Source of the DNA: a virus
DNA: 43,807 nucleotides
Virus record (IMG/VR): IMGVR_UViG_3300020429_000529
Location: 454,762-498,568 of that record
Direction: 5' to 3' (one strand)
In this document: piece by piece, positions 1-43,807 of the stretch
Position numbering within the stretch: position 1 is the first letter of the stretch
Layout: the number at the start of each line of letters is the position of its first letter
The notes under the pieces: generated by a model
Database searches by the model: none
What the model saw: only the letters and a program-made list of their open reading frames with translations
What the model was told of the DNA's origin: nothing
Program-made: the position numbers and the translations under genes

Positions 1-2
1 AG

Positions 3-1094
3 CCTTCGGACGAGGATCGCGTCGCTTACTGCGAGCGTCAGGTCCAGACTTCATCGAACAAGGCCAAGGCCAAGCAGACTTGGGGTTCTTTCCATCGCGG
101 CGGCAAGATGGTCAAGTCCAAGTTCGATGCCTACCTCAAGCTGCGCAATCAGCGGTTGAAGGAACAGGTACGGCGCGCTCGCAAGCAGGAGCAGTATCGT
201 CGCGAAAAGGCCGATGCTGCGGGCAGCCGAACCGAGGGCTTCGGCGGCGGCGGTTCTGTCCACGACATTCAGGAGCGGGCGGTCAGCCGTATCTCGACCG
301 GCGTTCCTACGCTCGATGAAATCTTCGGGTCCAACATGGGCGAGGAGACCTGCGGCATTCCTATCGGGACGACTACGCTGTTGGGCGGCGAGTATGGGGT
401 TGGCAAGACCCGAACGCTCGTTTGGCTTTCGGCGGTCATGTCTCGACCTGAGGGCGAGGCGGATGGGCAGGGTCATCGGGTCTTGTACCAGCAGGGCGAA
501 ATGCCGCCGGATATCTTCAAGACCAACTACATTCGGGCGGTCTTGGAGGGTTCCGAGGATATGTTCGTCTACGGCGATCTGAGTCTCGGCGCGCAGATTG
601 ACCGCATGTATGAGGTCATGCCGAAGTTGGTCATCGTTGACTCGTACCAGATGATTGCGGAGACCAGCAATCAGCGGGGCGCTCAGCGGGTCATTGATCG
701 CATGGCCGAGGTTGGGGCTGAGATTGGATGCGCTGTCATCTTCATTAGCCACCTCAACGCTGCGGGCGAGATCAAGGGCGGTACGAACATTCCCCACATG
801 GTGGATATCGTTATGACCGCGAAGAAGATGGTCAACCCGCAAGAATTCATGATTTCCTGTCCGAAGAAGAATCGCTTTGGGCCTACTGGTAGGTCTGCCA
901 TGTTTGCTCATGGCGAGTCGAAGATCATTCCGTTTACGCCTGGCAGCCGTACTTTGACGACTGGTAAGCGGAGCCTCGCGACGATTCAGCGTCCGAACCT
1001 GGATCAGCCGCGCAGACCTGCAACGGTCGGCGGTCGAGGGGCGGCTATTGATGTACCTCGCATCGACGCGCAGACGCCCGTTGATGAGGAGTAA
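3..1094 (+). CDS. DnaB-like replicative helicase, C-terminal RecA-fold domain. The 5' end is truncated by the window edge.
   Basis: The frame is open from the window start. Walker A is GGEYGVGKT. KLVIVDSYQM and IFISHLN resemble the DnaB IIDYLQLM and SQLNR motifs. GC3 is high. Confidence 0.6.
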   Translation, partial: PSDEDRVAYCERQVQTSSNKAKAKQTWGSFHRGGKMVKSKFDAYLKLRNQRLKEQVRRARKQEQYRREKADAAGSRTEGFGGGGSVHDIQERAVSRISTGVPTLDEIFGSNMGEETCGIPIGTTTLLGGEYGVGKTRTLVWLSAVMSRPEGEADGQGHRVLYQQGEMPPDIFKTNYIRAVLEGSEDMFVYGDLSLGAQIDRMYEVMPKLVIVDSYQMIAETSNQRGAQRVIDRMAEVGAEIGCAVIFISHLNAAGEIKGGTNIPHMVDIVMTAKKMVNPQEFMISCPKKNRFGPTGRSAMFAHGESKIIPFTPGSRTLTTGKRSLATIQRPNLDQPRRPATVGGRGAAIDVPRIDAQTPVDEE

Positions 1095-1143
1095 GAACCA
1101 TCTGAGTCCGCGGGCACTATGGGGATAGTTGCTTTGCGGGTGC

Positions 1144-1172
1144 TTGACGGTCCCTCAGTCTCTCGTTAGACT
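1144..1172 (+). promoter_or_regulatory. σ70-like promoter: TTGACG, 17-nt spacer, TAGACT
   Basis: The hexamers and spacing were read directly. CCACTGAC follows at 1193-1200, and the 1278 gene has an AAGGAGA Shine-Dalgarno site. Confidence 0.45.
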
Positions 1173-1277
1173 GGGGGATCGATTCATGGGAGCCACTGAC
1201 GGATTGCGGCTCTCGACAAAGCGGACGAATGGGCAACTCCGCCCGAAACATGTTCACCTCCAACAAGGAGAAGTATC

Positions 1278-2561
1278 ATGACTGCAACCGCTACCGCGCC
1301 GCCTGAGGGCGGCATTCGTTTGACCGAGGGGAGAAATCCCTTCCGTACCGAGGGGCGCGTCGCGCCCAACGGAAACGGCGTTGAGGATCGGATCTACGAT
1401 CCGAGCGATCTGCTCGGAGAGTTGGCCGCCCGCGCCGAGGATCGGCAGGACTTGCTGATCACCGACCCCACCGATGCTCGCATGACCTGGGAGCCGACGA
1501 ATGAGGCGACGGGAGTCAAGGGGCATTTCCGCCTCGCTCCCGAGAACCTCAGCCCCGGCGTTCTGCGGGACTACCTCGAACAGCATGGCGCTGTCGAGTT
1601 CGGATGGGGTTCGACGGCGCATCGTTCGCTCTGCAAGCTGATGGATACCACGCCCGAGCGCTACCGCAAGATGGGAGACAATCCCGAGCGGCGGTTCCTT
1701 GGCGAGGTTCGGGACTGGTTCTCGCATCCGCGCGAGGGCAACAACGGTTTCATCGTTCGTACCGAGAGCGAGGGTGCCAAGCGCGTCGTCAACGGCTTCG
1801 TTCCTGGTAACTTCAATACCTTGGACGAGTACGCCATTGTCGCGACGATCATGGAGCAGTTGGACAGCGCCAAGCAATACATCAACGGCGTGAATGTCCT
1901 CAACGATCCTCGTCGCGCTACTTCCTCGTTCCGAGTCATCTTCGGCGATCCGGTGATCAACCGCGATCAGCATGATCCGGCGTCTGACCTGTTCTGCATG
2001 TTGGACATTCGGTACTCGCCGATCGGCTTTACTTCGTTCGAGGCTTCCTTGGCGCTCTGGCGTCTGATCTGCCGCAACGGTATGATGCGGCGAGACCTGG
2101 ACTTCCTGCGCGTCAAGTGGGGTCAGCATTACCGCGAGAACGAGGATGCTTCCCACCGTCGTCTGTTCGATCGTACTGCCGAGGTCGTCGGCAAGGTCGA
2201 GCAGTTTGCTCCCATGATTGCCGCCAGCGTCAGCGACCTGCCTTCCAAGGCGCTTGGCGAGCAGCCCGAGGAAATCGTTTCGGCCCTCAACCGCATGCGC
2301 CTGCTTCCGCAGAAGCATCACGACCTGTCGTTGGCGCGGTTGGAGGCTCGGGTCGATGGACCTGTCACGACCGAGTGGGACATGCTGAATGTTCTGACCC
2401 GTTCGGCTCATGACCTGCCTTCGATCTCCGAGCGTCAGCAGGGCGAGCATCGCGCTATGCGTTTGGCGATGCAACCCGAAGCGTTCACGGGTGTTGTTCA
2501 GGCGGGACTCGATGAGACCATTGCCAAGGGCGACCTTGGCGATCTCGCCCGCCGCAACTGA
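1278..2561 (+). CDS. hypothetical protein (427 aa)
   Basis: An AAGGAGA Shine-Dalgarno site lies 7 nt upstream. GC3 bias is strong. A terminator hairpin follows. Confidence 0.75.
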   Translation: MTATATAPPEGGIRLTEGRNPFRTEGRVAPNGNGVEDRIYDPSDLLGELAARAEDRQDLLITDPTDARMTWEPTNEATGVKGHFRLAPENLSPGVLRDYLEQHGAVEFGWGSTAHRSLCKLMDTTPERYRKMGDNPERRFLGEVRDWFSHPREGNNGFIVRTESEGAKRVVNGFVPGNFNTLDEYAIVATIMEQLDSAKQYINGVNVLNDPRRATSSFRVIFGDPVINRDQHDPASDLFCMLDIRYSPIGFTSFEASLALWRLICRNGMMRRDLDFLRVKWGQHYRENEDASHRRLFDRTAEVVGKVEQFAPMIAASVSDLPSKALGEQPEEIVSALNRMRLLPQKHHDLSLARLEARVDGPVTTEWDMLNVLTRSAHDLPSISERQQGEHRAMRLAMQPEAFTGVVQAGLDETIAKGDLGDLARRN

Positions 2562-2604
2562 GTTTCCAAGGATCGGGCACTCAGGTCGCTCGTTCGTCCC
2601 TTCG

Positions 2605-2640
2605 CCCCTCCCGTCGTCAAGGCGGGAGGGGTTGTTGTTT
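2605..2640 (+). terminator. rho-independent terminator
   Basis: Hairpin CCCCTCCCG...CGGGAGGGG followed by TTGTTGTTT. Confidence 0.6.
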
Positions 2641-2681
2641 AAGGGGTCTGTTTGATAGTTGAGAGAATGCGGGGAAATTTG

Positions 2682-2709
2682 TTGACTTATCAGGTGGCTG
2701 TTCTATCCT
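2682..2709 (+). promoter_or_regulatory. σ70-like promoter: TTGACT, 16-nt spacer, TATCCT
   Basis: Read directly. CCACTGAC lies at 2720-2727, just downstream of the predicted transcription start. Confidence 0.45.
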
Positions 2710-2835
2710 GTGAGTATTGCCACTGACGGGTTGGCCGTTGGCGGCATAGTAACGAAGGGACGGAGTTGAAAGCAGTCTTTAGCTCTCGTCTTTGGAAGAC
2801 TCCAAACCTGACTGCATGACGAAGGATGGAAGCAA

Positions 2836-3504
2836 ATGGCTTCGAAGAAGAACAGCGGCAACGGCGGCTCCGGCGGTTCCACCCCGACCCTCGACAGCGC
2901 GACGACCGGCGCGATCGAGCAGCTTACCTCGGTCGCTCAGGGCGCTGTCGCGACTGCCCAGACTCACTCCGAGGCGCTCGCCACGGCGCAGACGGGCCTC
3001 GATGAGGCGATCGCTCAGGCGACGGCTGCCAACGAGCGGATCGTCGCTCTCGGCGGCACGCCCATCGAGATCCCCTCGTCCAACGGAACGGCGACGGCGA
3101 CCGCTCCGAGGCGTCGGCGCAACAGCGGCGGTCGGTCGAGTTCGAGCGCGCCTCGTACCAGCGGTCGGCGTCGTCCTCGCAACCCCTACGACTTCCCGAC
3201 CAGCATTCTGATCGCGATGGCTGGCAGTCGCGTCGGCACCGAGTTCGACAACGCTGCGATCCAGGCGGCGCTCCGCATCAACCAGGACGGCGGCTTCCGT
3301 ACCAACGCCAACGAGACCTCGCTGCGGACGCAGATCACGCAGAACATCGGGCGCGTCATGGACGGCAACCACGAGGCTCCGAAGGGTTCGTTCGTCCAGG
3401 TCCGTCGCGGCGTCTACGCCATCACCTCCGAGGGCAAGGCGTTCGTCAAGGGCTGCTCCCTCGCCGATGCGGTCGAGGCCGACGAGAGCGAGTCGTCCGA
3501 CTGA
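2836..3504 (+). CDS. DNA-binding protein with a Gly/Ser/Arg-rich N-terminus and a C-terminal Mrr_N-like winged helix
   Basis: Shine-Dalgarno site AAGGA. The C-terminus reads ...RTQITQNIGRVMDG...VQVRRGVYAITSEGKAFV, which matches the Mrr N-terminal winged-helix pattern. An RRRR/RRRPR tract is present. A terminator follows. Confidence 0.7.
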   Translation: MASKKNSGNGGSGGSTPTLDSATTGAIEQLTSVAQGAVATAQTHSEALATAQTGLDEAIAQATAANERIVALGGTPIEIPSSNGTATATAPRRRRNSGGRSSSSAPRTSGRRRPRNPYDFPTSILIAMAGSRVGTEFDNAAIQAALRINQDGGFRTNANETSLRTQITQNIGRVMDGNHEAPKGSFVQVRRGVYAITSEGKAFVKGCSLADAVEADESESSD

Positions 3505-3529
3505 CGACAGCCTCGGGCACGACTTCAAG

Positions 3530-3561
3530 GCCGTCGCTCCTTCGGGGGCGGCGGCTTTTTT
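3530..3561 (+). terminator. rho-independent terminator
   Basis: GCCGTCGCTCC, TTCG loop, GGGGCGGCGGC, then TTTTTT. Confidence 0.75.
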
Positions 3562-3587
3562 GCGCGAAATCCGATCGTTGGGGTTAT

Positions 3588-3599
3588 CAAAGATAGGTG
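3588..3599 (+). promoter_or_regulatory. CAAAGATAGGTG 12-mer, copy 1
   Basis: Exact 12-mer, downstream of the 3530-3561 terminator. Confidence 0.6.
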
Positions 3600-3845
3600 G
3601 GCGGCGTATACATAGTGGAGGGGAAGGATTCCTCTAACTGGGGCCTCGGCGCTATGGAGTTGGCGTCGGGGCCTTTTTCTTTCCGCATCTGCCCATGAGG
3701 GCTGTCTCGCTGACATCTATGGCAGACGGCTTCTCCTTGCCGTTGGGAAACTCGGTCGGCGGCGTCTCGTCGGGCGTCGTCGGCTTTACTCGCCACTGAC
3801 GGGCGGAACAATCGGGCATTTGCGTCATTCCCTGAAAGGACTCGG

Positions 3846-5405
3846 ATGCCTCAGATCACCCTCCCCAAATCGTTCTTCACCAAAGAGCGCGACAATCTCT
3901 ACTCTGACTGGCGGACCGCGTTCTGGCGCGAGGACTTCCAGAACAGCATCGACGCGGGCGCAACCGAGATCCGTATCTCCTTCGAGCAGATGGGAGATGA
4001 TCTCGCTGTCGAGTTCATCGACAATGGCTGCGGCATGACCCGAGATGTCATCGAGAATGTCTTTTTCGCGCTCGGAGAGACCACCAAGACCGGCAGCACG
4101 ACAGGCGGCTTCGGACGCGCCCGCATTCTGACATGCTTCGCTATGGGCTCTTACGAGTTCTGGACTGGCAACCTGCATGTTACGGGCGATGGCGCAAACT
4201 ACAACATCAACGACAACCAGCCTCATGTCAGCGGATGCCGCTTCCGAGTCGTCATCAACAACGAGACGGCAGAGAAGATGCGGACGGCGCTGAAGAAGGT
4301 TCTGCTGATGTCGCAGATGTCCTGCCATGTCTTCGTCGATGGCGAGCGTTGGACGAACTGGCTCCACAAGCGCCGGCTCGTCAAGACTGCGAGCTACGGC
4401 AGCATCCATGTCAACAAGAACGGACAGTTCACGAACCAGGTTATCGTCCGAGTCAATGGTCTTTGGATGTATTCCATCTACTGCGAGGCCAAGGCGCAGG
4501 TGATCGTCGAGATCGATCCGACCAAGAGCCGAGAGGTTTTGACCGTCAACCGAGACGGCATGCACTACAACTACAGCAACGACCTGCAATCATTCATCAA
4601 CGAGTTGGCTGTCGATACTCGATCGGCGCTGCGGGCACGCAGGCGCAAGACTCGGCTCATCGAAGGAACCGGCGTTCATACGACATCCCGTCCCATCGAC
4701 ATCCCGCAGAACGATTGGGAGGAAACCGCTCCTTCTGACACGATCTCTGTCGGCAACAATGTCGCTGTCGCTGCTGGCGGTACGATCGCCGCTGCGATCC
4801 AGGTCAACAGAGCGCAGTCGGTTCATGCCAACGAGGTTGAGTCTGAGATCATCAAGGGAGAGCAGATCGAGACTGGTCTGCCTGCGATCTACATCAACGA
4901 CGAGACCGATCCGATGGATCTGTCCCATGCGGCTGTTCGCAAGATCATCGACAACTTCGACCCGACCCGTTGGGTGCATGCGGTCAAGAAGGTTCGCGGG
5001 CACGAGCAGCCCTACCGCAAGGGAGCGAACTATCTCAAGCTGCTGATCGCATGGGAGGCATGTTGTCTTGAGGCGATCAAGGCGCTGCTGAACACGGACT
5101 ACGCTCCGCAGCAGTTGCGCTGGTTGGTCGGTTGGACGTTCTCTTTCGAGGACGGCGCATGTCATGTTGGTCTGTCGGAGGGTCATGCTCTTTGCTTGAA
5201 CCCTGTCAAGAAGGACGGCAAGCTGCGCTACAAGACCAGAGATCGCAGCGATCAGATTCGTCTGATGGCTCTTGCCAAGCATGAGGTTGCGCATGTCATC
5301 GTTGGTCCCCATAATGAGGACTATGCGGCGGTATTGACAGCAATCGACAGTCACTTCGATGCGCAGTCATGTTTCAAGGCGATTCGTCAAGCGCTTGCTG
5401 CATAA
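3846..5405 (+). CDS. GHKL-family (HATPase_c) ATPase-domain protein with a C-terminal HExxH motif
   Basis: Bergerat-fold motifs are present: EDFQNSIDAG, DNGCGM and GGFGRARIL. The C-terminus contains KHEVAHVIVGPH. A Shine-Dalgarno site AAAGGA precedes the start. Confidence 0.7.
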   Translation: MPQITLPKSFFTKERDNLYSDWRTAFWREDFQNSIDAGATEIRISFEQMGDDLAVEFIDNGCGMTRDVIENVFFALGETTKTGSTTGGFGRARILTCFAMGSYEFWTGNLHVTGDGANYNINDNQPHVSGCRFRVVINNETAEKMRTALKKVLLMSQMSCHVFVDGERWTNWLHKRRLVKTASYGSIHVNKNGQFTNQVIVRVNGLWMYSIYCEAKAQVIVEIDPTKSREVLTVNRDGMHYNYSNDLQSFINELAVDTRSALRARRRKTRLIEGTGVHTTSRPIDIPQNDWEETAPSDTISVGNNVAVAAGGTIAAAIQVNRAQSVHANEVESEIIKGEQIETGLPAIYINDETDPMDLSHAAVRKIIDNFDPTRWVHAVKKVRGHEQPYRKGANYLKLLIAWEACCLEAIKALLNTDYAPQQLRWLVGWTFSFEDGACHVGLSEGHALCLNPVKKDGKLRYKTRDRSDQIRLMALAKHEVAHVIVGPHNEDYAAVLTAIDSHFDAQSCFKAIRQALAA

Positions 5406-5465
5406 GGGTTTACGATAATGTCGCGAAAAATATCAAGAAACATGGAACACCAGAACGATGACGAC

Positions 5466-5494
5466 TTGCAAGCTCGATGAGAACTTGCTAATCT
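5466..5494 (+). promoter_or_regulatory. σ70-like promoter: TTGCAA, 17-nt spacer, TAATCT
   Basis: Read directly. It sits in an AT-richer intergenic stretch upstream of the 5579 gene. Confidence 0.4.
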
Positions 5495-5578
5495 GTCTCG
5501 ACCGAGCAACTCGGAAGCACAAAAACCAGGCGTGACGTTTGCCTCATACTCTCAAGGACGAGATAGGGAGGAAGAGAG

Positions 5579-6181
5579 ATGGCACTATGCATCCCAGACA
5601 ACCAGCCCATCGCACCGATGTGCAAGGAAGTAGTAGACGAATGTTGGGCGAAACGCGTACCTCCGGCTCTTGTCGCAGATCACATTACGCAGGTCGTCGA
5701 ACGGAAGATCGAGATCACAGGCATGACGCCTGGCGCAGCGAGAGACAATGTAATCGCTCTCTTGATTGAGAACGAGTACCGTTACAGCCTCGAAGACCAT
5801 CTCATCGTTTTGTCGCGCATGATTGAGAAGGGCGAAGTTGACCTGGACATTTACGCGCCTCAAGATACCCGCATCGACGATCTCCGCATGGTACATGACG
5901 GTAAGTGGGGCGAGGAGAAGGATGAGGTCGCAGAAGACATCCTGACGCCTGCCATCGATCAGGTTGTGGAAACTGGCGGGTTGACGAGGCTGATGCTTGC
6001 GGCGCAGACGGGAGACCTGGATGAGGTCATGCGTCTTGTCGAGATCGAATGCGCCGACACGCAGATCAGGTGCAACAGCAAGATGAATGCGTATCAGCGG
6101 GCACGGGACATGGGTTGGTTCGAGGTCTCAGACTACCTTGAGCAGTTCGAATCCACTGACGAGCTTGCTGAGGCTGTCTAA
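5579..6181 (+). CDS. hypothetical protein with an ankyrin-like repeat
   Basis: Shine-Dalgarno site GGGAGG. The C-terminus contains an ankyrin-like segment, GLTRLMLAAQTGDLDEVMRLVE. Confidence 0.6.
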   Translation: MALCIPDNQPIAPMCKEVVDECWAKRVPPALVADHITQVVERKIEITGMTPGAARDNVIALLIENEYRYSLEDHLIVLSRMIEKGEVDLDIYAPQDTRIDDLRMVHDGKWGEEKDEVAEDILTPAIDQVVETGGLTRLMLAAQTGDLDEVMRLVEIECADTQIRCNSKMNAYQRARDMGWFEVSDYLEQFESTDELAEAV

Positions 6182-6183
6182 CC

Positions 6184-6366
6184 ATGGAAGCTTCGAAGGA
6201 CATTCTGTTCGTCGCCGATTACCGGGGCTCGAAGAGACGGTGGAAGGTGGTCCGTCGTTACGGAGGAGGCTGGCTCTGTAGCCTTGAGGACGACGCAGCC
6301 GTCACCGCTGAGTTCACGGACGCATCGGTCAAGTTCGGTCGAGCAAGGCTCCTGGTGGAGTCCTGA
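6184..6366 (+). CDS. small hypothetical protein (60 aa)
   Basis: Tightly packed after the previous stop. GC3 is high. Confidence 0.45.
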   Translation: MEASKDILFVADYRGSKRRWKVVRRYGGGWLCSLEDDAAVTAEFTDASVKFGRARLLVES

Positions 6367-6383
6367 TCGATTAGAATGAGGCC

Positions 6384-6626
6384 ATGCATGAAGGCCCTCA
6401 AAAGAAGCAGAAGAAGCAGAAGACGACCAAGATGCAATACATGGTCTGGTGGAAGCCAGACGGCAAGAAGCGTCTTGAGTTCGGTCCTGTCTACAACAAG
6501 AAGGTAGCGAAGCGGGACGCTTTCCATTACCAGGCTCTCTACGGAGAAGCAAACGCTGGCTGGGAAGTCTACGATCCGAATCGAGATCGTCCTCGTCGAG
6601 ACTATCGGAGCAGGCGGTACGACTGA
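6384..6626 (+). CDS. small Lys-rich hypothetical protein (80 aa)
   Basis: GC3 is high. The stop overlaps the next start (ATGA). Confidence 0.5.
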   Translation: MHEGPQKKQKKQKTTKMQYMVWWKPDGKKRLEFGPVYNKKVAKRDAFHYQALYGEANAGWEVYDPNRDRPRRDYRSRRYD

Positions 6627-7264
6627 TGAAGGTGCTGGGCGACATCCATGGTCGCCTGCATGAACTCGCTCGGGTCATGAGATCCGTTGAGGGCGAAGTT
6701 CTCTGTGTAGGCGATGTAGGCATCGGATTCTCTGGCGTTGGCCAGAACCCATCGCTATCGAAGCGCTTCTGGTTTATCCGCGGCAACCATGACTGGCCCT
6801 ACTGGTGCAAGAAGCACCCGCAGTTCGCTGCCGACTACGGCATGTGGCGGGGCGTCTTCGTCATCGGAGGAGCCCGCTCGGTCGATCAGGCTGACAGGGT
6901 TGAGGGCAAGTCTTGGTGGCGGGATGAGGAGCTTTCTCATCGCGAGTGCGAAGAGGCGCTGGCTCTCTACGAGCAGGCGAAACCCAGGGTTGTCGTGTCG
7001 CATGACTGTCCCTTCAGCATTCAGCCTGAACTGAAGCGCCATGTGGTCAAGGGTAATCCGTTCCTTGAGGTATACGGCGAGCCTCGTCCGTATCCGCAGA
7101 CGGTCATGATGGACAAGATGTTGGAGGTTCATCAACCTGATCTTTGGTTGTTCGGGCACTGGCATACGAAATGGCAGAAGCAGGTTGGGAAGACGCTGTT
7201 CCGTTGCGTACACATCTTCGAGCTTGTAGACATCCCTGAGGAGCTACTTGATGGGGCGACGTGA
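6626..7264 (+). CDS. calcineurin-like metallophosphoesterase (Ser/Thr phosphatase family)
   Basis: GDIHG, VGDVG, GNHD and GHWH motifs are present. Confidence 0.8.
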   Translation: MKVLGDIHGRLHELARVMRSVEGEVLCVGDVGIGFSGVGQNPSLSKRFWFIRGNHDWPYWCKKHPQFAADYGMWRGVFVIGGARSVDQADRVEGKSWWRDEELSHRECEEALALYEQAKPRVVVSHDCPFSIQPELKRHVVKGNPFLEVYGEPRPYPQTVMMDKMLEVHQPDLWLFGHWHTKWQKQVGKTLFRCVHIFELVDIPEELLDGAT

Positions 7265-7661
7265 ACTGATGGTCTGGCTGGGGATGCCTCACGTCAACTG
7301 GTCAAAGATGTTCGAGTTGGTTGACGGGCTTGGCGTCATTGATGTGCTTGTTCGTTTGCTGTTTTGCGGCTTTGCGCTGAACGCTGTTGTCGAGCAGGGT
7401 TGGTATGGCTTCAGCATGGTGTCGCTGTTTGGCTTCATCATGTTCTTTTGCGCCTTCGGCGTTCTCCTTGCCATTCGGAAATGGGCTGGGTATATGCCGG
7501 GTCTCTGGGTGCTGCCGAACCCCATCTCCGCCGCCTTTCTGTGGTGGTTCTGCATTTGGACGAAGGGCGGAACGGATCTGCTCGTTCTGATCTGGCGTCC
7601 GTCGAAGGATGCGGGCACTCGTTTGCCTTTGCCCACTGACCAAATCCTGTCCTACGGATAG
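7248..7661 (+). CDS. integral membrane protein
   Basis: Several hydrophobic helices. It overlaps the upstream gene. Confidence 0.5.
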   Translation: MMGRRELMVWLGMPHVNWSKMFELVDGLGVIDVLVRLLFCGFALNAVVEQGWYGFSMVSLFGFIMFFCAFGVLLAIRKWAGYMPGLWVLPNPISAAFLWWFCIWTKGGTDLLVLIWRPSKDAGTRLPLPTDQILSYG

Positions 7662-7663
7662 TC

Positions 7664-8065
7664 ATGGCGATCCCTCGCATCGTAACTCGGATTACGAATC
7701 ATGCGAAGCCGAAGTATCAGTTCTACTTCCCTGGCTTCAATGAGGGGAACTCATGCTGGCTTGACGGAGGCTGGGTCACTGTTTCGAAGGAAGAGTTCGA
7801 TCGGGATGGCGCTGCTCATCAGGCTGAATGGGGCGATGTACGAGACCTGCAGAGGGGTCAGAATCATCGGGATCCTGGCACGCCTCGGGATCAGATGACT
7901 CCGAAGCAGCGACGAGCTTGGGAGCAGAACAGCGGAACGATCTACGTCGAGGCCGAGAAGGACGGCCATCGTCAGCGGATCGGTTTGAGTACGGCTGCTG
8001 GCGAGATCGATGCTGCGTCTCATCGTTGGATGGAGAAGCATGGATGGACGCTCGTCTCAGAGTAA
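7664..8065 (+). CDS. hypothetical protein (133 aa)
   Basis: ORF with moderate GC3. Confidence 0.45.
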   Translation: MAIPRIVTRITNHAKPKYQFYFPGFNEGNSCWLDGGWVTVSKEEFDRDGAAHQAEWGDVRDLQRGQNHRDPGTPRDQMTPKQRRAWEQNSGTIYVEAEKDGHRQRIGLSTAAGEIDAASHRWMEKHGWTLVSE

Positions 8066-8131
8066 TGGTCCACTGAATGGGCTTGCTGCTCAGATTTCTG
8101 CGCGAAAAAGCGTGGATTATTGAAGGAACTC

Positions 8132-8160
8132 CTTGACGGGTGCCGAAGAGAAGGGTACTA
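8132..8160 (+). promoter_or_regulatory. σ70-like promoter (TTGACG, 17-nt spacer, TACTAT) upstream of the tRNA cluster
   Basis: Read directly. Confidence 0.45.
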
Positions 8161-8338
8161 TGAGTCCCATGAGCGTATTCCGCTTACATCTCGGCCTGTT
8201 GCTTGCGTAAGGGGAAGACCCCCGCTAACGCATCTCTTGCGCCTTGAGATGACCTCAACCCACAACTGAAGAAACCGACTATCCCAAGAGGTGACAGCAG
8301 ACCGCGGTATGCTGATCGCTTGGCGGGGTAGCTCTTTT

Positions 8339-8420
8339 GGCCCCGTGGCGGAATTGGCAGACGCGCCAGATTTAGGATCTGGTTCCCTCGGGAGTGCAGG
8401 TTCGAAGCCTGTCGGGGCTA
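8339..8420 (+). tRNA. tRNA-Leu (anticodon TAG)
   Basis: Manual cloverleaf. The anticodon loop is TTTAGGA, the variable arm is long and the T-loop is TTCGAAG. The 1:72 pair is G:U. Confidence 0.75.
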
Positions 8421-8426
8421 TTTGAG

Positions 8427-8501
8427 GCCTGGGTGCGTCAATGTGGCAGAACGGCCAGCATGAGATGCTGGTGGATGGAGGTTCGAATCCTCTCTCAGGC
8501 A
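8427..8501 (+). tRNA. class-I tRNA (short variable loop) with anticodon GAG, identity uncertain
   Basis: The loop is ATGAGAT and the variable loop is 5 nt. The T-loop TTCGAAT is canonical. A73. Same scaffold as 9173-9247. Confidence 0.5.
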
Positions 8502-8514
8502 TTTGGAGACAGTC

Positions 8515-8670
8515 ATGACGGACGAAGCGAAGCAGGATCATGGAACATTCGTAGATCCCGCAGAAGCTCTGAAGCGGGCGTATGACGCAGCGCCAGAGAA
8601 GATGGCAGAGGTTCTCGGGGGCGAGCCTCATCCTCTGCCTGAGAAGAAGGACGAAGAAGACGACGACTGA
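8515..8670 (+). CDS. small acidic hypothetical protein (51 aa)
   Basis: A GGAGA Shine-Dalgarno site lies 7 nt upstream. GC3 is high. Not in the ORF track because it is under 60 aa. Confidence 0.4.
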   Translation: MTDEAKQDHGTFVDPAEALKRAYDAAPEKMAEVLGGEPHPLPEKKDEEDDD

Positions 8671-8677
8671 ACAACTT

Positions 8678-8757
8678 GGCCCTGTGGCGGAATTGGCAGA
8701 CGCGCCGGATTCAAAACCCGGTTCTTAGGAGTGCAGGTTCGACCCCTGTCAGGGCTA
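8678..8757 (+). tRNA. tRNA-Leu (anticodon CAA)
   Basis: The loop is TTCAAAA and the variable arm is long. Paralog of 8339-8420. Confidence 0.7.
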
Positions 8758-8868
8758 TTGGAAGGAAGAGACATGCTTTTACCTGGAAGACTTCAGCTTG
8801 CTCTTTTGCTCTCTGAGAAGATCAAGGCATGGCAAGAGCGAAGGAGGCTGAAGAAGGAGGCCTCATGA

Positions 8869-9072
8869 ATGATGGACTTCAGCAACCCGCCGATGCATCG
8901 CATCGAATCGTGGGTGAACAAGTCGTTCAGAATACCTGATGCAGAGTTCACAGTAACAGATGTACGAAAGAGTCCGAAGGGATCGATCGTCGTACATGGC
9001 AGAGCAGTAGGAATACACGGATCAGTCAACAGAGTTCATTCAGCTTACTGGCTGGCGAAATGGGCTCCATAA
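8869..9072 (+). CDS. hypothetical protein (67 aa)
   Basis: An AAGGAGG Shine-Dalgarno site is upstream. The gene lies between tRNA genes. Confidence 0.45.
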   Translation: MMDFSNPPMHRIESWVNKSFRIPDAEFTVTDVRKSPKGSIVVHGRAVGIHGSVNRVHSAYWLAKWAP

Positions 9073-9077
9073 ATCAA

Positions 9078-9161
9078 GCGGACATGGCGGAATTGGCAGA
9101 CGCGCAACCTTGAGGTGGTTGTTCCCTAACGGGAGTGGAGGTTCGAGCCCTCTTGTCCGCA
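9078..9161 (+). tRNA. tRNA-Leu (anticodon GAG)
   Basis: The loop is TTGAGGT with G37. The variable arm is long. The acceptor stem GCGGACA/TGTCCGC is perfect. Confidence 0.75.
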
Positions 9162-9172
9162 TTTTACCCGAT

Positions 9173-9247
9173 GCCTGGGTGCGTCAACTTGGCAGAACGG
9201 CCATGCTCAGAACATGGTGGATGGAGGTTCGAATCCTCTCTCAGGCA
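9173..9247 (+). tRNA. class-I tRNA with anticodon CAG, identity uncertain
   Basis: The loop is CTCAGAA and the variable loop is 5 nt (TGGAT). The T-arm is canonical. A73. Confidence 0.5.
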
Positions 9248-9258
9248 CTTCCCCATTC

Positions 9259-9342
9259 GGGGGCGTAGCAGAATGGCATATGCGGCGGACTTAAAATCCG
9301 CAGTCCTCTGGACAGTTGCGGGTTCGACTCCCGTCGCCCCTA
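9259..9342 (+). tRNA. tRNA-Leu (anticodon TAA)
   Basis: The loop is CTTAAAA, the variable arm is long and the D stem is 3 bp. Confidence 0.7.
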
Positions 9343-9344
9343 TT

Positions 9345-9356
9345 CAAAGATAGGTG
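9345..9356 (+). promoter_or_regulatory. CAAAGATAGGTG 12-mer, copy 2
   Basis: Exact 12-mer, directly after tRNA-Leu(TAA). CACTGAC follows 20 nt later. Confidence 0.6.
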
Positions 9357-9370
9357 CCACCTGCAGCGAC

Positions 9371-9399
9371 TTGCGTCACTGACCGATCTGCGGTATACT
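9371..9399 (+). promoter_or_regulatory. σ70-like promoter (TTGCGT, 17-nt spacer, TATACT) giving a leaderless or near-leaderless mRNA
   Basis: The -10 box ends 8 nt before ATG 9408. CACTGAC occupies the first 7 nt of the spacer. Confidence 0.4.
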
Positions 9400-9407
9400 G
9401 CACCCGT

Positions 9408-9800
9408 ATGGCAAAGTACGGCGTTACAACCATGAGCGCTATCGCTCGCTCTGATCGCTGGGATGCGAAGTACCACATCGCTCTCTCAGAGAACAAGGGT
9501 CGAGTCGAAGCCCTGATTGAGCGCCATGACCGAGACTCGCTCAACGACATGATGAGCAAGATCGGCTACAGCCCCGCAGCGTGGGAGGTCATCTGTCGAG
9601 GCAGCAAGCCGAAGTCCCAATGGCCCGGCATCATCCCCCGTACCTACTCGGACGAGGAAGCTGCTCTTTACATCATCCTGTCTACGTTCGATGATGCGAT
9701 CACTGATGAGCTTCAACGCCTGCTGACCGAGGTCTCGACTGTCGAGGCCAAGATCGCTGCTCGGGATGCAATTTCCGCGCAACTTGGAGAGATCGCATGA
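9408..9800 (+). CDS. hypothetical protein (131 aa)
   Basis: Start chosen at ATGGCAAAG, 24 nt after CACTGAC. The ORF track extends upstream through a TTG start. Confidence 0.55.
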   Translation: MAKYGVTTMSAIARSDRWDAKYHIALSENKGRVEALIERHDRDSLNDMMSKIGYSPAAWEVICRGSKPKSQWPGIIPRTYSDEEAALYIILSTFDDAITDELQRLLTEVSTVEAKIAARDAISAQLGEIA

Positions 9801-10258
9801 ACGATGGCGCTGAACTCGAACGCTTCCTCGACGAGGCCGAAACGATCACCGCCATCGATCTGTCGCTCGATATCGCCCGCATGAGAGCGGAAGGCGATAC
9901 GATGACAGATGACGAGTTCTCTGTGGAGAGATTCGACGCTGCGTATGAGTCAATGCTGCGCAAGAGCAATGCTGAGAGACTGACCAGTCGTCTGTCGGAA
10001 CTGTGGTGTAAGGACACCAAGCTCGATGGCGAGTTGGTCATGACTGTTACGGAGGACGGGATTCAGTTCGAGGGCATCGAAGCGTGGCTGCCTCAGGTTT
10101 ACGCTGTCAAGGTGCCGCATCGAGCAGACGAAGCAAGGGAAGCCGCTGCTGCTCATCTGGCTGATGACGAGAAACGACCTCAGATCATCGAGAGCGTGAA
10201 GGCGATGTTCTGGCGGAGTACGGCTCGTACATTCGTTGAAGAAGCGGAGGCTGACTGA
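9797..10258 (+). CDS. acidic hypothetical protein (153 aa)
   Basis: ATGA overlap with the upstream gene. GC3 is high. Confidence 0.55.
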   Translation: MNDGAELERFLDEAETITAIDLSLDIARMRAEGDTMTDDEFSVERFDAAYESMLRKSNAERLTSRLSELWCKDTKLDGELVMTVTEDGIQFEGIEAWLPQVYAVKVPHRADEAREAAAAHLADDEKRPQIIESVKAMFWRSTARTFVEEAEAD

Positions 10259-10587
10259 TGTGCAAGGCGCTGGCACTGATTCCCGGAGTTCGAGAAGAAC
10301 CTGACCGAGCCGAGATCGTTGAGGGCAAGAGTCCCGAGGAGATCATCGAGAGGGTCTTCGGCGTTGGCGCTGAGCTTCGGATGCGTATGCCTGTCGGGCA
10401 CGGGCGCAGCACTGTTCGAGTCATCGAGGGGAAGTACGCATGGAACGGCTATGGGACGCCGAACCTCTTGGCGAGTCGAGAGCTTGGTACGAAGCCAGGC
10501 ATGCGTCAGCTTGGCGGACCTGTGGTTGTTTTCTCACCTGATGCGCCGCATTCTGCGCCCGAGGATTGGTTGGCTCTCGCTCAGTAA
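10258..10587 (+). CDS. hypothetical protein (109 aa)
   Basis: Start and stop overlap the neighbours. Confidence 0.5.
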   Translation: MCKALALIPGVREEPDRAEIVEGKSPEEIIERVFGVGAELRMRMPVGHGRSTVRVIEGKYAWNGYGTPNLLASRELGTKPGMRQLGGPVVVFSPDAPHSAPEDWLALAQ

Positions 10588-10642
10588 GTGACAAGCGTTT
10601 GTGATATGATAGTTCCTGCGTTCTAAGTAGGAGCAATATCAC

Positions 10643-10924
10643 ATGACAGAGCAGATCGATTCACGCAGGCCCTCGTTCAACATCATGGAGCCGAACCCGC
10701 TATTGGGCAATCGGACTCTGATCCTTGTCAACCCTGAAATGAGCCGGTCGATCTGCGAGTTGGTCGAGTCGCTGGCGGACAAGCAAGCACTGACTGATGA
10801 GCAGAAGCATCTCTACGCCTTCGCCAAGCGGTTGAGGGCGCATTACTACGAGATGTCGCAGATGTTCTCGAAGAGGGAGAACGGCGAGACGTTCAGCAAG
10901 CGTCCCGAGGCTATTTCGGCTTGA
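10643..10924 (+). CDS. hypothetical protein (93 aa)
   Basis: Shine-Dalgarno site AGGAGC. Confidence 0.55.
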   Translation: MTEQIDSRRPSFNIMEPNPLLGNRTLILVNPEMSRSICELVESLADKQALTDEQKHLYAFAKRLRAHYYEMSQMFSKRENGETFSKRPEAISA

Positions 10925-11078
10925 TTGCAGATTTTTGCTGCTTTCGAGTGGAATAGTGAAGGGATTTGGGTAGTATGGTCGAAGAGGAAAGTCGCAATGC
11001 AGCAGATAATCGTCCATGTCGGAATCGTGATTACCACCTGAGGGAGGTTTTACGTTATCGTCTGGACGACAAGCGTAG

Positions 11079-11107
11079 AGGCCTCCCCGAGCAGGGAGGT
11101 CTTTTTT
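11079..11107 (+). terminator. rho-independent terminator
   Basis: GGCCTCCCCGAGCAGGGAGGTC followed by TTTTTT. Confidence 0.7.
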
Positions 11108-11114
11108 CGTGTAT

Positions 11115-11189
11115 GGGCGGGTAGCTCAATTGGCCAGAGCGCCTGGTTTACACCCAGGAGGTTTGAGGGTTCGAGTCCCTCCTCGCCTA
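11115..11189 (+). tRNA. tRNA-Val (anticodon TAC)
   Basis: The loop is TTTACAC and the T-loop is TTCGAGT. The variable loop appears to be 6 nt. Confidence 0.65.
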
Positions 11190-11205
11190 CTTCAGACATT
11201 TGATG

Positions 11206-11287
11206 GTGGCCTTGGCAGATAGGCAATGCACCTGGTTGTGGTCCAGGGTCCGTAAGGACAATGCGGGTTCGAATCCCGTAGGTCACC
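11206..11287 (+). tRNA. class-II tRNA-like gene (long variable arm) with anticodon GTG, identity uncertain
   Basis: The anticodon arm is CCTGG, TTGTGGT, CCAGG. The variable arm is 15 nt, the D stem is 3 bp, the T-loop is TTCGAAT and the discriminator is C. Confidence 0.45.
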
Positions 11288-11299
11288 CTTTAGATAGAC

Positions 11300-11371
11300 A
11301 GGCTTGTAGCTCAGCGGCAGAGCGCTCCCCTGATAAGGGAGAGGACGGGATCTCGGAATTCCCCAAGCCTA
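11300..11371 (+). tRNA. tRNA-Ile (anticodon GAT)-like with a degenerate T-loop
   Basis: The acceptor stem and anticodon arm are nearly identical to bacterial tRNA-Ile(GAU). The T-loop is CTCGGAA and lacks T54 and A58. Confidence 0.45.
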
Positions 11372-11372
11372 T

Positions 11373-11457
11373 TGGGTCGTGCGCCGAATTGGTTAGGCAC
11401 CCGACTGATAATCGGGGAGCGTTAAGCTCTATGCAGGTTCGAGTCCTGTCGGCCCTA
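11373..11457 (+). tRNA. class-II tRNA-like gene with anticodon GAT, identity uncertain
   Basis: The anticodon arm is CCCGA, CTGATAA, TCGGG. The 16-nt variable arm forms a hairpin. Position 1:72 is a mismatch. Confidence 0.4.
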
Positions 11458-11476
11458 TTGACGATACACTGAATGA

Positions 11477-11550
11477 GGCCCCTTAGCTCAGTTGGCCAGA
11501 GCGCTTGCATGACACGCAAGAGGCCGTTGGTTCGAGTCCAACAGGGGTCA
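11477..11550 (+). tRNA. tRNA-Val (anticodon GAC)
   Basis: Clean class-I cloverleaf. The loop is ATGACAC. Confidence 0.75.
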
Positions 11551-11555
11551 TTCGG

Positions 11556-11630
11556 GGAGCAGGTACAAGTTAGTCCACATTCCGCGGATGCGGAGCGACG
11601 TTGGCTCAAGATACCTGCTCCCTCTTTTTC
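11556..11630 (+). terminator. long imperfect hairpin (~70 nt) followed by TCTTTTTC
   Basis: GGAGCAGGTA pairs with TACCTGCTCC, with a nested CCGCGGATGCGG hairpin. A T-tract follows. Confidence 0.45.
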
Positions 11631-11632
11631 AT

Positions 11633-11707
11633 GGGGGCGTAGCTTAGCTGGCCCAAAGCATACGACTCATAATCGTGAGATCGTCGGTTCGAATCCGACC
11701 GCCCCTA
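11633..11707 (+). tRNA. tRNA-Met (anticodon CAT), elongator or Ile2-like
   Basis: The loop is CTCATAA. There are no initiator features such as a C1:A72 mismatch or GGG/CCC pairs. Confidence 0.7.
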
Positions 11708-12064
11708 CTTTTCAGGCACGCATAAACCCAAGCGCAACAACGACTTGCTCCTCGGAGCCGAAAAAAGTCGCGCAGAAAGACCACTGACGCTTGAAGGTGC
11801 AATGAAGATTGGGTATACTTCTCGAACCGCCGCAGCGAGCAGCAGCGAGCTACGACGGACTTTGGCAACCGAATACTGAACGATGCCCCGACGCTCATCT
11901 GAGACGATCTTCGGATCAACTGAGCCGAGCTTAGGGGCACCTTGGGGCTGAAAGCCGAACCGACAAGAATGGTCGATTTAGTACGAGCAGAGTCGTGAAA
12001 CACTGATCTGCGAAGGACGGACATACCGATCATCATTCAGTAAGAAAGTCGTAGGCCCCGCCTT

Positions 12065-12231
12065 GGGACGGTAGCTCAGCGAAGATGACCTTCGGGTCTA
12101 AGGAGCGCCGCTCGCCAACGATCTCTTTGGAGACCATGCTTCTCCCTTTGCCTTGGTCGGCTGGGGAAACAAGAAGTACCCGAGAGATCGTTGGAGAGCG
12201 GAGGTCGGAGGTTCAAATCCTCCCCGTCCCA
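12065..12231 (+). ncRNA. giant tRNA-shaped RNA 1 (~167 nt)
   Basis: Perfect 7-bp acceptor stem GGGACGG/CCGTCCC. TA plus D-stem GCTC/GAGC, with a UUCG hairpin inserted in the D-loop. About 17-bp anticodon-position helix, CCGCTC-CCAACGATCTC with GAGATCGTTGG-GAGCGG, enclosing 58 nt. Variable loop AGGTC. Canonical T-arm GGAGG, TTCAAAT, CCTCC. Confidence 0.55.
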
Positions 12232-12237
12232 CTTCTT

Positions 12238-12403
12238 GCGGCGATAGCTCAGCGAAGAAGCGATCACCTTCGGGAGATCGTCAAGGAGCGCTGTTCCGCT
12301 TGAAGAACCGTTCGTACCTGTCCCGCCTGGCACTGACCTCGCGGCCTGGACAACGGCTCTTCAAATGGAACAGAGGTCGGGAGTTCAAATCTCTCTCGCC
12401 GCT
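12238..12403 (+). ncRNA. giant tRNA-shaped RNA 2 (~166 nt)
   Basis: Same architecture as giant 1. Acceptor stem GCGGCGA/TCGCCGC. UUCG hairpin in the D-loop. About 20-bp helix CTGTTCCGCTTGAAGAACCG with CGGCTCTTCAAATGGAACAG, enclosing 43 nt that include GCACTGACC. Variable loop AGGTC. T-loop TTCAAAT. Confidence 0.55.
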
Positions 12404-12405
12404 TT

Positions 12406-13470
12406 AGATTGGCCCAACAGCAATGGGAAAGCCAATCGACATACGCAGAGATCCGAACCTGCTTGCAGAAAGGATCAAAGCTTCAAGATTCAGGTACGAA
12501 TAGATGGAAACATCTTCAAATACCTGAGTACGCCTCAGTTCGCTATGTCTCGTACATGACGGCTGAGCGAGCAAGAAACCGAAAGGGAAACTTGCTTGAG
12601 GCACACCAACTTGAGAGAGTTGGAAGCATGTGGCCGCTAACGGGCACTGACCGGCGACGGTCTGAGCAACGAGCGACAGTCATCCGAGCGAGGAAACTCG
12701 TTGGGATGGCTTTCACCAAGGCTTGTCAGTTCAACCTTCATGGTGACATAGAAGAACTGACCTCTGACTGGTCCCGGTCAGCCAAAAGGGACAGGCATGT
12801 TGGCATACCTGAGTATGTCCTACCGCCTCGTTCCAGACGCGTGGGTCGTCTGTTCGCCCTCTGCACGTTCTTCGAACCTGCATGGTGACAACGGCTTGAA
12901 AATATGGCTCATGGTCGAGTCAAACACGGTCCCTTGGTTCAGGCTTAACGGGTAGGCCTCAAACGGCCAACAGTCTGCGTCAGCGTTAAAAGCGTAACGC
13001 AGGCTTTCCCAATACCTTGCCAAGCTCTCAAAGAGGGAGGGCAGCAAGGCTCTGGCTGCTCACGGCTAAACCAAGAGTGAGAGGCAGTTCATGCCTTCAT
13101 AAGACTCGGCGGCCTTCCTTCGATGCCTGGTAAACATCGATGAGCGGAGGATGCCTGTGTCAATGTAGAAATGGGCTACAGAGGTCCGGGTGAGAAACCC
13201 GGCCCTTCTGTTTTCCGCAGTCGAATGCGCAATACCTGATCTCTGCCGCCCTTGGAAAAGGCACGATCAACGCAGAAGGATGGGCGCTTCGACGGTCGAG
13301 ATCAGTTCGGCGAATGTTCTGCAGAACTCGTCGGGCACGGAGATGTGACGGCTTCAATCCGTCATGGCGAGTTTCGATTCTCGTCCTCGGTTTTCCTCAG
13401 CGGCGGGCGTCGATGGCTACGGCGCAGCAGAGACTCAAGCCCCTTGTCTTCGGACGAGGGGCTTTTTTCG
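12406..13470 (+). ncRNA. about 1 kb region with poor coding potential, ending in a strong terminator. Candidate long structured RNA or regulatory region.
   Basis: The only long ORF, 12409-12888, lacks the GC3 bias seen in every accepted gene. Hairpins are present, for example GATTGGC...GCCAATC at 12406-12437. Terminator at 13438-13468. Confidence 0.3.
13438..13468 (+). terminator. rho-independent terminator
   Basis: GCCCCTTGTC, TTCG loop, GACGAGGGGC, then TTTTTTCG. Confidence 0.8.
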
Positions 13471-13508
13471 TGCGCTGCCACTGACCTCTACCTGCTGAAA
13501 TCTTGGTC

Positions 13509-13796
13509 ATGGCAACCAAACAAGCAACGCTGCATGCAGCGAAGAGAATCGTGATCGACTGCGAACGGAACGATGATGTTGACATCCGTTGCGGCGGTCC
13601 TGCTGTCCTTGGCTTCGATTTCCTCGTCCCCTTCGAGGAGAAGACGCCTGACCTGCGCAAGTGGCTTCAGGCAACGCTCAGCAAGCACGATCGCCCTGTC
13701 ATGAGCATCTCGATCAGCCGCTCAAAGGAATGGGTCGTCAAGGGTCGTCTCTGGGGCAAGCGCCGTATGGAGGCTTGCATCAAGAGCGGCTATTGA
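13509..13796 (+). CDS. hypothetical protein (95 aa)
   Basis: CCACTGAC, then 23 nt, then ATGGCAACC. Confidence 0.55.
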   Translation: MATKQATLHAAKRIVIDCERNDDVDIRCGGPAVLGFDFLVPFEEKTPDLRKWLQATLSKHDRPVMSISISRSKEWVVKGRLWGKRRMEACIKSGY

Positions 13797-13898
13797 CAGG
13801 AGCCCTCAGAGCGGCTATTCTCGGGTAGCCACTGACGGACCAGCCGTCAGATCGTTAGAGTCATCTCGCACCGCCAAACCCAAACAAAGGAGAACCCA

Positions 13899-14534
13899 AT
13901 GGCGAGCAAATCCAAGTCCAAGTCGTCCGCCGCTGCCACGCTGACCGCCCCCAAGGGCTCGGTCCACAATGTCGTCGAGTTCAGCGACGACTCGAAGACC
14001 GATGTGTTCGATCTCGTCGCGTCGTACAACCCCAAGAAGGACGGCTCCTGGCAGGAGTTCATCAAGTCCGATCGGGTCCGCGAGGCGCTGGGCCGCAAGC
14101 TGCTCATCAACGAGACGGGTCTGTCGGTCCCGCTCGACGGCAAGGTTGCCGATGCCGCTGCCGCTCTGTCGGGCGTCGTTACGGTCTGGGGCGGTATCTC
14201 CCAGAACTGGGAGGCGACCAGCGCCTACGGCAACCAGCACTACACCGCTCAGGGGCCGATGCACTTCAACGGCGTCGATCGCCTCTCGACCGATGCGCTC
14301 ATGCTCAACGCCGCCATGTTCATCGAGGTCATCGCCCAGCGCGCCGGGCTCAAGGCCCTCTCGCCCGATGATCCGAACTTCGCTCAGGCGCAGGCGGCTC
14401 TCTCGGCTCTCCGCCAGTTCGCTCAGAACCGCCCCGGCGAGATCAAGGACGCCAAGAAGGCGCAGATGTACGCTGCGGTCGGCAAGGGCGATGAGGCCGA
14501 GGTCGTCAGCAAGGCCGATACCGCCGCTGCCTGA
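13899..14534 (+). CDS. Ala-rich hypothetical protein (211 aa), probably highly expressed
   Basis: Strong AAAGGAGA Shine-Dalgarno site 7 nt upstream. Very strong GC3 bias. A terminator hairpin follows. Confidence 0.75.
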   Translation: MASKSKSKSSAAATLTAPKGSVHNVVEFSDDSKTDVFDLVASYNPKKDGSWQEFIKSDRVREALGRKLLINETGLSVPLDGKVADAAAALSGVVTVWGGISQNWEATSAYGNQHYTAQGPMHFNGVDRLSTDALMLNAAMFIEVIAQRAGLKALSPDDPNFAQAQAALSALRQFAQNRPGEIKDAKKAQMYAAVGKGDEAEVVSKADTAAA

Positions 14535-14679
14535 TCCATCGGGCACCTGAGAACCCCCAAGGCCGCTCGTCCGCTCTGCGGGCGGGCGGTCGTTTTCGTG
14601 ACTCTCTAAATCTACAATGTGACAACCGGACGATGTATCATTAGATGCAGTTGGGTCTGAGCTACAGGAGAGTCAAGCC

Positions 14680-14916
14680 ATGACCAATGAAAGTCCTCAA
14701 TCATGGGCCGATGCGATGAGCAGCATCCCCGCCCTCAACGCCGATGTCGTCTTCATTCAGACGGCGATGGACAGTCTCATCCGCGATCGCAGTCCTGCGC
14801 CTGGCGATACTGCCGCGCTCGATAAGGTCGCCGATGATGCTGTCTACCTGTCGAACAGGATCTTCGAGCGACTGCAAGCGCAGTTGGAAGAGCCTACGGC
14901 TGCCATCGAAAGCTGA
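14680..14916 (+). CDS. hypothetical protein (78 aa)
   Basis: Shine-Dalgarno site AGGAGAG. Confidence 0.55.
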   Translation: MTNESPQSWADAMSSIPALNADVVFIQTAMDSLIRDRSPAPGDTAALDKVADDAVYLSNRIFERLQAQLEEPTAAIES

Positions 14917-14975
14917 TTTGGGATTGGGGGAAGGGAGCATGAGCGGTTGCGTTTGCGCCGCTCTGTTCCCGTGCG

Positions 14976-14987
14976 CAAAGATAGGTG
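14976..14987 (+). promoter_or_regulatory. CAAAGATAGGTG 12-mer, copy 3
   Basis: Exact 12-mer, 7 nt upstream of ATG 14995. Confidence 0.6.
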
Positions 14988-14994
14988 GAGAACT

Positions 14995-15720
14995 ATGTCA
15001 TTCATCGAAGTCCAAGACGGCGTTGCACTGATCGATGCGAACCAATGGGTCCGCATCAAAGCCATAGGCGAAACAGAGAGCCCCAACATCAGAGGCGGCA
15101 CTGTTATCTTCTATGGCGCTGAGCAGAAGAAGGTCATCGACGAGCCATCCCGACTGAAGGATCGAACCGAGTTCGCAGATCCTCCTCTGGATCCTGCTGC
15201 ATGGGACGACTTCATCAACGGTCGCATTACTGAGTCCGTCTGGCGAGATCGTCAGCGTGCTTTTGGCGACAGCAACGGCTTCGGCTACATCCTTGACGGC
15301 ATCGGCGGCAACAAGGTCTTCGAGACTGACCGAGATCGCTACGACCGCCTGTACGCTCAGTATGGTCCCGACGACATGCCTCGGCACACCTATTGGACGA
15401 CAGAACGTTCTCATTACGAGCCGTCGCATTTTGATTGGCAAGGAGTTCCAACAAACAATGGCGGTAACTGGCATACTCTACCTGGCAATATCATCGAGAT
15501 GGATCTGAAGCCTGAAGTTAACTACGAGGTACAAGTCATCCGTCCTGATGTTCCTGCTAATGAGACGTATCTGATTCTCGGAGGGGCCGTCGAGGAGCCG
15601 CAGGCACCTTCAAGGAATCCGGAGTTCGGCGCTGCTCGGCTCCATGATCCGATCTTCAGTACGCCAGCGGGCAAGTTCGGCAGGCCGCTCGCCACTGACG
15701 ATTCGCAGGACGATTCGTAG
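14995..15720 (+). CDS. hypothetical protein (241 aa)
   Basis: Start at ATGTCATTC, immediately after CAAAGATAGGTGGAGAACT. GGTGGAG serves as the Shine-Dalgarno site. Confidence 0.6.
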   Translation: MSFIEVQDGVALIDANQWVRIKAIGETESPNIRGGTVIFYGAEQKKVIDEPSRLKDRTEFADPPLDPAAWDDFINGRITESVWRDRQRAFGDSNGFGYILDGIGGNKVFETDRDRYDRLYAQYGPDDMPRHTYWTTERSHYEPSHFDWQGVPTNNGGNWHTLPGNIIEMDLKPEVNYEVQVIRPDVPANETYLILGGAVEEPQAPSRNPEFGAARLHDPIFSTPAGKFGRPLATDDSQDDS

Positions 15721-15792
15721 GGGTACTTGCAGGTGCCGCTCGAAAGCGGTACGATGCGGAAGAAGTCCGACAACCCTTACGGAGAAACAGCC

Positions 15793-16245
15793 ATGAGCGA
15801 CGGCGAAGCCACCAGCACCACCCCCAAAACCAAGCGCAAGTCCATCGAGGTTCCGCAGTTCGACAGCGCCGACGCGCTGATGACGCTCGTCCAGGGCCAT
15901 CGTACCGCCACCGCCGACGACAACGCCCGCCAGTTCACCGGCGAGGGCTTCAAGTCCGCTGGCGGCATCGACAGCCTCCCCCTCAACACGAGGGCTCTCA
16001 TGGCGGCTTCGCTCGTCATGTCGATCGCCAACGACGCCCAGGGCGACGGCGACGAGGGCAAGGCGGCGACCGCTGTTCTCGGCATTCTGACGCCGTTCGT
16101 CGGCGACGCGCAGACCCATGCGACCGAGGCGGCGAAGCTCAGCGCCTACGAGCAGATCGCTGCCCTCGAAGGCATCGACGCTCGCAAGGCCGACGAGACT
16201 TCGGCGCAGTTCATCGCTCGCGTCAAGAAGGCCACGAAGGGCTAA
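15793..16245 (+). CDS. hypothetical protein (150 aa)
   Basis: GGAGAAACAGCC then ATG. A terminator lies downstream at 16290-16328. Confidence 0.6.
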   Translation: MSDGEATSTTPKTKRKSIEVPQFDSADALMTLVQGHRTATADDNARQFTGEGFKSAGGIDSLPLNTRALMAASLVMSIANDAQGDGDEGKAATAVLGILTPFVGDAQTHATEAAKLSAYEQIAALEGIDARKADETSAQFIARVKKATKG

Positions 16246-16289
16246 TCGCCCTCGACAACTGACCCACCACTCTTCTCCTCGGAGAGGCC

Positions 16290-16328
16290 ACGGGCACGGT
16301 CCTTGCACAACGGGCCGTGCCTTTTTTC
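16290..16328 (+). terminator. rho-independent terminator
   Basis: GGCACGG...CCGTGCC followed by TTTTTTC. Confidence 0.7.
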
Positions 16329-16383
16329 TCGCCACTGACAATTCGAACCTGCCGCTACGCTGTACCTCAAACAGGAGACAGCC

Positions 16384-16590
16384 ATGAGCTTCGGAACCCC
16401 TCCCGAGAACCCGCCCAATAGCACGGCGGTCTGCATTGATGTTCCGCAGGAAATGACCCCCGAACAGCAGCGGGATTTCGCTCAGCGGATGAGCCGAGCC
16501 GCCCGAGAGATGGGCTTCGATGGCGCTCAGGCGATATGGGTGCAGTCATACGGCGACCGCTTCGGCGATCCCGTCTTCTACATCCCATGA
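16384..16590 (+). CDS. hypothetical protein (68 aa)
   Basis: Shine-Dalgarno site CAGGAGACA. The stop TGA lies inside CCACTGAC. Confidence 0.55.
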   Translation: MSFGTPPENPPNSTAVCIDVPQEMTPEQQRDFAQRMSRAAREMGFDGAQAIWVQSYGDRFGDPVFYIP

Positions 16591-16622
16591 CCCACTGACA
16601 TCAGAACAAGGATGTAAGAACC

Positions 16623-16901
16623 ATGTGCGAAGGCAATTACAAGATCAAGTTCCGTTGTCCCGACGAGACATGCGGCGGAGAAGTTCTCGAAGAGGTTATG
16701 GTTGACGTTACTCAGTCGTCCAACCTCAACGAGATCACGGATGAGGGCGACATCGAGTATGGCGATACGAGCGCCGATGGCGGAGTCGTAGATCGTTACC
16801 AGTGCATGCGCTGCGGCAAGGTGGTTCCGCTCGGCGATGATCCTCAGCCCGATGACCTGTTCGCCTGGCTTCGCGACAACAACATGTTGGAGCAGGCATG
16901 A
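16623..16901 (+). CDS. zinc-ribbon protein (92 aa)
   Basis: CPDETCGG...CMRCG. CACTGAC, then 23 nt, then ATG. Confidence 0.55.
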   Translation: MCEGNYKIKFRCPDETCGGEVLEEVMVDVTQSSNLNEITDEGDIEYGDTSADGGVVDRYQCMRCGKVVPLGDDPQPDDLFAWLRDNNMLEQA

Positions 16902-17224
16902 TGATGGGCATGTCCATGTCGATGCAGATGCTCTGCACGGTCTGTCAGCAGCCTATTACGGGCCCTGACGCCGATCAGAACGCTGTCCATGTTGCGCTCG
17001 TTGGAGCGTGTCACAAGAACTCATCGGCTTGCTGCAAATGCCATCAACCTGTAGGCGTTGAGAGTCAGACCTCCGCCTACAAGCGGCGCTGGCGCGACTA
17101 CATGAAGCTGTTTGCTGCTCGTCGGCTGAGAGAGATCGCCGATGCGGGCACTGACATGACGAGTTTGCATCTTGAGGAACTGAGAACGATCGCCAACTTC
17201 CTTGATGGAGGCTCGCAGCTATGA
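16898..17224 (+). CDS. Cys-rich hypothetical protein (108 aa)
   Basis: ATGA overlap with the upstream gene. Contains CTVCQQ...CCKCHQ. Confidence 0.5.
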   Translation: MMMGMSMSMQMLCTVCQQPITGPDADQNAVHVALVGACHKNSSACCKCHQPVGVESQTSAYKRRWRDYMKLFAARRLREIADAGTDMTSLHLEELRTIANFLDGGSQL

Positions 17225-17457
17225 AGTATTACCTGGTCTTTGTTACGGGCTGCACTGAGCCGTCCCATGAAGCAGTCGATTCGCATGAGCATGGCCTGCG
17301 CCGCTACTGCGAAGACCTCATCAGCGGCGAATGCGATGAGGGCACTGATTGCGCCTTCATGCTTCAGATCGACGACAAGGGAGAGCCCAACACCTACGCT
17401 TTCTCGAACTCGGAGGTCGAGGAGATGCGGGCTCAGTTGGAAGGAGACCCCGAATGA
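17221..17457 (+). CDS. hypothetical protein (78 aa)
   Basis: ATGA overlap with the upstream gene. Confidence 0.5.
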   Translation: MKYYLVFVTGCTEPSHEAVDSHEHGLRRYCEDLISGECDEGTDCAFMLQIDDKGEPNTYAFSNSEVEEMRAQLEGDPE

Positions 17458-17696
17458 GCAAGAGAACTGTCCTTCTCCGCTCGGACCATCCTGGCGAGGA
17501 CGAGGCGTACACCATCTGCGCTGTCGAGATCGACACCGATTCGATCACTCTCGATGACTTCGAGAAGCGGGCCACAGCCATGATGGACGAGATTCGGGAG
17601 CGTCCCGAGTACGAGGACAGCGAACTTGTCGTCGCCCTCGAACGCGCTGGCTTCAGCGTCGTTCCTGCGCCGACCGAGATCATCGTCCGCAGTTGA
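17454..17696 (+). CDS. hypothetical protein (80 aa)
   Basis: ATGAGCAAG start overlaps the upstream stop. The stop lies inside TGACACTGAC. Confidence 0.5.
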   Translation: MSKRTVLLRSDHPGEDEAYTICAVEIDTDSITLDDFEKRATAMMDEIRERPEYEDSELVVALERAGFSVVPAPTEIIVRS

Positions 17697-17740
17697 CACT
17701 GACGATCCGGCGACGGGTCAGAAGCGAAGGAGCAACAACT

Positions 17741-18391
17741 ATGGACGACTCAGGTCAAACCCAACTCGCAGACGGAACCACTCGCATCCAGTTCGTGCCG
17801 ACGCATCAGCAGTTGACCAAGATCGCTGATGACATGGCGGGCCTTGTTGATACCTACAGTCACAATGCGCCCGAAATCGACGCAAATCTCGGCAGCGACA
17901 GGTTCAGAAGGCGAGCGAGAGAACTCGAACTTGATATCGAGCAGCTTCGGCTCATCGCCGCCAAGCTCGAACGAGAGCCTGATCCTGGCGTTCTGGCTGA
18001 TCGCATCTACAACTGGCTCAAGGACTGGGTGACCGCAACTTTCGCGGGCAAGGACATGACCAAGAGCGGTCCCTTCCTGACGCCTGGCTTCGTCCACAAC
18101 GCCATCCTCGACATCCTGACCGATCAGTACCGCCATCTCGACTCTGTTCAGCGAGAAGCGATCACCGACATGACGGCGCAAGTCATGGTCGCCCGAGGCA
18201 ACGATAATGTCACGCTGCTTACGGGCACCGGCCCCGCGAGGGCGTTGATGGTTCGAGAGGGTTGGTCGATTGCGCAGATGCTCGAATACTGCGGCTTCGA
18301 CGAGGGCAACCTTCGTCAGCGGCTCGACTTCGATCCCGACACCGGCGGAGATTGGTACACTGACGATGACGACGAGGCAGAGAGCGAATGA
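17741..18391 (+). CDS. hypothetical protein (216 aa)
   Basis: GAAGGAGC Shine-Dalgarno site. The start was moved in from the ORF-track TTG. Confidence 0.6.
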   Translation: MDDSGQTQLADGTTRIQFVPTHQQLTKIADDMAGLVDTYSHNAPEIDANLGSDRFRRRARELELDIEQLRLIAAKLEREPDPGVLADRIYNWLKDWVTATFAGKDMTKSGPFLTPGFVHNAILDILTDQYRHLDSVQREAITDMTAQVMVARGNDNVTLLTGTGPARALMVREGWSIAQMLEYCGFDEGNLRQRLDFDPDTGGDWYTDDDDEAESE

Positions 18392-18840
18392 GAATCATCA
18401 CCGTCAACGACATGACCTTCGAGAACGCCGGCGACGTTCGCATCGACGTTCGGATCGAGGGCATCGGCTCTCTCCTTGTCAACTGCACGAGCGAGGGCGT
18501 CATCATCGACGCTTTCGGCGAGGACGGAGAGCAGATCGGGACATCTTCTGAGATGTTCGACGAGATCCATGAGCGGCTCCGCCTCAAAGAGGCTCGCTTC
18601 GCAGCGGCAGCGCAGATCAACGCCGCCATCGACGAGCTTCCCCAAAGCCGACAGGCTGAGATCCAAGCTGTCCTGGACGAACTGACCGACGACATGAAGG
18701 GCAGCGAGCGAGCGGACCTCAACAACGGCGCTGGCGTCGAGCAGATCGAATACCTGCTGACGAGCCATGCTGATGTTGAGCAGGCGGTCGCTTCGTTGAA
18801 GAATGACCTCGAAAACAATGGCGTTGGACTCGGGCACTGA
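18388..18840 (+). CDS. hypothetical protein (150 aa)
   Basis: ATGA overlap with the upstream gene. Confidence 0.55.
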   Translation: MRIITVNDMTFENAGDVRIDVRIEGIGSLLVNCTSEGVIIDAFGEDGEQIGTSSEMFDEIHERLRLKEARFAAAAQINAAIDELPQSRQAEIQAVLDELTDDMKGSERADLNNGAGVEQIEYLLTSHADVEQAVASLKNDLENNGVGLGH

Positions 18841-18857
18841 CTGAGATCAAGGACGAC

Positions 18858-19589
18858 ATGAGCATGAACGACAGAGAACGACAGACCGTTGCCGCAGCGC
18901 TCCAATACTGGAACGACATGGAAATGTCTCGACTGGTCGAGGAATCCATGACGAGCGAGGAAGCCAATGACGCTGCTGGTCGCTATCGTCCCTTCTTCGA
19001 CGCTCACTACCCTCTCAACGGTGATGAGATCGCAGCCCTTGTCGAGCGGACGCTGAAGGGCGACAACTTCTCGCAGTTCGGCTATGAGATCAGCGGCGGC
19101 TATATCTCTTTCCCCGACCATGATGACGGCACCATCCGCCGCGTCGATGACGACGGCAACACGATGGAGATTCGTCGCTGGGGCGATGATAACTACGACG
19201 AATGGGCCGAGTTGTTTGTCAACTACCCCGCCTTCGTCGCTCTGCGCATCGCTCGAACGATCGAGGCTGTTCAGTTGCGGTACTCCAAGCAGGGCGCGTC
19301 TGACACTGAGCCTGACTACCAGATCCATCAGATCATGCGCCTGGCAGCGGACGGGCACCCTTACGACGACTCGATTCGGTTCGACTTGTATTGGTCGGGC
19401 GCTGATGCCGAGATGCAGGAGGCTTGCGAACAGGGCAACACCGAGCTTCACAACGCCTGTCGTTTCGCTCATAGCGAGATCGAGCGTATGAGGTCGAACA
19501 TCCCTGCTTCGGAGTTCGCCGACTTCCGCAACTCGCTCGCCGAGACATTTGATCGGGTCGATTGGGGCGTCAACATCGCCACTGACTGA
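18858..19589 (+). CDS. hypothetical protein (243 aa)
   Basis: CACTGAC is upstream and the start is ATGAGCATGAAC. Confidence 0.6.
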   Translation: MSMNDRERQTVAAALQYWNDMEMSRLVEESMTSEEANDAAGRYRPFFDAHYPLNGDEIAALVERTLKGDNFSQFGYEISGGYISFPDHDDGTIRRVDDDGNTMEIRRWGDDNYDEWAELFVNYPAFVALRIARTIEAVQLRYSKQGASDTEPDYQIHQIMRLAADGHPYDDSIRFDLYWSGADAEMQEACEQGNTELHNACRFAHSEIERMRSNIPASEFADFRNSLAETFDRVDWGVNIATD

Positions 19590-19611
19590 TCGAGCATAGG
19601 GGAGCAGCATG
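19579..19611 (+). promoter_or_regulatory. representative CCACTGAC, 22 nt, ATGAGC start cassette
   Basis: CCACTGAC at 19579-19586. ATG at 19609. Confidence 0.6.
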
Positions 19612-20202
19612 AGCCGAACAGCCAAACTCAGAGAACAGATCGAAGCCCTCGGACTCGAAGATCCCTCCATCGTTGAGCGGATCGTCGGTCAGGCAGACCA
19701 CTTCCTCTCAGCATCGCAGAGCTTTGTCGAGCAAGGACAGCAGGTCGAAATGTGCTTCTTCCTTATCCCCCGAGAAGGGGATATCAGTATGTTCATGCCT
19801 TCGGTTTCGATGATCGGTCTGCCGAAGATGAACGTTCAGCAAGAGAAGGATGTGGTCGCTTCGGCGGTTCGCCAGCTTGCGAGCGAGAGCAAGGCGATTG
19901 CTGTCATCCATATCGCCGAGGCTTGGGGATTGAGTCTTCAGCGCGAAGATATCACGCAGGACGATATCGACTTCGTTCAGCGCAACGGCGTTGCCGCCCA
20001 CCCCAAGGCCGTCGAAATGGTCCATTGTCAGGTTAGCCTCAACTGCCGAGGTCAGGGCAACGAGTTCGTCGCTGCCTACCAGATCGAGGGAGAGAAGGAC
20101 AACCGAACGATGACCGAGCATACGCCTTGGACTCGAACTCGGGCGCAGGGGCAAGGCGGTCGTTTCAATATCGAGGCTCATTACCTCGAACCACTGACCT
20201 GA
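19609..20202 (+). CDS. hypothetical protein (197 aa)
   Basis: CCACTGAC at 19579-19586, then 22 nt, then ATGAGC. Confidence 0.6.
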   Translation: MSRTAKLREQIEALGLEDPSIVERIVGQADHFLSASQSFVEQGQQVEMCFFLIPREGDISMFMPSVSMIGLPKMNVQQEKDVVASAVRQLASESKAIAVIHIAEAWGLSLQREDITQDDIDFVQRNGVAAHPKAVEMVHCQVSLNCRGQGNEFVAAYQIEGEKDNRTMTEHTPWTRTRAQGQGGRFNIEAHYLEPLT

Positions 20203-20220
20203 TCGGGAGGCTTCGAGATC

Positions 20221-20523
20221 ATGGCAAACCTTTCTCGCAAACCCGGTAAGAACACCACTCCCGTCAGGCACGGCGAACGCCATATCTTCGGCTTCCTCGT
20301 CGCCTCGTCGAGCGGTCGCAGCAACTACAAGATCAGCTTCGACTCTGCGCCTGGTTCAATGTGCTGGGTCTGCTCTTGTCCTGGCTGCATCCGTCACGGG
20401 CAGTGCAAGCATCTTACCGCCGCCGGTCTGCGAGGCCGCAAGTTCGGCAAGCAGCCCCTTCCTCAGAAGGCAGAGGGCGAGCGGGCGCAGCGCAGCGGCA
20501 AGGCTCTGCCTGCCGGGAGTTGA
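20221..20523 (+). CDS. SWIM-type zinc-finger protein (100 aa)
   Basis: CWVCSCPGCIRHGQCKH fits the CxC, Xn, CxH pattern. CCACTGAC at 20191-20198, then 22 nt, then ATGGCAAAC. Confidence 0.6.
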   Translation: MANLSRKPGKNTTPVRHGERHIFGFLVASSSGRSNYKISFDSAPGSMCWVCSCPGCIRHGQCKHLTAAGLRGRKFGKQPLPQKAEGERAQRSGKALPAGS

Positions 20524-20570
20524 GCCACTGATAAATCAGGTATGCGTTTCCTACCAGCAAAGGAGCAAAC

Positions 20571-21722
20571 ATGCAAACGCATATCTCGATCGCATCAACC
20601 AACGCATCATCCGTCAGCGGCCTCATCGACTGCGTAGCGAGCCATCTTGAGCCGTTCGTTGCTCCCGCCGAGGGTCGAACGGTCGCTGAGAAGATCTCGT
20701 CCATCATCTTTGGGACGGGCAAATCCCGCATCGGCAAGGCTCCCACCCCCGACCAGCAGAGCTTCATGGTCAAGCTGATCGACCGATTTGTCAAGGTCGG
20801 CGCTCCGATCGAGATGCTTGGGATGTGGTCTGCCGTCAAGGGATTCGGACTCGATCGCACCCGTTTCGGCGTCGATGTGATGGACCTGATCTCGCTGCGA
20901 CGGTTCACCTCTGTCGCCGATCAGGTTCAGAGCGTCTACGAGCCCGGCATGAACATCCGTCTTGTCCGAGAGGACATCGGCGAGCGAGTTCTGACGGGCG
21001 AACCTGATACCCTCGATGAGCAGATCGCAGCGTACAGCGGCGAGCTTGATTGTCTCGTTAACATGCTCGGGATCTCCGAGTCTGTGTCGTTCGATGATGA
21101 GTCTCGCATTCTGATTGAGCGAGGCGCAACGCCCGATGAGTTCCTTGCTCTTGGTCGGGAGTTCACGACCAAGCTTGTTTCTTACTGGTTCGCTTCGGAC
21201 TCGCTGCCCGAGGACGCCCACTACGCCATGCCTGAGTTTCAGGAGCTTGAGGCGGCGATGGGCTGGCGCGGCGCTCTTGACCAGAGCATGAGGGACTACT
21301 ACCTGTCGAGGGCTGGCAACTCGTATCCCTCCATGACCAAGCCTCAACTGGCGGAGATGGTCTGCACCTACCTCGGCTACGCCAAGGCTCGGGGCCGCTT
21401 CGACTTTTTCCGCGGAACATTCGAGGATGGCGAAGGCGCGATCTCGCCCGTTCGAGTCTCGCTTGTTCCCTACCCCAAGGGGACCGATGCTTCGATGATG
21501 ATGGGTCGGGTCGTCTACAAGGTCAAGGACAGCCGCAACAGCAACAACACGATCGCCCCTTGGTGCGGCTTCGGCGCTGCCAATCGCAAGGATGACGGGC
21601 ACTACAATCCCTCCATCTATCGTACATCGGAATGCCGAGACGCATGGGCTGAGACAGAGCTTCGATTGGACGGCCCCAACGGTTCGAGCATCATCCGTTG
21701 CGATATCTGCGAGGCTGCCTAA
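20571..21722 (+). CDS. hypothetical protein (383 aa)
   Basis: Shine-Dalgarno site AAAGGAGC. GC3 is high. Confidence 0.7.
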   Translation: MQTHISIASTNASSVSGLIDCVASHLEPFVAPAEGRTVAEKISSIIFGTGKSRIGKAPTPDQQSFMVKLIDRFVKVGAPIEMLGMWSAVKGFGLDRTRFGVDVMDLISLRRFTSVADQVQSVYEPGMNIRLVREDIGERVLTGEPDTLDEQIAAYSGELDCLVNMLGISESVSFDDESRILIERGATPDEFLALGREFTTKLVSYWFASDSLPEDAHYAMPEFQELEAAMGWRGALDQSMRDYYLSRAGNSYPSMTKPQLAEMVCTYLGYAKARGRFDFFRGTFEDGEGAISPVRVSLVPYPKGTDASMMMGRVVYKVKDSRNSNNTIAPWCGFGAANRKDDGHYNPSIYRTSECRDAWAETELRLDGPNGSSIIRCDICEAA

Positions 21723-21752
21723 ACACTGACGATGAAAGGGCGCAGCGAAACC

Positions 21753-21932
21753 ATGACTCTTAGAAAGCTCATCTTCGAGGCTGTTGTCTTGATTCTGTTC
21801 TTGTGCTACTTGTTTAGCATCATCGTTCTGGCGTTGCAGTTCGCAGGTCCGATTAGGCCCTTTGCATGGGTATGCGTTATTCTCGGATCACTGATCGTCG
21901 TTTATCCCGGCCTTCGTAAGATACTGAAGTAG
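21753..21932 (+). CDS. small two-helix membrane protein, holin-like (59 aa)
   Basis: CACTGAC, then 22 nt, then ATG. Local GC is lower. The sequence has two hydrophobic helices. Confidence 0.5.
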   Translation: MTLRKLIFEAVVLILFLCYLFSIIVLALQFAGPIRPFAWVCVILGSLIVVYPGLRKILK

Positions 21933-21940
21933 GAGGCATC

Positions 21941-22285
21941 ATGGGTATTTGGGACGATCCGCACGGCTACAACGCAAACCGCTACGGCGAGCCAGATGCG
22001 CCCGGTACGCCTGCCCAATGGAAGGCTGCCTATGAGGATGTCATGGGCCGCGCCGAGGCCGAGGAAGTTCTGAGCGGATCGAAGCGTCGAGGTTCGCCCG
22101 AGCAGAAGGCGAGAACGATCCTCAAGATCACGATCGAAACACTGACTGTCGATACGGTCAAGGCGGCTTATCGCAAGCTGGTATTCAAGGTCCATCCCGA
22201 CCACGGCGGCGATGCCGAACAGTTCAAGGAAGTCCACGCGGCGTACTCGCTGCTGATGGATGCGCTCGGAGCGAATGTCAAATGA
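21941..22285 (+). CDS. J-domain (DnaJ-like) co-chaperone protein
   Basis: Shine-Dalgarno site AGGAGG. AAYRKLVFKVHPDHGGDAEQFKEVHAAYSLL contains the canonical HPD tripeptide. Confidence 0.8.
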   Translation: MGIWDDPHGYNANRYGEPDAPGTPAQWKAAYEDVMGRAEAEEVLSGSKRRGSPEQKARTILKITIETLTVDTVKAAYRKLVFKVHPDHGGDAEQFKEVHAAYSLLMDALGANVK

Positions 22286-22734
22286 GAACCATGTTTGCTA
22301 CAGGATGGCGTTGGGGGCAGAAGCATCTGCCGAACGAAATCCTCCTGAGTCAGTTCCCTCTGATTTTCAGGTTGTTTGTTCTCGACTTCCTGCTGCTTTT
22401 GGTATTTCTCTGCGTCGGCTACATCTGTCTTGCTTTGGACATGTTGTTCATCATGCCGTACCTCGCCGGCGCATACGCCCTTCTTCTCATCGGCACGCCC
22501 TTCATCGCAGGCTACTACGACCCGTTAAACCGGGCGAAGCGTTTGACTTGGGGCACTTACGGTCTGCATGAGAGCGGCGACATTCATAAGCTCGGCCCTG
22601 GTCCGCTGCGACAGGTGAGGCTCGGCGATTGCGACAGCGATCATCTTCGCAACATTCTGCGGACTCAGCATCAGATCACTGACAGGTATCGTACTGCGAT
22701 CAACCTGATACTTGAATCAAGGGAGACCGCATGA
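22282..22734 (+). CDS. membrane protein (150 aa)
   Basis: ATGA overlap with the upstream gene. Multiple hydrophobic helices. Confidence 0.55.
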   Translation: MRTMFATGWRWGQKHLPNEILLSQFPLIFRLFVLDFLLLLVFLCVGYICLALDMLFIMPYLAGAYALLLIGTPFIAGYYDPLNRAKRLTWGTYGLHESGDIHKLGPGPLRQVRLGDCDSDHLRNILRTQHQITDRYRTAINLILESRETA

Positions 22735-23279
22735 AACCGAACCGAGTCACTACAGTCGCAACGCTGAGCGGAGACATGGGCTCTCTTGGCAGAGCTTCCA
22801 ACAAGCTGTTCTGCCAGCGAGATTTCCCTCTGTTCTACTGCGAGCAGGAGTATGTCGAGGGAGCGCCCGAGGATCTCGACTACGACCGCATGATTCAGGC
22901 CGACAGCGATCGGATCTCGGGATGGGACTACGAACACGCTCGCCGAGTCAGCGAGAAGTTCTTCGGGCGAGGCGGCTACTCAGGTCATGATATCATGGGT
23001 CTGAGCGAGCCGAAGCGGATCGAGTTTTTGCGCGAGATTCTGAAGGCCGACGAGCATTACCCCGACCGAGAGTGGACGGGCTACCGAGTGACGGGCACCG
23101 TCAACGTCAGCAACGGCTTTCCCATCTACTCGCTCTGGCTGTTCAGCAAGGGACGCAAGACCGAAACCGAAGTCAACGCCCCGAACACAGCCATCAGCCG
23201 AGAAGAAGCTCAGCAGCAAGACTGGCGGAACCGAGACACGCTCCGCGCTGCACTGACCGAGGAGGAGGCCAAGGCCTGA
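22731..23279 (+). CDS. hypothetical protein (182 aa)
   Basis: ATGA overlap with the upstream gene. Confidence 0.55.
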   Translation: MKPNRVTTVATLSGDMGSLGRASNKLFCQRDFPLFYCEQEYVEGAPEDLDYDRMIQADSDRISGWDYEHARRVSEKFFGRGGYSGHDIMGLSEPKRIEFLREILKADEHYPDREWTGYRVTGTVNVSNGFPIYSLWLFSKGRKTETEVNAPNTAISREEAQQQDWRNRDTLRAALTEEEAKA

Positions 23280-23280
23280 C

Positions 23281-23652
23281 ATGATCGAAGTCAAGCAATC
23301 AACCGAGGGTACGGCAGTTCGGACGGACTACATCGACGGCGATCAGTTCGTCTCGATCATCCACGACAACGGCGCTACCTCTGTCTCATCCAACCTGTCC
23401 GACGCCTGCCAATGGTGCGGTCAGGTCCATTGCTACCTCGAATGCGAGGACTCAAGGGAGGCACTGAACGGCGATCAGGATGCCGCTGCTGACCTTCGAG
23501 AGGATGAGGCCGAGCGCGAGCGGTTCAACCTCATAGTCGATGGTATCGAAGCTCTCCTCATGACGATGGCTGGCGAGGGCGTGGACATGAACAACGAAGC
23601 GATCGCCCGAGCGGTGTTCGCTGCTGTAGAGGGAGCCGCCAACAATGCCTAA
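23281..23652 (+). CDS. hypothetical protein (123 aa)
   Basis: Tightly packed with its neighbours. Confidence 0.5.
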   Translation: MIEVKQSTEGTAVRTDYIDGDQFVSIIHDNGATSVSSNLSDACQWCGQVHCYLECEDSREALNGDQDAAADLREDEAERERFNLIVDGIEALLMTMAGEGVDMNNEAIARAVFAAVEGAANNA

Positions 23653-24202
23653 GCTGATCGACAGCATCGACAATCCCGATCCGATGGGTCGCCCTTGCTA
23701 CAAGAAGGGCGGCGCAACCATGATGATCACTCCGCCCAACGGAGACCATCGAGAAGTCGATCCGAGCGCGACCTCGCCGTGGAACAACAACTACATCCAG
23801 TTCGCCCGTCTGCTTTCCGAGATCTGCGCCGAAGGCATCGGCGAAGCTCTTTGGGATGGCATCCTCGAACAAATGGGCATCGAGTCGGATGATCTGTCTG
23901 ACCTGCTCGATCGGGCGCAGGACGTATTCGAGCGAGAGAAGCGGTTGACGCTCAGCGATGCGCAGGCACGATGGGGCGTTCAGCATCAGATGGACGACGA
24001 GCCGACATACCTCGTCGATCTGGTCAACGATCCCGATGGCGACAACGCTATCGAGTTCCCTGCTGCTCTGCCCTGGCAGTTGCGTTTGTTCGCTGCTCGG
24101 ATGCTGGCGCTGATCCTCAACACGGACGGGCGTTACTGCCATCCCGAAGCCAAGGGGCTGTACGAGATCACTGACGCCATCCGTACTCGGCCTCAGTCAT
24201 GA
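23645..24202 (+). CDS. hypothetical protein (185 aa)
   Basis: Overlaps both neighbours. Confidence 0.55.
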   Translation: MPKLIDSIDNPDPMGRPCYKKGGATMMITPPNGDHREVDPSATSPWNNNYIQFARLLSEICAEGIGEALWDGILEQMGIESDDLSDLLDRAQDVFEREKRLTLSDAQARWGVQHQMDDEPTYLVDLVNDPDGDNAIEFPAALPWQLRLFAARMLALILNTDGRYCHPEAKGLYEITDAIRTRPQS

Positions 24203-24744
24203 CCACAGCCGCAGAAATCCAGCGCATCGACGACGACGAAGCCATCCGCCGCATCAACAACTTTCTCGAAGCCGCGGACCTCGACGACCTGGCAACCGTT
24301 CTCTCTCAGTTCTGCGAGAACGGGCCGATCGCTGTCACCGATGACTCGGGCGAGTCCGATGTCTTTGAGGACGGTAAGCGAGTTCAGACCACGCCCTTCC
24401 GTATCACAGCGCAGTCGTACTCGGATGACCGCAACGTTGACGTTCGGTACGATGCGTTCGATTGGTTTCGGCAGGCGTCTGCCGAGGACATCTACGCTCT
24501 CGCCGAATGCGGTTGGGGCGGAGACTATCCCGCCGACGCAATCGCTCAGTTCTTCGCTGAGAAGCTGGAAGGGGTCGCTGAGATTTTCGCGCACATCGAG
24601 AATGTCAGCGACACCCGCAACTCGGTCGGCCATGAAACCCATGTCGATGCAACGGAGGCACTGACATGGCTCGACGCCAACCGACCTGACGTTGCAGAGG
24701 CAATCCGCCGCAACGAGAACATCGACACCACCAAGAGGCTGTGA
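24199..24744 (+). CDS. acidic hypothetical protein (181 aa)
   Basis: ATGA overlap with the upstream gene. Confidence 0.55.
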   Translation: MTTAAEIQRIDDDEAIRRINNFLEAADLDDLATVLSQFCENGPIAVTDDSGESDVFEDGKRVQTTPFRITAQSYSDDRNVDVRYDAFDWFRQASAEDIYALAECGWGGDYPADAIAQFFAEKLEGVAEIFAHIENVSDTRNSVGHETHVDATEALTWLDANRPDVAEAIRRNENIDTTKRL

Positions 24745-25008
24745 ATGCGTTCCATCAACTCTCTGACCAATGACGAAATCGGACGGGCCATGCGGAAGCT
24801 GCTCGTTGGCACTGACTCGCAAGGCGGGTTGGATCTTGACCTCCTCCATACGCAGAAGCAAGACCTTCTCCGTCGCATCGACGAGGACGGAGGCGACACA
24901 GCCGACGCAGAGGGGCTCATCGGTTTCCTCGACGCCTTCCAGGACATCTGCGCTGATGAACTGGGCGTTTGGGAGTTTCCCACTGACAGCGACCAAGAAG
25001 AGGACTAA
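24745..25008 (+). CDS. acidic hypothetical protein (87 aa)
   Basis: Tightly packed with its neighbours. Confidence 0.5.
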   Translation: MRSINSLTNDEIGRAMRKLLVGTDSQGGLDLDLLHTQKQDLLRRIDEDGGDTADAEGLIGFLDAFQDICADELGVWEFPTDSDQEED

Positions 25009-25010
25009 AC

Positions 25011-25517
25011 ATGCCCTGTAGAAGCGATCACATGGAACCGAACGCCCGCGAAGCTGAGTCGCAGCGCGTGGCTCAGCATCTCCTTTACATCCTGCCCGCC
25101 CTCGAACGACAGGTTCCTCCCGGCGTCGGCGCTGCGGCATCGAGCATCTACGGCGACAGAGACAGCCTCGACGAATGGACCGCCCTCCTTTGCTCGACAT
25201 GCAAGGAGGTTGAATCGGACCCGCCCAGCGCCGAAGCGTACCTATACAACGGTCGCAAGGCGCAGGCTCGGAGGCTCGCCGATTGGTGGGATCAGCACAA
25301 GGCTGCCGACGCTCGCCGAGAAGAAGCCGAGGCGGAGGCAGATGAGAGGGCTCGCACTGAACCGCTGCTGGCGATCCTGAAAGCGAACGGGCACGATCCC
25401 GAAACAATGGTCAGCACTGACACGGGCGAGCGTACCGCCCTACAAGTTCTTGAGTCGCAAGTCGGTCATGCGCTCGATCTTATCGAGGGGACCGAGGAAG
25501 CTCAGATCCCGGAGTAA
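25011..25517 (+). CDS. hypothetical protein (168 aa). Its C-terminal module is paralogous to the 29824 protein.
   Basis: The C-terminus ...NGHDPETMVSTDTGERTALQVLE... resembles 29824-29982. Confidence 0.55.
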   Translation: MPCRSDHMEPNAREAESQRVAQHLLYILPALERQVPPGVGAAASSIYGDRDSLDEWTALLCSTCKEVESDPPSAEAYLYNGRKAQARRLADWWDQHKAADARREEAEAEADERARTEPLLAILKANGHDPETMVSTDTGERTALQVLESQVGHALDLIEGTEEAQIPE

Positions 25518-25520
25518 GAC

Positions 25521-25829
25521 ATGCTCAACAAGATCCCGTTCTTTGGCTGGATTCTCACCGCCATCGCCGCTATCGGCCTCGCTGTTCCGTTCTGGCTCTG
25601 TTGGACGATCGGCGGCATCGGCGCAACCTTCTTTGGAGCGTGGCTGCCCGCTCAGTTCGTTGCGCCTGGCTTCTGGCAGATTTTTGGTCTGTTCATCTGC
25701 CTCGGCATCTTCAAGTGGATTCTGTCCTGCATCACGCCGCGGTTCGCCGTTGTTAGCGTCAGCAACGACAGCACTTCCAAGTCGAAAAACCAGAACGCCT
25801 CTGTCAAGGCGCAGGGTCCTGCACAATGA
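25521..25829 (+). CDS. membrane protein (102 aa)
   Basis: Three hydrophobic helices. Confidence 0.5.
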   Translation: MLNKIPFFGWILTAIAAIGLAVPFWLCWTIGGIGATFFGAWLPAQFVAPGFWQIFGLFICLGIFKWILSCITPRFAVVSVSNDSTSKSKNQNASVKAQGPAQ

Positions 25830-26149
25830 ACCTGATCCGCAACAACTCCGAAACCGACAGCAAAGGGCTGTTCTGGTCCAACGACGATGGTTGGGTCGGG
25901 ATCGAAGATGCAGACATCTTTCAGGATCAAAGCCTGAACCTGCCCATCGACGGCGAATGGGTCGAGGGCGCAGCACTGATCTTCGAGCTTCATCGGGCTG
26001 CGAGTCGATCCCTCGCTTGCTTCCGAGAGATGTACGACCGGATGGAAGCAGGTGCCGACGCTGCGGCTATAATGGAGGACAGCAATCTATGGCCGCTGAC
26101 ATGGCTGCGCGACAGCCTCGGCGGTCTCACTGTCGAGTACGAGGACTGA
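25826..26149 (+). CDS. hypothetical protein (107 aa)
   Basis: ATGA overlap with the upstream gene. Confidence 0.5.
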   Translation: MNLIRNNSETDSKGLFWSNDDGWVGIEDADIFQDQSLNLPIDGEWVEGAALIFELHRAASRSLACFREMYDRMEAGADAAAIMEDSNLWPLTWLRDSLGGLTVEYED

Positions 26150-26150
26150 T

Positions 26151-26603
26151 ATGAAACTTCTCAAGAGCGGCAAGGGCATCCTTGCACTGATCGTGCTGCT
26201 GGTCGTTGCCGTCATCGGCATCAAGGTCGCTTTCTTCGGCGTATGGGCTGGCTACAGCGATGGTCAGCGCGTCGGAACACTGCATCAGTTCACGCAGAAG
26301 GGCGTCTACCGAATCGGCAAGGGCGAACTGCTCATCAACGACTTCGGCGTCTCTGGCGGAGGCAAGGGCGCAACGACCATCGGTAACAACTGGACGTTCA
26401 ACGTCAGCGACGACGAGTTGATCGAAGCGTGCCGTAACTCCATCGACAAGCGGATCATCGTCGAGTACCGCCAATGGTGGAGATCGCCCTGGTACATGAC
26501 GACCGACTACGAGGTCATCCTCATCCGAGACGCCGATACCAACGAGATCATCGCTCCGAAGAGGACGGGCACTGACGGATCGTTACCTGCATCTGAGCCA
26601 TGA
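26151..26603 (+). CDS. secreted or membrane-anchored protein (150 aa)
   Basis: N-terminal hydrophobic helix. Confidence 0.55.
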   Translation: MKLLKSGKGILALIVLLVVAVIGIKVAFFGVWAGYSDGQRVGTLHQFTQKGVYRIGKGELLINDFGVSGGGKGATTIGNNWTFNVSDDELIEACRNSIDKRIIVEYRQWWRSPWYMTTDYEVILIRDADTNEIIAPKRTGTDGSLPASEP

Positions 26604-26929
26604 GCCACGCAGTAATCATCCATCACGTTGCGTCCGTCGCAGTTCCCGACAACGAGCGAGAGGCGGTCATGCTTGCCATCGCCTCGGCCAATCAGTTTGT
26701 CAACGACAACTACGATGTCGATGACGAGAACACGGCCTACTTTGCCCCTTGCGGTTCGAGCGTTCTCGTTCCGATTCGTAAGGACATCGTGGGCAATCTG
26801 CTTGTTTGGGTCGAGACGGCGCAGGTTCAGATCCCCCATTTCATCGCCAACATGTCTGCGGCGTTGCAGGCGAACGGTATCCGCCTTCGGGATTGCGCCA
26901 GCGTTGGCGGATTCCGACAGACCGCATAA
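26600..26929 (+). CDS. hypothetical protein (109 aa)
   Basis: ATGA overlap with the upstream gene. Confidence 0.5.
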   Translation: MSHAVIIHHVASVAVPDNEREAVMLAIASANQFVNDNYDVDDENTAYFAPCGSSVLVPIRKDIVGNLLVWVETAQVQIPHFIANMSAALQANGIRLRDCASVGGFRQTA

Positions 26930-26938
26930 GGAGCCAAC

Positions 26939-27451
26939 ATGAATCGCGGAGTCGCATTTCTGATCGGTCTCGTTCTTCTCATCCCTTTGGTCATCCATCA
27001 GATCGGAGCCTACTACAAGGGCTACATGTTCGACATTCAGGTCGCCAACTATCTCAAGCGGGCGGCTGATGCGCCGAGCCTCGTCCTCGCGACGGAGGCG
27101 ATGGACACAGCGATCGAGGGCATCGAGAGTCGAGGTCTGACCGAGGGCAACAGCGGCATCATCTTCAAGAAGCCTGAGCATGATGTCGGCTACTGGTACA
27201 AACAGATCACTGATGCTCGGGCGGAACTCGCTCAGGCAGAGGAGGAGGGCGGCGAACTCGTCGAGTCCAATGCCCTGATGAAGCTGAGGGAGGTTCTGCT
27301 CGATTCGGGCTCTGAGGGCGATGCTCTCACCGTCCCAATCCGAGCGGCGACCTTCCCGAACCATGTCGCATGGTCGGTCACGCTCTGGATCTTCGCTCCC
27401 ATCGGCATCATCGGTTTCTTCTTCATCATTGGATCGTTCCATTCAAGCTGA
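26939..27451 (+). CDS. membrane protein (170 aa)
   Basis: Shine-Dalgarno site AAGGAG. Hydrophobic helices at both the N- and C-terminus. Confidence 0.6.
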   Translation: MNRGVAFLIGLVLLIPLVIHQIGAYYKGYMFDIQVANYLKRAADAPSLVLATEAMDTAIEGIESRGLTEGNSGIIFKKPEHDVGYWYKQITDARAELAQAEEEGGELVESNALMKLREVLLDSGSEGDALTVPIRAATFPNHVAWSVTLWIFAPIGIIGFFFIIGSFHSS

Positions 27452-27482
27452 ACGGGCACCCTCGGCAACGAGGGTATGTCAG

Positions 27483-27494
27483 CAAAGATAGGTG
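27483..27494 (+). promoter_or_regulatory. CAAAGATAGGTG 12-mer, copy 4
   Basis: Exact 12-mer. Confidence 0.6.
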
Positions 27495-27546
27495 CGCGAA
27501 TTTGTACCTGTCTCGGTCACTGACGGATTTCGGGTCGAGCGAGGCC

Positions 27547-27819
27547 ATGAGCAACGCAACACAAACGCAAACCGAACCCGTCCTTGAGATTGACGAGCGC
27601 AAGACGATCGGCAATGAAGTCCATCGCCTTCGCCTGTACCGCCTGCCTGAGTTGTCGTCCCGTTGGGCCGATGGAATCGCTCGCCGATTCGAGTTGGTCT
27701 ATACTTGGATGGACGCAACGACCGGCGGAGTCAAGGGGCAAGAATGCCAAGGCGCAACCTTCAAGGATTTCCGCGCTTGCAAGCGGGTCGGCATCTTCGG
27801 CCATTACAATCTGTTCTGA
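27547..27819 (+). CDS. hypothetical protein (90 aa)
   Basis: CAAAGATAGGTG, then CACTGAC, then 22 nt, then ATGAGCAAC. Confidence 0.55.
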   Translation: MSNATQTQTEPVLEIDERKTIGNEVHRLRLYRLPELSSRWADGIARRFELVYTWMDATTGGVKGQECQGATFKDFRACKRVGIFGHYNLF

Positions 27820-27872
27820 CCACTGACGCCTGAGCAGCGCAGCAGAATCAACCCAAGCGGAGAACAAACCCC

Positions 27873-28595
27873 ATGACGACGATCATCAACGAAGCCGACC
27901 TCAGAACTCGCCTCTCCAATCTGCGAGGCGCAACCTTCTGTTCCATCATCAGCGTCACCGACCCCAAGCGGAGCGGCATGAGAATGAACGCGACCGATGG
28001 GACGGGCGACCGCAACCCCTGGATCGAGGGGGCTGGCCGCAACGCTGTCTGCCACCTGCGCAAGGTTCAGCGTACCGCCGTCTGCCTGAATGAGCAGTAC
28101 GACAACGGCGTCCGGAAGCAGTTGGAGCGCGAGGGTATCGACCCCGATACTTGGACGCCCGGAACGACCTGGTACACCCGCCAACGGCGCGAGGATGGTA
28201 CGCTCCTGCCCTTCGCCGAACACGACACGAACGGCTCGCTGTACCTCTGCGGGCGCAACCTCGGGCGGTTGTCCGATCCCTACTTCATCGACCTGCGAAC
28301 GGGCGAGCGCGTCGATCCGATCGAAGTCGATCGGTTCCTCCCCGAGAATGAGCAGTACGCCAAGCAGATCGAGGCTGGCATCGCGCCCGCCAATGTCGTC
28401 CGCCGCCAGGTTTGGGGCTTGGAAGGCATCCGAGCCATGAACATCAACGGCGAGCGGTTGGAGATCCACCGTTCATACGCCGAACCCGAGAACGCCGAAG
28501 TCATCGGCATCATCGGCGAGATGATCGCCGCCGCCGAAGCCGACCACGAGACGGCGCAGCAGCGGGCGACCCCCACTGACGCCGCCGTCGCCTGA
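27873..28595 (+). CDS. hypothetical protein (240 aa)
   Basis: Shine-Dalgarno site GCGGAGAA. A terminator follows. Confidence 0.65.
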   Translation: MTTIINEADLRTRLSNLRGATFCSIISVTDPKRSGMRMNATDGTGDRNPWIEGAGRNAVCHLRKVQRTAVCLNEQYDNGVRKQLEREGIDPDTWTPGTTWYTRQRREDGTLLPFAEHDTNGSLYLCGRNLGRLSDPYFIDLRTGERVDPIEVDRFLPENEQYAKQIEAGIAPANVVRRQVWGLEGIRAMNINGERLEIHRSYAEPENAEVIGIIGEMIAAAEADHETAQQRATPTDAAVA

Positions 28596-28668
28596 ACCGC
28601 TTGGGAAGCCGATCGTTCGGCCCCGCCCCCTCCCCTCTCCCCCGAGGGGAGCGAGGGTTTTCTCGCCT

Positions 28669-28680
28669 CAAAGATAGGTG
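28669..28680 (+). promoter_or_regulatory. CAAAGATAGGTG 12-mer, copy 5
   Basis: Exact 12-mer, after a terminator hairpin. Confidence 0.6.
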
Positions 28681-28720
28681 ACCCGTTTCTCCACTGACGC
28701 TGACGACTCGGAGCATCAGC

Positions 28721-28921
28721 ATGAGCAAATGCGACAGATGCCGTCAAGAGTCCAGCATCCTGACGGGCTCCTACTTCAATACGCAGATGATCTGTCTCGA
28801 CTGCGAAGCCAAAGAGCAGGCGCATCCCGACTACGCTGAAGCCAAGCGTATCGAGAACGAGGCGGTCGCTGCGGGCGATACAAACTTCCCCGGGGTTGGC
28901 CTCCCCTCTGATTTGAGATAG
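28721..28921 (+). CDS. zinc-ribbon protein (66 aa)
   Basis: CDRC...CLDC. CCACTGAC, then 22 nt, then ATGAGCAAA. Confidence 0.5.
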   Translation: MSKCDRCRQESSILTGSYFNTQMICLDCEAKEQAHPDYAEAKRIENEAVAAGDTNFPGVGLPSDLR

Positions 28922-28930
28922 AATACCGTC

Positions 28931-29449
28931 ATGGGAGATATGGCTGACGCAATCATTGAGGGTCTGTTCTGCGAGGGATGCGGCCAAGTCATCGACGGCG
29001 ACTCGCCAGGTTTTCCGCGCAAATGCAACGAATGCGGCGGCTCCAAACCCAAGTCCAAGAAGAAGCGGCGCAGCAGAGGCAAAGGCAGCCAGTTCGTCGA
29101 AGTCACGCTCGATCAGTTCCATGAAGTCCTCAAGGCAGACAAAGGCTGGTATCTCTGCGAGGACAACGCCCATGAGCATATCTTCGGTTGGCGTCCGAAG
29201 TCCCCAAGCGAAATAGAGATCAAGGTCGCTACGACTGTCAACAAGGGAACCGAGCGGCATCGTCGCTACGGCAAGGACGCAATCCGTATTTGGGCGATAT
29301 GGTGTCCCGAGGACAAGAAGAACACGCATGGTCTGGTCAAGAGCGTTTCCATCAAACGCACTGACGGATGGCAGAAGCGTTTAGAGACAAAGGTACTCGA
29401 AGTCCTGCAACAGGCACGGAACAACGCAGCAGTATTCGGAGCAAGATAA
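28931..29449 (+). CDS. hypothetical protein with an N-terminal zinc ribbon (172 aa)
   Basis: CEGCG...CNECGG followed by a Lys/Arg-rich tract. Confidence 0.55.
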   Translation: MGDMADAIIEGLFCEGCGQVIDGDSPGFPRKCNECGGSKPKSKKKRRSRGKGSQFVEVTLDQFHEVLKADKGWYLCEDNAHEHIFGWRPKSPSEIEIKVATTVNKGTERHRRYGKDAIRIWAIWCPEDKKNTHGLVKSVSIKRTDGWQKRLETKVLEVLQQARNNAAVFGAR

Positions 29450-29793
29450 TGAGGAAGCCCAAGGATAAGCATGGATACGACCTGAGAGAAGGCGACATGC
29501 TGTACGCCCACGGGTATCCTGGCTCTCCTTGCGCCATCATCCATTCGATCGACTGGGACAAGAAGATCGTCCGACTCGTCGAGCGGCACATCATGTTCCG
29601 CTATGGCTACCAGACCCATTCGACCATCGAAGTCATCGCATCGAACACATGGGTTATCAACTTCCGAAGCATCAATCGGAGCTACTGGCGGCGCTGGCAA
29701 CGGTCCAAGGATGCTGGCATCGTCGGCGAGCAACTGCGAGCCTCCAAGCCCTACGAGCATCGCCGCACTGAGCGGAAGTCTTGGGCCGCCTGA
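29449..29793 (+). CDS. hypothetical protein (114 aa)
   Basis: TAATG overlap with the upstream gene. Start chosen over the ORF-track upstream extension. Confidence 0.5.
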   Translation: MRKPKDKHGYDLREGDMLYAHGYPGSPCAIIHSIDWDKKIVRLVERHIMFRYGYQTHSTIEVIASNTWVINFRSINRSYWRRWQRSKDAGIVGEQLRASKPYEHRRTERKSWAA

Positions 29794-29823
29794 CACTGAC
29801 GGTATCGAACGGAGAATGTTCCC

Positions 29824-29982
29824 ATGAGCGGACGCGAACACATCGAAGCAACGCTGAGAGCCAACGACATCGACCCCGATGAGGCGATTCAGACCGATTC
29901 GGGCACGAGAACGGCCTACGAGATCGCTGAAGCGCACCTCATGGCAGCGATGGATGAGATCGAGGAAGGCCAAGGTCACTGA
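29824..29982 (+). CDS. small hypothetical protein (52 aa), paralog of the 25011 C-terminus
   Basis: CACTGAC, then 23 nt, then ATGAGCGGA. Not in the ORF track because it is under 60 aa. Confidence 0.45.
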   Translation: MSGREHIEATLRANDIDPDEAIQTDSGTRTAYEIAEAHLMAAMDEIEEGQGH

Positions 29983-30005
29983 CAACCTGAGGCAGTTGCA
30001 AGGTC

Positions 30006-30278
30006 ATGCCGATGACCACGAACAGCAACGAACTCAGCGAGATCATGCACCGCCTTCAGGAGCTTGTCTCTCCCCTCCGAGCCGACGCCGAGGAGCGCAA
30101 CAGCACCTTCATCCATGAGGCCGCTGAGGGCATCGAGGCGGCTGCTACGGAGCTTGAGAGCGCCATGCAGCACCTTGAGTCCTTCGAGGCTGGCGAAGAC
30201 GATGAGCCCCTCAACGATGTCGAGGAAGACGACGAGCATCTGGAAGAGGACCGACGCCTGGCAGCGGGCGAGGGCTGA
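30006..30278 (+). CDS. highly acidic hypothetical protein (90 aa)
   Basis: CACTGAC, then 22 nt, then ATG. The stop lies inside CTGACCACTGAC. Confidence 0.5.
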   Translation: MPMTTNSNELSEIMHRLQELVSPLRADAEERNSTFIHEAAEGIEAAATELESAMQHLESFEAGEDDEPLNDVEEDDEHLEEDRRLAAGEG

Positions 30279-30308
30279 CCACTGACCAGAAAGGGAGCAG
30301 GCACTCGC

Positions 30309-30797
30309 ATGAGCGAAACACAAACCCAAGCGTCAATCACCGTCCCCATGAACAACCAGTTCCCGATCCAGCGGATCACGGACCTCATGGTTGGAGCCTT
30401 CGAGCAAAGCTGCGGCTACTGGGCGCAGAACGCCCGCCACGAGCTTCCTGAGGGCTTCGACATGGAAGCCTGGCGAGAGGCCAACGGCTTCACGGATCGT
30501 TGGTCTCACGGCGGCAAGGACTACCAGACGAGCGACTTCTACCTTGCTCCATTCGTCGGCGGAGTCATCATCTTCGATGAGATCACCGAGGAGCGGACTG
30601 GCGAGACTGAGGAGCGCCGTCTCGATCTGGCAGCCATTCAGAGCGGACTGGCACTGATGGCGGCTGGCGGTCCCGAGAACAAGCGATGGGGCTGCGGCGC
30701 AAGGCACTACGCCGACTGGATCGCTGAGAACGACGACGCCGAGACTGCCGATGTCTTCCTGCAAGCCTGCGTACTCGGCGATATCGTCTACGGCTGA
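30309..30797 (+). CDS. hypothetical protein (162 aa)
   Basis: CCACTGAC, then 22 nt, then ATGAGCGAA. Confidence 0.55.
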   Translation: MSETQTQASITVPMNNQFPIQRITDLMVGAFEQSCGYWAQNARHELPEGFDMEAWREANGFTDRWSHGGKDYQTSDFYLAPFVGGVIIFDEITEERTGETEERRLDLAAIQSGLALMAAGGPENKRWGCGARHYADWIAENDDAETADVFLQACVLGDIVYG

Positions 30798-30827
30798 ACA
30801 CTGACGATCTGACGCAGCGGTATTGGC

Positions 30828-31058
30828 ATGAGCCAAACATCCATAACGCTGCATTTCATCGAGGAAGAAGGACTCCATAGCGACAACAAGGTCATTGGAG
30901 TTCAGCAAGGGACAGACGGGGAAATGATCGCTGGTCATTCGTCCAAGCTGACTAAGACCTTCGAGTTCCCGTCCAAGAACGATGGCCGCTATGAGCGACT
31001 GTACGGCATGAAGTATCGAGATGTCGATAAGGTCGTCTCTGGTCTCTGGGGACTCTGA
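30828..31058 (+). CDS. hypothetical protein (76 aa)
   Basis: CACTGAC, then 22 nt, then ATGAGCCAA. A terminator follows. Confidence 0.5.
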   Translation: MSQTSITLHFIEEEGLHSDNKVIGVQQGTDGEMIAGHSSKLTKTFEFPSKNDGRYERLYGMKYRDVDKVVSGLWGL

Positions 31059-31063
31059 CAAGC

Positions 31064-31112
31064 TGCTCCGCCCGCCGCCTGAGCCGAATGGCTCGGCGGT
31101 AGGGTTCATCTG
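31064..31112 (+). terminator. terminator hairpin preceding CAAAGATAGGTG
   Basis: GCCGCCTGAGCCGAATGGCTCGGCGG. Confidence 0.5.
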
Positions 31113-31115
31113 CCG

Positions 31116-31127
31116 CAAAGATAGGTG
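31116..31127 (+). promoter_or_regulatory. CAAAGATAGGTG 12-mer, copy 6
   Basis: Exact 12-mer, after a terminator hairpin. Confidence 0.6.
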
Positions 31128-31163
31128 AACGGTCCACTGACTGGCATATGATCCGTCAAGACC

Positions 31164-31505
31164 ATGAGCAATACCGCAACAATCGAAGCTCCCCTGTTCC
31201 CCGAGGGGATTCTCTATCTCGATGGTCTGACCGAAACGCAAGCGGCCCTTGTGGATCGCATGGTCTACGCCATCATTCGACCTGCGCTGAATGTCGGACT
31301 CGATAACGCATTCTCCAATGCCGAGAATGTCAAGCGGTTCGTTAAGCATGTCGTCGATAAGGTCAACGAGTATGCTGAGTTCGTTCGCATACTCGGCGGG
31401 CACCACTACTACAACCAACTCATGCTTGAGAATGTCATCGCGGCGCTCCGAGATCATCACGATGCGCCCAAGAGTGTGCTTGTTGCGCTTGAGGCTTGCG
31501 TCTGA
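31164..31505 (+). CDS. hypothetical protein (113 aa)
   Basis: CAAAGATAGGTG, then CCACTGAC, then 22 nt, then ATGAGCAAT. Confidence 0.55.
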   Translation: MSNTATIEAPLFPEGILYLDGLTETQAALVDRMVYAIIRPALNVGLDNAFSNAENVKRFVKHVVDKVNEYAEFVRILGGHHYYNQLMLENVIAALRDHHDAPKSVLVALEACV

Positions 31506-31529
31506 CCACTGACCTGAAACAGCGAGGGC

Positions 31530-32234
31530 ATGAGCATGAGCAACCACCCCAAACCGTTTTCGCCCGACCAGTTCACCCACGCCCAATGCGGCTCGCCGCA
31601 AGACAAGGCGGACTTCGGCAACAACCTTGTCGCCTTCATTCTCGGAGGCTACAAGTTCGCCGACTTCACGGACGCGCTCTACAAGCGTCTGTCAATGACA
31701 TTCGGCCATATCGCCCACTACGATCGGCGAGGCTTCTACTCCGAATGGTTCAGCGACGGCAACAGCATCCTCCAATGGATCGACTACATCCGCAACTACA
31801 CGCCGCTCGGTTCGGCTGAATGGACTTTCTCCGACCTTGAGCGCGAGTTCAAGGGATGGATCGAGCGCAACCTTCCGACCCTCATGGAGCATCTGCAAGA
31901 CAAGGCCGATCAGGAGGAACAGACCGCCGAGGCCGCCGGCAGCAGCGTCGAGTTCAAGGTCATCGCGATCAGCCTCAACACCGGACCCTTCGGGCACCGC
32001 CAGCATATCCTCATCGGGCGCAACGCCGTCATGGTCAAGGGCGACCGCCAGCCTTCGATGCACAACCCCACGCTGGAAGACCTGAAAGAGGGCGACATTC
32101 TGACCTTCGAGGTCGATGCCAACGGCTCGCCCATCAACTGGAACAGCAACGGCTTCGAGTTCATGGACACGCATCCCGACGAGGTTCCCGAGAAGGTCAT
32201 GGCCGAGGCTTGGCCCGCTGAGTCTGCGGCATAA
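31530..32234 (+). CDS. hypothetical protein (234 aa)
   Basis: CCACTGAC at 31506-31513. The start is ATGAGCATGAGCAAC. Confidence 0.6.
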   Translation: MSMSNHPKPFSPDQFTHAQCGSPQDKADFGNNLVAFILGGYKFADFTDALYKRLSMTFGHIAHYDRRGFYSEWFSDGNSILQWIDYIRNYTPLGSAEWTFSDLEREFKGWIERNLPTLMEHLQDKADQEEQTAEAAGSSVEFKVIAISLNTGPFGHRQHILIGRNAVMVKGDRQPSMHNPTLEDLKEGDILTFEVDANGSPINWNSNGFEFMDTHPDEVPEKVMAEAWPAESAA

Positions 32235-32292
32235 CGATTGCTCATCCCCTCCCCCGAGGCCGAGAGGCTTCGGCGGTTGAGGGGTAGCCAAG

Positions 32293-32304
32293 CAAAGATA
32301 GGTG
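32293..32304 (+). promoter_or_regulatory. CAAAGATAGGTG 12-mer, copy 7
   Basis: Exact 12-mer, after a terminator hairpin. Confidence 0.6.
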
Positions 32305-32342
32305 CATATGGCCCACTGACTCGATCGCCCCTTCGCATCGGC

Positions 32343-32537
32343 ATGAGCGAACCCAAACCCATGAATGACGAGCAGCGCATCACCGCAGTCCGAGAGCGGC
32401 AAGGCTGGAACGATTCGACCATGCTAACCCTTGCGCTCGAATTCATCGACGACCAGGGCGGCATGGACGACTTCGCCGACATGCTCGAAAATCAGGCTGC
32501 CACTGAGAACAAAGCGGCGGAGGATCTGCATGGATAA
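32343..32537 (+). CDS. hypothetical protein (64 aa)
   Basis: CAAAGATAGGTG, then CCACTGAC, then 22 nt, then ATGAGCGAA. Confidence 0.5.
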   Translation: MSEPKPMNDEQRITAVRERQGWNDSTMLTLALEFIDDQGGMDDFADMLENQAATENKAAEDLHG

Positions 32538-32763
32538 CCGAGCAACAGCCGTCATGCTCCTGACCATCTCTGCCGCAGCGATGGCTCCGGACATTCCCTT
32601 CATCCCCGATCTTGTCGAGCGCGACCGAGCGCCTTGGGCTCGCAAGGGCAGCCGAGGCCCAGGTCGTCGGCGTTGGGGCGGCGATACCAAAGCGAGCAGG
32701 CGCAACAGCCCCCGCTTCACCGCCAACGGTCGCAAACTCAAGCGAAAGAAGAACCGCCGATGA
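32530..32763 (+). CDS. small protein with a hydrophobic N-terminus and a basic C-terminus (77 aa)
   Basis: ATGGATAA overlap with the upstream stop. Confidence 0.4.
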   Translation: MDNRATAVMLLTISAAAMAPDIPFIPDLVERDRAPWARKGSRGPGRRRWGGDTKASRRNSPRFTANGRKLKRKKNRR

Positions 32764-32975
32764 TCGTCGAAATTCGCGCATCGCTTCAACTTGACGGGAC
32801 GGTTCTATACTTCCCTTGCAGCGACGAAACAGGCGACTACGGCGATCCCATCGAGCCGAAAGAAGCGTTCCGCCTCATGCTCGAAGGGATAACTGTTACC
32901 TTCGCTGCGCCGAACATCGAAGACAAGAACAGCAACCTCGAAACCATCCCCTCGACAACACTGACGAAAGTCTGA
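32760..32975 (+). CDS. hypothetical protein (71 aa)
   Basis: ATGA overlap with the upstream gene. Confidence 0.45.
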   Translation: MIVEIRASLQLDGTVLYFPCSDETGDYGDPIEPKEAFRLMLEGITVTFAAPNIEDKNSNLETIPSTTLTKV

Positions 32976-32987
32976 CCTTACGAGGGT

Positions 32988-33365
32988 ATGAGCAAACTCA
33001 CATTCAAGACCGCAGAAGTCCGTCCTCTCTTCGATCACGCCAAGGCTGCCAGCAAGCATCGTCCGACATACGGACAAGAGCCGATTCCGAGTCTGCATCT
33101 CGTCGGCGACCAAGGCGTTTACCTCATGTCGAGCGGAATCCCTCCGATTGCTGAAGATAAAGACAATCGCATCCATCAAGTAGCCTACGCCGAGGGGACC
33201 GATCCGAACGATGGGGGCTTTGAGTGGTACGAGAACAAGCGAGCGCTGTACGGCGGCGATGATGGCGTCGATGCGGTTCCTCTGCATATGTTCGAGAAGG
33301 CGATGGCTCGCGACAGCGAGACATTTACCATCACGCTGACCGCCCGATCCATCCGAGTCCACTGA
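32988..33365 (+). CDS. hypothetical protein (125 aa)
   Basis: CACTGAC lies inside the upstream coding sequence, exactly 22 nt before ATGAGCAAA. Confidence 0.55.
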   Translation: MSKLTFKTAEVRPLFDHAKAASKHRPTYGQEPIPSLHLVGDQGVYLMSSGIPPIAEDKDNRIHQVAYAEGTDPNDGGFEWYENKRALYGGDDGVDAVPLHMFEKAMARDSETFTITLTARSIRVH

Positions 33366-33391
33366 CCTATTCGGGTCTGAGTATCAGCATG
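33360..33391 (+). promoter_or_regulatory. representative CACTGAC, 22 nt, ATG(AGCAAC) start cassette
   Basis: CACTGAC at 33360-33366, a 22-nt spacer, then ATG at 33389. This same architecture precedes about 40 genes. Confidence 0.6.
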
Positions 33392-33652
33392 AGCAACAGA
33401 ATCACCATCGAGACGGACGAATCTTTCGCGCCAGGTTGTTTCATCCTCTGCCAGGTTGACAAGGATGGCAACTACAGTACGAGGGACGAGAGCCGTACCA
33501 AACTCGTTCAGCGCGATACCGACTTCCCCGCTATGGCCCGCAACTTCGGGTGGACGGGCGAGGATGACGATATCGAAGGAGCCGTGGACTACCTCCACGA
33601 TACCGCTTGCGGCGATATCATCGAGGATCCAGGTTACTTCACTGACGACTGA
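33389..33652 (+). CDS. hypothetical protein (87 aa)
   Basis: CACTGAC at 33360-33366, then 22 nt, then ATGAGCAAC. Confidence 0.55.
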   Translation: MSNRITIETDESFAPGCFILCQVDKDGNYSTRDESRTKLVQRDTDFPAMARNFGWTGEDDDIEGAVDYLHDTACGDIIEDPGYFTDD

Positions 33653-33668
33653 GCAAGGGAGCAGCAGC

Positions 33669-33881
33669 ATGAATGTCGGCGAGCTAATTCGACAGCTTCA
33701 GCAGTTTCCTCCCGAGTTCCCCGTCTGCGTCTACGACGAGGGAGAGCCCGAGGCGCATGAGATCCTCGCGGCAGAGGAAAGCGAATCGGACGGCGTACTC
33801 TGGACAGACAGCGCGTGCGATGGATCGCATGGCGGCACCGAGCACCCGACCGTTCAACTGAGGATCAGGGCAACCCACTGA
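33669..33881 (+). CDS. hypothetical protein (70 aa)
   Basis: CACTGAC, then ~23 nt, then ATGAATGTC. The stop lies inside CCACTGAC. Confidence 0.5.
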   Translation: MNVGELIRQLQQFPPEFPVCVYDEGEPEAHEILAAEESESDGVLWTDSACDGSHGGTEHPTVQLRIRATH

Positions 33882-33904
33882 CGGGTAGCGGAGCAGGTAA
33901 GATC

Positions 33905-34339
33905 ATGAGCAATGCAACCGAAACAATCAACTCGTCAGACCTCGGACATTTCACGGGCACTTCGCAATGGTATGTCGCCAGCATCTTCCTGCGGCGGCGG
34001 TTCCTCCTGACGGACGGGACCATGTACCTCGCCAAGCGAGGGTGCCACTGGCTGTTCGATGTCGTCGCCAGCGTCCTGCATACGCAAGGGCGAGCCTTCA
34101 ACGAGAAGGCGGAAGGCTTCTCTGTCTGGCGCATCGAGAAGGTCACTGATGTCGCTGGCGTTGCGGCCCGAGTATCAGCATGGACCGATACGCCTGGCAA
34201 CAGCGGTCGTCTGTATGTCCAGGACATTCCCTACACTGACTTCCCCTTCGACGAGTTGGGAGAACAGTTCGACTTCTATGTCGAGGGCATCGGCATCCCT
34301 GAGAGCCCTTGGGTCGCGCTTCTCAAGAGCGAACACTGA
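33905..34339 (+). CDS. hypothetical protein (144 aa)
   Basis: CCACTGAC, then 22 nt, then ATGAGCAAT. Confidence 0.55.
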   Translation: MSNATETINSSDLGHFTGTSQWYVASIFLRRRFLLTDGTMYLAKRGCHWLFDVVASVLHTQGRAFNEKAEGFSVWRIEKVTDVAGVAARVSAWTDTPGNSGRLYVQDIPYTDFPFDELGEQFDFYVEGIGIPESPWVALLKSEH

Positions 34340-34444
34340 ACAACGGCGGCGGGCGCGTTGAAAGGCAGCCTTGTCAACTGCCGCAAATCCCAGATAAGGT
34401 TGACAATAAAACAAACCCTGGGCACCGCCGCCCATTTCACTTGC

Positions 34445-34456
34445 CAAAGATAGGTG
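34445..34456 (+). promoter_or_regulatory. CAAAGATAGGTG 12-mer, copy 8
   Basis: Exact 12-mer, after a long hairpin and inverted-repeat region. Confidence 0.6.
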
Positions 34457-34495
34457 AAGACGTTACACTGACGCAATCCAAACGAAGGAGTCAGC

Positions 34496-34888
34496 ATGGC
34501 AACCCCACTCGCAGAGCAAGCGTCCCAAGAACTGTTCGACCTCGCCCGTCAGATACCCGAGTTGAAGGCCCATCTCAAGGAGAGCGGCATCATCTTTGAC
34601 GACCAAGGCTGGCGCATTCATGGCACCAATGTCATGAACAACAACGGGATGCTCTGTATCAAGGGAGCCGTTGCGGAATACCTCGCCAAACTCGGAGGGT
34701 TCATCGCCGACTTCAAGCACGAAGGCAACTGGCGATTTTCTGGCGAGTTTGTCAGCATCAATGATGAATCTGAGGATATCGCCATGTCCTATGAGGGAGA
34801 CCCGAAAGCGCGCAGAACTTCGCATCTGACCGCTTGGCTGTTCATGGCAAATCAGGTCATCAGAGAACGGGCACAGATCGCAGCCTGA
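34496..34888 (+). CDS. hypothetical protein (130 aa)
   Basis: CAAAGATAGGTG, then CACTGAC, then an AAGGAG Shine-Dalgarno site, then ATGGCAACC. Confidence 0.6.
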   Translation: MATPLAEQASQELFDLARQIPELKAHLKESGIIFDDQGWRIHGTNVMNNNGMLCIKGAVAEYLAKLGGFIADFKHEGNWRFSGEFVSINDESEDIAMSYEGDPKARRTSHLTAWLFMANQVIRERAQIAA

Positions 34889-34918
34889 CCACTGACTCTC
34901 CAAGGCTTCCGCATCAGC

Positions 34919-35161
34919 ATGAGCAACACAACTTTCCTCAGCGACGAACACACGACCAGCAGCCCCAAGTACCCCGATGTCGAGGTTCAGCTTTCCGAGC
35001 AGGATGGCAATGTCTTCGGCATCATCGGGCGCATCGCCAAAGCGCTCAAGCGAGCAGGCTACGAGGCGTGGGAGGTGAAGGAGTTTGAGGAAATGATGAT
35101 GGGCAGCGAGTCATACGACGAGGCGCTGCAGCGAGCCATGCGAACTGTCAATGTTACCTGA
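34919..35161 (+). CDS. hypothetical protein (80 aa)
   Basis: Cassette start ATGAGCAAC. Confidence 0.55.
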   Translation: MSNTTFLSDEHTTSSPKYPDVEVQLSEQDGNVFGIIGRIAKALKRAGYEAWEVKEFEEMMMGSESYDEALQRAMRTVNVT

Positions 35162-35191
35162 CCACTGACCCCAGCGGATCGGAGCAAGGGC

Positions 35192-35476
35192 ATGAGCAAC
35201 ACCGCAACCATGACAGAATCGGAAGCCATCGCCTACGCTGCATCCTGGGGCTCGTATATGAGCGGCGGAGATCCCGGCGCTTGCATGTACGGCTTCAGCC
35301 CCGAAATCGGTCTCAAGGTCCAGTCCGAGCAGCATCGGGCCGCCTGCCTCGCCCGCATCGACGACTGCATCGAACGGTGCGACCCCGAGGGCAACGATGC
35401 GCATGACGAGGATGACCCCGACAAGCTCGCCGAACTGCGGCGCATGATCGAAGCGGCTCCACTGACTGACGATTGA
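35192..35476 (+). CDS. acidic hypothetical protein (94 aa)
   Basis: Cassette start ATGAGCAAC. Confidence 0.55.
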   Translation: MSNTATMTESEAIAYAASWGSYMSGGDPGACMYGFSPEIGLKVQSEQHRAACLARIDDCIERCDPEGNDAHDEDDPDKLAELRRMIEAAPLTDD

Positions 35477-35500
35477 GCCCGCATCGGCAGGAGCAGAACC

Positions 35501-35878
35501 ATGCCGAAGAACATCGAAGGATCAACTTTCACTTGCGACGGAGAAACCCTCTGGCGCAGCGTCGAGCCGACCCGAACAGACAGAGGGCAGCAACCCTACA
35601 GGCACTCGTGCAGCAAAGCGACTTTCGAGCGCATCTGTCACGATGTCGAAGCGCTCAACGGCGCGCGCTTCTCAGGTCAGGCAATCGGCGAGGCGGGCGA
35701 CTATCCGCTATCCCAACTTGCTACGGCCCTGGCGTTTCTTGAGGAGCGCGGCATCATCGAGCAGAGCGGGCGCATGAGAATCGCCCAGACCGACAGCGTT
35801 TACCTCGACGGCATGACCGAGTTTCATGCCCTGTACGAGGAGACCACTGACCTCCCTATCGTTCGGGTCGAAGCATGA
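35501..35878 (+). CDS. hypothetical protein, possibly winged-helix DNA-binding (125 aa)
   Basis: LSQLATALAFLEERGIIEQSGR looks like a helix-turn-helix. The assignment is by inference only. Confidence 0.45.
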   Translation: MPKNIEGSTFTCDGETLWRSVEPTRTDRGQQPYRHSCSKATFERICHDVEALNGARFSGQAIGEAGDYPLSQLATALAFLEERGIIEQSGRMRIAQTDSVYLDGMTEFHALYEETTDLPIVRVEA

Positions 35879-36261
35879 GCAAGAAACTCGCGCAAATCGA
35901 AATGACCCGCTTCCCCGAAGACTGGATGCGGACCCACAACATCAAGGCGATCATGGCGGTCATCGTCATCGACCCCGAAGATATCAGCATCGAAGACGAC
36001 TGCGGATACATCGTCCAATGCGGACAGATCCGAGTCATCCACGAGGGAGAGATCGACCAGGCGACCGTCTTTACCGGCATCTGCCGCATGGGTCCGATCG
36101 GTCCCGTTTGGTCCGCCGACGATATCGACGGTCTTCCCGATGCTGACGACTTCAGCGCAATCGGACAGACCAACGAGGGCATCCAGATCATCGACAGCGC
36201 AGCGGCGCAGTCATTCGAGGACGGGCTCACTGACGCAATCGTCTTTGAGGCAGCAGCATGA
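35875..36261 (+). CDS. hypothetical protein (128 aa)
   Basis: ATGA overlap with the upstream gene. Confidence 0.5.
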   Translation: MSKKLAQIEMTRFPEDWMRTHNIKAIMAVIVIDPEDISIEDDCGYIVQCGQIRVIHEGEIDQATVFTGICRMGPIGPVWSADDIDGLPDADDFSAIGQTNEGIQIIDSAAAQSFEDGLTDAIVFEAAA

Positions 36262-36530
36262 GCATGAAACCCGTAGCAAACCGATTCATCGACGACCTCA
36301 TGGCCGATGTCATGCCCAGCGCAGCCGCTATGGTTGACTTCGGCCTCAACAACGGCGATCAGTTTCCCCTGTACGAAGCCTACCAGAAGGGCATCCGCTC
36401 GGGCACGATCAAAGCCGCCGAACTCAACGAAGCGCTCGGCGACGGCCCCAAGCTGACCTCTCTGGTTCAACGGATCAATCCCGAACTGACCGTCACGACC
36501 GACTACGACGACATGGAGCCGCCCGCCTAA
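36258..36530 (+). CDS. hypothetical protein (90 aa)
   Basis: ATGA overlap with the upstream gene. A terminator follows. Confidence 0.5.
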   Translation: MSMKPVANRFIDDLMADVMPSAAAMVDFGLNNGDQFPLYEAYQKGIRSGTIKAAELNEALGDGPKLTSLVQRINPELTVTTDYDDMEPPA

Positions 36531-36588
36531 ACCGCCTGCTCAGCCCGTCGCCCTTGAGCTTAGCTCGGGCGACAGGGTTTTCCCGCGC

Positions 36589-36600
36589 CAAAGATAGGTG
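36589..36600 (+). promoter_or_regulatory. CAAAGATAGGTG 12-mer, copy 9
   Basis: Exact 12-mer, after a terminator hairpin. Confidence 0.6.
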
Positions 36601-36645
36601 ACTCGCTTACCTGCTCCACTGACCTGTCTGCAAGGATGCAACAGC

Positions 36646-36858
36646 ATGAGCAACCGAATGGAACACATCAAATTCTTGCAACTCAAACCCGATGAGAATG
36701 GCATCATGGAAGTCCGTCCATTGTCAGTCCCTCACATGGCTGAAGTCATCCTCGACCGCAACGGGCGAGCCATCAAGAACCGCTTCGGCCCCTCGTACAC
36801 TCCGACCTGGCGAAACCTGTTCCGAGACCTGCGGACACTGATGCGCCGCAAGAAGTAG
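36646..36858 (+). CDS. hypothetical protein (70 aa)
   Basis: CAAAGATAGGTG, then CCACTGAC, then 22 nt, then ATGAGCAAC. Confidence 0.5.
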   Translation: MSNRMEHIKFLQLKPDENGIMEVRPLSVPHMAEVILDRNGRAIKNRFGPSYTPTWRNLFRDLRTLMRRKK

Positions 36859-36865
36859 CAACAGC

Positions 36866-37165
36866 ATGAGCAAGACCGAAGTACCCGTCAACGAACTCCT
36901 CGCCTCGATCCGCCCCCGAGATCGAGTCACCATCCTGAGGCCCAACGGCAAGGGTCGCGACGGCATCGAATGGAAGGAAGCGACTGGCCGCTGCGTCATC
37001 GCTCCCGGTCGCCATCAGTCCCACGCTACGCTCAACATGGGCGGACCTCATGGGACGCCTGGCATCGCCGATGCTCGCAACCTGGTTCGGGTCGGTCAGC
37101 GTATCGCTGTCTACGATGCCGAACAGGGACAGTACCGCTGCGACGAGAAACAGACTTGCGGGTGA
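36866..37165 (+). CDS. hypothetical protein (99 aa)
   Basis: ACACTGAT, then 23 nt, then ATGAGCAAG. Confidence 0.5.
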   Translation: MSKTEVPVNELLASIRPRDRVTILRPNGKGRDGIEWKEATGRCVIAPGRHQSHATLNMGGPHGTPGIADARNLVRVGQRIAVYDAEQGQYRCDEKQTCG

Positions 37166-37384
37166 CACTGACGACGCTACACTCGTAGCATCAGAGAAGG
37201 ACCGACGATCAGAGAACACCAACGGAGGACCGCCCCATGAAGCTGCGTTAGCCCACTGATTCAAGCCACGGCACTGAATGTCAACCTCAACCTCCAACAG
37301 CGCCACGAAGGAGGACCGAGACATGGGCAAACAACTGAGGGCTGGACCTCACTAAAAACCAGCGCCGAGTTGAGGCGAATGAAC

Positions 37385-37420
37385 ACTCAAGAGAAACTGC
37401 CCGCCCCTGAAACATGGGGC
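37385..37420 (+). terminator. rho-independent terminator
   Basis: GCCCGCCCCTGAAACATGGGGCGGGC followed by TTGTTTT. Confidence 0.7.
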
Positions 37421-37461
37421 GGGCTTGTTTTCCACTGACGCATAGCCGACCGAGCAACGGC

Positions 37462-37929
37462 ATGAGCAGCGAACATCAGTCAGCGACAGGCACAGCGACC
37501 CGCATCAAGAACGGGCGCTTCACGATCCACTCGAACCGTTCGGGCGAGCATCGTACCTTCCAGATCAAGACCGTCATCGGCGACAAGAAGAAGCCCAAGG
37601 ACGCATTCTGCAACAAGATGGCAGGCAATCGGATTGTCGGCCTCCTGACAGGCCCCGACAACGAGAGCAGCTATACCAACTTCGGATTCGTCAACGACGA
37701 CGGTATCCGTTGCTGGCGGGCGCACAGCGACAAGCGACCCCTCGCCGATATCCTCTGGCGCTTCGCCGTTGAGGGCGTTCACGACGCTGAGAGCGGGCGT
37801 ATCATGCTTGAGGGCGTAGATGGCTACATGCTCTGCGAGGGCAAGTGTATACGCTGCAATCGTACACTGACGACTCCCGAATCCATCGAAAGCGGCATCG
37901 GACCTGTTTGCGCCGGGAGGGCAACATGA
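37462..37929 (+). CDS. hypothetical protein with a C-terminal zinc-ribbon-like motif (155 aa)
   Basis: CEGKCIRCNRTL...GIGPVCAGR. Cassette start ATGAGCAGC. Confidence 0.55.
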   Translation: MSSEHQSATGTATRIKNGRFTIHSNRSGEHRTFQIKTVIGDKKKPKDAFCNKMAGNRIVGLLTGPDNESSYTNFGFVNDDGIRCWRAHSDKRPLADILWRFAVEGVHDAESGRIMLEGVDGYMLCEGKCIRCNRTLTTPESIESGIGPVCAGRAT

Positions 37930-38348
37930 GCGACCATATCGACTTCACCTACGATGGCGTTTGCGACTACTACCACCGAGGCTGTTACTGCCGCGTCAGA
38001 ACTGACGAACTCGTGGACTACATCCCTGGCACCGGCATCGCTAAGGGCGTGCGCCTGCATGGCTACCGACTCCGCAAGATCGAGAACGGCACGGTGCTGA
38101 TCGAGAAGGAAGGCCACGGCCCCCTCGATGGCGTCCCCTTCCGAGTCAACGACTGGGAGATCCGCCCGACGACCGAGTGCCCCCGAGCGGCAGCCGAGCG
38201 AGTGCGGCATATGGCAGCCGATCGCTGCAAGGCGAGACGAGCCGCCAGACGAGCGGGGCATCGGGTCAAGGCCAATGCCCCCGTCCGCTTCACCCAGCAT
38301 GGCGCGTATGTCCATACCGAGGGCGAAGCGTTCGTGCCGATGAACTGA
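37926..38348 (+). CDS. Cys-rich hypothetical protein (140 aa)
   Basis: ATGA overlap with the upstream gene. Confidence 0.5.
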   Translation: MSDHIDFTYDGVCDYYHRGCYCRVRTDELVDYIPGTGIAKGVRLHGYRLRKIENGTVLIEKEGHGPLDGVPFRVNDWEIRPTTECPRAAAERVRHMAADRCKARRAARRAGHRVKANAPVRFTQHGAYVHTEGEAFVPMN

Positions 38349-38352
38349 GAGA

Positions 38353-38426
38353 GCCCCGGTAGCTCAACTGGATAGAGCGGCGGACTTCTAATCCGCAGGT
38401 TACAGGTTCGAATCCTGTCCGGGGTG
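38353..38426 (+). tRNA. tRNA-Arg (anticodon TCT)
   Basis: Clean class-I cloverleaf. The loop is CTTCTAA and the T-loop is TTCGAAT. The 1:72 pair is G:U. Confidence 0.75.
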
Positions 38427-38462
38427 TTTCGTTCACTGACCGATACCTGGTATCGTATCGGC

Positions 38463-38627
38463 ATGAGCAACCACAACAACCGTTTGAACCCGAAGCGCCA
38501 CCTCGATCCGCTCGACCTCGAAGCCGAGAAGGAAGGAGCAGCCATCCGCCGTCACAACGCCATCCGTCCGACCGTCAAGCGCAAGCCGAAGCGCGGCTCC
38601 TGCCACCAGACCAGGCACGCCGCCTGA
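38463..38627 (+). CDS. small basic protein (54 aa)
   Basis: Cassette start ATGAGCAAC. Lys/Arg-rich. Confidence 0.45.
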   Translation: MSNHNNRLNPKRHLDPLDLEAEKEGAAIRRHNAIRPTVKRKPKRGSCHQTRHAA

Positions 38628-38656
38628 CCCAACGCCCCGCAAGGGGCAAATGCCCG

Positions 38657-38668
38657 CAAAGATAGGTG
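38657..38668 (+). promoter_or_regulatory. CAAAGATAGGTG 12-mer, copy 10
   Basis: Exact 12-mer, after a terminator hairpin. Confidence 0.6.
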
Positions 38669-38707
38669 CGACGTTTGCCACTGACTCCGTTGCGTCACCG
38701 CAGCGGC

Positions 38708-39031
38708 ATGAAAGCAATCGAAGTCAACGAAGAATTCCTTACCGCCGTCGCTGAACTGATCGTCGCTGACGAGAACAGAGCAGACACGAGCGGTCCCGCC
38801 CGAACCATCCGCGAGTACCTTGTCGATCGTCTGAATCGACCTGATCCGTTGGGTCATATCACGCCCGATCCCAAGATCAAGGAACGGCTCGAATATCTCC
38901 GAGGCGAACTGCGAGCCGAACGCATCAGCTACGGTGAACTCGCCGAACTCGCGGACCTTGCGCCGCATATCGACCCCTCCGATGTCGAACTGTTGGAAGC
39001 CGCAGGCGTACCCGAAGATTCGGCCCACTGA
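38708..39031 (+). CDS. hypothetical protein (107 aa)
   Basis: CAAAGATAGGTG, then CCACTGAC, then 22 nt, then ATGAAAGCA. Confidence 0.5.
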   Translation: MKAIEVNEEFLTAVAELIVADENRADTSGPARTIREYLVDRLNRPDPLGHITPDPKIKERLEYLRGELRAERISYGELAELADLAPHIDPSDVELLEAAGVPEDSAH

Positions 39032-39081
39032 ACAACTTGCGCCCACTCACCCTCTGAACCCAAGCCCATAGGAGCAGAACC

Positions 39082-39444
39082 ATGAGCCTTGCCGTTGCCG
39101 AGAAGATCATCACCGATGCGCTCGCCGCAGACCCTCGAACCGCCAACCTCCGAGTCAGCCGCAGCGGAACGCTCGTGACGCTTACCGATGTCGCCTCCGC
39201 CGACAAGATCGTGGCGCAGACCAACGAGGATGTCGCCAACGGTCGGGCGCTGATCGGTACGCCGATCCAAGACAAGTACGATACTCGATGGAAGGGCATC
39301 ATCGTCGATGTCAAGCAGACCAACTACATCGTCGAGCGGACGAGCAGCCGCAGCGGACGAGGGCAGAGCGGCAAGCGGTTCCGTATGCCGATGAACCGAT
39401 GCGAACTCGATCCGAGCCAAGTCAAGGCCGCATCCGCCGCCTGA
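39082..39444 (+). CDS. hypothetical protein (120 aa)
   Basis: Shine-Dalgarno site AGGAGCAGAACC. A terminator follows. Confidence 0.6.
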   Translation: MSLAVAEKIITDALAADPRTANLRVSRSGTLVTLTDVASADKIVAQTNEDVANGRALIGTPIQDKYDTRWKGIIVDVKQTNYIVERTSSRSGRGQSGKRFRMPMNRCELDPSQVKAASAA

Positions 39445-39531
39445 TCCGTCAACCCATCAGAACCCCTCAACGGCTCCGCCTCATCGGGCGGGGCCGTTGT
39501 TTCACTGACTGAACCGAGCAGAGGCAGAGGC

Positions 39532-39861
39532 ATGAGCAACCAGACATACACCGCAGGCACAACTCCGCAGGAAACGATCAAGGCAGCCGCCGAGCAGCAG
39601 ACGCCCGATGGTTACAAGATCGCGTGCTGGCCGAACTCCGAGGAGTTTGACGCTTTGCAGCGCATGACGGCGCAGGGCATCGACAGCCGCCTCGAAGCGA
39701 TCCATTTCGAGCAGGAGACCGACAGCAGAGGAGCGCCGCAGTTTACTTTCGATCCTCAGTCCGTCAGCGTGCTTTGTCGCCGACTGGCCGAGTCCGAAAA
39801 CGATGCCGACCTCAGCCTCCGCATCGACATTCTCGGAACCTTGGGGATTGAGGAAGTCTAA
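39532..39861 (+). CDS. hypothetical protein (109 aa)
   Basis: Cassette start ATGAGCAAC. Confidence 0.55.
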   Translation: MSNQTYTAGTTPQETIKAAAEQQTPDGYKIACWPNSEEFDALQRMTAQGIDSRLEAIHFEQETDSRGAPQFTFDPQSVSVLCRRLAESENDADLSLRIDILGTLGIEEV

Positions 39862-39953
39862 ATTTCCGCGCAAACTTCTCAAGCCAGCCCGGCAGAACGC
39901 CGATTACAGAGGCATGAACGAAAGACTTGCCCAACTGTACGACTTTCTGACCG

Positions 39954-40082
39954 ATGGAAACCCCGACCTACAGCCCGTCGCTGAACAGGTCTTGGAGGAA
40001 GCGCTTGAAACTCCCCTCACTGACCGAAGAGGATCGAAAGATCATCATACTGACAATCCTCGCATTCATCGCCCTTTGTTGA
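39954..40082 (+). CDS. possible small membrane peptide (42 aa). The frame is uncertain.
   Basis: The frame with METPTYS...IIILTILAFIALC has strong GC3. An alternative ATG at 39914 in another frame (MNERLAQLY...) loses its GC3 bias after about 40 codons. Confidence 0.25.
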   Translation: METPTYSPSLNRSWRKRLKLPSLTEEDRKIIILTILAFIALC

Positions 40083-40094
40083 ACGGAGCAAATC

Positions 40095-40433
40095 ATGCCA
40101 GCAGGCGGAAACGCATGGGATCAAGCGGCAGAGATGGTCGAAGCAGACTCCATCACCGCCGCTGCAACTGACAACCTGCAAACCATCATCGACAACGATC
40201 GCGAGCAGCTTTCCAACGCTGTCCAGATCGTCGGCAAGGCCACGACCCGCCTCGAAGCCGCAACGAACCTCCGAGAGCATTTCACGACCGTCCTCGACGA
40301 TCCCCGTCCCGAGGGCGGAGAGTCATTCGAGCGCCTCGCCGTCGTCGAACTGTTTACCGTCATGCTCGGCGCTGTCAACTGGTTCGTCCTTACCGATCAC
40401 TACATGGAGAAATGGAACGAGGGCGTGCGGTAG
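40095..40433 (+). CDS. hypothetical protein (112 aa)
   Basis: Shine-Dalgarno site AACGGAGCAAATC. Confidence 0.55.
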   Translation: MPAGGNAWDQAAEMVEADSITAAATDNLQTIIDNDREQLSNAVQIVGKATTRLEAATNLREHFTTVLDDPRPEGGESFERLAVVELFTVMLGAVNWFVLTDHYMEKWNEGVR

Positions 40434-40463
40434 TCACTGACAATCCATCGGGCTCGCATCAGC

Positions 40464-40781
40464 ATGAGCAGCACCCAGACATACGACCCGAGGAAGCCAG
40501 GCCGATCCATCCCGCCAGGTCACGAAGGATGGCGCATCGTCCATATCACCGTCCGCAAGGCGATGGACAATACCTACAGCCTTGAGATCGACGGCCCAGG
40601 CACTCGCAAGTCATTCCGCGAGGGATTCGAGAAGCCCGACCCCGAAGCCATGAAGCCGCATACGCCCGCCCACCTCCACGAGGCGCTCGAATCGGCTTGC
40701 TCGATGGTTGGAGACTACGCCGCTGTCCATAGCTGGGGAGACTACCACAAGACCTATCCCGCCCGTCGTCGTCGTCACTGA
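40464..40781 (+). CDS. hypothetical protein (105 aa)
   Basis: Cassette start ATGAGCAGC. Confidence 0.55.
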   Translation: MSSTQTYDPRKPGRSIPPGHEGWRIVHITVRKAMDNTYSLEIDGPGTRKSFREGFEKPDPEAMKPHTPAHLHEALESACSMVGDYAAVHSWGDYHKTYPARRRRH

Positions 40782-40804
40782 CGACCTGACGCGGTAGCAT
40801 CGGC

Positions 40805-41206
40805 ATGAGCAACAACCGCCGAATCAGCTTTGACCTTCCGACCACCACCGAGGGCGTCGTCATCGAAGTCGTCGCCCGATACACCAAGGGAGACCCGTAC
40901 AGCAGCGAGCAGCAAGGTTTCTGGATCGGCATGACGCCGGTCAAGGTTGAAGAGAACTGGCGGACCACCCGAGCATTCTCTGGCCTCAAGGCGTTTGATT
41001 CGACCGCAACCCGCTTCAGCGCCAAGAAGCTCGAAGCCGTCCGAGATAAGGTCCGCCATCAGATCATGAACGGCACCCCCACTGACCGCTACGCCATGAT
41101 GCTACAGCGAGTCGTCGAACAAGCGGGACTCAAGCTCGAACGAACCGTCCTCGCCGAGAAGCACGCCGAACGAGCCGCCGAAGTCGCCGAAGCCCTCGCA
41201 TCCTGA
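40805..41206 (+). CDS. hypothetical protein (133 aa)
   Basis: Cassette start ATGAGCAAC. A terminator follows. Confidence 0.55.
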   Translation: MSNNRRISFDLPTTTEGVVIEVVARYTKGDPYSSEQQGFWIGMTPVKVEENWRTTRAFSGLKAFDSTATRFSAKKLEAVRDKVRHQIMNGTPTDRYAMMLQRVVEQAGLKLERTVLAEKHAERAAEVAEALAS

Positions 41207-41239
41207 ACTCCTCGCCCCCGAAGTAGGGGGTTGCTTCAG

Positions 41240-41251
41240 CAAAGATAGGTG
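41240..41251 (+). promoter_or_regulatory. CAAAGATAGGTG 12-mer, copy 11
   Basis: Exact 12-mer, after a terminator hairpin. Confidence 0.6.
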
Positions 41252-41291
41252 AGCCGCTTGCTCACTGACAACCTGGCGCTCCCGCAACCGC

Positions 41292-41549
41292 ATGAGCAAA
41301 CTCCCCAAACACCTCCGAGAGATGGACCCCGAGAACCTCGCGAAGCTCCAAACCGGCTTCGCCCGCTTCCGCTTCGGATTCGCTGAGCCCGGCGAGATCC
41401 AGAACGGCGCGGAGTTTGTGGGCAACTTCGGGCGCAAGAAGGATGCCGTCGCCGCTCGCGAAGCCTGCGATGGGACGATGAACCCCTATCTTCACGGTCG
41501 CCTGGCTACAGGTTGGTCCGTTTGGAAGAAGGCCCCACTGACGACCTGA
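41292..41549 (+). CDS. hypothetical protein (85 aa)
   Basis: Cassette start ATGAGCAAA. Confidence 0.5.
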   Translation: MSKLPKHLREMDPENLAKLQTGFARFRFGFAEPGEIQNGAEFVGNFGRKKDAVAAREACDGTMNPYLHGRLATGWSVWKKAPLTT

Positions 41550-41592
41550 CGGCGCAGCAACAGCGAGCAACCCAAGAGCAAGGGGAACCGAC

Positions 41593-41898
41593 ATGAGCGA
41601 CCGCAAGCGAATTCTGTGCATCACCAGCAACGGCGAGGAAGTCATCTTCGGAACGATTCGGTGGACCGATCATCCGAGCGATCCCGAGACCCGCGTCGCG
41701 TTCGTCCGCGATGAACAGGATCCCGATGATGAGATCCGCCTTGTGGACATGGATATCCTCGAAGTCAGCGATGCCCCCGATGAGGACGATGAGCCCTGGG
41801 ACGGCTTCCGACATGACGGCGAAGCCGACGCCGATGCCCTGGCTTCCGCTGGCTTTGGGACCGATGAGGACTACGGCGGCGACTGCGAACACCTCTAA
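41593..41898 (+). CDS. highly acidic protein (101 aa), possible DNA mimic
   Basis: Shine-Dalgarno site AAGGGGAA. The C-terminal half is about 35% Asp/Glu. Confidence 0.55.
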   Translation: MSDRKRILCITSNGEEVIFGTIRWTDHPSDPETRVAFVRDEQDPDDEIRLVDMDILEVSDAPDEDDEPWDGFRHDGEADADALASAGFGTDEDYGGDCEHL

Positions 41899-41940
41899 CC
41901 CCTCAGGCACCCGCAACAGGGTGCCAAACTTTCCGCGCCC

Positions 41941-41952
41941 CAAAGATAGGTG
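41941..41952 (+). promoter_or_regulatory. CAAAGATAGGTG 12-mer, copy 12
   Basis: Exact 12-mer, after a terminator hairpin. Confidence 0.6.
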
Positions 41953-42046
41953 CCGTGCCCGCAGCACAACCTGCACCTGTAGCCACTGACCACAGAGGAG
42001 CCCGAGTAACTACGCAGAAGGTCTAAATATACAGGAGAAACAGACC

Positions 42047-42364
42047 ATGCGATTCGCAAGACTTGAAATTCTTGTCGGCATCCTCATCCTTACCCTTGTC
42101 CTCAGCCTCAGCATTCACCTGAATGTCGAGAACGGAGTGCAGGCAGCGGCGGCAACGAACCCCGCCACGAATCAGCCGAGCCTCGAAGAAATGAACGAGT
42201 ACGCCCGACGACTCGGCATGGAGCCGATCGAAAACCTCCCGTGGATCAACCCCGAGACGGGCCGCAACATCTACGAGGAGCGCCAGGAGGAACTCGATCA
42301 GATCGGACTCGAAGCGTACCGAGAGAAGTACGGCGTGACCCCCGAGATCGTTTACACTCACTGA
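42047..42364 (+). CDS. secreted or membrane-anchored protein (105 aa)
   Basis: Shine-Dalgarno site CAGGAGAAA. N-terminal hydrophobic helix. Confidence 0.6.
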   Translation: MRFARLEILVGILILTLVLSLSIHLNVENGVQAAAATNPATNQPSLEEMNEYARRLGMEPIENLPWINPETGRNIYEERQEELDQIGLEAYREKYGVTPEIVYTH

Positions 42365-42388
42365 CCTGCCCAAGCCTCAATTAGAGGC

Positions 42389-42580
42389 ATGAGCAGCGAC
42401 CAAGCCAAACTCGAACTCTTCCGACTCAAACAGCGGAGAGAGCGGATCATCCGCCGGTTCTGGTTCTCAGACCGAGGGCAGATGGTCTGCGAAAGCGACC
42501 AAGCCATCCGAGCCGTCGCCATGCTCAGCGTCCGCATACGGATGCTCACTGACCCCTCAGCCGTCAGCGTAGCGGCATGA
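42389..42580 (+). CDS. hypothetical protein (63 aa)
   Basis: Cassette start ATGAGCAGC. Confidence 0.45.
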   Translation: MSSDQAKLELFRLKQRRERIIRRFWFSDRGQMVCESDQAIRAVAMLSVRIRMLTDPSAVSVAA

Positions 42581-42735
42581 TGACGAGCAGCGACAGCCAA
42601 CGATTCGCAGTCTGCGAACGCAACGGAGACGGTTCCCTCACCGTCCTGTTCTACTGCGACACCATCCAAGTCAGCCATTGGCAGCGGCAAGGGTATCAGA
42701 TCCGAGAAGCCGCCAAGATGAGAGGCGCAGCATGA
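42577..42735 (+). CDS. small hypothetical protein (52 aa)
   Basis: ATGA overlap with the upstream gene. GC3 is strong. Not in the ORF track because it is under 60 aa. Confidence 0.4.
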   Translation: MMTSSDSQRFAVCERNGDGSLTVLFYCDTIQVSHWQRQGYQIREAAKMRGAA

Positions 42736-42881
42736 GCAGAGAAGACGACCGATTCTTCCCATGCAACGAGCGAGAAGCCGAGATCCTGCGAACCCTCAAG
42801 GGCGACGACCTGGAACGGTACAAGGAACTCAGGCACGGCGGCGCGACGGTCACTGAAGCCCTCGAAGCCGTACAGAAGTAA
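42732..42881 (+). CDS. small hypothetical protein (49 aa)
   Basis: ATGA overlap with the upstream gene. Confidence 0.4.
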   Translation: MSREDDRFFPCNEREAEILRTLKGDDLERYKELRHGGATVTEALEAVQK

Positions 42882-43183
42882 TGAGCAAGAAGCGCCAAAC
42901 CAAGCGGTGGAATCCTCGATTCCGGTTCTACGCCAGAACCCAAGGGCGAACCCCTCAGCAACAACTCGATCACGACCGAGAGGAATATCCGGGCGGCGCT
43001 ATGGTCGGCTTTATCTGCTGGCTCCGAGAGACCTACAGCAACTACGCCATGACTTGTCGGCTTGTGCATGTCCCGGGATTGCAAGGCGCTCCCGGATCAG
43101 GTTGGTCCTATCGAGAGACGAGCGAAGAAGGTTTCGCGGCATACCTAAGAAAGACCTACCCGAAGATTCGGATAGCATGGTAG
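42881..43183 (+). CDS. hypothetical protein (100 aa)
   Basis: TAATG overlap with the upstream gene. The start is ATGAGCAAG. Confidence 0.5.
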   Translation: MSKKRQTKRWNPRFRFYARTQGRTPQQQLDHDREEYPGGAMVGFICWLRETYSNYAMTCRLVHVPGLQGAPGSGWSYRETSEEGFAAYLRKTYPKIRIAW

Positions 43184-43192
43184 GAGATTCAA

Positions 43193-43402
43193 ATGAAACT
43201 GCGCCGACCCAAGTTCTATGAAGTTTGTTACATTATCGTTATCATTGTTTCAGCCGTTTCGGTACTGCTTAGCGTTCACACAATGGGATACAATCAGGGA
43301 TTCAGAGAGGCGTTTCTTCCTCGGCAAGAGAGACTATGGAACTCACTGACCTCAACCGATGCAGAACAACAGAATGAGCAAGACCCAAGTATCCTCGAAT
43401 AA
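43193..43402 (+). CDS. small membrane protein (69 aa)
   Basis: Shine-Dalgarno site GGTAGGAG. Local GC is lower. The protein has one transmembrane helix. The cassette for the next gene is embedded in its 3' end. Confidence 0.45.
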   Translation: MKLRRPKFYEVCYIIVIIVSAVSVLLSVHTMGYNQGFREAFLPRQERLWNSLTSTDAEQQNEQDPSILE

Positions 43403-43568
43403 GCTTCCCGCATTCCGAATTGTCTTCGATGACGGAGACATCATCGAAACAAGCATGGCCGCAGGTATCACCCTCGAACAGGCCAAAGCCTACTACATCG
43501 GGCAGCCGTTCGTGAAGGCCGATGAGCGGACATTCCGCCGAGGCGTCAGCGTCGAGCAAATCCACTGA
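43374..43568 (+). CDS. hypothetical protein (64 aa)
   Basis: CACTGAC, then 22 nt, then ATGAGCAAG. Confidence 0.5.
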   Translation: MSKTQVSSNKLPAFRIVFDDGDIIETSMAAGITLEQAKAYYIGQPFVKADERTFRRGVSVEQIH

Positions 43569-43591
43569 CCCCTCAGAGAGCAGGTAGGAAC

Positions 43592-43807
43592 ATGAGCAGC
43601 GCCCAAACCAACCGAATCGTCCAGACCGAGTACGGCCCCGTTGTCTGCGAAGCCAACCCCGAAGGGCTCGTCATGGTCCGCACGCCCGAAGCCCTCAACG
43701 GCAGAGGCACCGACCCCAAAGCCCTCGAACCCCTCGACGGAGGCGGACAACGCTACCGAATATCATTCTTTGTCAACGCCGACACCAATGAGATCGTCGG
43801 GCACCAC
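43592..43807 (+). CDS. hypothetical protein, 3' truncated by the window edge
   Basis: CCACTGAC, then 21 nt, then ATGAGCAGC. There is no stop before the window ends. Confidence 0.5.
   Translation, partial: MSSAQTNRIVQTEYGPVVCEANPEGLVMVRTPEALNGRGTDPKALEPLDGGGQRYRISFFVNADTNEIVGHH

Follow-up and report, generated by a model that had tools for sequence, protein, structure and literature searches.

A strand-biased CACTGAC word at a fixed distance from gene starts in a marine phage-like genome: a candidate family-specific promoter element

In related marine replicons of ~0.5 Mb (40 to 58% GC), the word CACTGAC is kept together with its strand bias and an offset of 22 to 24 nt. This conservation of the word and offset extends to orthologs that share 32% identity and whose spacers are unrelated, and 21-nt-phased arrays of the word are also present in these relatives. 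Here we describe the CACTGAC array of a roughly 500-kb marine phage-like genome, using a stretch of 43,807 nucleotides (the window; positions 454,762 to 498,568 of IMG/VR record IMGVR_UViG_3300020429_000529).

RESULTS

CACTGAC occurs 72 times on the plus strand of the window and never on the minus strand. About 6 copies are expected; dinucleotide shuffles, a control named in a first-pass annotation of this DNA, averaged 5.7 and never exceeded 11. The pattern is real and stronger than described in that annotation, which claimed at least 45 copies. Because variants at position 7 are likewise confined to the plus strand (CACTGAT, 14:0; CACTGAA, 8:0; CACTGAG, 4:0), the hexamer CACTGA has a plus-to-minus ratio of 98:0. 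Ten CACTGAC copies lie in the left arm and 62 in positions 13470-43807, and the array runs ~1.36 kb beyond the window end before stopping. The description of the motif as often doubled was overstated: there are five copies of CTGACCACTGAC and two of CACTGACGACCTGAC.

An ATG follows CACTGAC after exactly 22 nt at 27 copies and after 23 nt at 16 (Table 1), giving 43 phased copies versus about 2.75 expected (binomial P of about 4e-42); about 35 copies at 22±1 nt had been proposed. All 43 ATGs open real ORFs (52 to 241 codons). The ATG-anchored consensus is C(-30) CACTGAC(-29..-23) N8 G(-14) N5 G(-8)C(-7)A(-6) nn R(-3) G(-2) C(-1) ATG AGC AAC, with C at -1 in 40 of 43 cassettes and enrichment of A and C at positions +3 to +25. 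As reported earlier, the TGA at 33879-33881 is the stop codon of gene 33669-33881; a copy assigned to 32953-32959 does lie within the upstream coding sequence, although its real position, 32959-32965, differs by 6.

Of the 43 cassette genes, 27 carry AGC immediately after the ATG. All 27 second-codon serines are AGC, compared with 39% of internal serines, in agreement with the earlier view that the shared N terminus is conserved at the nucleotide level. The proteins behind it are indeed unrelated, with all-versus-all BLASTP yielding only one weak pair. Cassette genes are poor in Shine-Dalgarno (SD) sites, in line with the earlier remark that most have none: mean anti-SD energy is -4.5 kcal/mol, compared with -7.2 to -7.4 kcal/mol for other genes (Mann-Whitney p = 2e-6) and -2.8 kcal/mol at random positions.

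Eighteen further CACTGAC copies are located 34 to 93 nt upstream of mostly SD-led genes, and no gene starts 25 to 33 nt downstream of any copy in the window. The shortest leaders carry the SD at their very start, at motif+23. Genes are either leaderless or have an SD leader of at least 12 nt beginning there; the invariant distance is from the motif to position +23, rather than from the motif to the ATG. The first-pass annotation located the left-arm elements at 1193, 2720, and 9371-9399 correctly and took left-arm copies for 5'-UTR elements; they read better as tandem promoters, a sigma70-like one followed by a CACTGAC-type one.

Table 1. Positions of CACTGAC copies and of associated elements in the window
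Feature	Position	Strand	Remarks
CACTGAC-23 nt-ATGGAAGCT cassette	6154..6192	+	gene 6184..6366
CACTGAC-23 nt-ATGGCGATC cassette	7634..7672	+	gene 7664..8065
CACTGAC-23 nt-ATGGCAACC cassette	13479..13517	+	gene 13509..13796
CACTGAC-23 nt-ATGTGCGAA cassette	16593..16631	+	gene 16623..16901
CACTGAC-23 nt-ATGAGAATC cassette	18358..18396	+	gene 18388..18840
CACTGAC-22 nt-ATGAACGAC cassette	18835..18872	+	gene 18864..19589; upstream stop = motif TGA
CACTGAC-22 nt-ATGAGCCGA cassette	19580..19617	+	gene 19609..20202
CACTGAC-22 nt-ATGGCAAAC cassette	20192..20229	+	gene 20221..20523
CACTGAC-22 nt-ATGACTCTT cassette	21724..21761	+	gene 21753..21932
CACTGAC-23 nt-ATGATCGAA cassette	23251..23289	+	gene 23281..23652
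CACTGAC-23 nt-ATGACCACA cassette	24169..24207	+	gene 24199..24744
CACTGAC-23 nt-ATGCCCTGT cassette	24981..25019	+	gene 25011..25517
CACTGAC-23 nt-ATGAGCCAC cassette	26570..26608	+	gene 26600..26929
CACTGAC-22 nt-ATGAGCAAC cassette	27518..27555	+	gene 27547..27819
CACTGAC-22 nt-ATGAGCAAA cassette	28692..28729	+	gene 28721..28921
CACTGAC-23 nt-ATGAGCGGA cassette	29794..29832	+	gene 29824..29982
CACTGAC-22 nt-ATGCCGATG cassette	29977..30014	+	gene 30006..30278; upstream stop = motif TGA
CACTGAC-22 nt-ATGAGCGAA cassette	30280..30317	+	gene 30309..30797
CACTGAC-22 nt-ATGAGCCAA cassette	30799..30836	+	gene 30828..31058
CACTGAC-22 nt-ATGAGCAAT cassette	31135..31172	+	gene 31164..31505
CACTGAC-22 nt-ATGAGCAAC cassette	31507..31544	+	gene 31536..32234
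CACTGAC-22 nt-ATGAGCGAA cassette	32314..32351	+	gene 32343..32537
CACTGAC-22 nt-ATGAGCAAA cassette	32959..32996	+	gene 32988..33365 (DUF3085); word within upstream CDS
CACTGAC-22 nt-ATGAGCAAC cassette	33360..33397	+	gene 33389..33652; upstream stop = motif TGA
CACTGAC-22 nt-ATGAATGTC cassette	33640..33677	+	gene 33669..33881
CACTGAC-22 nt-ATGAGCAAT cassette	33876..33913	+	gene 33905..34339 (DUF6876); upstream stop = motif TGA
CACTGAC-23 nt-ATGGCAACC cassette	34466..34504	+	gene 34496..34888; spacer also with AAGGAG
CACTGAC-22 nt-ATGAGCAAC cassette	34890..34927	+	gene 34919..35161
CACTGAC-22 nt-ATGAGCAAC cassette	35163..35200	+	gene 35192..35476
CACTGAC-23 nt-ATGAGCAAG cassette	35845..35883	+	gene 35875..36261
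CACTGAC-23 nt-ATGAGCATG cassette	36228..36266	+	gene 36258..36530
CACTGAC-22 nt-ATGAGCAAC cassette	36617..36654	+	gene 36646..36858
Variant cassette CACTGAT-23 nt-ATGAGCAAG	36836..36874	+	gene 36866..37165
CACTGAC-22 nt-ATGAGCAGC cassette	37433..37470	+	gene 37462..37929 (DUF6011); terminator immediately upstream
CACTGAC-22 nt-ATGAGCAAC cassette	38434..38471	+	gene 38463..38627; tRNA-Arg ends 8 nt upstream
CACTGAC-22 nt-ATGAAAGCA cassette	38679..38716	+	gene 38708..39031
CACTGAC-22 nt-ATGAGCAAC cassette	39503..39540	+	gene 39532..39861
CACTGAC-22 nt-ATGAGCAGC cassette	40435..40472	+	gene 40464..40781
CACTGAC-22 nt-ATGAGCAAC cassette	40776..40813	+	gene 40805..41206; upstream stop = motif TGA
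CACTGAC-22 nt-ATGAGCAAA cassette	41263..41300	+	gene 41292..41549
CACTGAC-23 nt-ATGAGCAGC cassette	42359..42397	+	gene 42389..42580; upstream stop = motif TGA
CACTGAC-23 nt-ATGATGACG cassette	42547..42585	+	gene 42577..42735
Variant cassette CACTGAA-23 nt-ATGAGCAAG	42851..42889	+	gene 42881..43183
CACTGAC-23 nt-ATGAGCAAG cassette	43344..43382	+	gene 43374..43568
CACTGAC-22 nt-ATGAGCAGC cassette	43563..43600	+	gene 43592.. (past window end); upstream stop = motif TGA
CACTGAC, 55-nt SD leader	1194..1280	+	predicted start 1223, gene start 1278
CACTGAC, 86-nt SD leader	2721..2838	+	predicted start 2750, gene start 2836
CACTGAC, 23-nt leader with SD-like AAAGGA	3794..3848	+	predicted start 3823, gene start 3846 (HATPase)
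CACTGAC-24 nt-ATG	9377..9416	+	gene 9408..9800
CACTGAC, 40-nt SD leader	13830..13901	+	predicted start 13859, gene start 13899
CACTGAC, 71-nt SD leader	15693..15795	+	predicted start 15722, gene start 15793
CACTGAC, 22-nt SD leader	16333..16386	+	hairpin and T run before; predicted start 16362, gene start 16384
CACTGAC, 43-nt SD leader	17149..17223	+	predicted start 17178, gene start 17221
CACTGAC, 15-nt leader GAAGGAGCAACAACT, SD at 5' end	17697..17743	+	predicted start 17726, gene start 17741
CACTGAC, 25-nt SD leader	22677..22733	+	predicted start 22706, gene start 22731
CACTGAC, 57-nt leader, weak SD	24659..24747	+	predicted start 24688, gene start 24745
CACTGAC, 24-nt leader without SD (-2.2 kcal/mol)	25415..25470	+	predicted start 25444, putative gene start 25468
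CACTGAC, 23-nt SD leader	27821..27875	+	predicted start 27850, gene start 27873
CACTGAC, 61-nt leader, weak SD	29359..29451	+	predicted start 29388, gene start 29449
CACTGAC-22 nt (end gcatcggc), 12-nt leader AGGAGCAGAACC	35460..35503	+	SD from predicted +1 (35489); gene start 35501
CACTGAC, 32-nt SD leader	37865..37928	+	predicted start 37894, gene start 37926
CACTGAC, 48-nt leader, weak SD	40018..40097	+	predicted start 40047, gene start 40095
CACTGAC-22 nt (end gcaacagc), GAGCAACCC...	41536..41595	+	28-nt SD leader, gene start 41593
CACTGAC, 34-nt SD leader	41984..42049	+	predicted start 42013, gene start 42047
Sigma70-like TTGACG-17-TAGACT	1144-1172		adjoins 1194 CACTGAC copy on upstream side
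Sigma70-like TTGACT-16-TATCCT	2682-2709		adjoins 2721 CACTGAC copy on upstream side
Sigma70-like TTGCGT-17-TATACT	9371-9399		CACTGAC word of gene 9408..9800 within its spacer
Sigma70-like TTGACA-17-TATTCT	13793-13821		adjoins 13830 CACTGAC copy on upstream side
Orphan CACTGAC, intragenic, no nearby start	10788..10794	+	
Orphan CACTGAC, intragenic, no nearby start	22140..22146	+	
Orphan CACTGAC, intragenic, no nearby start	24810..24816	+	
Orphan CACTGAC, intragenic, no nearby start	34234..34240	+	
Orphan CACTGAC, intragenic, no nearby start	41080..41086	+	
CACTGAC, no ORF assigned	11782..11788	+	directly 5' of sigma70-like TTGAAG-17-TATACT (11791-11819)
CACTGAC within insertion of tRNA-like gene 12240-12405	12331..12337	+	
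CACTGAC within ORF-poor region 12400-13440	12645..12651	+	
CACTGAC at 3' end of gene 27873-28595, then hairpin	28574..28580	+	no start at +23
CACTGAC plus 22 nt (end gcatcag), ORF-less ~235-nt unit	37166..37432	+	
Motif 2 (C)AAAGATAGGTG	3590..3599	+	
Motif 2 (C)AAAGATAGGTG	9347..9356	+	tRNA-Leu(taa) ends 5 nt before
Motif 2 (C)AAAGATAGGTG	14978..14987	+	7 nt upstream of ATG 14995
Motif 2 (C)AAAGATAGGTG	27485..27494	+	
Motif 2 (C)AAAGATAGGTG	28671..28680	+	
Motif 2 (C)AAAGATAGGTG	31118..31127	+	
Motif 2 (C)AAAGATAGGTG	32295..32304	+	
Motif 2 (C)AAAGATAGGTG	34447..34456	+	
Motif 2 (C)AAAGATAGGTG	36591..36600	+	
Motif 2 (C)AAAGATAGGTG	38659..38668	+	
Motif 2 (C)AAAGATAGGTG	41242..41251	+	
Motif 2 (C)AAAGATAGGTG	41943..41952	+	
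Terminator-like hairpin and T run	3640..3675	+	
Terminator-like hairpin and T run	13437..13464	+	cassette begins 14 nt later
Terminator-like hairpin and T run	14561..14591	+	
Terminator-like hairpin and T run	39478..39494	+	cassette begins 8 nt later

DISCUSSION

On balance, CACTGAC is probably a family-specific promoter word that, from -29 to -23, directs transcription starts at the A of the ATG. Within a ~45-kb block of small, early-type genes, such starts would yield mRNAs that lack a leader, and, with transcription beginning right at the ATG, the cassette genes would therefore be expressed without a ribosome-binding site. The first-pass annotation had listed its explanations unranked; the evidence favors its promoter branch, in which a phage-specific element sits at a set distance from the start codon, together with its proposal of a leaderless-mRNA determinant. 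The invariant spacing from the motif to +23 speaks for this branch. Cassettes come after terminators, which counts for a promoter, and antisense CACTGAC copies are counter-selected (i.e., avoided beyond codon usage), a sign of action at the DNA level. The 21-nt-phased arrays in relatives are another DNA-level sign favoring a promoter. No sigma70 -10 element was detected above background in the 43 cassettes (TAnnnT in 2 of 43, the background level), consistent with the earlier statement that no canonical -10/-35 pair fits.

An RNA-level signal in place of a promoter appears less likely. No conserved RNA structure was found (mean z, -0.12), and nothing specific supports the other branch of the annotation, an RNA processing site or ribosome-loading signal.

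At the HATPase gene, the CACTGAC word is retained at orthologs in relatives. The ORF-less unit at 37166..37432 includes two SD-led micro-ORFs and is closed by a terminator (37399-37424), and the copy at 41536..41595 retains the start-proximal consensus although it has no ATG there.

A strand-specific word phased to start codons

The heptamer CACTGAC (referred to here as the word) occurs 72 times on the plus strand of the 43.8-kb window and is absent from the minus strand. The first-pass annotation had reported at least 45 copies and proposed a shuffled-sequence control; dinucleotide shuffles gave a mean of 5.7 copies (maximum, 11). Variants at the seventh position were likewise confined to the plus strand (CACTGAT, 14:0; CACTGAA, 8:0; CACTGAG, 4:0), and the plus-to-minus ratio of the hexamer CACTGA was 98:0. 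The histogram of word-to-ATG distances showed a single sharp peak, with spacers of 22 nt (27 copies) and 23 nt (16 copies), compared with the roughly 35 copies previously placed at 22±1 nt. An ATG thus follows 43 copies at +22/23, against ~2.75 expected (P ~4e-42), and all 43 of these ATGs are starts of ORFs (52 to 241 codons). We use the term cassette for CACTGAC followed by 22 or 23 nt and the ATG of an ORF.

Alignment of the cassettes on their ATGs yielded the consensus C-CACTGAC (-30 to -23), N8, G (-14), N5, GCA (-8 to -6), two unconserved bases, R (-3), G (-2), C (-1), and ATG AGC AAC, with C at -1 in 40 of the 43 cassettes and A at +1. An A/C-rich, G/T-poor stretch continues after ATG AGC AAC to approximately +25, and G recurs at -14, -8, -2, and +4, i.e., with a 6-nt GCA period. 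The cassette is bipartite: a word of 7 to 8 bp is followed by 14 unconserved bp and then by a conserved block from -8 to +9, and the spacers of different cassettes are mutually unrelated. All 27 second-codon serines are encoded by AGC, compared with 39% of internal serines, and the cassette genes are not paralogs (one weak pair only in an all-versus-all BLASTP search). Because these genes are nonparalogous and their second-codon serines are all AGC, the shared Met-Ser-Asn, Met-Ser-Lys, and Met-Ser-Ser N termini are a nucleotide-level feature, as had been claimed for these unrelated proteins. The observation is real, highly significant, kept across the family described below, and stronger than first described. 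The positions previously assigned to it were correct except for one intragenic copy (32959-32965, formerly 32953-32959), and the statement that the word is often doubled was exaggerated, since the two doubled forms occur five times and twice.

Shine-Dalgarno usage and a fixed offset from the word

Genes without a cassette have ordinary Shine-Dalgarno (SD) sites (e.g., AAGGAG and GGAGA). We scored SD strength as the hybridization energy to the anti-SD sequence and recorded the share of starts or positions at -6 kcal/mol or below. The mean energy was -4.5 kcal/mol for cassette genes (n = 43; share, 28%), -7.2 kcal/mol for genes with the word further upstream (n = 18; 72%), -7.4 kcal/mol for genes without the word (n = 20; 75%), and -2.8 kcal/mol for random positions (n = 2,000; 14%). 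Cassette genes differed significantly from all other genes (p = 2e-6). The earlier statement that most of them have no SD holds in the sense that they are SD poor, but an SD-like match of some kind remains in 28%.

The distance from the word to the gene start is bimodal: it is 22 to 23 nt for 43 genes and 24 nt for one gene, no gene falls between 25 and 33 nt, and the remaining distances range from 34 to 93 nt. The copies in this last class (leader copies) precede mostly SD-led starts. In the two shortest leaders, AGGAGCAGAACC and GAAGGAGCAACAACT, the SD begins at, or one base past, the position 23 nt after the word (word+23), and at three sites the start-proximal consensus appears at the same offset without an ATG (see the table). 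The bimodal distances, the SDs at word+23, and the ATG-less consensus therefore indicate that the constant is the distance from the word to +23 and not that from the word to the ATG. With a transcription start fixed at word+23, a gene would be either leaderless or provided with a leader long enough for an SD.

Arrangement of the word, hairpins, and a second motif

The copies of the word comprise 36 in intergenic DNA, 7 whose TGA terminates the upstream gene, 18 within the final 30 nt of that upstream gene, and 11 deeper inside a gene. Six of these 11 are still no more than 93 nt before the next start, leaving 5 orphans; 67 of the 72 copies thus have a gene start or transcription unit at most 93 nt downstream. 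Ten copies are located to the left of position 13470 and 62 to the right. In the public contig, five more copies follow the end of the window before the array stops ~1.36 kb beyond it, and the next 7 kb contains genes on both strands and no copy of the word. The gene content, with tiny ORFans, DUF3085, DUF6876, DUF6011, Fic, and ankyrin genes, as well as tRNA arrays, fits an early or takeover region; the temporal class is a prediction from gene content.

Many copies of the word directly follow the ends of other units (see the table). Three cassettes are preceded by terminator-like hairpins and one by a tRNA gene, and in nine further modules a hairpin is followed by a second motif, CAAAGATAGGTG (motif 2), and then by CACTGAC. 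There are about 13 such hairpin(-motif 2)-CACTGAC modules. The starts of six cassette genes overlap the preceding stop codon (ATGA), and these genes could be translated by coupling, without a promoter of their own. One unit consists of CACTGAC and the usual 22-nt spacer followed by no long ORF, extends for ~235 nt, and ends with a terminator. This unit may be a small RNA or micropeptide unit; it contains two strongly SD-led micro-ORFs (MKLR* and MGKQLRAGPH*) and a 9-bp GC terminator, and its fold z-score is -1.9.

In the left arm, the word follows good sigma70-like promoters at a distance of 9 to 21 nt, and it lies once inside the spacer of such a promoter. These pairs read naturally as putative tandem promoters of two classes.

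Motif 2, in the form (C)AAAGATAGGTG, is a second exact word found on the plus strand only, with 12 copies against ~1 expected, usually after a hairpin or tRNA. Ten of the 12 copies are placed 7 to 32 nt before CACTGAC, and their flanks are not conserved. The motif is also present in relatives of 40 to 58% GC. There is a loose similarity to TAGGTGA within the SP6 promoter and to AGGTGA, the extended SD complement, and the motif could mark a second promoter class.

Positions of features in the window and in related loci (L numbers denote loci of relatives)
Feature	Sequence	Position	Strand	Remark
GHKL-ATPase-like gene (HATPase)	Window	3846-5405		519 aa
sigma70-like promoter	Window	1144-1172		Word 9-21 nt downstream
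sigma70-like promoter	Window	2682-2709		Word 9-21 nt downstream
sigma70-like promoter	Window	13793-13821		Word 9-21 nt downstream
sigma70-like promoter	Window	9371-9399		Word inside spacer
sigma70-like promoter	Window	8133-8161		Ahead of first tRNA array
tRNA genes (13)	Window	8338-9342, 11115-11708, 38353-38426		Two arrays
tRNA	Window	11300-11371		Found by Rfam, missed by ARAGORN
tRNA-Arg	Window			Ends 8 nt before cassette 38434
tRNA-Leu(AAG)	Window	12065-12232		73-nt intron in anticodon loop (ARAGORN call, introns allowed)
tRNA-like gene	Window	12240-12405		CACTGAC copy (12331) in insertion
Region without convincing ORF	Window	12400-13440		~1 kb
Terminator-like hairpin	Window	13437-13464		Before cassette 13479
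Terminator-like hairpin	Window	37399-37424		Before cassette 37433
Terminator-like hairpin	Window	39478-39494		Before cassette 39503
Hairpin(-motif 2)-CACTGAC modules	Window	13437, 27450, 28640, 31080, 32260, 34419, 36550, 37399, 38630, 39478, 41200, 41900		
Motif 2 (each 10 nt)	Window	3590, 9347, 14978, 27485, 28671, 31118, 32295, 34447, 36591, 38659, 41242, 41943	+	
Short leader GAAGGAGCAACAACT	Window	17726-17740		
Short leader AGGAGCAGAACC	Window	35489-35500		
Consensus without ATG	Window	35460		gcatcggc|A
Consensus without ATG	Window	37166		gcatcag|A
Consensus without ATG	Window	41536		gcaacagc|GAGCAAC
Unit without long ORF	Window	37166-37432		
Motif 2	L095	4452, 5068, 5323, 5343		
Motif 2	L096	4829, 6089		
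Motif 2	L097	3307, 8079		
Motif 2	L103	4872		
Motif 2	L126	2873		
Motif 2	L151	801		
Word array	L096	15059-15128		Four copies, exact 21-nt period
Word array	L097	808-950		Three 47-nt repeats
Word array	L123	5689-5745		Non-coding DNA
Word array	L093	3892-3960		Non-coding DNA
sigma70-like promoter	L097	7270		Overlapped by word
IS605 OrfB/Cas12f-like TnpB gene	L095	1281-2435		Upstream of Fic-AAA_25-ATPase block

Conservation of the word in related replicons

The window is part of a 498,610-bp contig (ENA ERZ17089788 NODE_1289088) found in many marine samples; the replicon is abundant, for example, at TARA_128 (DCM, 0.22-3 um). Homologs of its HATPase were identified at 30 to 53% identity on syntenic loci. 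Several of the contigs carrying them are 465 to 506 kb long and therefore represent a family of ~0.5-Mb replicons. Independent assemblies converge on ~0.5 Mb for several diverged members, and this suggests that the ~0.5-Mb contigs are complete replicons. Relatives of this size include ERZ840537 NODE_2, ERZ1305919 NODE_1, ERZ761601 NODE-1, MDTD01002963, and JACCDT010246368. Among the side observations on the family, one distant member was binned in a Saccharibacteria metagenome-assembled genome (MAG) and another in a Rhodobacter MAG, and in one locus the syntenic Fic-AAA_25-ATPase block is closely preceded by an IS605 OrfB/Cas12f-like TnpB gene.

An unbiased heptamer search of one of these loci (L095) returned CACTGAT as the top word (13 copies versus 1.1 expected). 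CACTGA was enriched and biased toward the plus strand in all relatives with a HATPase identity of at least 40%, across 40 to 58% GC (26:1, 14:0, 21:0, 21:3, and 20:6), and its enrichment was absent from relatives with an identity of 38% or less. The cassette geometry is also retained, as CACTGAC-22 nt-ATG in L097 and tgcCACTGAT-23 to 26 nt-ATG in L095; pooling of the relatives gave 20 distinct cassette-type starts at +22 to +24, ~3 times the number at control spacers. We compared cassettes of orthologs among genes within the fetched loci of the relatives. Orthologs from L102 and L123 (32% identity) both have CACTGAA-23 nt-ATGGCAAAAC, and their spacers share nothing. The HATPase gene itself keeps the word in each genome, with a leader that ranges from 0 nt (L095) to ~23 to 24 nt with an SD (the window, L097, and L103). 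The only close relatives retrieved were near-identical over the cassette block, and a search for homologs of a cassette gene returned only the query protein.

Tandem arrays of the word also occur in the relatives (see the table). These include a four-copy array with a constant period, an array in which each repeat carries the palindrome ACTGAaTCAGT (ACTGAATCAGT), arrays in noncoding DNA with 12-nt and 23-nt repeats, and clusters of tagCACTGAW. The arrays resemble clusters of sites for a DNA-binding protein (operators or iterons).

It is plausible that the replicon is a phage. It carries 13 or more tRNAs, has a high density of ORFans packed on one strand, and shows some PHROG matches; against this, no hallmark gene was present in the DNA within reach, and the family was absent from IMG/VR and INPHARED searches. 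Specifically, megablast and tblastn searches against INPHARED returned tRNA matches only, PLSDB gave weak N-terminal matches only, and relatives of the HATPase were not found in IMG/VR. A scan of IMG/VR for the cassette pattern produced 83 single matches, approximately the chance number, and was uninformative. Membership in the Mar_Mega megaphage family was considered and rejected, as there was no evidence of identity. An archaeal or halophilic host, considered on account of the -26 geometry described below, was also rejected: the proteome lacks an acidic composition (D+E, 14%; K+R, 12%), and the genome has SDs as well as intrinsic terminators.

A candidate promoter class read on DNA

We used 200 synonymous-codon shuffles in which protein sequence and codon usage were fixed. 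The pentamer CAGTG occurs twice inside genes, compared with 10.7 ± 1.9 in the shuffles (minimum, 6), and AGTG occurs 15 times, compared with 38.4 ± 3.7. For the whole plus strand of the window, base composition predicts ~160 copies of AGTG and ~47 of CAGTG, against 24 and 2 observed. The hexamer TCAGTG taken alone (0 versus 2.2) was not significant after codon control. We interpret the scarcity of AGTG and CAGTG as avoidance of the antisense CACT(G) core. Since antisense copies are avoided, the word agrees with a DNA signal whose function depends on orientation, for example a promoter; a word acting in mRNA only would leave antisense copies neutral. The first-pass annotation had left open two branches, namely, an RNA-level element or a promoter element with a fixed offset to the start codon, possibly a determinant of leaderless transcripts. 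The second is favored by the bimodal distances, the SDs at word+23, and the antisense avoidance. For a structured RNA-level element, no common fold was found among the 43 cassettes (mean z = -0.12).

On balance, CACTGAC (CACTGAN in the relatives) is probably the upstream word of a promoter class private to ~0.5-Mb marine phage-like replicons. According to this model, a dedicated protein would recognize the word in double-stranded DNA and in a single orientation; candidates are an RNA polymerase encoded or modified by the phage, a sigma-like subunit, and an activator. Transcription would start 23 (±1) bp past the last base of the word, at an A (+1) preceded by a pyrimidine (-1). In ~43 to 46 genes, the predicted start falls on the A of the initiation codon, giving leaderless mRNAs. 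The rigid 22/23-nt spacing and the lack of SDs would then arise because these mRNAs are leaderless, and a leaderless start would also suit the C at -1 and A at +1 and a coding sequence whose 5' end is A/C rich and unstructured. For ~18 other genes, word+23 would open a leader of 12 to 86 nt, mostly with a normal SD, and in one case it would open the ORF-less unit. The block GCA-nnR-GC|ATGAGCAAC (-8 to +9) would represent the start site and initially transcribed part of the promoter and could double as a good 5' end for leaderless translation. Together with the upstream hairpins and motif 2, the cassettes would form terminator-promoter modules distributed between small ORFan genes in a ~45-kb one-strand block, possibly of an early or antidefense type.

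The geometry of this putative promoter is unusual. A TAnnnT at the proper distance was present in 2 of 43 cassettes, equal to the background (2.3%), the region from -12 to -7 is not AT rich, and there is no conservation at -35 to -30, in line with the earlier remark that no canonical -10 or -35 pairing could be matched. The word at -29 to -23 (center, -26) without a -10 element fits no known bacterial sigma or holoenzyme geometry. Host sigma70 promoters were rejected on these grounds, and T4 MotA-type middle promoters were rejected for want of the sigma70 -10 element that they require. A contiguous T7-like promoter (~23 bp, -17 to +6) does not match the bipartite cassette, none of the sigma54, ECF, and T7-like geometries compared by hand fits the consensus, and a few suggestive sigma70 -10 cases in L095, sought in the AT-richer relatives, did not survive counting. 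A search of ~45 proteins from the window and its 10-kb flanks (~60 kb) against Pfam and PHROG yielded no candidate polymerase, sigma factor, or DNA-binding protein.

Several observations weigh against the promoter model. The conservation from +1 to +9 could equally reflect selection on translation, the tandem arrays of the relatives are more typical of regulator sites, and PhiKZ and AR9, whose promoters are compared below, make no leaderless mRNAs. Nevertheless, the best explanation of the finding is a promoter or regulatory cassette specific to the phage, of unusual geometry, that would leave most of the genes under its control leaderless. A novel transcription machinery with a TATA-box-like geometry (center at -26, no -10), starting on the start codon and producing leaderless mRNAs en masse in a bacterium, is compatible with this explanation.

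Alternative readings of the cassette

In the strongest alternative, the word is the DNA target of a transcription factor of the phage (repressor or activator) or itself serves as a -10-like element in the style of T4 late promoters, and transcription starts elsewhere, e.g., 6 to 8 nt past the word. Cassette mRNAs would then have a uniform SD-less leader of ~15 to 22 nt and would not be leaderless. The 21-nt phasing and the palindromic versions in the relatives are typical of operators, the word overlaps sigma70-like promoters in the window and in L097, its left-arm position just downstream of sigma70-like -10 boxes is operator-like, and there is no -10 element between word and ATG. A regulator site or a different start nevertheless leaves unexplained the empty zone at 25 to 33 nt and the SDs lying exactly at word+23. 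A leader containing the spacer should carry an SD like those of other genes, but cassette genes are SD poor, and the rest of the cassette is too little conserved to be the promoter proper. We regard this reading as rather unlikely.

Less probable still, and in our judgment doubtful, is a role in translation, in which CACUGAC located 22 to 23 nt before the AUG is bound by a phage factor or a phage-modified ribosome and replaces the SD interaction. CACUGAC-N22-AUG(AGCAAC) would then be a private, SD-independent ribosome recruitment signal of a ~0.5-Mb phage family, presumably mediated by a ribosomal protein or initiation factor that the phage encodes, and would give the phage its own translation channel. 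The rigid distance to the AUG, the restriction of the word to the sense strand, and the scarcity of SDs in cassette genes agree with such a signal, as do the nucleotide conservation through AUGAGCAAC, the 6-nt GCA periodicity at -8, -2, and +4, and the cassettes that lie inside operon-like runs and overlap upstream coding sequence. It would, however, be useless in the ~18 well-placed copies that are 34 to 93 nt from SD-led starts, and orthologs keep the word while its distance to the ATG changes. Cassettes directly after terminators, phased tandem arrays in the noncoding DNA of relatives, and a copy heading an ORF-less unit also argue against it. Antisense copies are counterselected, though the antisense strand should not be mRNA, and neither structure nor wobble-type covariation was detected. 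Pairing of CUGA with UCRG near the AUG, one conceivable structure, was not borne out by folding of the 43 cassettes.

Cleavage of polycistronic RNA at CACUGAC by a phage or host endoribonuclease, yielding monocistronic units with uniform 5' ends, is very unlikely. In favor of such a processing site, the word is restricted to the sense strand and located at gene boundaries, and the left-arm copies fall in the predicted 5' untranslated regions of sigma70-like promoters. Terminators before many copies would nonetheless leave no precursor to cut, and the 22/23-nt distance, the SD dichotomy, the antisense avoidance, the arrays of the relatives, and the absence of structure are unexplained.

The exactness, shortness, perfect strand bias, and high density of the word are also properties of DNA words unrelated to expression, such as Chi-like sequences, nicks of the T5 or tf/LUZ24 type, and Type III restriction sites kept in one orientation, and CACTGAC loosely resembles the nick consensus of tf/LUZ24-type phages (TACT/RTGMC). 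Because it is phased to the ATG, the word is not Chi-like or nick type; such words predict neither this phasing, nor the location of most copies just upstream of gene starts, nor a linked start-proximal consensus, and we consider this reading highly improbable. Least probable of all is that the cassettes are functionless remains of one repeatedly duplicated ancestral gene start: the common sequence from -30 to +9 and the Met-Ser-Asn N termini would suit such a relic, but the proteins and spacers are unrelated, antisense avoidance indicates ongoing selection, and retention of the word and its distance in orthologs of 32% identity and across 40 to 58% GC effectively refutes it.

Comparison with known systems

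The closest documented analogues are the short-word promoters of PhiKZ and AR9, which are read by jumbo phage multisubunit RNA polymerases. PhiKZ middle promoters have a short TACT word centered 22 nt upstream of the transcription start site, AR9 late promoters have AACA-N6-TA/G, and transcripts of both phages have leaders of at least 26 nt, with no leaderless mRNA found (PMC8244752, PMC5312081). The candidate class in the window is similar in being phage private, with a very short word at a fixed distance and no sigma70 -35/-10, and in that the word precedes many genes and is in some cases paired in tandem with a promoter of another class. It differs in the word itself, which is GC rich and centered at approximately -26, in its second conserved block (-8 to +9), and in that most of its mRNAs are predicted to be leaderless.

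In T4 MotA middle promoters, a phage box replaces the -35 element near -30; there are ~60 such promoters, often downstream of early promoters, and they require an excellent sigma70 -10 (TAtaaT) 12 ± 1 bp from the box (PMC2988021). The word would likewise be a phage-specific upstream box, at -29 to -23 provided that transcription begins with the A of the ATG, but it would lie 3 to 6 bp closer to the start and lacks the -10. Homologs of MotA and AsiA were not seen among the genes of the window.

In architecture, the closest analogue is the PeSL (promoter-early stem-loop) cassette (PMC4122927). PeSLs of T4-like phages are modules of a terminator hairpin and a promoter between small variable ORFans in plastic regions, and their promoters are ordinary sigma70 early promoters of SD-led genes (PMC2839356, PMC4122927). 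The hairpin(-motif 2)-CACTGAC modules are similarly repeated between small ORFan genes, but their putative promoter word is noncanonical and not sigma70, and the genes are without SDs.

Leaderless mRNAs, known from lambda cI, mycobacteria, Deinococcus-Thermus, and haloarchaea, have a 5'-terminal AUG and no SD, and their promoter elements lie at a fixed distance from the start codon. In bacterial leaderless genes this element is the sigma -10 at -12 to -7, whereas the fixed element here is the word at -29 to -23. The mycobacterial case is cited in PMC8244752. The position of the word is that of archaeal TATA/BRE elements, yet the genome has bacterial-type SDs and intrinsic terminators. Exact short words also precede genes of eukaryotic viruses: the mimivirus early promoter octamer AAAATTGA is found before nearly half of the genes, is AT rich, and has a variable distance of 40 to 60 nt, and the poxvirus late TAAATG is an initiator fused to the start codon. 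These AT-rich words differ from CACTGAC in serving a different transcription machinery. The start-associated sequence (SAS) of cluster K mycobacteriophages is, like the word, conserved, oriented, and located upstream of many phage gene starts; it lies 3 to 8 nt from the start and contains the SD, unlike a word 22 to 23 nt away from genes without SDs.

Significance for huge phages

Nearly all that is known of huge phages comes from metagenomes, and little is understood of how they run their gene expression. The signature described here outlines a putative regulon (~65 transcription units within 45 kb) and predicts transcript 5' ends to the nucleotide, as well as mostly leaderless mRNAs in a host that otherwise uses SD sites. 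If confirmed, it would represent a new promoter geometry for a bacterial virus (word at -26, no -10) and the first jumbo or mega phage with a whole gene class relying on leaderless expression. The contrast between relatives with and without the word, which follows HATPase identity, provides a handle for finding the reader protein by phylogenetic profiling, and the word is a simple marker for fragments of a widespread marine replicon family.

Noncoding and compositional features of the window

Rfam matched only tRNAs in the window. Six of the 13 tRNA genes are tRNA-Leu, with five different anticodons, and a sigma70-like promoter is located ahead of the first array (see the table). Two adjacent tRNA-like genes in tandem, each ~165 nt long, are interrupted by large insertions (see the table). 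ARAGORN, with introns allowed, identified the first as tRNA-Leu(AAG); the second, which has a matching acceptor stem and T-arm, was not called by ARAGORN. The ~1 kb that follows ends with a strong terminator (the hairpin before cassette 13479), gave no match in an Rfam E-value scan, and could be a noncoding RNA region of a new type. The left arm has a positive GC skew, which turns slightly negative from ~12 to 14 kb, and AT skew climbs to ~+0.2 toward the right end of the window. The skew change coincides with the point at which larger conserved genes give way to small, densely arrayed cassette genes.

Follow-up and report, generated by a model that had tools for sequence, protein, structure and literature searches.

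What is encoded, if anything, by a stretch of about 1 kb (positions 12406-13470) that lies downstream of a tRNA array in a viral genome and ends at a strong terminator? The stretch belongs to a window of 43,807 nucleotides taken from the IMG/VR virus record IMGVR_UViG_3300020429_000529. A sequence-only reading of the window had left three possibilities, namely a long structured RNA (a ribozyme, a riboregulator, or a tRNA-processing leader or trailer), an origin or packaging region, and a degraded remnant; every element that it described is present, with coordinates within one base. On the evidence reported below, we consider it likely that positions 12404-13470 make up most of a non-coding RNA that stands alone as a unit, harbored by a marine phage-like genome of about 500 kb.

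The locus has been assembled repeatedly from marine metagenomes (ENA ERZ17089788, 498,610 bp, as well as Tara and Logan assemblies), and its genome is about 500 kb long. The genes of the window are all located on the + strand, and most of them are small and without a family match in Pfam and PHROGs; since the genome possesses tRNA arrays, it most likely belongs to a very large phage. Exact-protein look-ups retrieved only two variants of the locus, i.e., the window type (100%) and a sister strain, L005 (95.6%). All the public copies of positions 11000-13600 are 100% identical, except for that of the sister strain, which is embedded in a 502 kb contig and is 95.6% identical.

No relative was found among GenBank phages by blastn, megablast, or tblastn, in a protein scan of IMG/VR, or in a protein-profile scan of the JGI metagenome contigs. 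Pattern scans of IMG/VR with the D-loop pattern of the tRNA-like elements and with the module pattern (both features are described below) matched nothing, and the one combining promoter and leader retrieved four sequences, all by chance. The leader-motif scan of JGI retrieved 119 loci, of which a single one was genuine, a fragment of this phage 1 kb in length, and the module pattern retrieved from the GTDB genomes a single chance match, within an archaeal coding sequence. Distant relatives were reached through a neighbour protein of 211 amino acids (13899-14534), which served as a marker and retrieved four relatives at first, to which a profile then added six. The contigs fetched through these relatives were L135, L136, L137, L139, L141, and L143. 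The marker protein was also considered as a functional clue and was dropped, given its AlphaFold model (pLDDT 67, pTM 0.63) and the lack of any fold match in PDB or BFVD and of any family match in Pfam or PHROGs.

Coding potential and folding of the region

The ORF at 12409-12888 (+ strand, 159 codons, TTG start) is the only one of at least 120 amino acids between positions 12406 and 13470, in agreement with its earlier description as the sole long ORF of the region. It had also been said to lack the pronounced GC3 bias of every accepted gene. Its GC content is indeed flat over codon positions 1, 2, and 3 (0.56/0.49/0.53), versus a GC3 of 0.61-0.88 and a GC2 of 0.35-0.50 in the 26 accepted genes of the window; the word "every" slightly overstates the bias, the gene at 14995-15720 having a GC3 of 0.61.

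That this ORF, or a smaller one, encodes a real protein might be suggested by the 159-codon frame being open in this strain and by the presence of the CACTGAC leader motif inside the region, at 12645. However, the version of the ORF in the sister strain carries +1 and +2 indels, which result in a frameshifted patch, and two in-frame stops, and the distant homologs from L135 and L141 have stops in every frame on both strands, with no frame open throughout. The mismatches to the window are evenly distributed over the codon phases (33/36/33, 51/41/43, and 41/45/45), i.e., they show no 3-nt periodicity. Moreover, the ORF has no Pfam match, is absent from the public gene-caller predictions, and starts without the arrangement usual in this genome (CACTGAC, 22-23 nt, ATG). 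An alternative genetic code was also considered and rejected, given that reading through any single stop does not open a gene-sized frame spanning the region. The comparative alignment therefore revealed conservation in which substitutions lack codon periodicity: homologs exist, and the synonymous pattern of a conserved protein is absent from them. These data show that positions 12406-13470 encode no protein, and the odds that any ORF of the region is a gene appear negligible.

The folding of the region points to the same strand as the tRNAs, the promoter, and the terminator, all of which lie on the + strand. The z-scores of sliding 120-nt folds of the + strand average -1.85 over positions 12400-13480 versus -0.50 in the coding flanks (Mann-Whitney p = 0.0016), and the + strand folds better than both the - strand (Wilcoxon p = 0.012) and shuffled sequence. 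Two hairpins had been singled out in advance, and both were found. The first, GATTGGC-N17-GCCAATC, lies at 12407-12437 and corresponds to helix P1 of the module described below, in which four of the six pairs covary; the second, TCCGGGTGAGAAACCCGG, lies at 13185-13202, and the hairpin at 13178-13212 exhibits a C-G to U-A exchange in the sister strain at pair 13186/13200, i.e., a clean compensatory pair.

The conserved module and the predicted promoter-to-terminator unit

Positions 12404-12711 of the + strand embed a conserved structured RNA module, which comprises nine helices in about 310 nt and was recognized from nhmmer homologs and covariation. The region 12404-12735 matches positions 4061-4376 of L135 (E = 4.5e-36), and L141 harbors two tandem copies of the module, at 3337-3650 (E = 2e-13) and 3655-3921 (E = 8e-19). 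The marker proteins of these contigs are 36-44% identical to that of the window, and the contigs thus represent distant lineages. The module opens with the 5′ hairpin P1 (12407-12437), followed by P2 (12440-12446 with 12626-12632), which closes a junction around the hairpins P3 (12450-12476), P4 (12488-12529), P5 (12534-12567), P6 (12568-12598), and P7 (12607-12622); P8 (12635-12675) is a hairpin located 3′ of P2, and P9 (12678-12711) is the last one. GNRA tetraloops are found at the tips of P4a, P6a, P8a, and P9. A UUUAGA(G) string marks the 5′ boundary of all the copies and, in L135 and L141, the 3′ boundary as well.

Five sequences from three lineages (the window, L005, L135, and the two copies of L141) were included in alignment A6, whose consensus comprises 90 pairs in 14 helices. 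Pairing-preserving changes on both sides affect 49 of these 90 pairs, compared to 21.7 ± 3.2 in column shuffles (0 out of 500 reach 49) and to 4-12 double-change pairs in slid controls, in which the 3′ partner was moved by 1-3 columns; similarly, 91.7% of the alignment cells are paired versus 32-40% in the slid controls. With only three sequences (the window, L005, and L135), 18 out of 100 pairs covary versus 6.3 in shuffles. The covariation includes G-U intermediates. At the level of sequence comparison, these data demonstrate that evolution has conserved a secondary structure of the module on the + strand.

The module matches no Rfam 15 family in any of the three lineages, and the covariance model R1, run with filters off on the window and the other relatives, recovers just the four module loci; no module was found with R1 in the examined flanks of L136, L137, L139, and a further relative, L006. 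The restriction to three lineages and the absence from the flanks of four relatives imply that the module is dispensable for some of these genomes. The 5′ third of the region defines an RNA family that had not been catalogued before and that is joined, in this genome, to tRNA mimics of an unusual kind.

This fusion concerns the DNA immediately upstream. The region had been placed downstream of the tRNA array, and so it is, with eleven tRNAs in the preceding 4 kb; nevertheless, it does not directly follow the last of them, tRNA-Met (11633-11708), from which it is separated by 356 nt of non-coding DNA and by two tRNA-like elements uncalled by ARAGORN. The unit begins 83 nt past tRNA-Met with a sigma-70-like promoter retrieved by a consensus scan (11791-11819, + strand; TTGAAG, a 17-nt spacer, and TATACT), from which transcription is predicted to start near position 11826; the promoter, the processing sites, and the RNA ends are all to be read as predictions. 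The promoter is identical in the sister strain, and the same architecture (TTGACG, 17 nt, TAAGCT) is found upstream of the homologous RNA in L135 (3655-3683) and L141 (3098-3126).

The leader of the RNA unit (11826-12065, + strand), defined by alignment and nhmmer (E = 3e-4 to L006 and 3e-3 to L135), contains a conserved hairpin domain at 11883-11939, which is closed by the helix AUGCCCC/GGGGCA, has a CUGAG/CUGAG motif inside, and is capped by UUCG at its tip, where an A-U pair is compensated to G-C in the sister strain. This hairpin aligns with positions 583-638 of L006 with a local score of 21.5 (shuffle mean 11.7, sd 1.8). A homology of the whole 1 kb region with the non-coding DNA of L006 was also considered and rejected as not significant, the match being limited to the leader hairpin.

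The leader is followed by the tRNA-like elements A (12066-12232) and B (12238-12403), both on the + strand and of the same design. Element A folds into a cloverleaf in which one arm is long (z = -4.96); element B was recognized from its fold and from its homolog in L135. Both elements have a 7-bp acceptor stem, a D arm, and a T arm with a UUCAAAU loop, which conforms to UUCRANY, and in both a UUCG hairpin is inserted in the D loop (AGCGAAGA, hairpin, UAAGGAGC). In place of a 5-bp anticodon stem with a 7-nt loop, they possess uninterrupted helices (about 18 bp) that extend into closed arms of 80-100 nt. In the case of element A, the variable region is AGGUC, the T arm is GGAGG-UUCAAAU-CCUCC, an arm of about 100 nt occupies the position of the anticodon stem-loop, and neither an anticodon loop nor an encoded CCA is present. 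The acceptor end of element B resembles that of tRNA-Gly (G1-C72, C2-G71, G3-C70, and U73). Neither ARAGORN nor the Rfam tRNA model calls elements A and B in the window, and the only Rfam match of element A is a weak tmRNA-like one (E = 0.012).

Both elements are conserved. Element A is 100% identical in the sister strain, and positions 3745-3922 of L135 share its design. The homolog of element B in L135 (3923-4059; nhmmer E = 2.5e-11) scores 50 bits on the Rfam tRNA model; between the two sequences, 11 out of 40 pairs are compensatory, with representatives in the acceptor stem, in the long arm, and in the T stem, and the long-arm apex does not vary between lineages. ARAGORN called no tRNA in the 13 kb of L135 examined. 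Related tRNA-like elements are carried by L135 and L137; that of L139 shares the D-loop insertion and displays an "anticodon" loop of 6 nt, and L006 harbors a minimal version, directly followed by a terminator. In the window, the module starts one base past the discriminator of element B. The link between module and elements is not obligatory, since L141 has the module without tRNA-like elements.

At its 3′ end the unit is closed by a predicted intrinsic terminator (13437-13470, + strand), a GC-rich hairpin with a 12-bp stem (13437-13464) and a UUCG loop followed by a T6 run. It had been described as the best terminator of the window; between 8 and 15 kb only the one at 14561-14591 has more pairs, with a poorer T-run, and within this range the description stands. 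The terminator is identical in the sister strain, its tail (TTTTTTCGTG) is common to the terminator at 11077-11111 (repeat family D13), and in L135 the homologous RNA ends in a hairpin and T-run at about 4648-4685.

A unit with its own conserved promoter is not a mere trailer of the tRNA operon, and this part of the earlier proposal is disfavored. The same boundaries bear on the idea of a DNA-level element, i.e., a replication origin or a packaging (pac/cos) site, which would fit a gene-free and hairpin-rich region near which (11.5-13.5 kb) the cumulative GC skew flattens. However, the skew shows neither a sharp inflection nor a sharp change of sign, its plateau extending to about 22 kb, and iterons, AT-rich stretches, and repeat families of more than three copies are absent; furthermore, the folding signal is stronger on one strand, the G-U intermediates in the covariation are relevant only in RNA, and a promoter and a terminator bound the region. 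These data lend no support to the origin or packaging proposal, and we regard such an element as highly improbable.

The 3′ extension

The RNA continues beyond the module with a lineage-specific, hairpin-built extension of about 720 nt (12712-13436, + strand), delimited by strain comparison and folding. It has no nhmmer or covariance-model match in any relative, and without a detectable homolog the informative comparison is limited to that with the sister strain, about 95% identical. This comparison revealed three hypervariable stretches on the + strand. One of them belongs to the module, where it spans the P5 tip and the beginning of P6 (12540-12592), with 11 substitutions and two indel columns in 53 nt (21%); the other two are hairpins of the extension, at 13016-13052 (27% different) and at 13099-13166 (32% different), the latter keeping its loop GCCUGGUAA. 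The sequence of the P5 tip differs among the window, L005, and L135, yet it forms a hairpin in each of them. The fraction of random mutants, with as many changes at the same positions, that are at least as stable as the patches of the sister strain is 0.000 for 12540-12592, whose hairpin beats all 1000 mutants, 0.003 for 13016-13052, and 0.042 for 13099-13166. Within the extension, the + strand z-score falls to -4.65 at 12940 and to -3.05 at 13120.

Two explanations related to these features were rejected. The extension does not appear to consist of decayed tandem copies of the module, an idea raised by internal repeats and by the tandem of L141, given that R1 with filters off found no second copy; a diversity-generating retroelement does not account for the hypervariable patches, in which substitutions are not adenine-specific.

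The region, or at least the extension, might instead be a functionless remnant of decayed genes or tRNA copies, passively transcribed as a long trailer. This would be consistent with the absence of a homolog of the extension in any relative, with the terminator placed directly after the tRNA-like element in L006, and with two sets of possible relics: hairpins resembling T loops at 13349-13385 and, at 12645, a degenerate string reminiscent of a gene start (CACTGAC, 10 nt, CTGAGCAAC). In addition, the divergence from the sister strain outside the variable patches is 1-1.7%, and the synonymous rate is 0.016-0.02 in the adjacent genes (0.073 on average); the former being equal to the local synonymous rate (about 2%), it gives no sign of purifying selection on the 3′ 720 nt. 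Lastly, many of the pairs predicted from the window sequence alone are broken: 16 strain differences disrupt such pairs, and pairing is maintained by three double and nine single changes, where coding controls of similar divergence exhibit no double changes.

On the other hand, the 5′ third is conserved and covaries across distant lineages, so the remnant explanation cannot hold for the whole region. As for the extension, the hypervariable patches coincide with whole hairpins whose stability is kept, the + strand-specific folding reaches into it, and the tRNA covariance model finds nothing in 12406-13470 at E values up to 10. Relatives also have covarying structure after the module: in both L135 and L141 the module is followed by further RNA, in which 21 out of 55 pairs covary between these two, and which is unrelated to the extension of the window. 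We therefore regard a functionless remnant as unlikely; the earlier suggestion of degraded sequence is refuted for the 5′ third and may still apply to the lineage-specific 3′ two-thirds.

The preferred reading is that of a structured RNA, and the proposal to this effect is borne out to different degrees along the region, strongly by the covariation at 12404-12711 and moderately by hairpin-preserving variation and strand-specific folding at 12712-13436. The stable hypervariable hairpins and the compensatory pair suggest that the extension is probably a structured RNA too, but the counts obtained with a single-sequence structure are weaker, and this assignment is much less certain than that of the module.

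Known large RNAs and a possible role

The search of Rfam, proposed at the outset as a check, retrieved no family beyond tRNAs from the window and its homologs at both gathering and permissive thresholds. Self-cleaving ribozymes, group I and II introns, RNase P RNA, and riboswitches gave only chance-level matches at E values up to 10, and the ribozyme and riboregulator options consequently found no family to rest on. RNase P RNA had been suggested by GAGGAAA- and GAAACCCGG-like strings and was rejected, as Rfam returned no match and inspection revealed no pairing of the P4 type.

Two families of large phage RNAs invite comparison. GOLLD RNAs occur near phage tRNA islands, the env-38 example follows a tRNA-Met, and their linker sometimes holds tRNAs (PMC12286853). 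The window RNA shares with GOLLD (RF01998) the character of a large multi-helix phage or prophage RNA beside tRNA islands, the marine env-38 example being downstream of tRNA-Met, and a location next to phage tRNA genes is what we found at this locus. Unlike GOLLD, which has a variable 5′ part and a universally conserved 3′ part, it has a conserved 5′ part of 310 nt after the tRNA-like elements and a variable 3′ part, and the elements linked to it are anticodon-less tRNA mimics, whereas those of GOLLD are tRNAs. Similarly, ROOL (RF03087) is an ornate RNA encoded by phages in the vicinity of tRNA islands, for which no protein partner is known, but its length and helix layout differ from those of the window RNA, which its model does not match.

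The window RNA might nonetheless be a very divergent member of GOLLD or ROOL missed by the Rfam models, as could be suggested by the shared phage and tRNA-island setting, the position downstream of tRNA-Met, the total length of more than 800 nt, and an arrangement in which tRNA-shaped elements separate a 5′ domain from a 3′ one. However, with permissive filters and E values up to 10 neither model matches the window (11500-13700), L135 (3400-4700), or L141 (3050-4381). GC-rich Caulobacter phages of the phiCbK type are among those that the GOLLD model covers. We thus find membership in either family very unlikely. What the RNAs have in common is their context and their general kind, and by analogy we read the RNA of the window as a new family of that kind.

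Elements A and B, which keep the acceptor stem, the D arm, and the T arm of a tRNA and have a long helix instead of the anticodon stem-loop, recall, in turn, the tRNA-like domain of tmRNA, whose topology is the same. Unlike tmRNA, they have a G-C pair at 3:70 (no G3:U70) and no tag reading frame; no tmRNA was called by ARAGORN, and the Rfam score is 13.1 bits versus a gathering threshold of 47. In YrlA, a bacterial Y RNA, the long helix carries the RNA ends. The topology of the elements is permuted with respect to it, their Rfam score is 21.4 versus 69 bits, and we saw no Ro60/Rsr gene among those of the window.

tRNA-like signals occur at the ends of other long RNAs, as in the mascRNA of MALAT1, in the tRNA punctuation model of mitochondria, and in species 1 and 2 of the T4 tRNA cluster. 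By analogy with these systems, RNase P and RNase Z would be able to set the ends of a long RNA with the help of a tRNA-shaped element located right next to it; the occurrence of the module without tRNA-like elements in L141 keeps this at the level of an analogy.

We can depict the following scenario. A transcript would start at about 11826, pass through the leader, elements A and B, the module, and the hairpin array, and stop at 13437-13470. The tRNA-shaped elements would be excised by host RNase P (5′ ends) and by RNase Z or RNase E (3′ ends), and the excision of element B would create, at about position 12404, the 5′ end of an RNA of about 1.07 kb, whose 3′ end the terminator hairpin might shield. 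We propose that, in the course of infection, this RNA may work in trans, either as a folded scaffold or as a decoy, as suggested for GOLLD and ROOL, that GNRA loops and hypervariable hairpin tips may mediate RNA-RNA or RNA-protein contacts, and that the linked tRNA mimics may engage tRNA-binding host factors.

A bolder possibility, which we put forward only tentatively and hold to be rather doubtful, is that the whole promoter-to-terminator unit represents a new class of phage RNA machine, in which mimics and module cooperate as a decoy for nucleases or translation factors or as an RNA-only particle. As a decoy or sponge, it could target the tRNA-targeting defence nucleases or the translation factors of the host; as a self-assembling RNA-only particle, it could carry tRNA-shaped cargo, as proposed for GOLLD. 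In such a machine, specificity would be determined by the hypervariable tips of the hairpins, on which diversifying selection would act.

Large structured RNAs whose function is unknown are rare; the few on record (GOLLD, ROOL, OLE, and raiA) have recently been found to form unexpected RNA-only assemblies. The locus described here provides a further candidate large RNA, from a barely sampled lineage of marine phage-like genomes of about 500 kb, with a covariation signal unusually clean for so few sequences and with a physical fusion to tRNA mimics. It also offers a defined construct (11826-13470, or the module 12404-12711 alone) for the study of expression, processing, and structure, and R1 can be used in metagenome searches. 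If the mimics and the module act together, the locus would be relevant to the question of why large RNAs are so frequent in the tRNA islands of phages.

tRNA-shaped RNAs and hypervariable hairpins

Both the window (12066-12232 and 12238-12403) and the contigs of four relatives carry members of a family of tRNA-shaped RNAs that lack a normal anticodon loop; the relatives are L135 (3745-4059), L139 (3154-3390), L006 (148-262 and 645-717), and L137 (3376-3460 and 4375-4540). The anticodon position is occupied either by a long closed arm of up to ~100 nt or by a 6-bp stem capped by a loop of 6 nt; moreover, the D loop often harbors a hairpin insert (AGCGAAGA, hairpin, UAAGGAGC). These RNAs are overlooked by tRNA finders or misnamed by them (e.g., "tRNA-Pyl", "tRNA-???", or a 94-nt "tRNA-Ala").

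The comparison of the window with its sister strain L005 revealed three hairpins (12540-12592, 13016-13052, and 13099-13166) that differ by 21-32%, the local synonymous divergence being ~2%, and the borders of these three hypervariable patches are the borders of the hairpins. Judging from the two aligned sequences, change in these hairpins is faster than neutral.

The tRNA genes and the RNAs downstream of tRNA-Met

The tRNA block at 11115-11708 shows 30 substitutions and 14 gap columns between the window and L005; because of this, tRNA genes appear to be exchanged between strains. The tRNA-His is 83 nt long in the window (11206-11288) vs 74 nt in L005 (7311-7384). A further tRNA (11300-11371), called by Rfam (52.5 bits) and not by ARAGORN, has the anticodon loop CUGAUAA (GAU, Ile) and a T arm that appears atypical. 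Between tRNA-Val(GAC) and tRNA-Met, the region 11551-11632 contains a long hairpin, GGGAGCAGGUA ... UACCUGCUCCC, then UCUUUUUC, which resembles either a terminator or a hairpin for RNA processing within the tRNA array. Upstream (8338-9342), six tRNA-Leu genes with five anticodons (TAG, GAG twice, CAA, CAG, and TAA) form an array, and a similar tRNA-Leu array lies downstream of a metallophosphatase gene in the relative L136.

Downstream of tRNA-Met, L136 (3209-3330) and L137 (3464-3600) share a non-coding RNA start, which in L136 directly abuts the tRNA (GGTTTCCCATCTTCC ... AAAAAGATGGGTGG, then CACCGAAAGGTGA). This start is unrelated to the conserved structured RNA module of the window, and the RNA of L136 and L137 may represent a second RNA family in the same genomic position. 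The terminator tail TTTTTTCGTG is common to window positions 11098-11111 and 13459-13472 and to the distant relative L137 (~4744-4755).

The 211-aa protein gene and two recurrent motifs

The gene at 13899-14534, coding for a 211-aa protein, has a GC3 of 0.87, the top value near the RNA locus, and its own predicted promoter (TTGACA, 17 nt, TATTCT). In every relative, the protein is encoded beside the RNA locus or the tRNA-like one, the relatives themselves having been found via this protein; it did not match any Pfam family, PHROG family, or fold (AlphaFold pLDDT 67).

The heptamer CACTGAC occurs 72 times across the whole window, always on the + strand (e.g., 13479-13485, 13830-13836, and 27518-27524), vs 5.7 copies expected and at most 11 in shuffled sequences. 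In 34 of the 72 copies, the distance to the next ATG downstream is exactly 22-23 nt, and 28 are followed by ATGAGC, giving proteins that begin with Met-Ser; most of the gene starts behind the heptamer, inspected by eye, lack a Shine-Dalgarno sequence. CACTGAC looks like a leader signal for each gene, namely an unusual site of ribosome binding or of RNA processing. Of the 72 copies, three (11782, 12331, and 12645) fall within the gene-free RNA block, at positions where L135 and L141 carry different bases.

A second motif, AAAGATAGGTG, is present in 12 exact copies, all on the + strand (3589, 9346, 14977, 27484, 28670, 31117, 32294, 34446, 36590, 38658, 41241, and 41942), with no exact copy within 9357-14976. 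In the copies inspected, CACTGAC follows ~20-25 nt downstream, and AAAGATAGGTG is probably a phage-specific promoter element.
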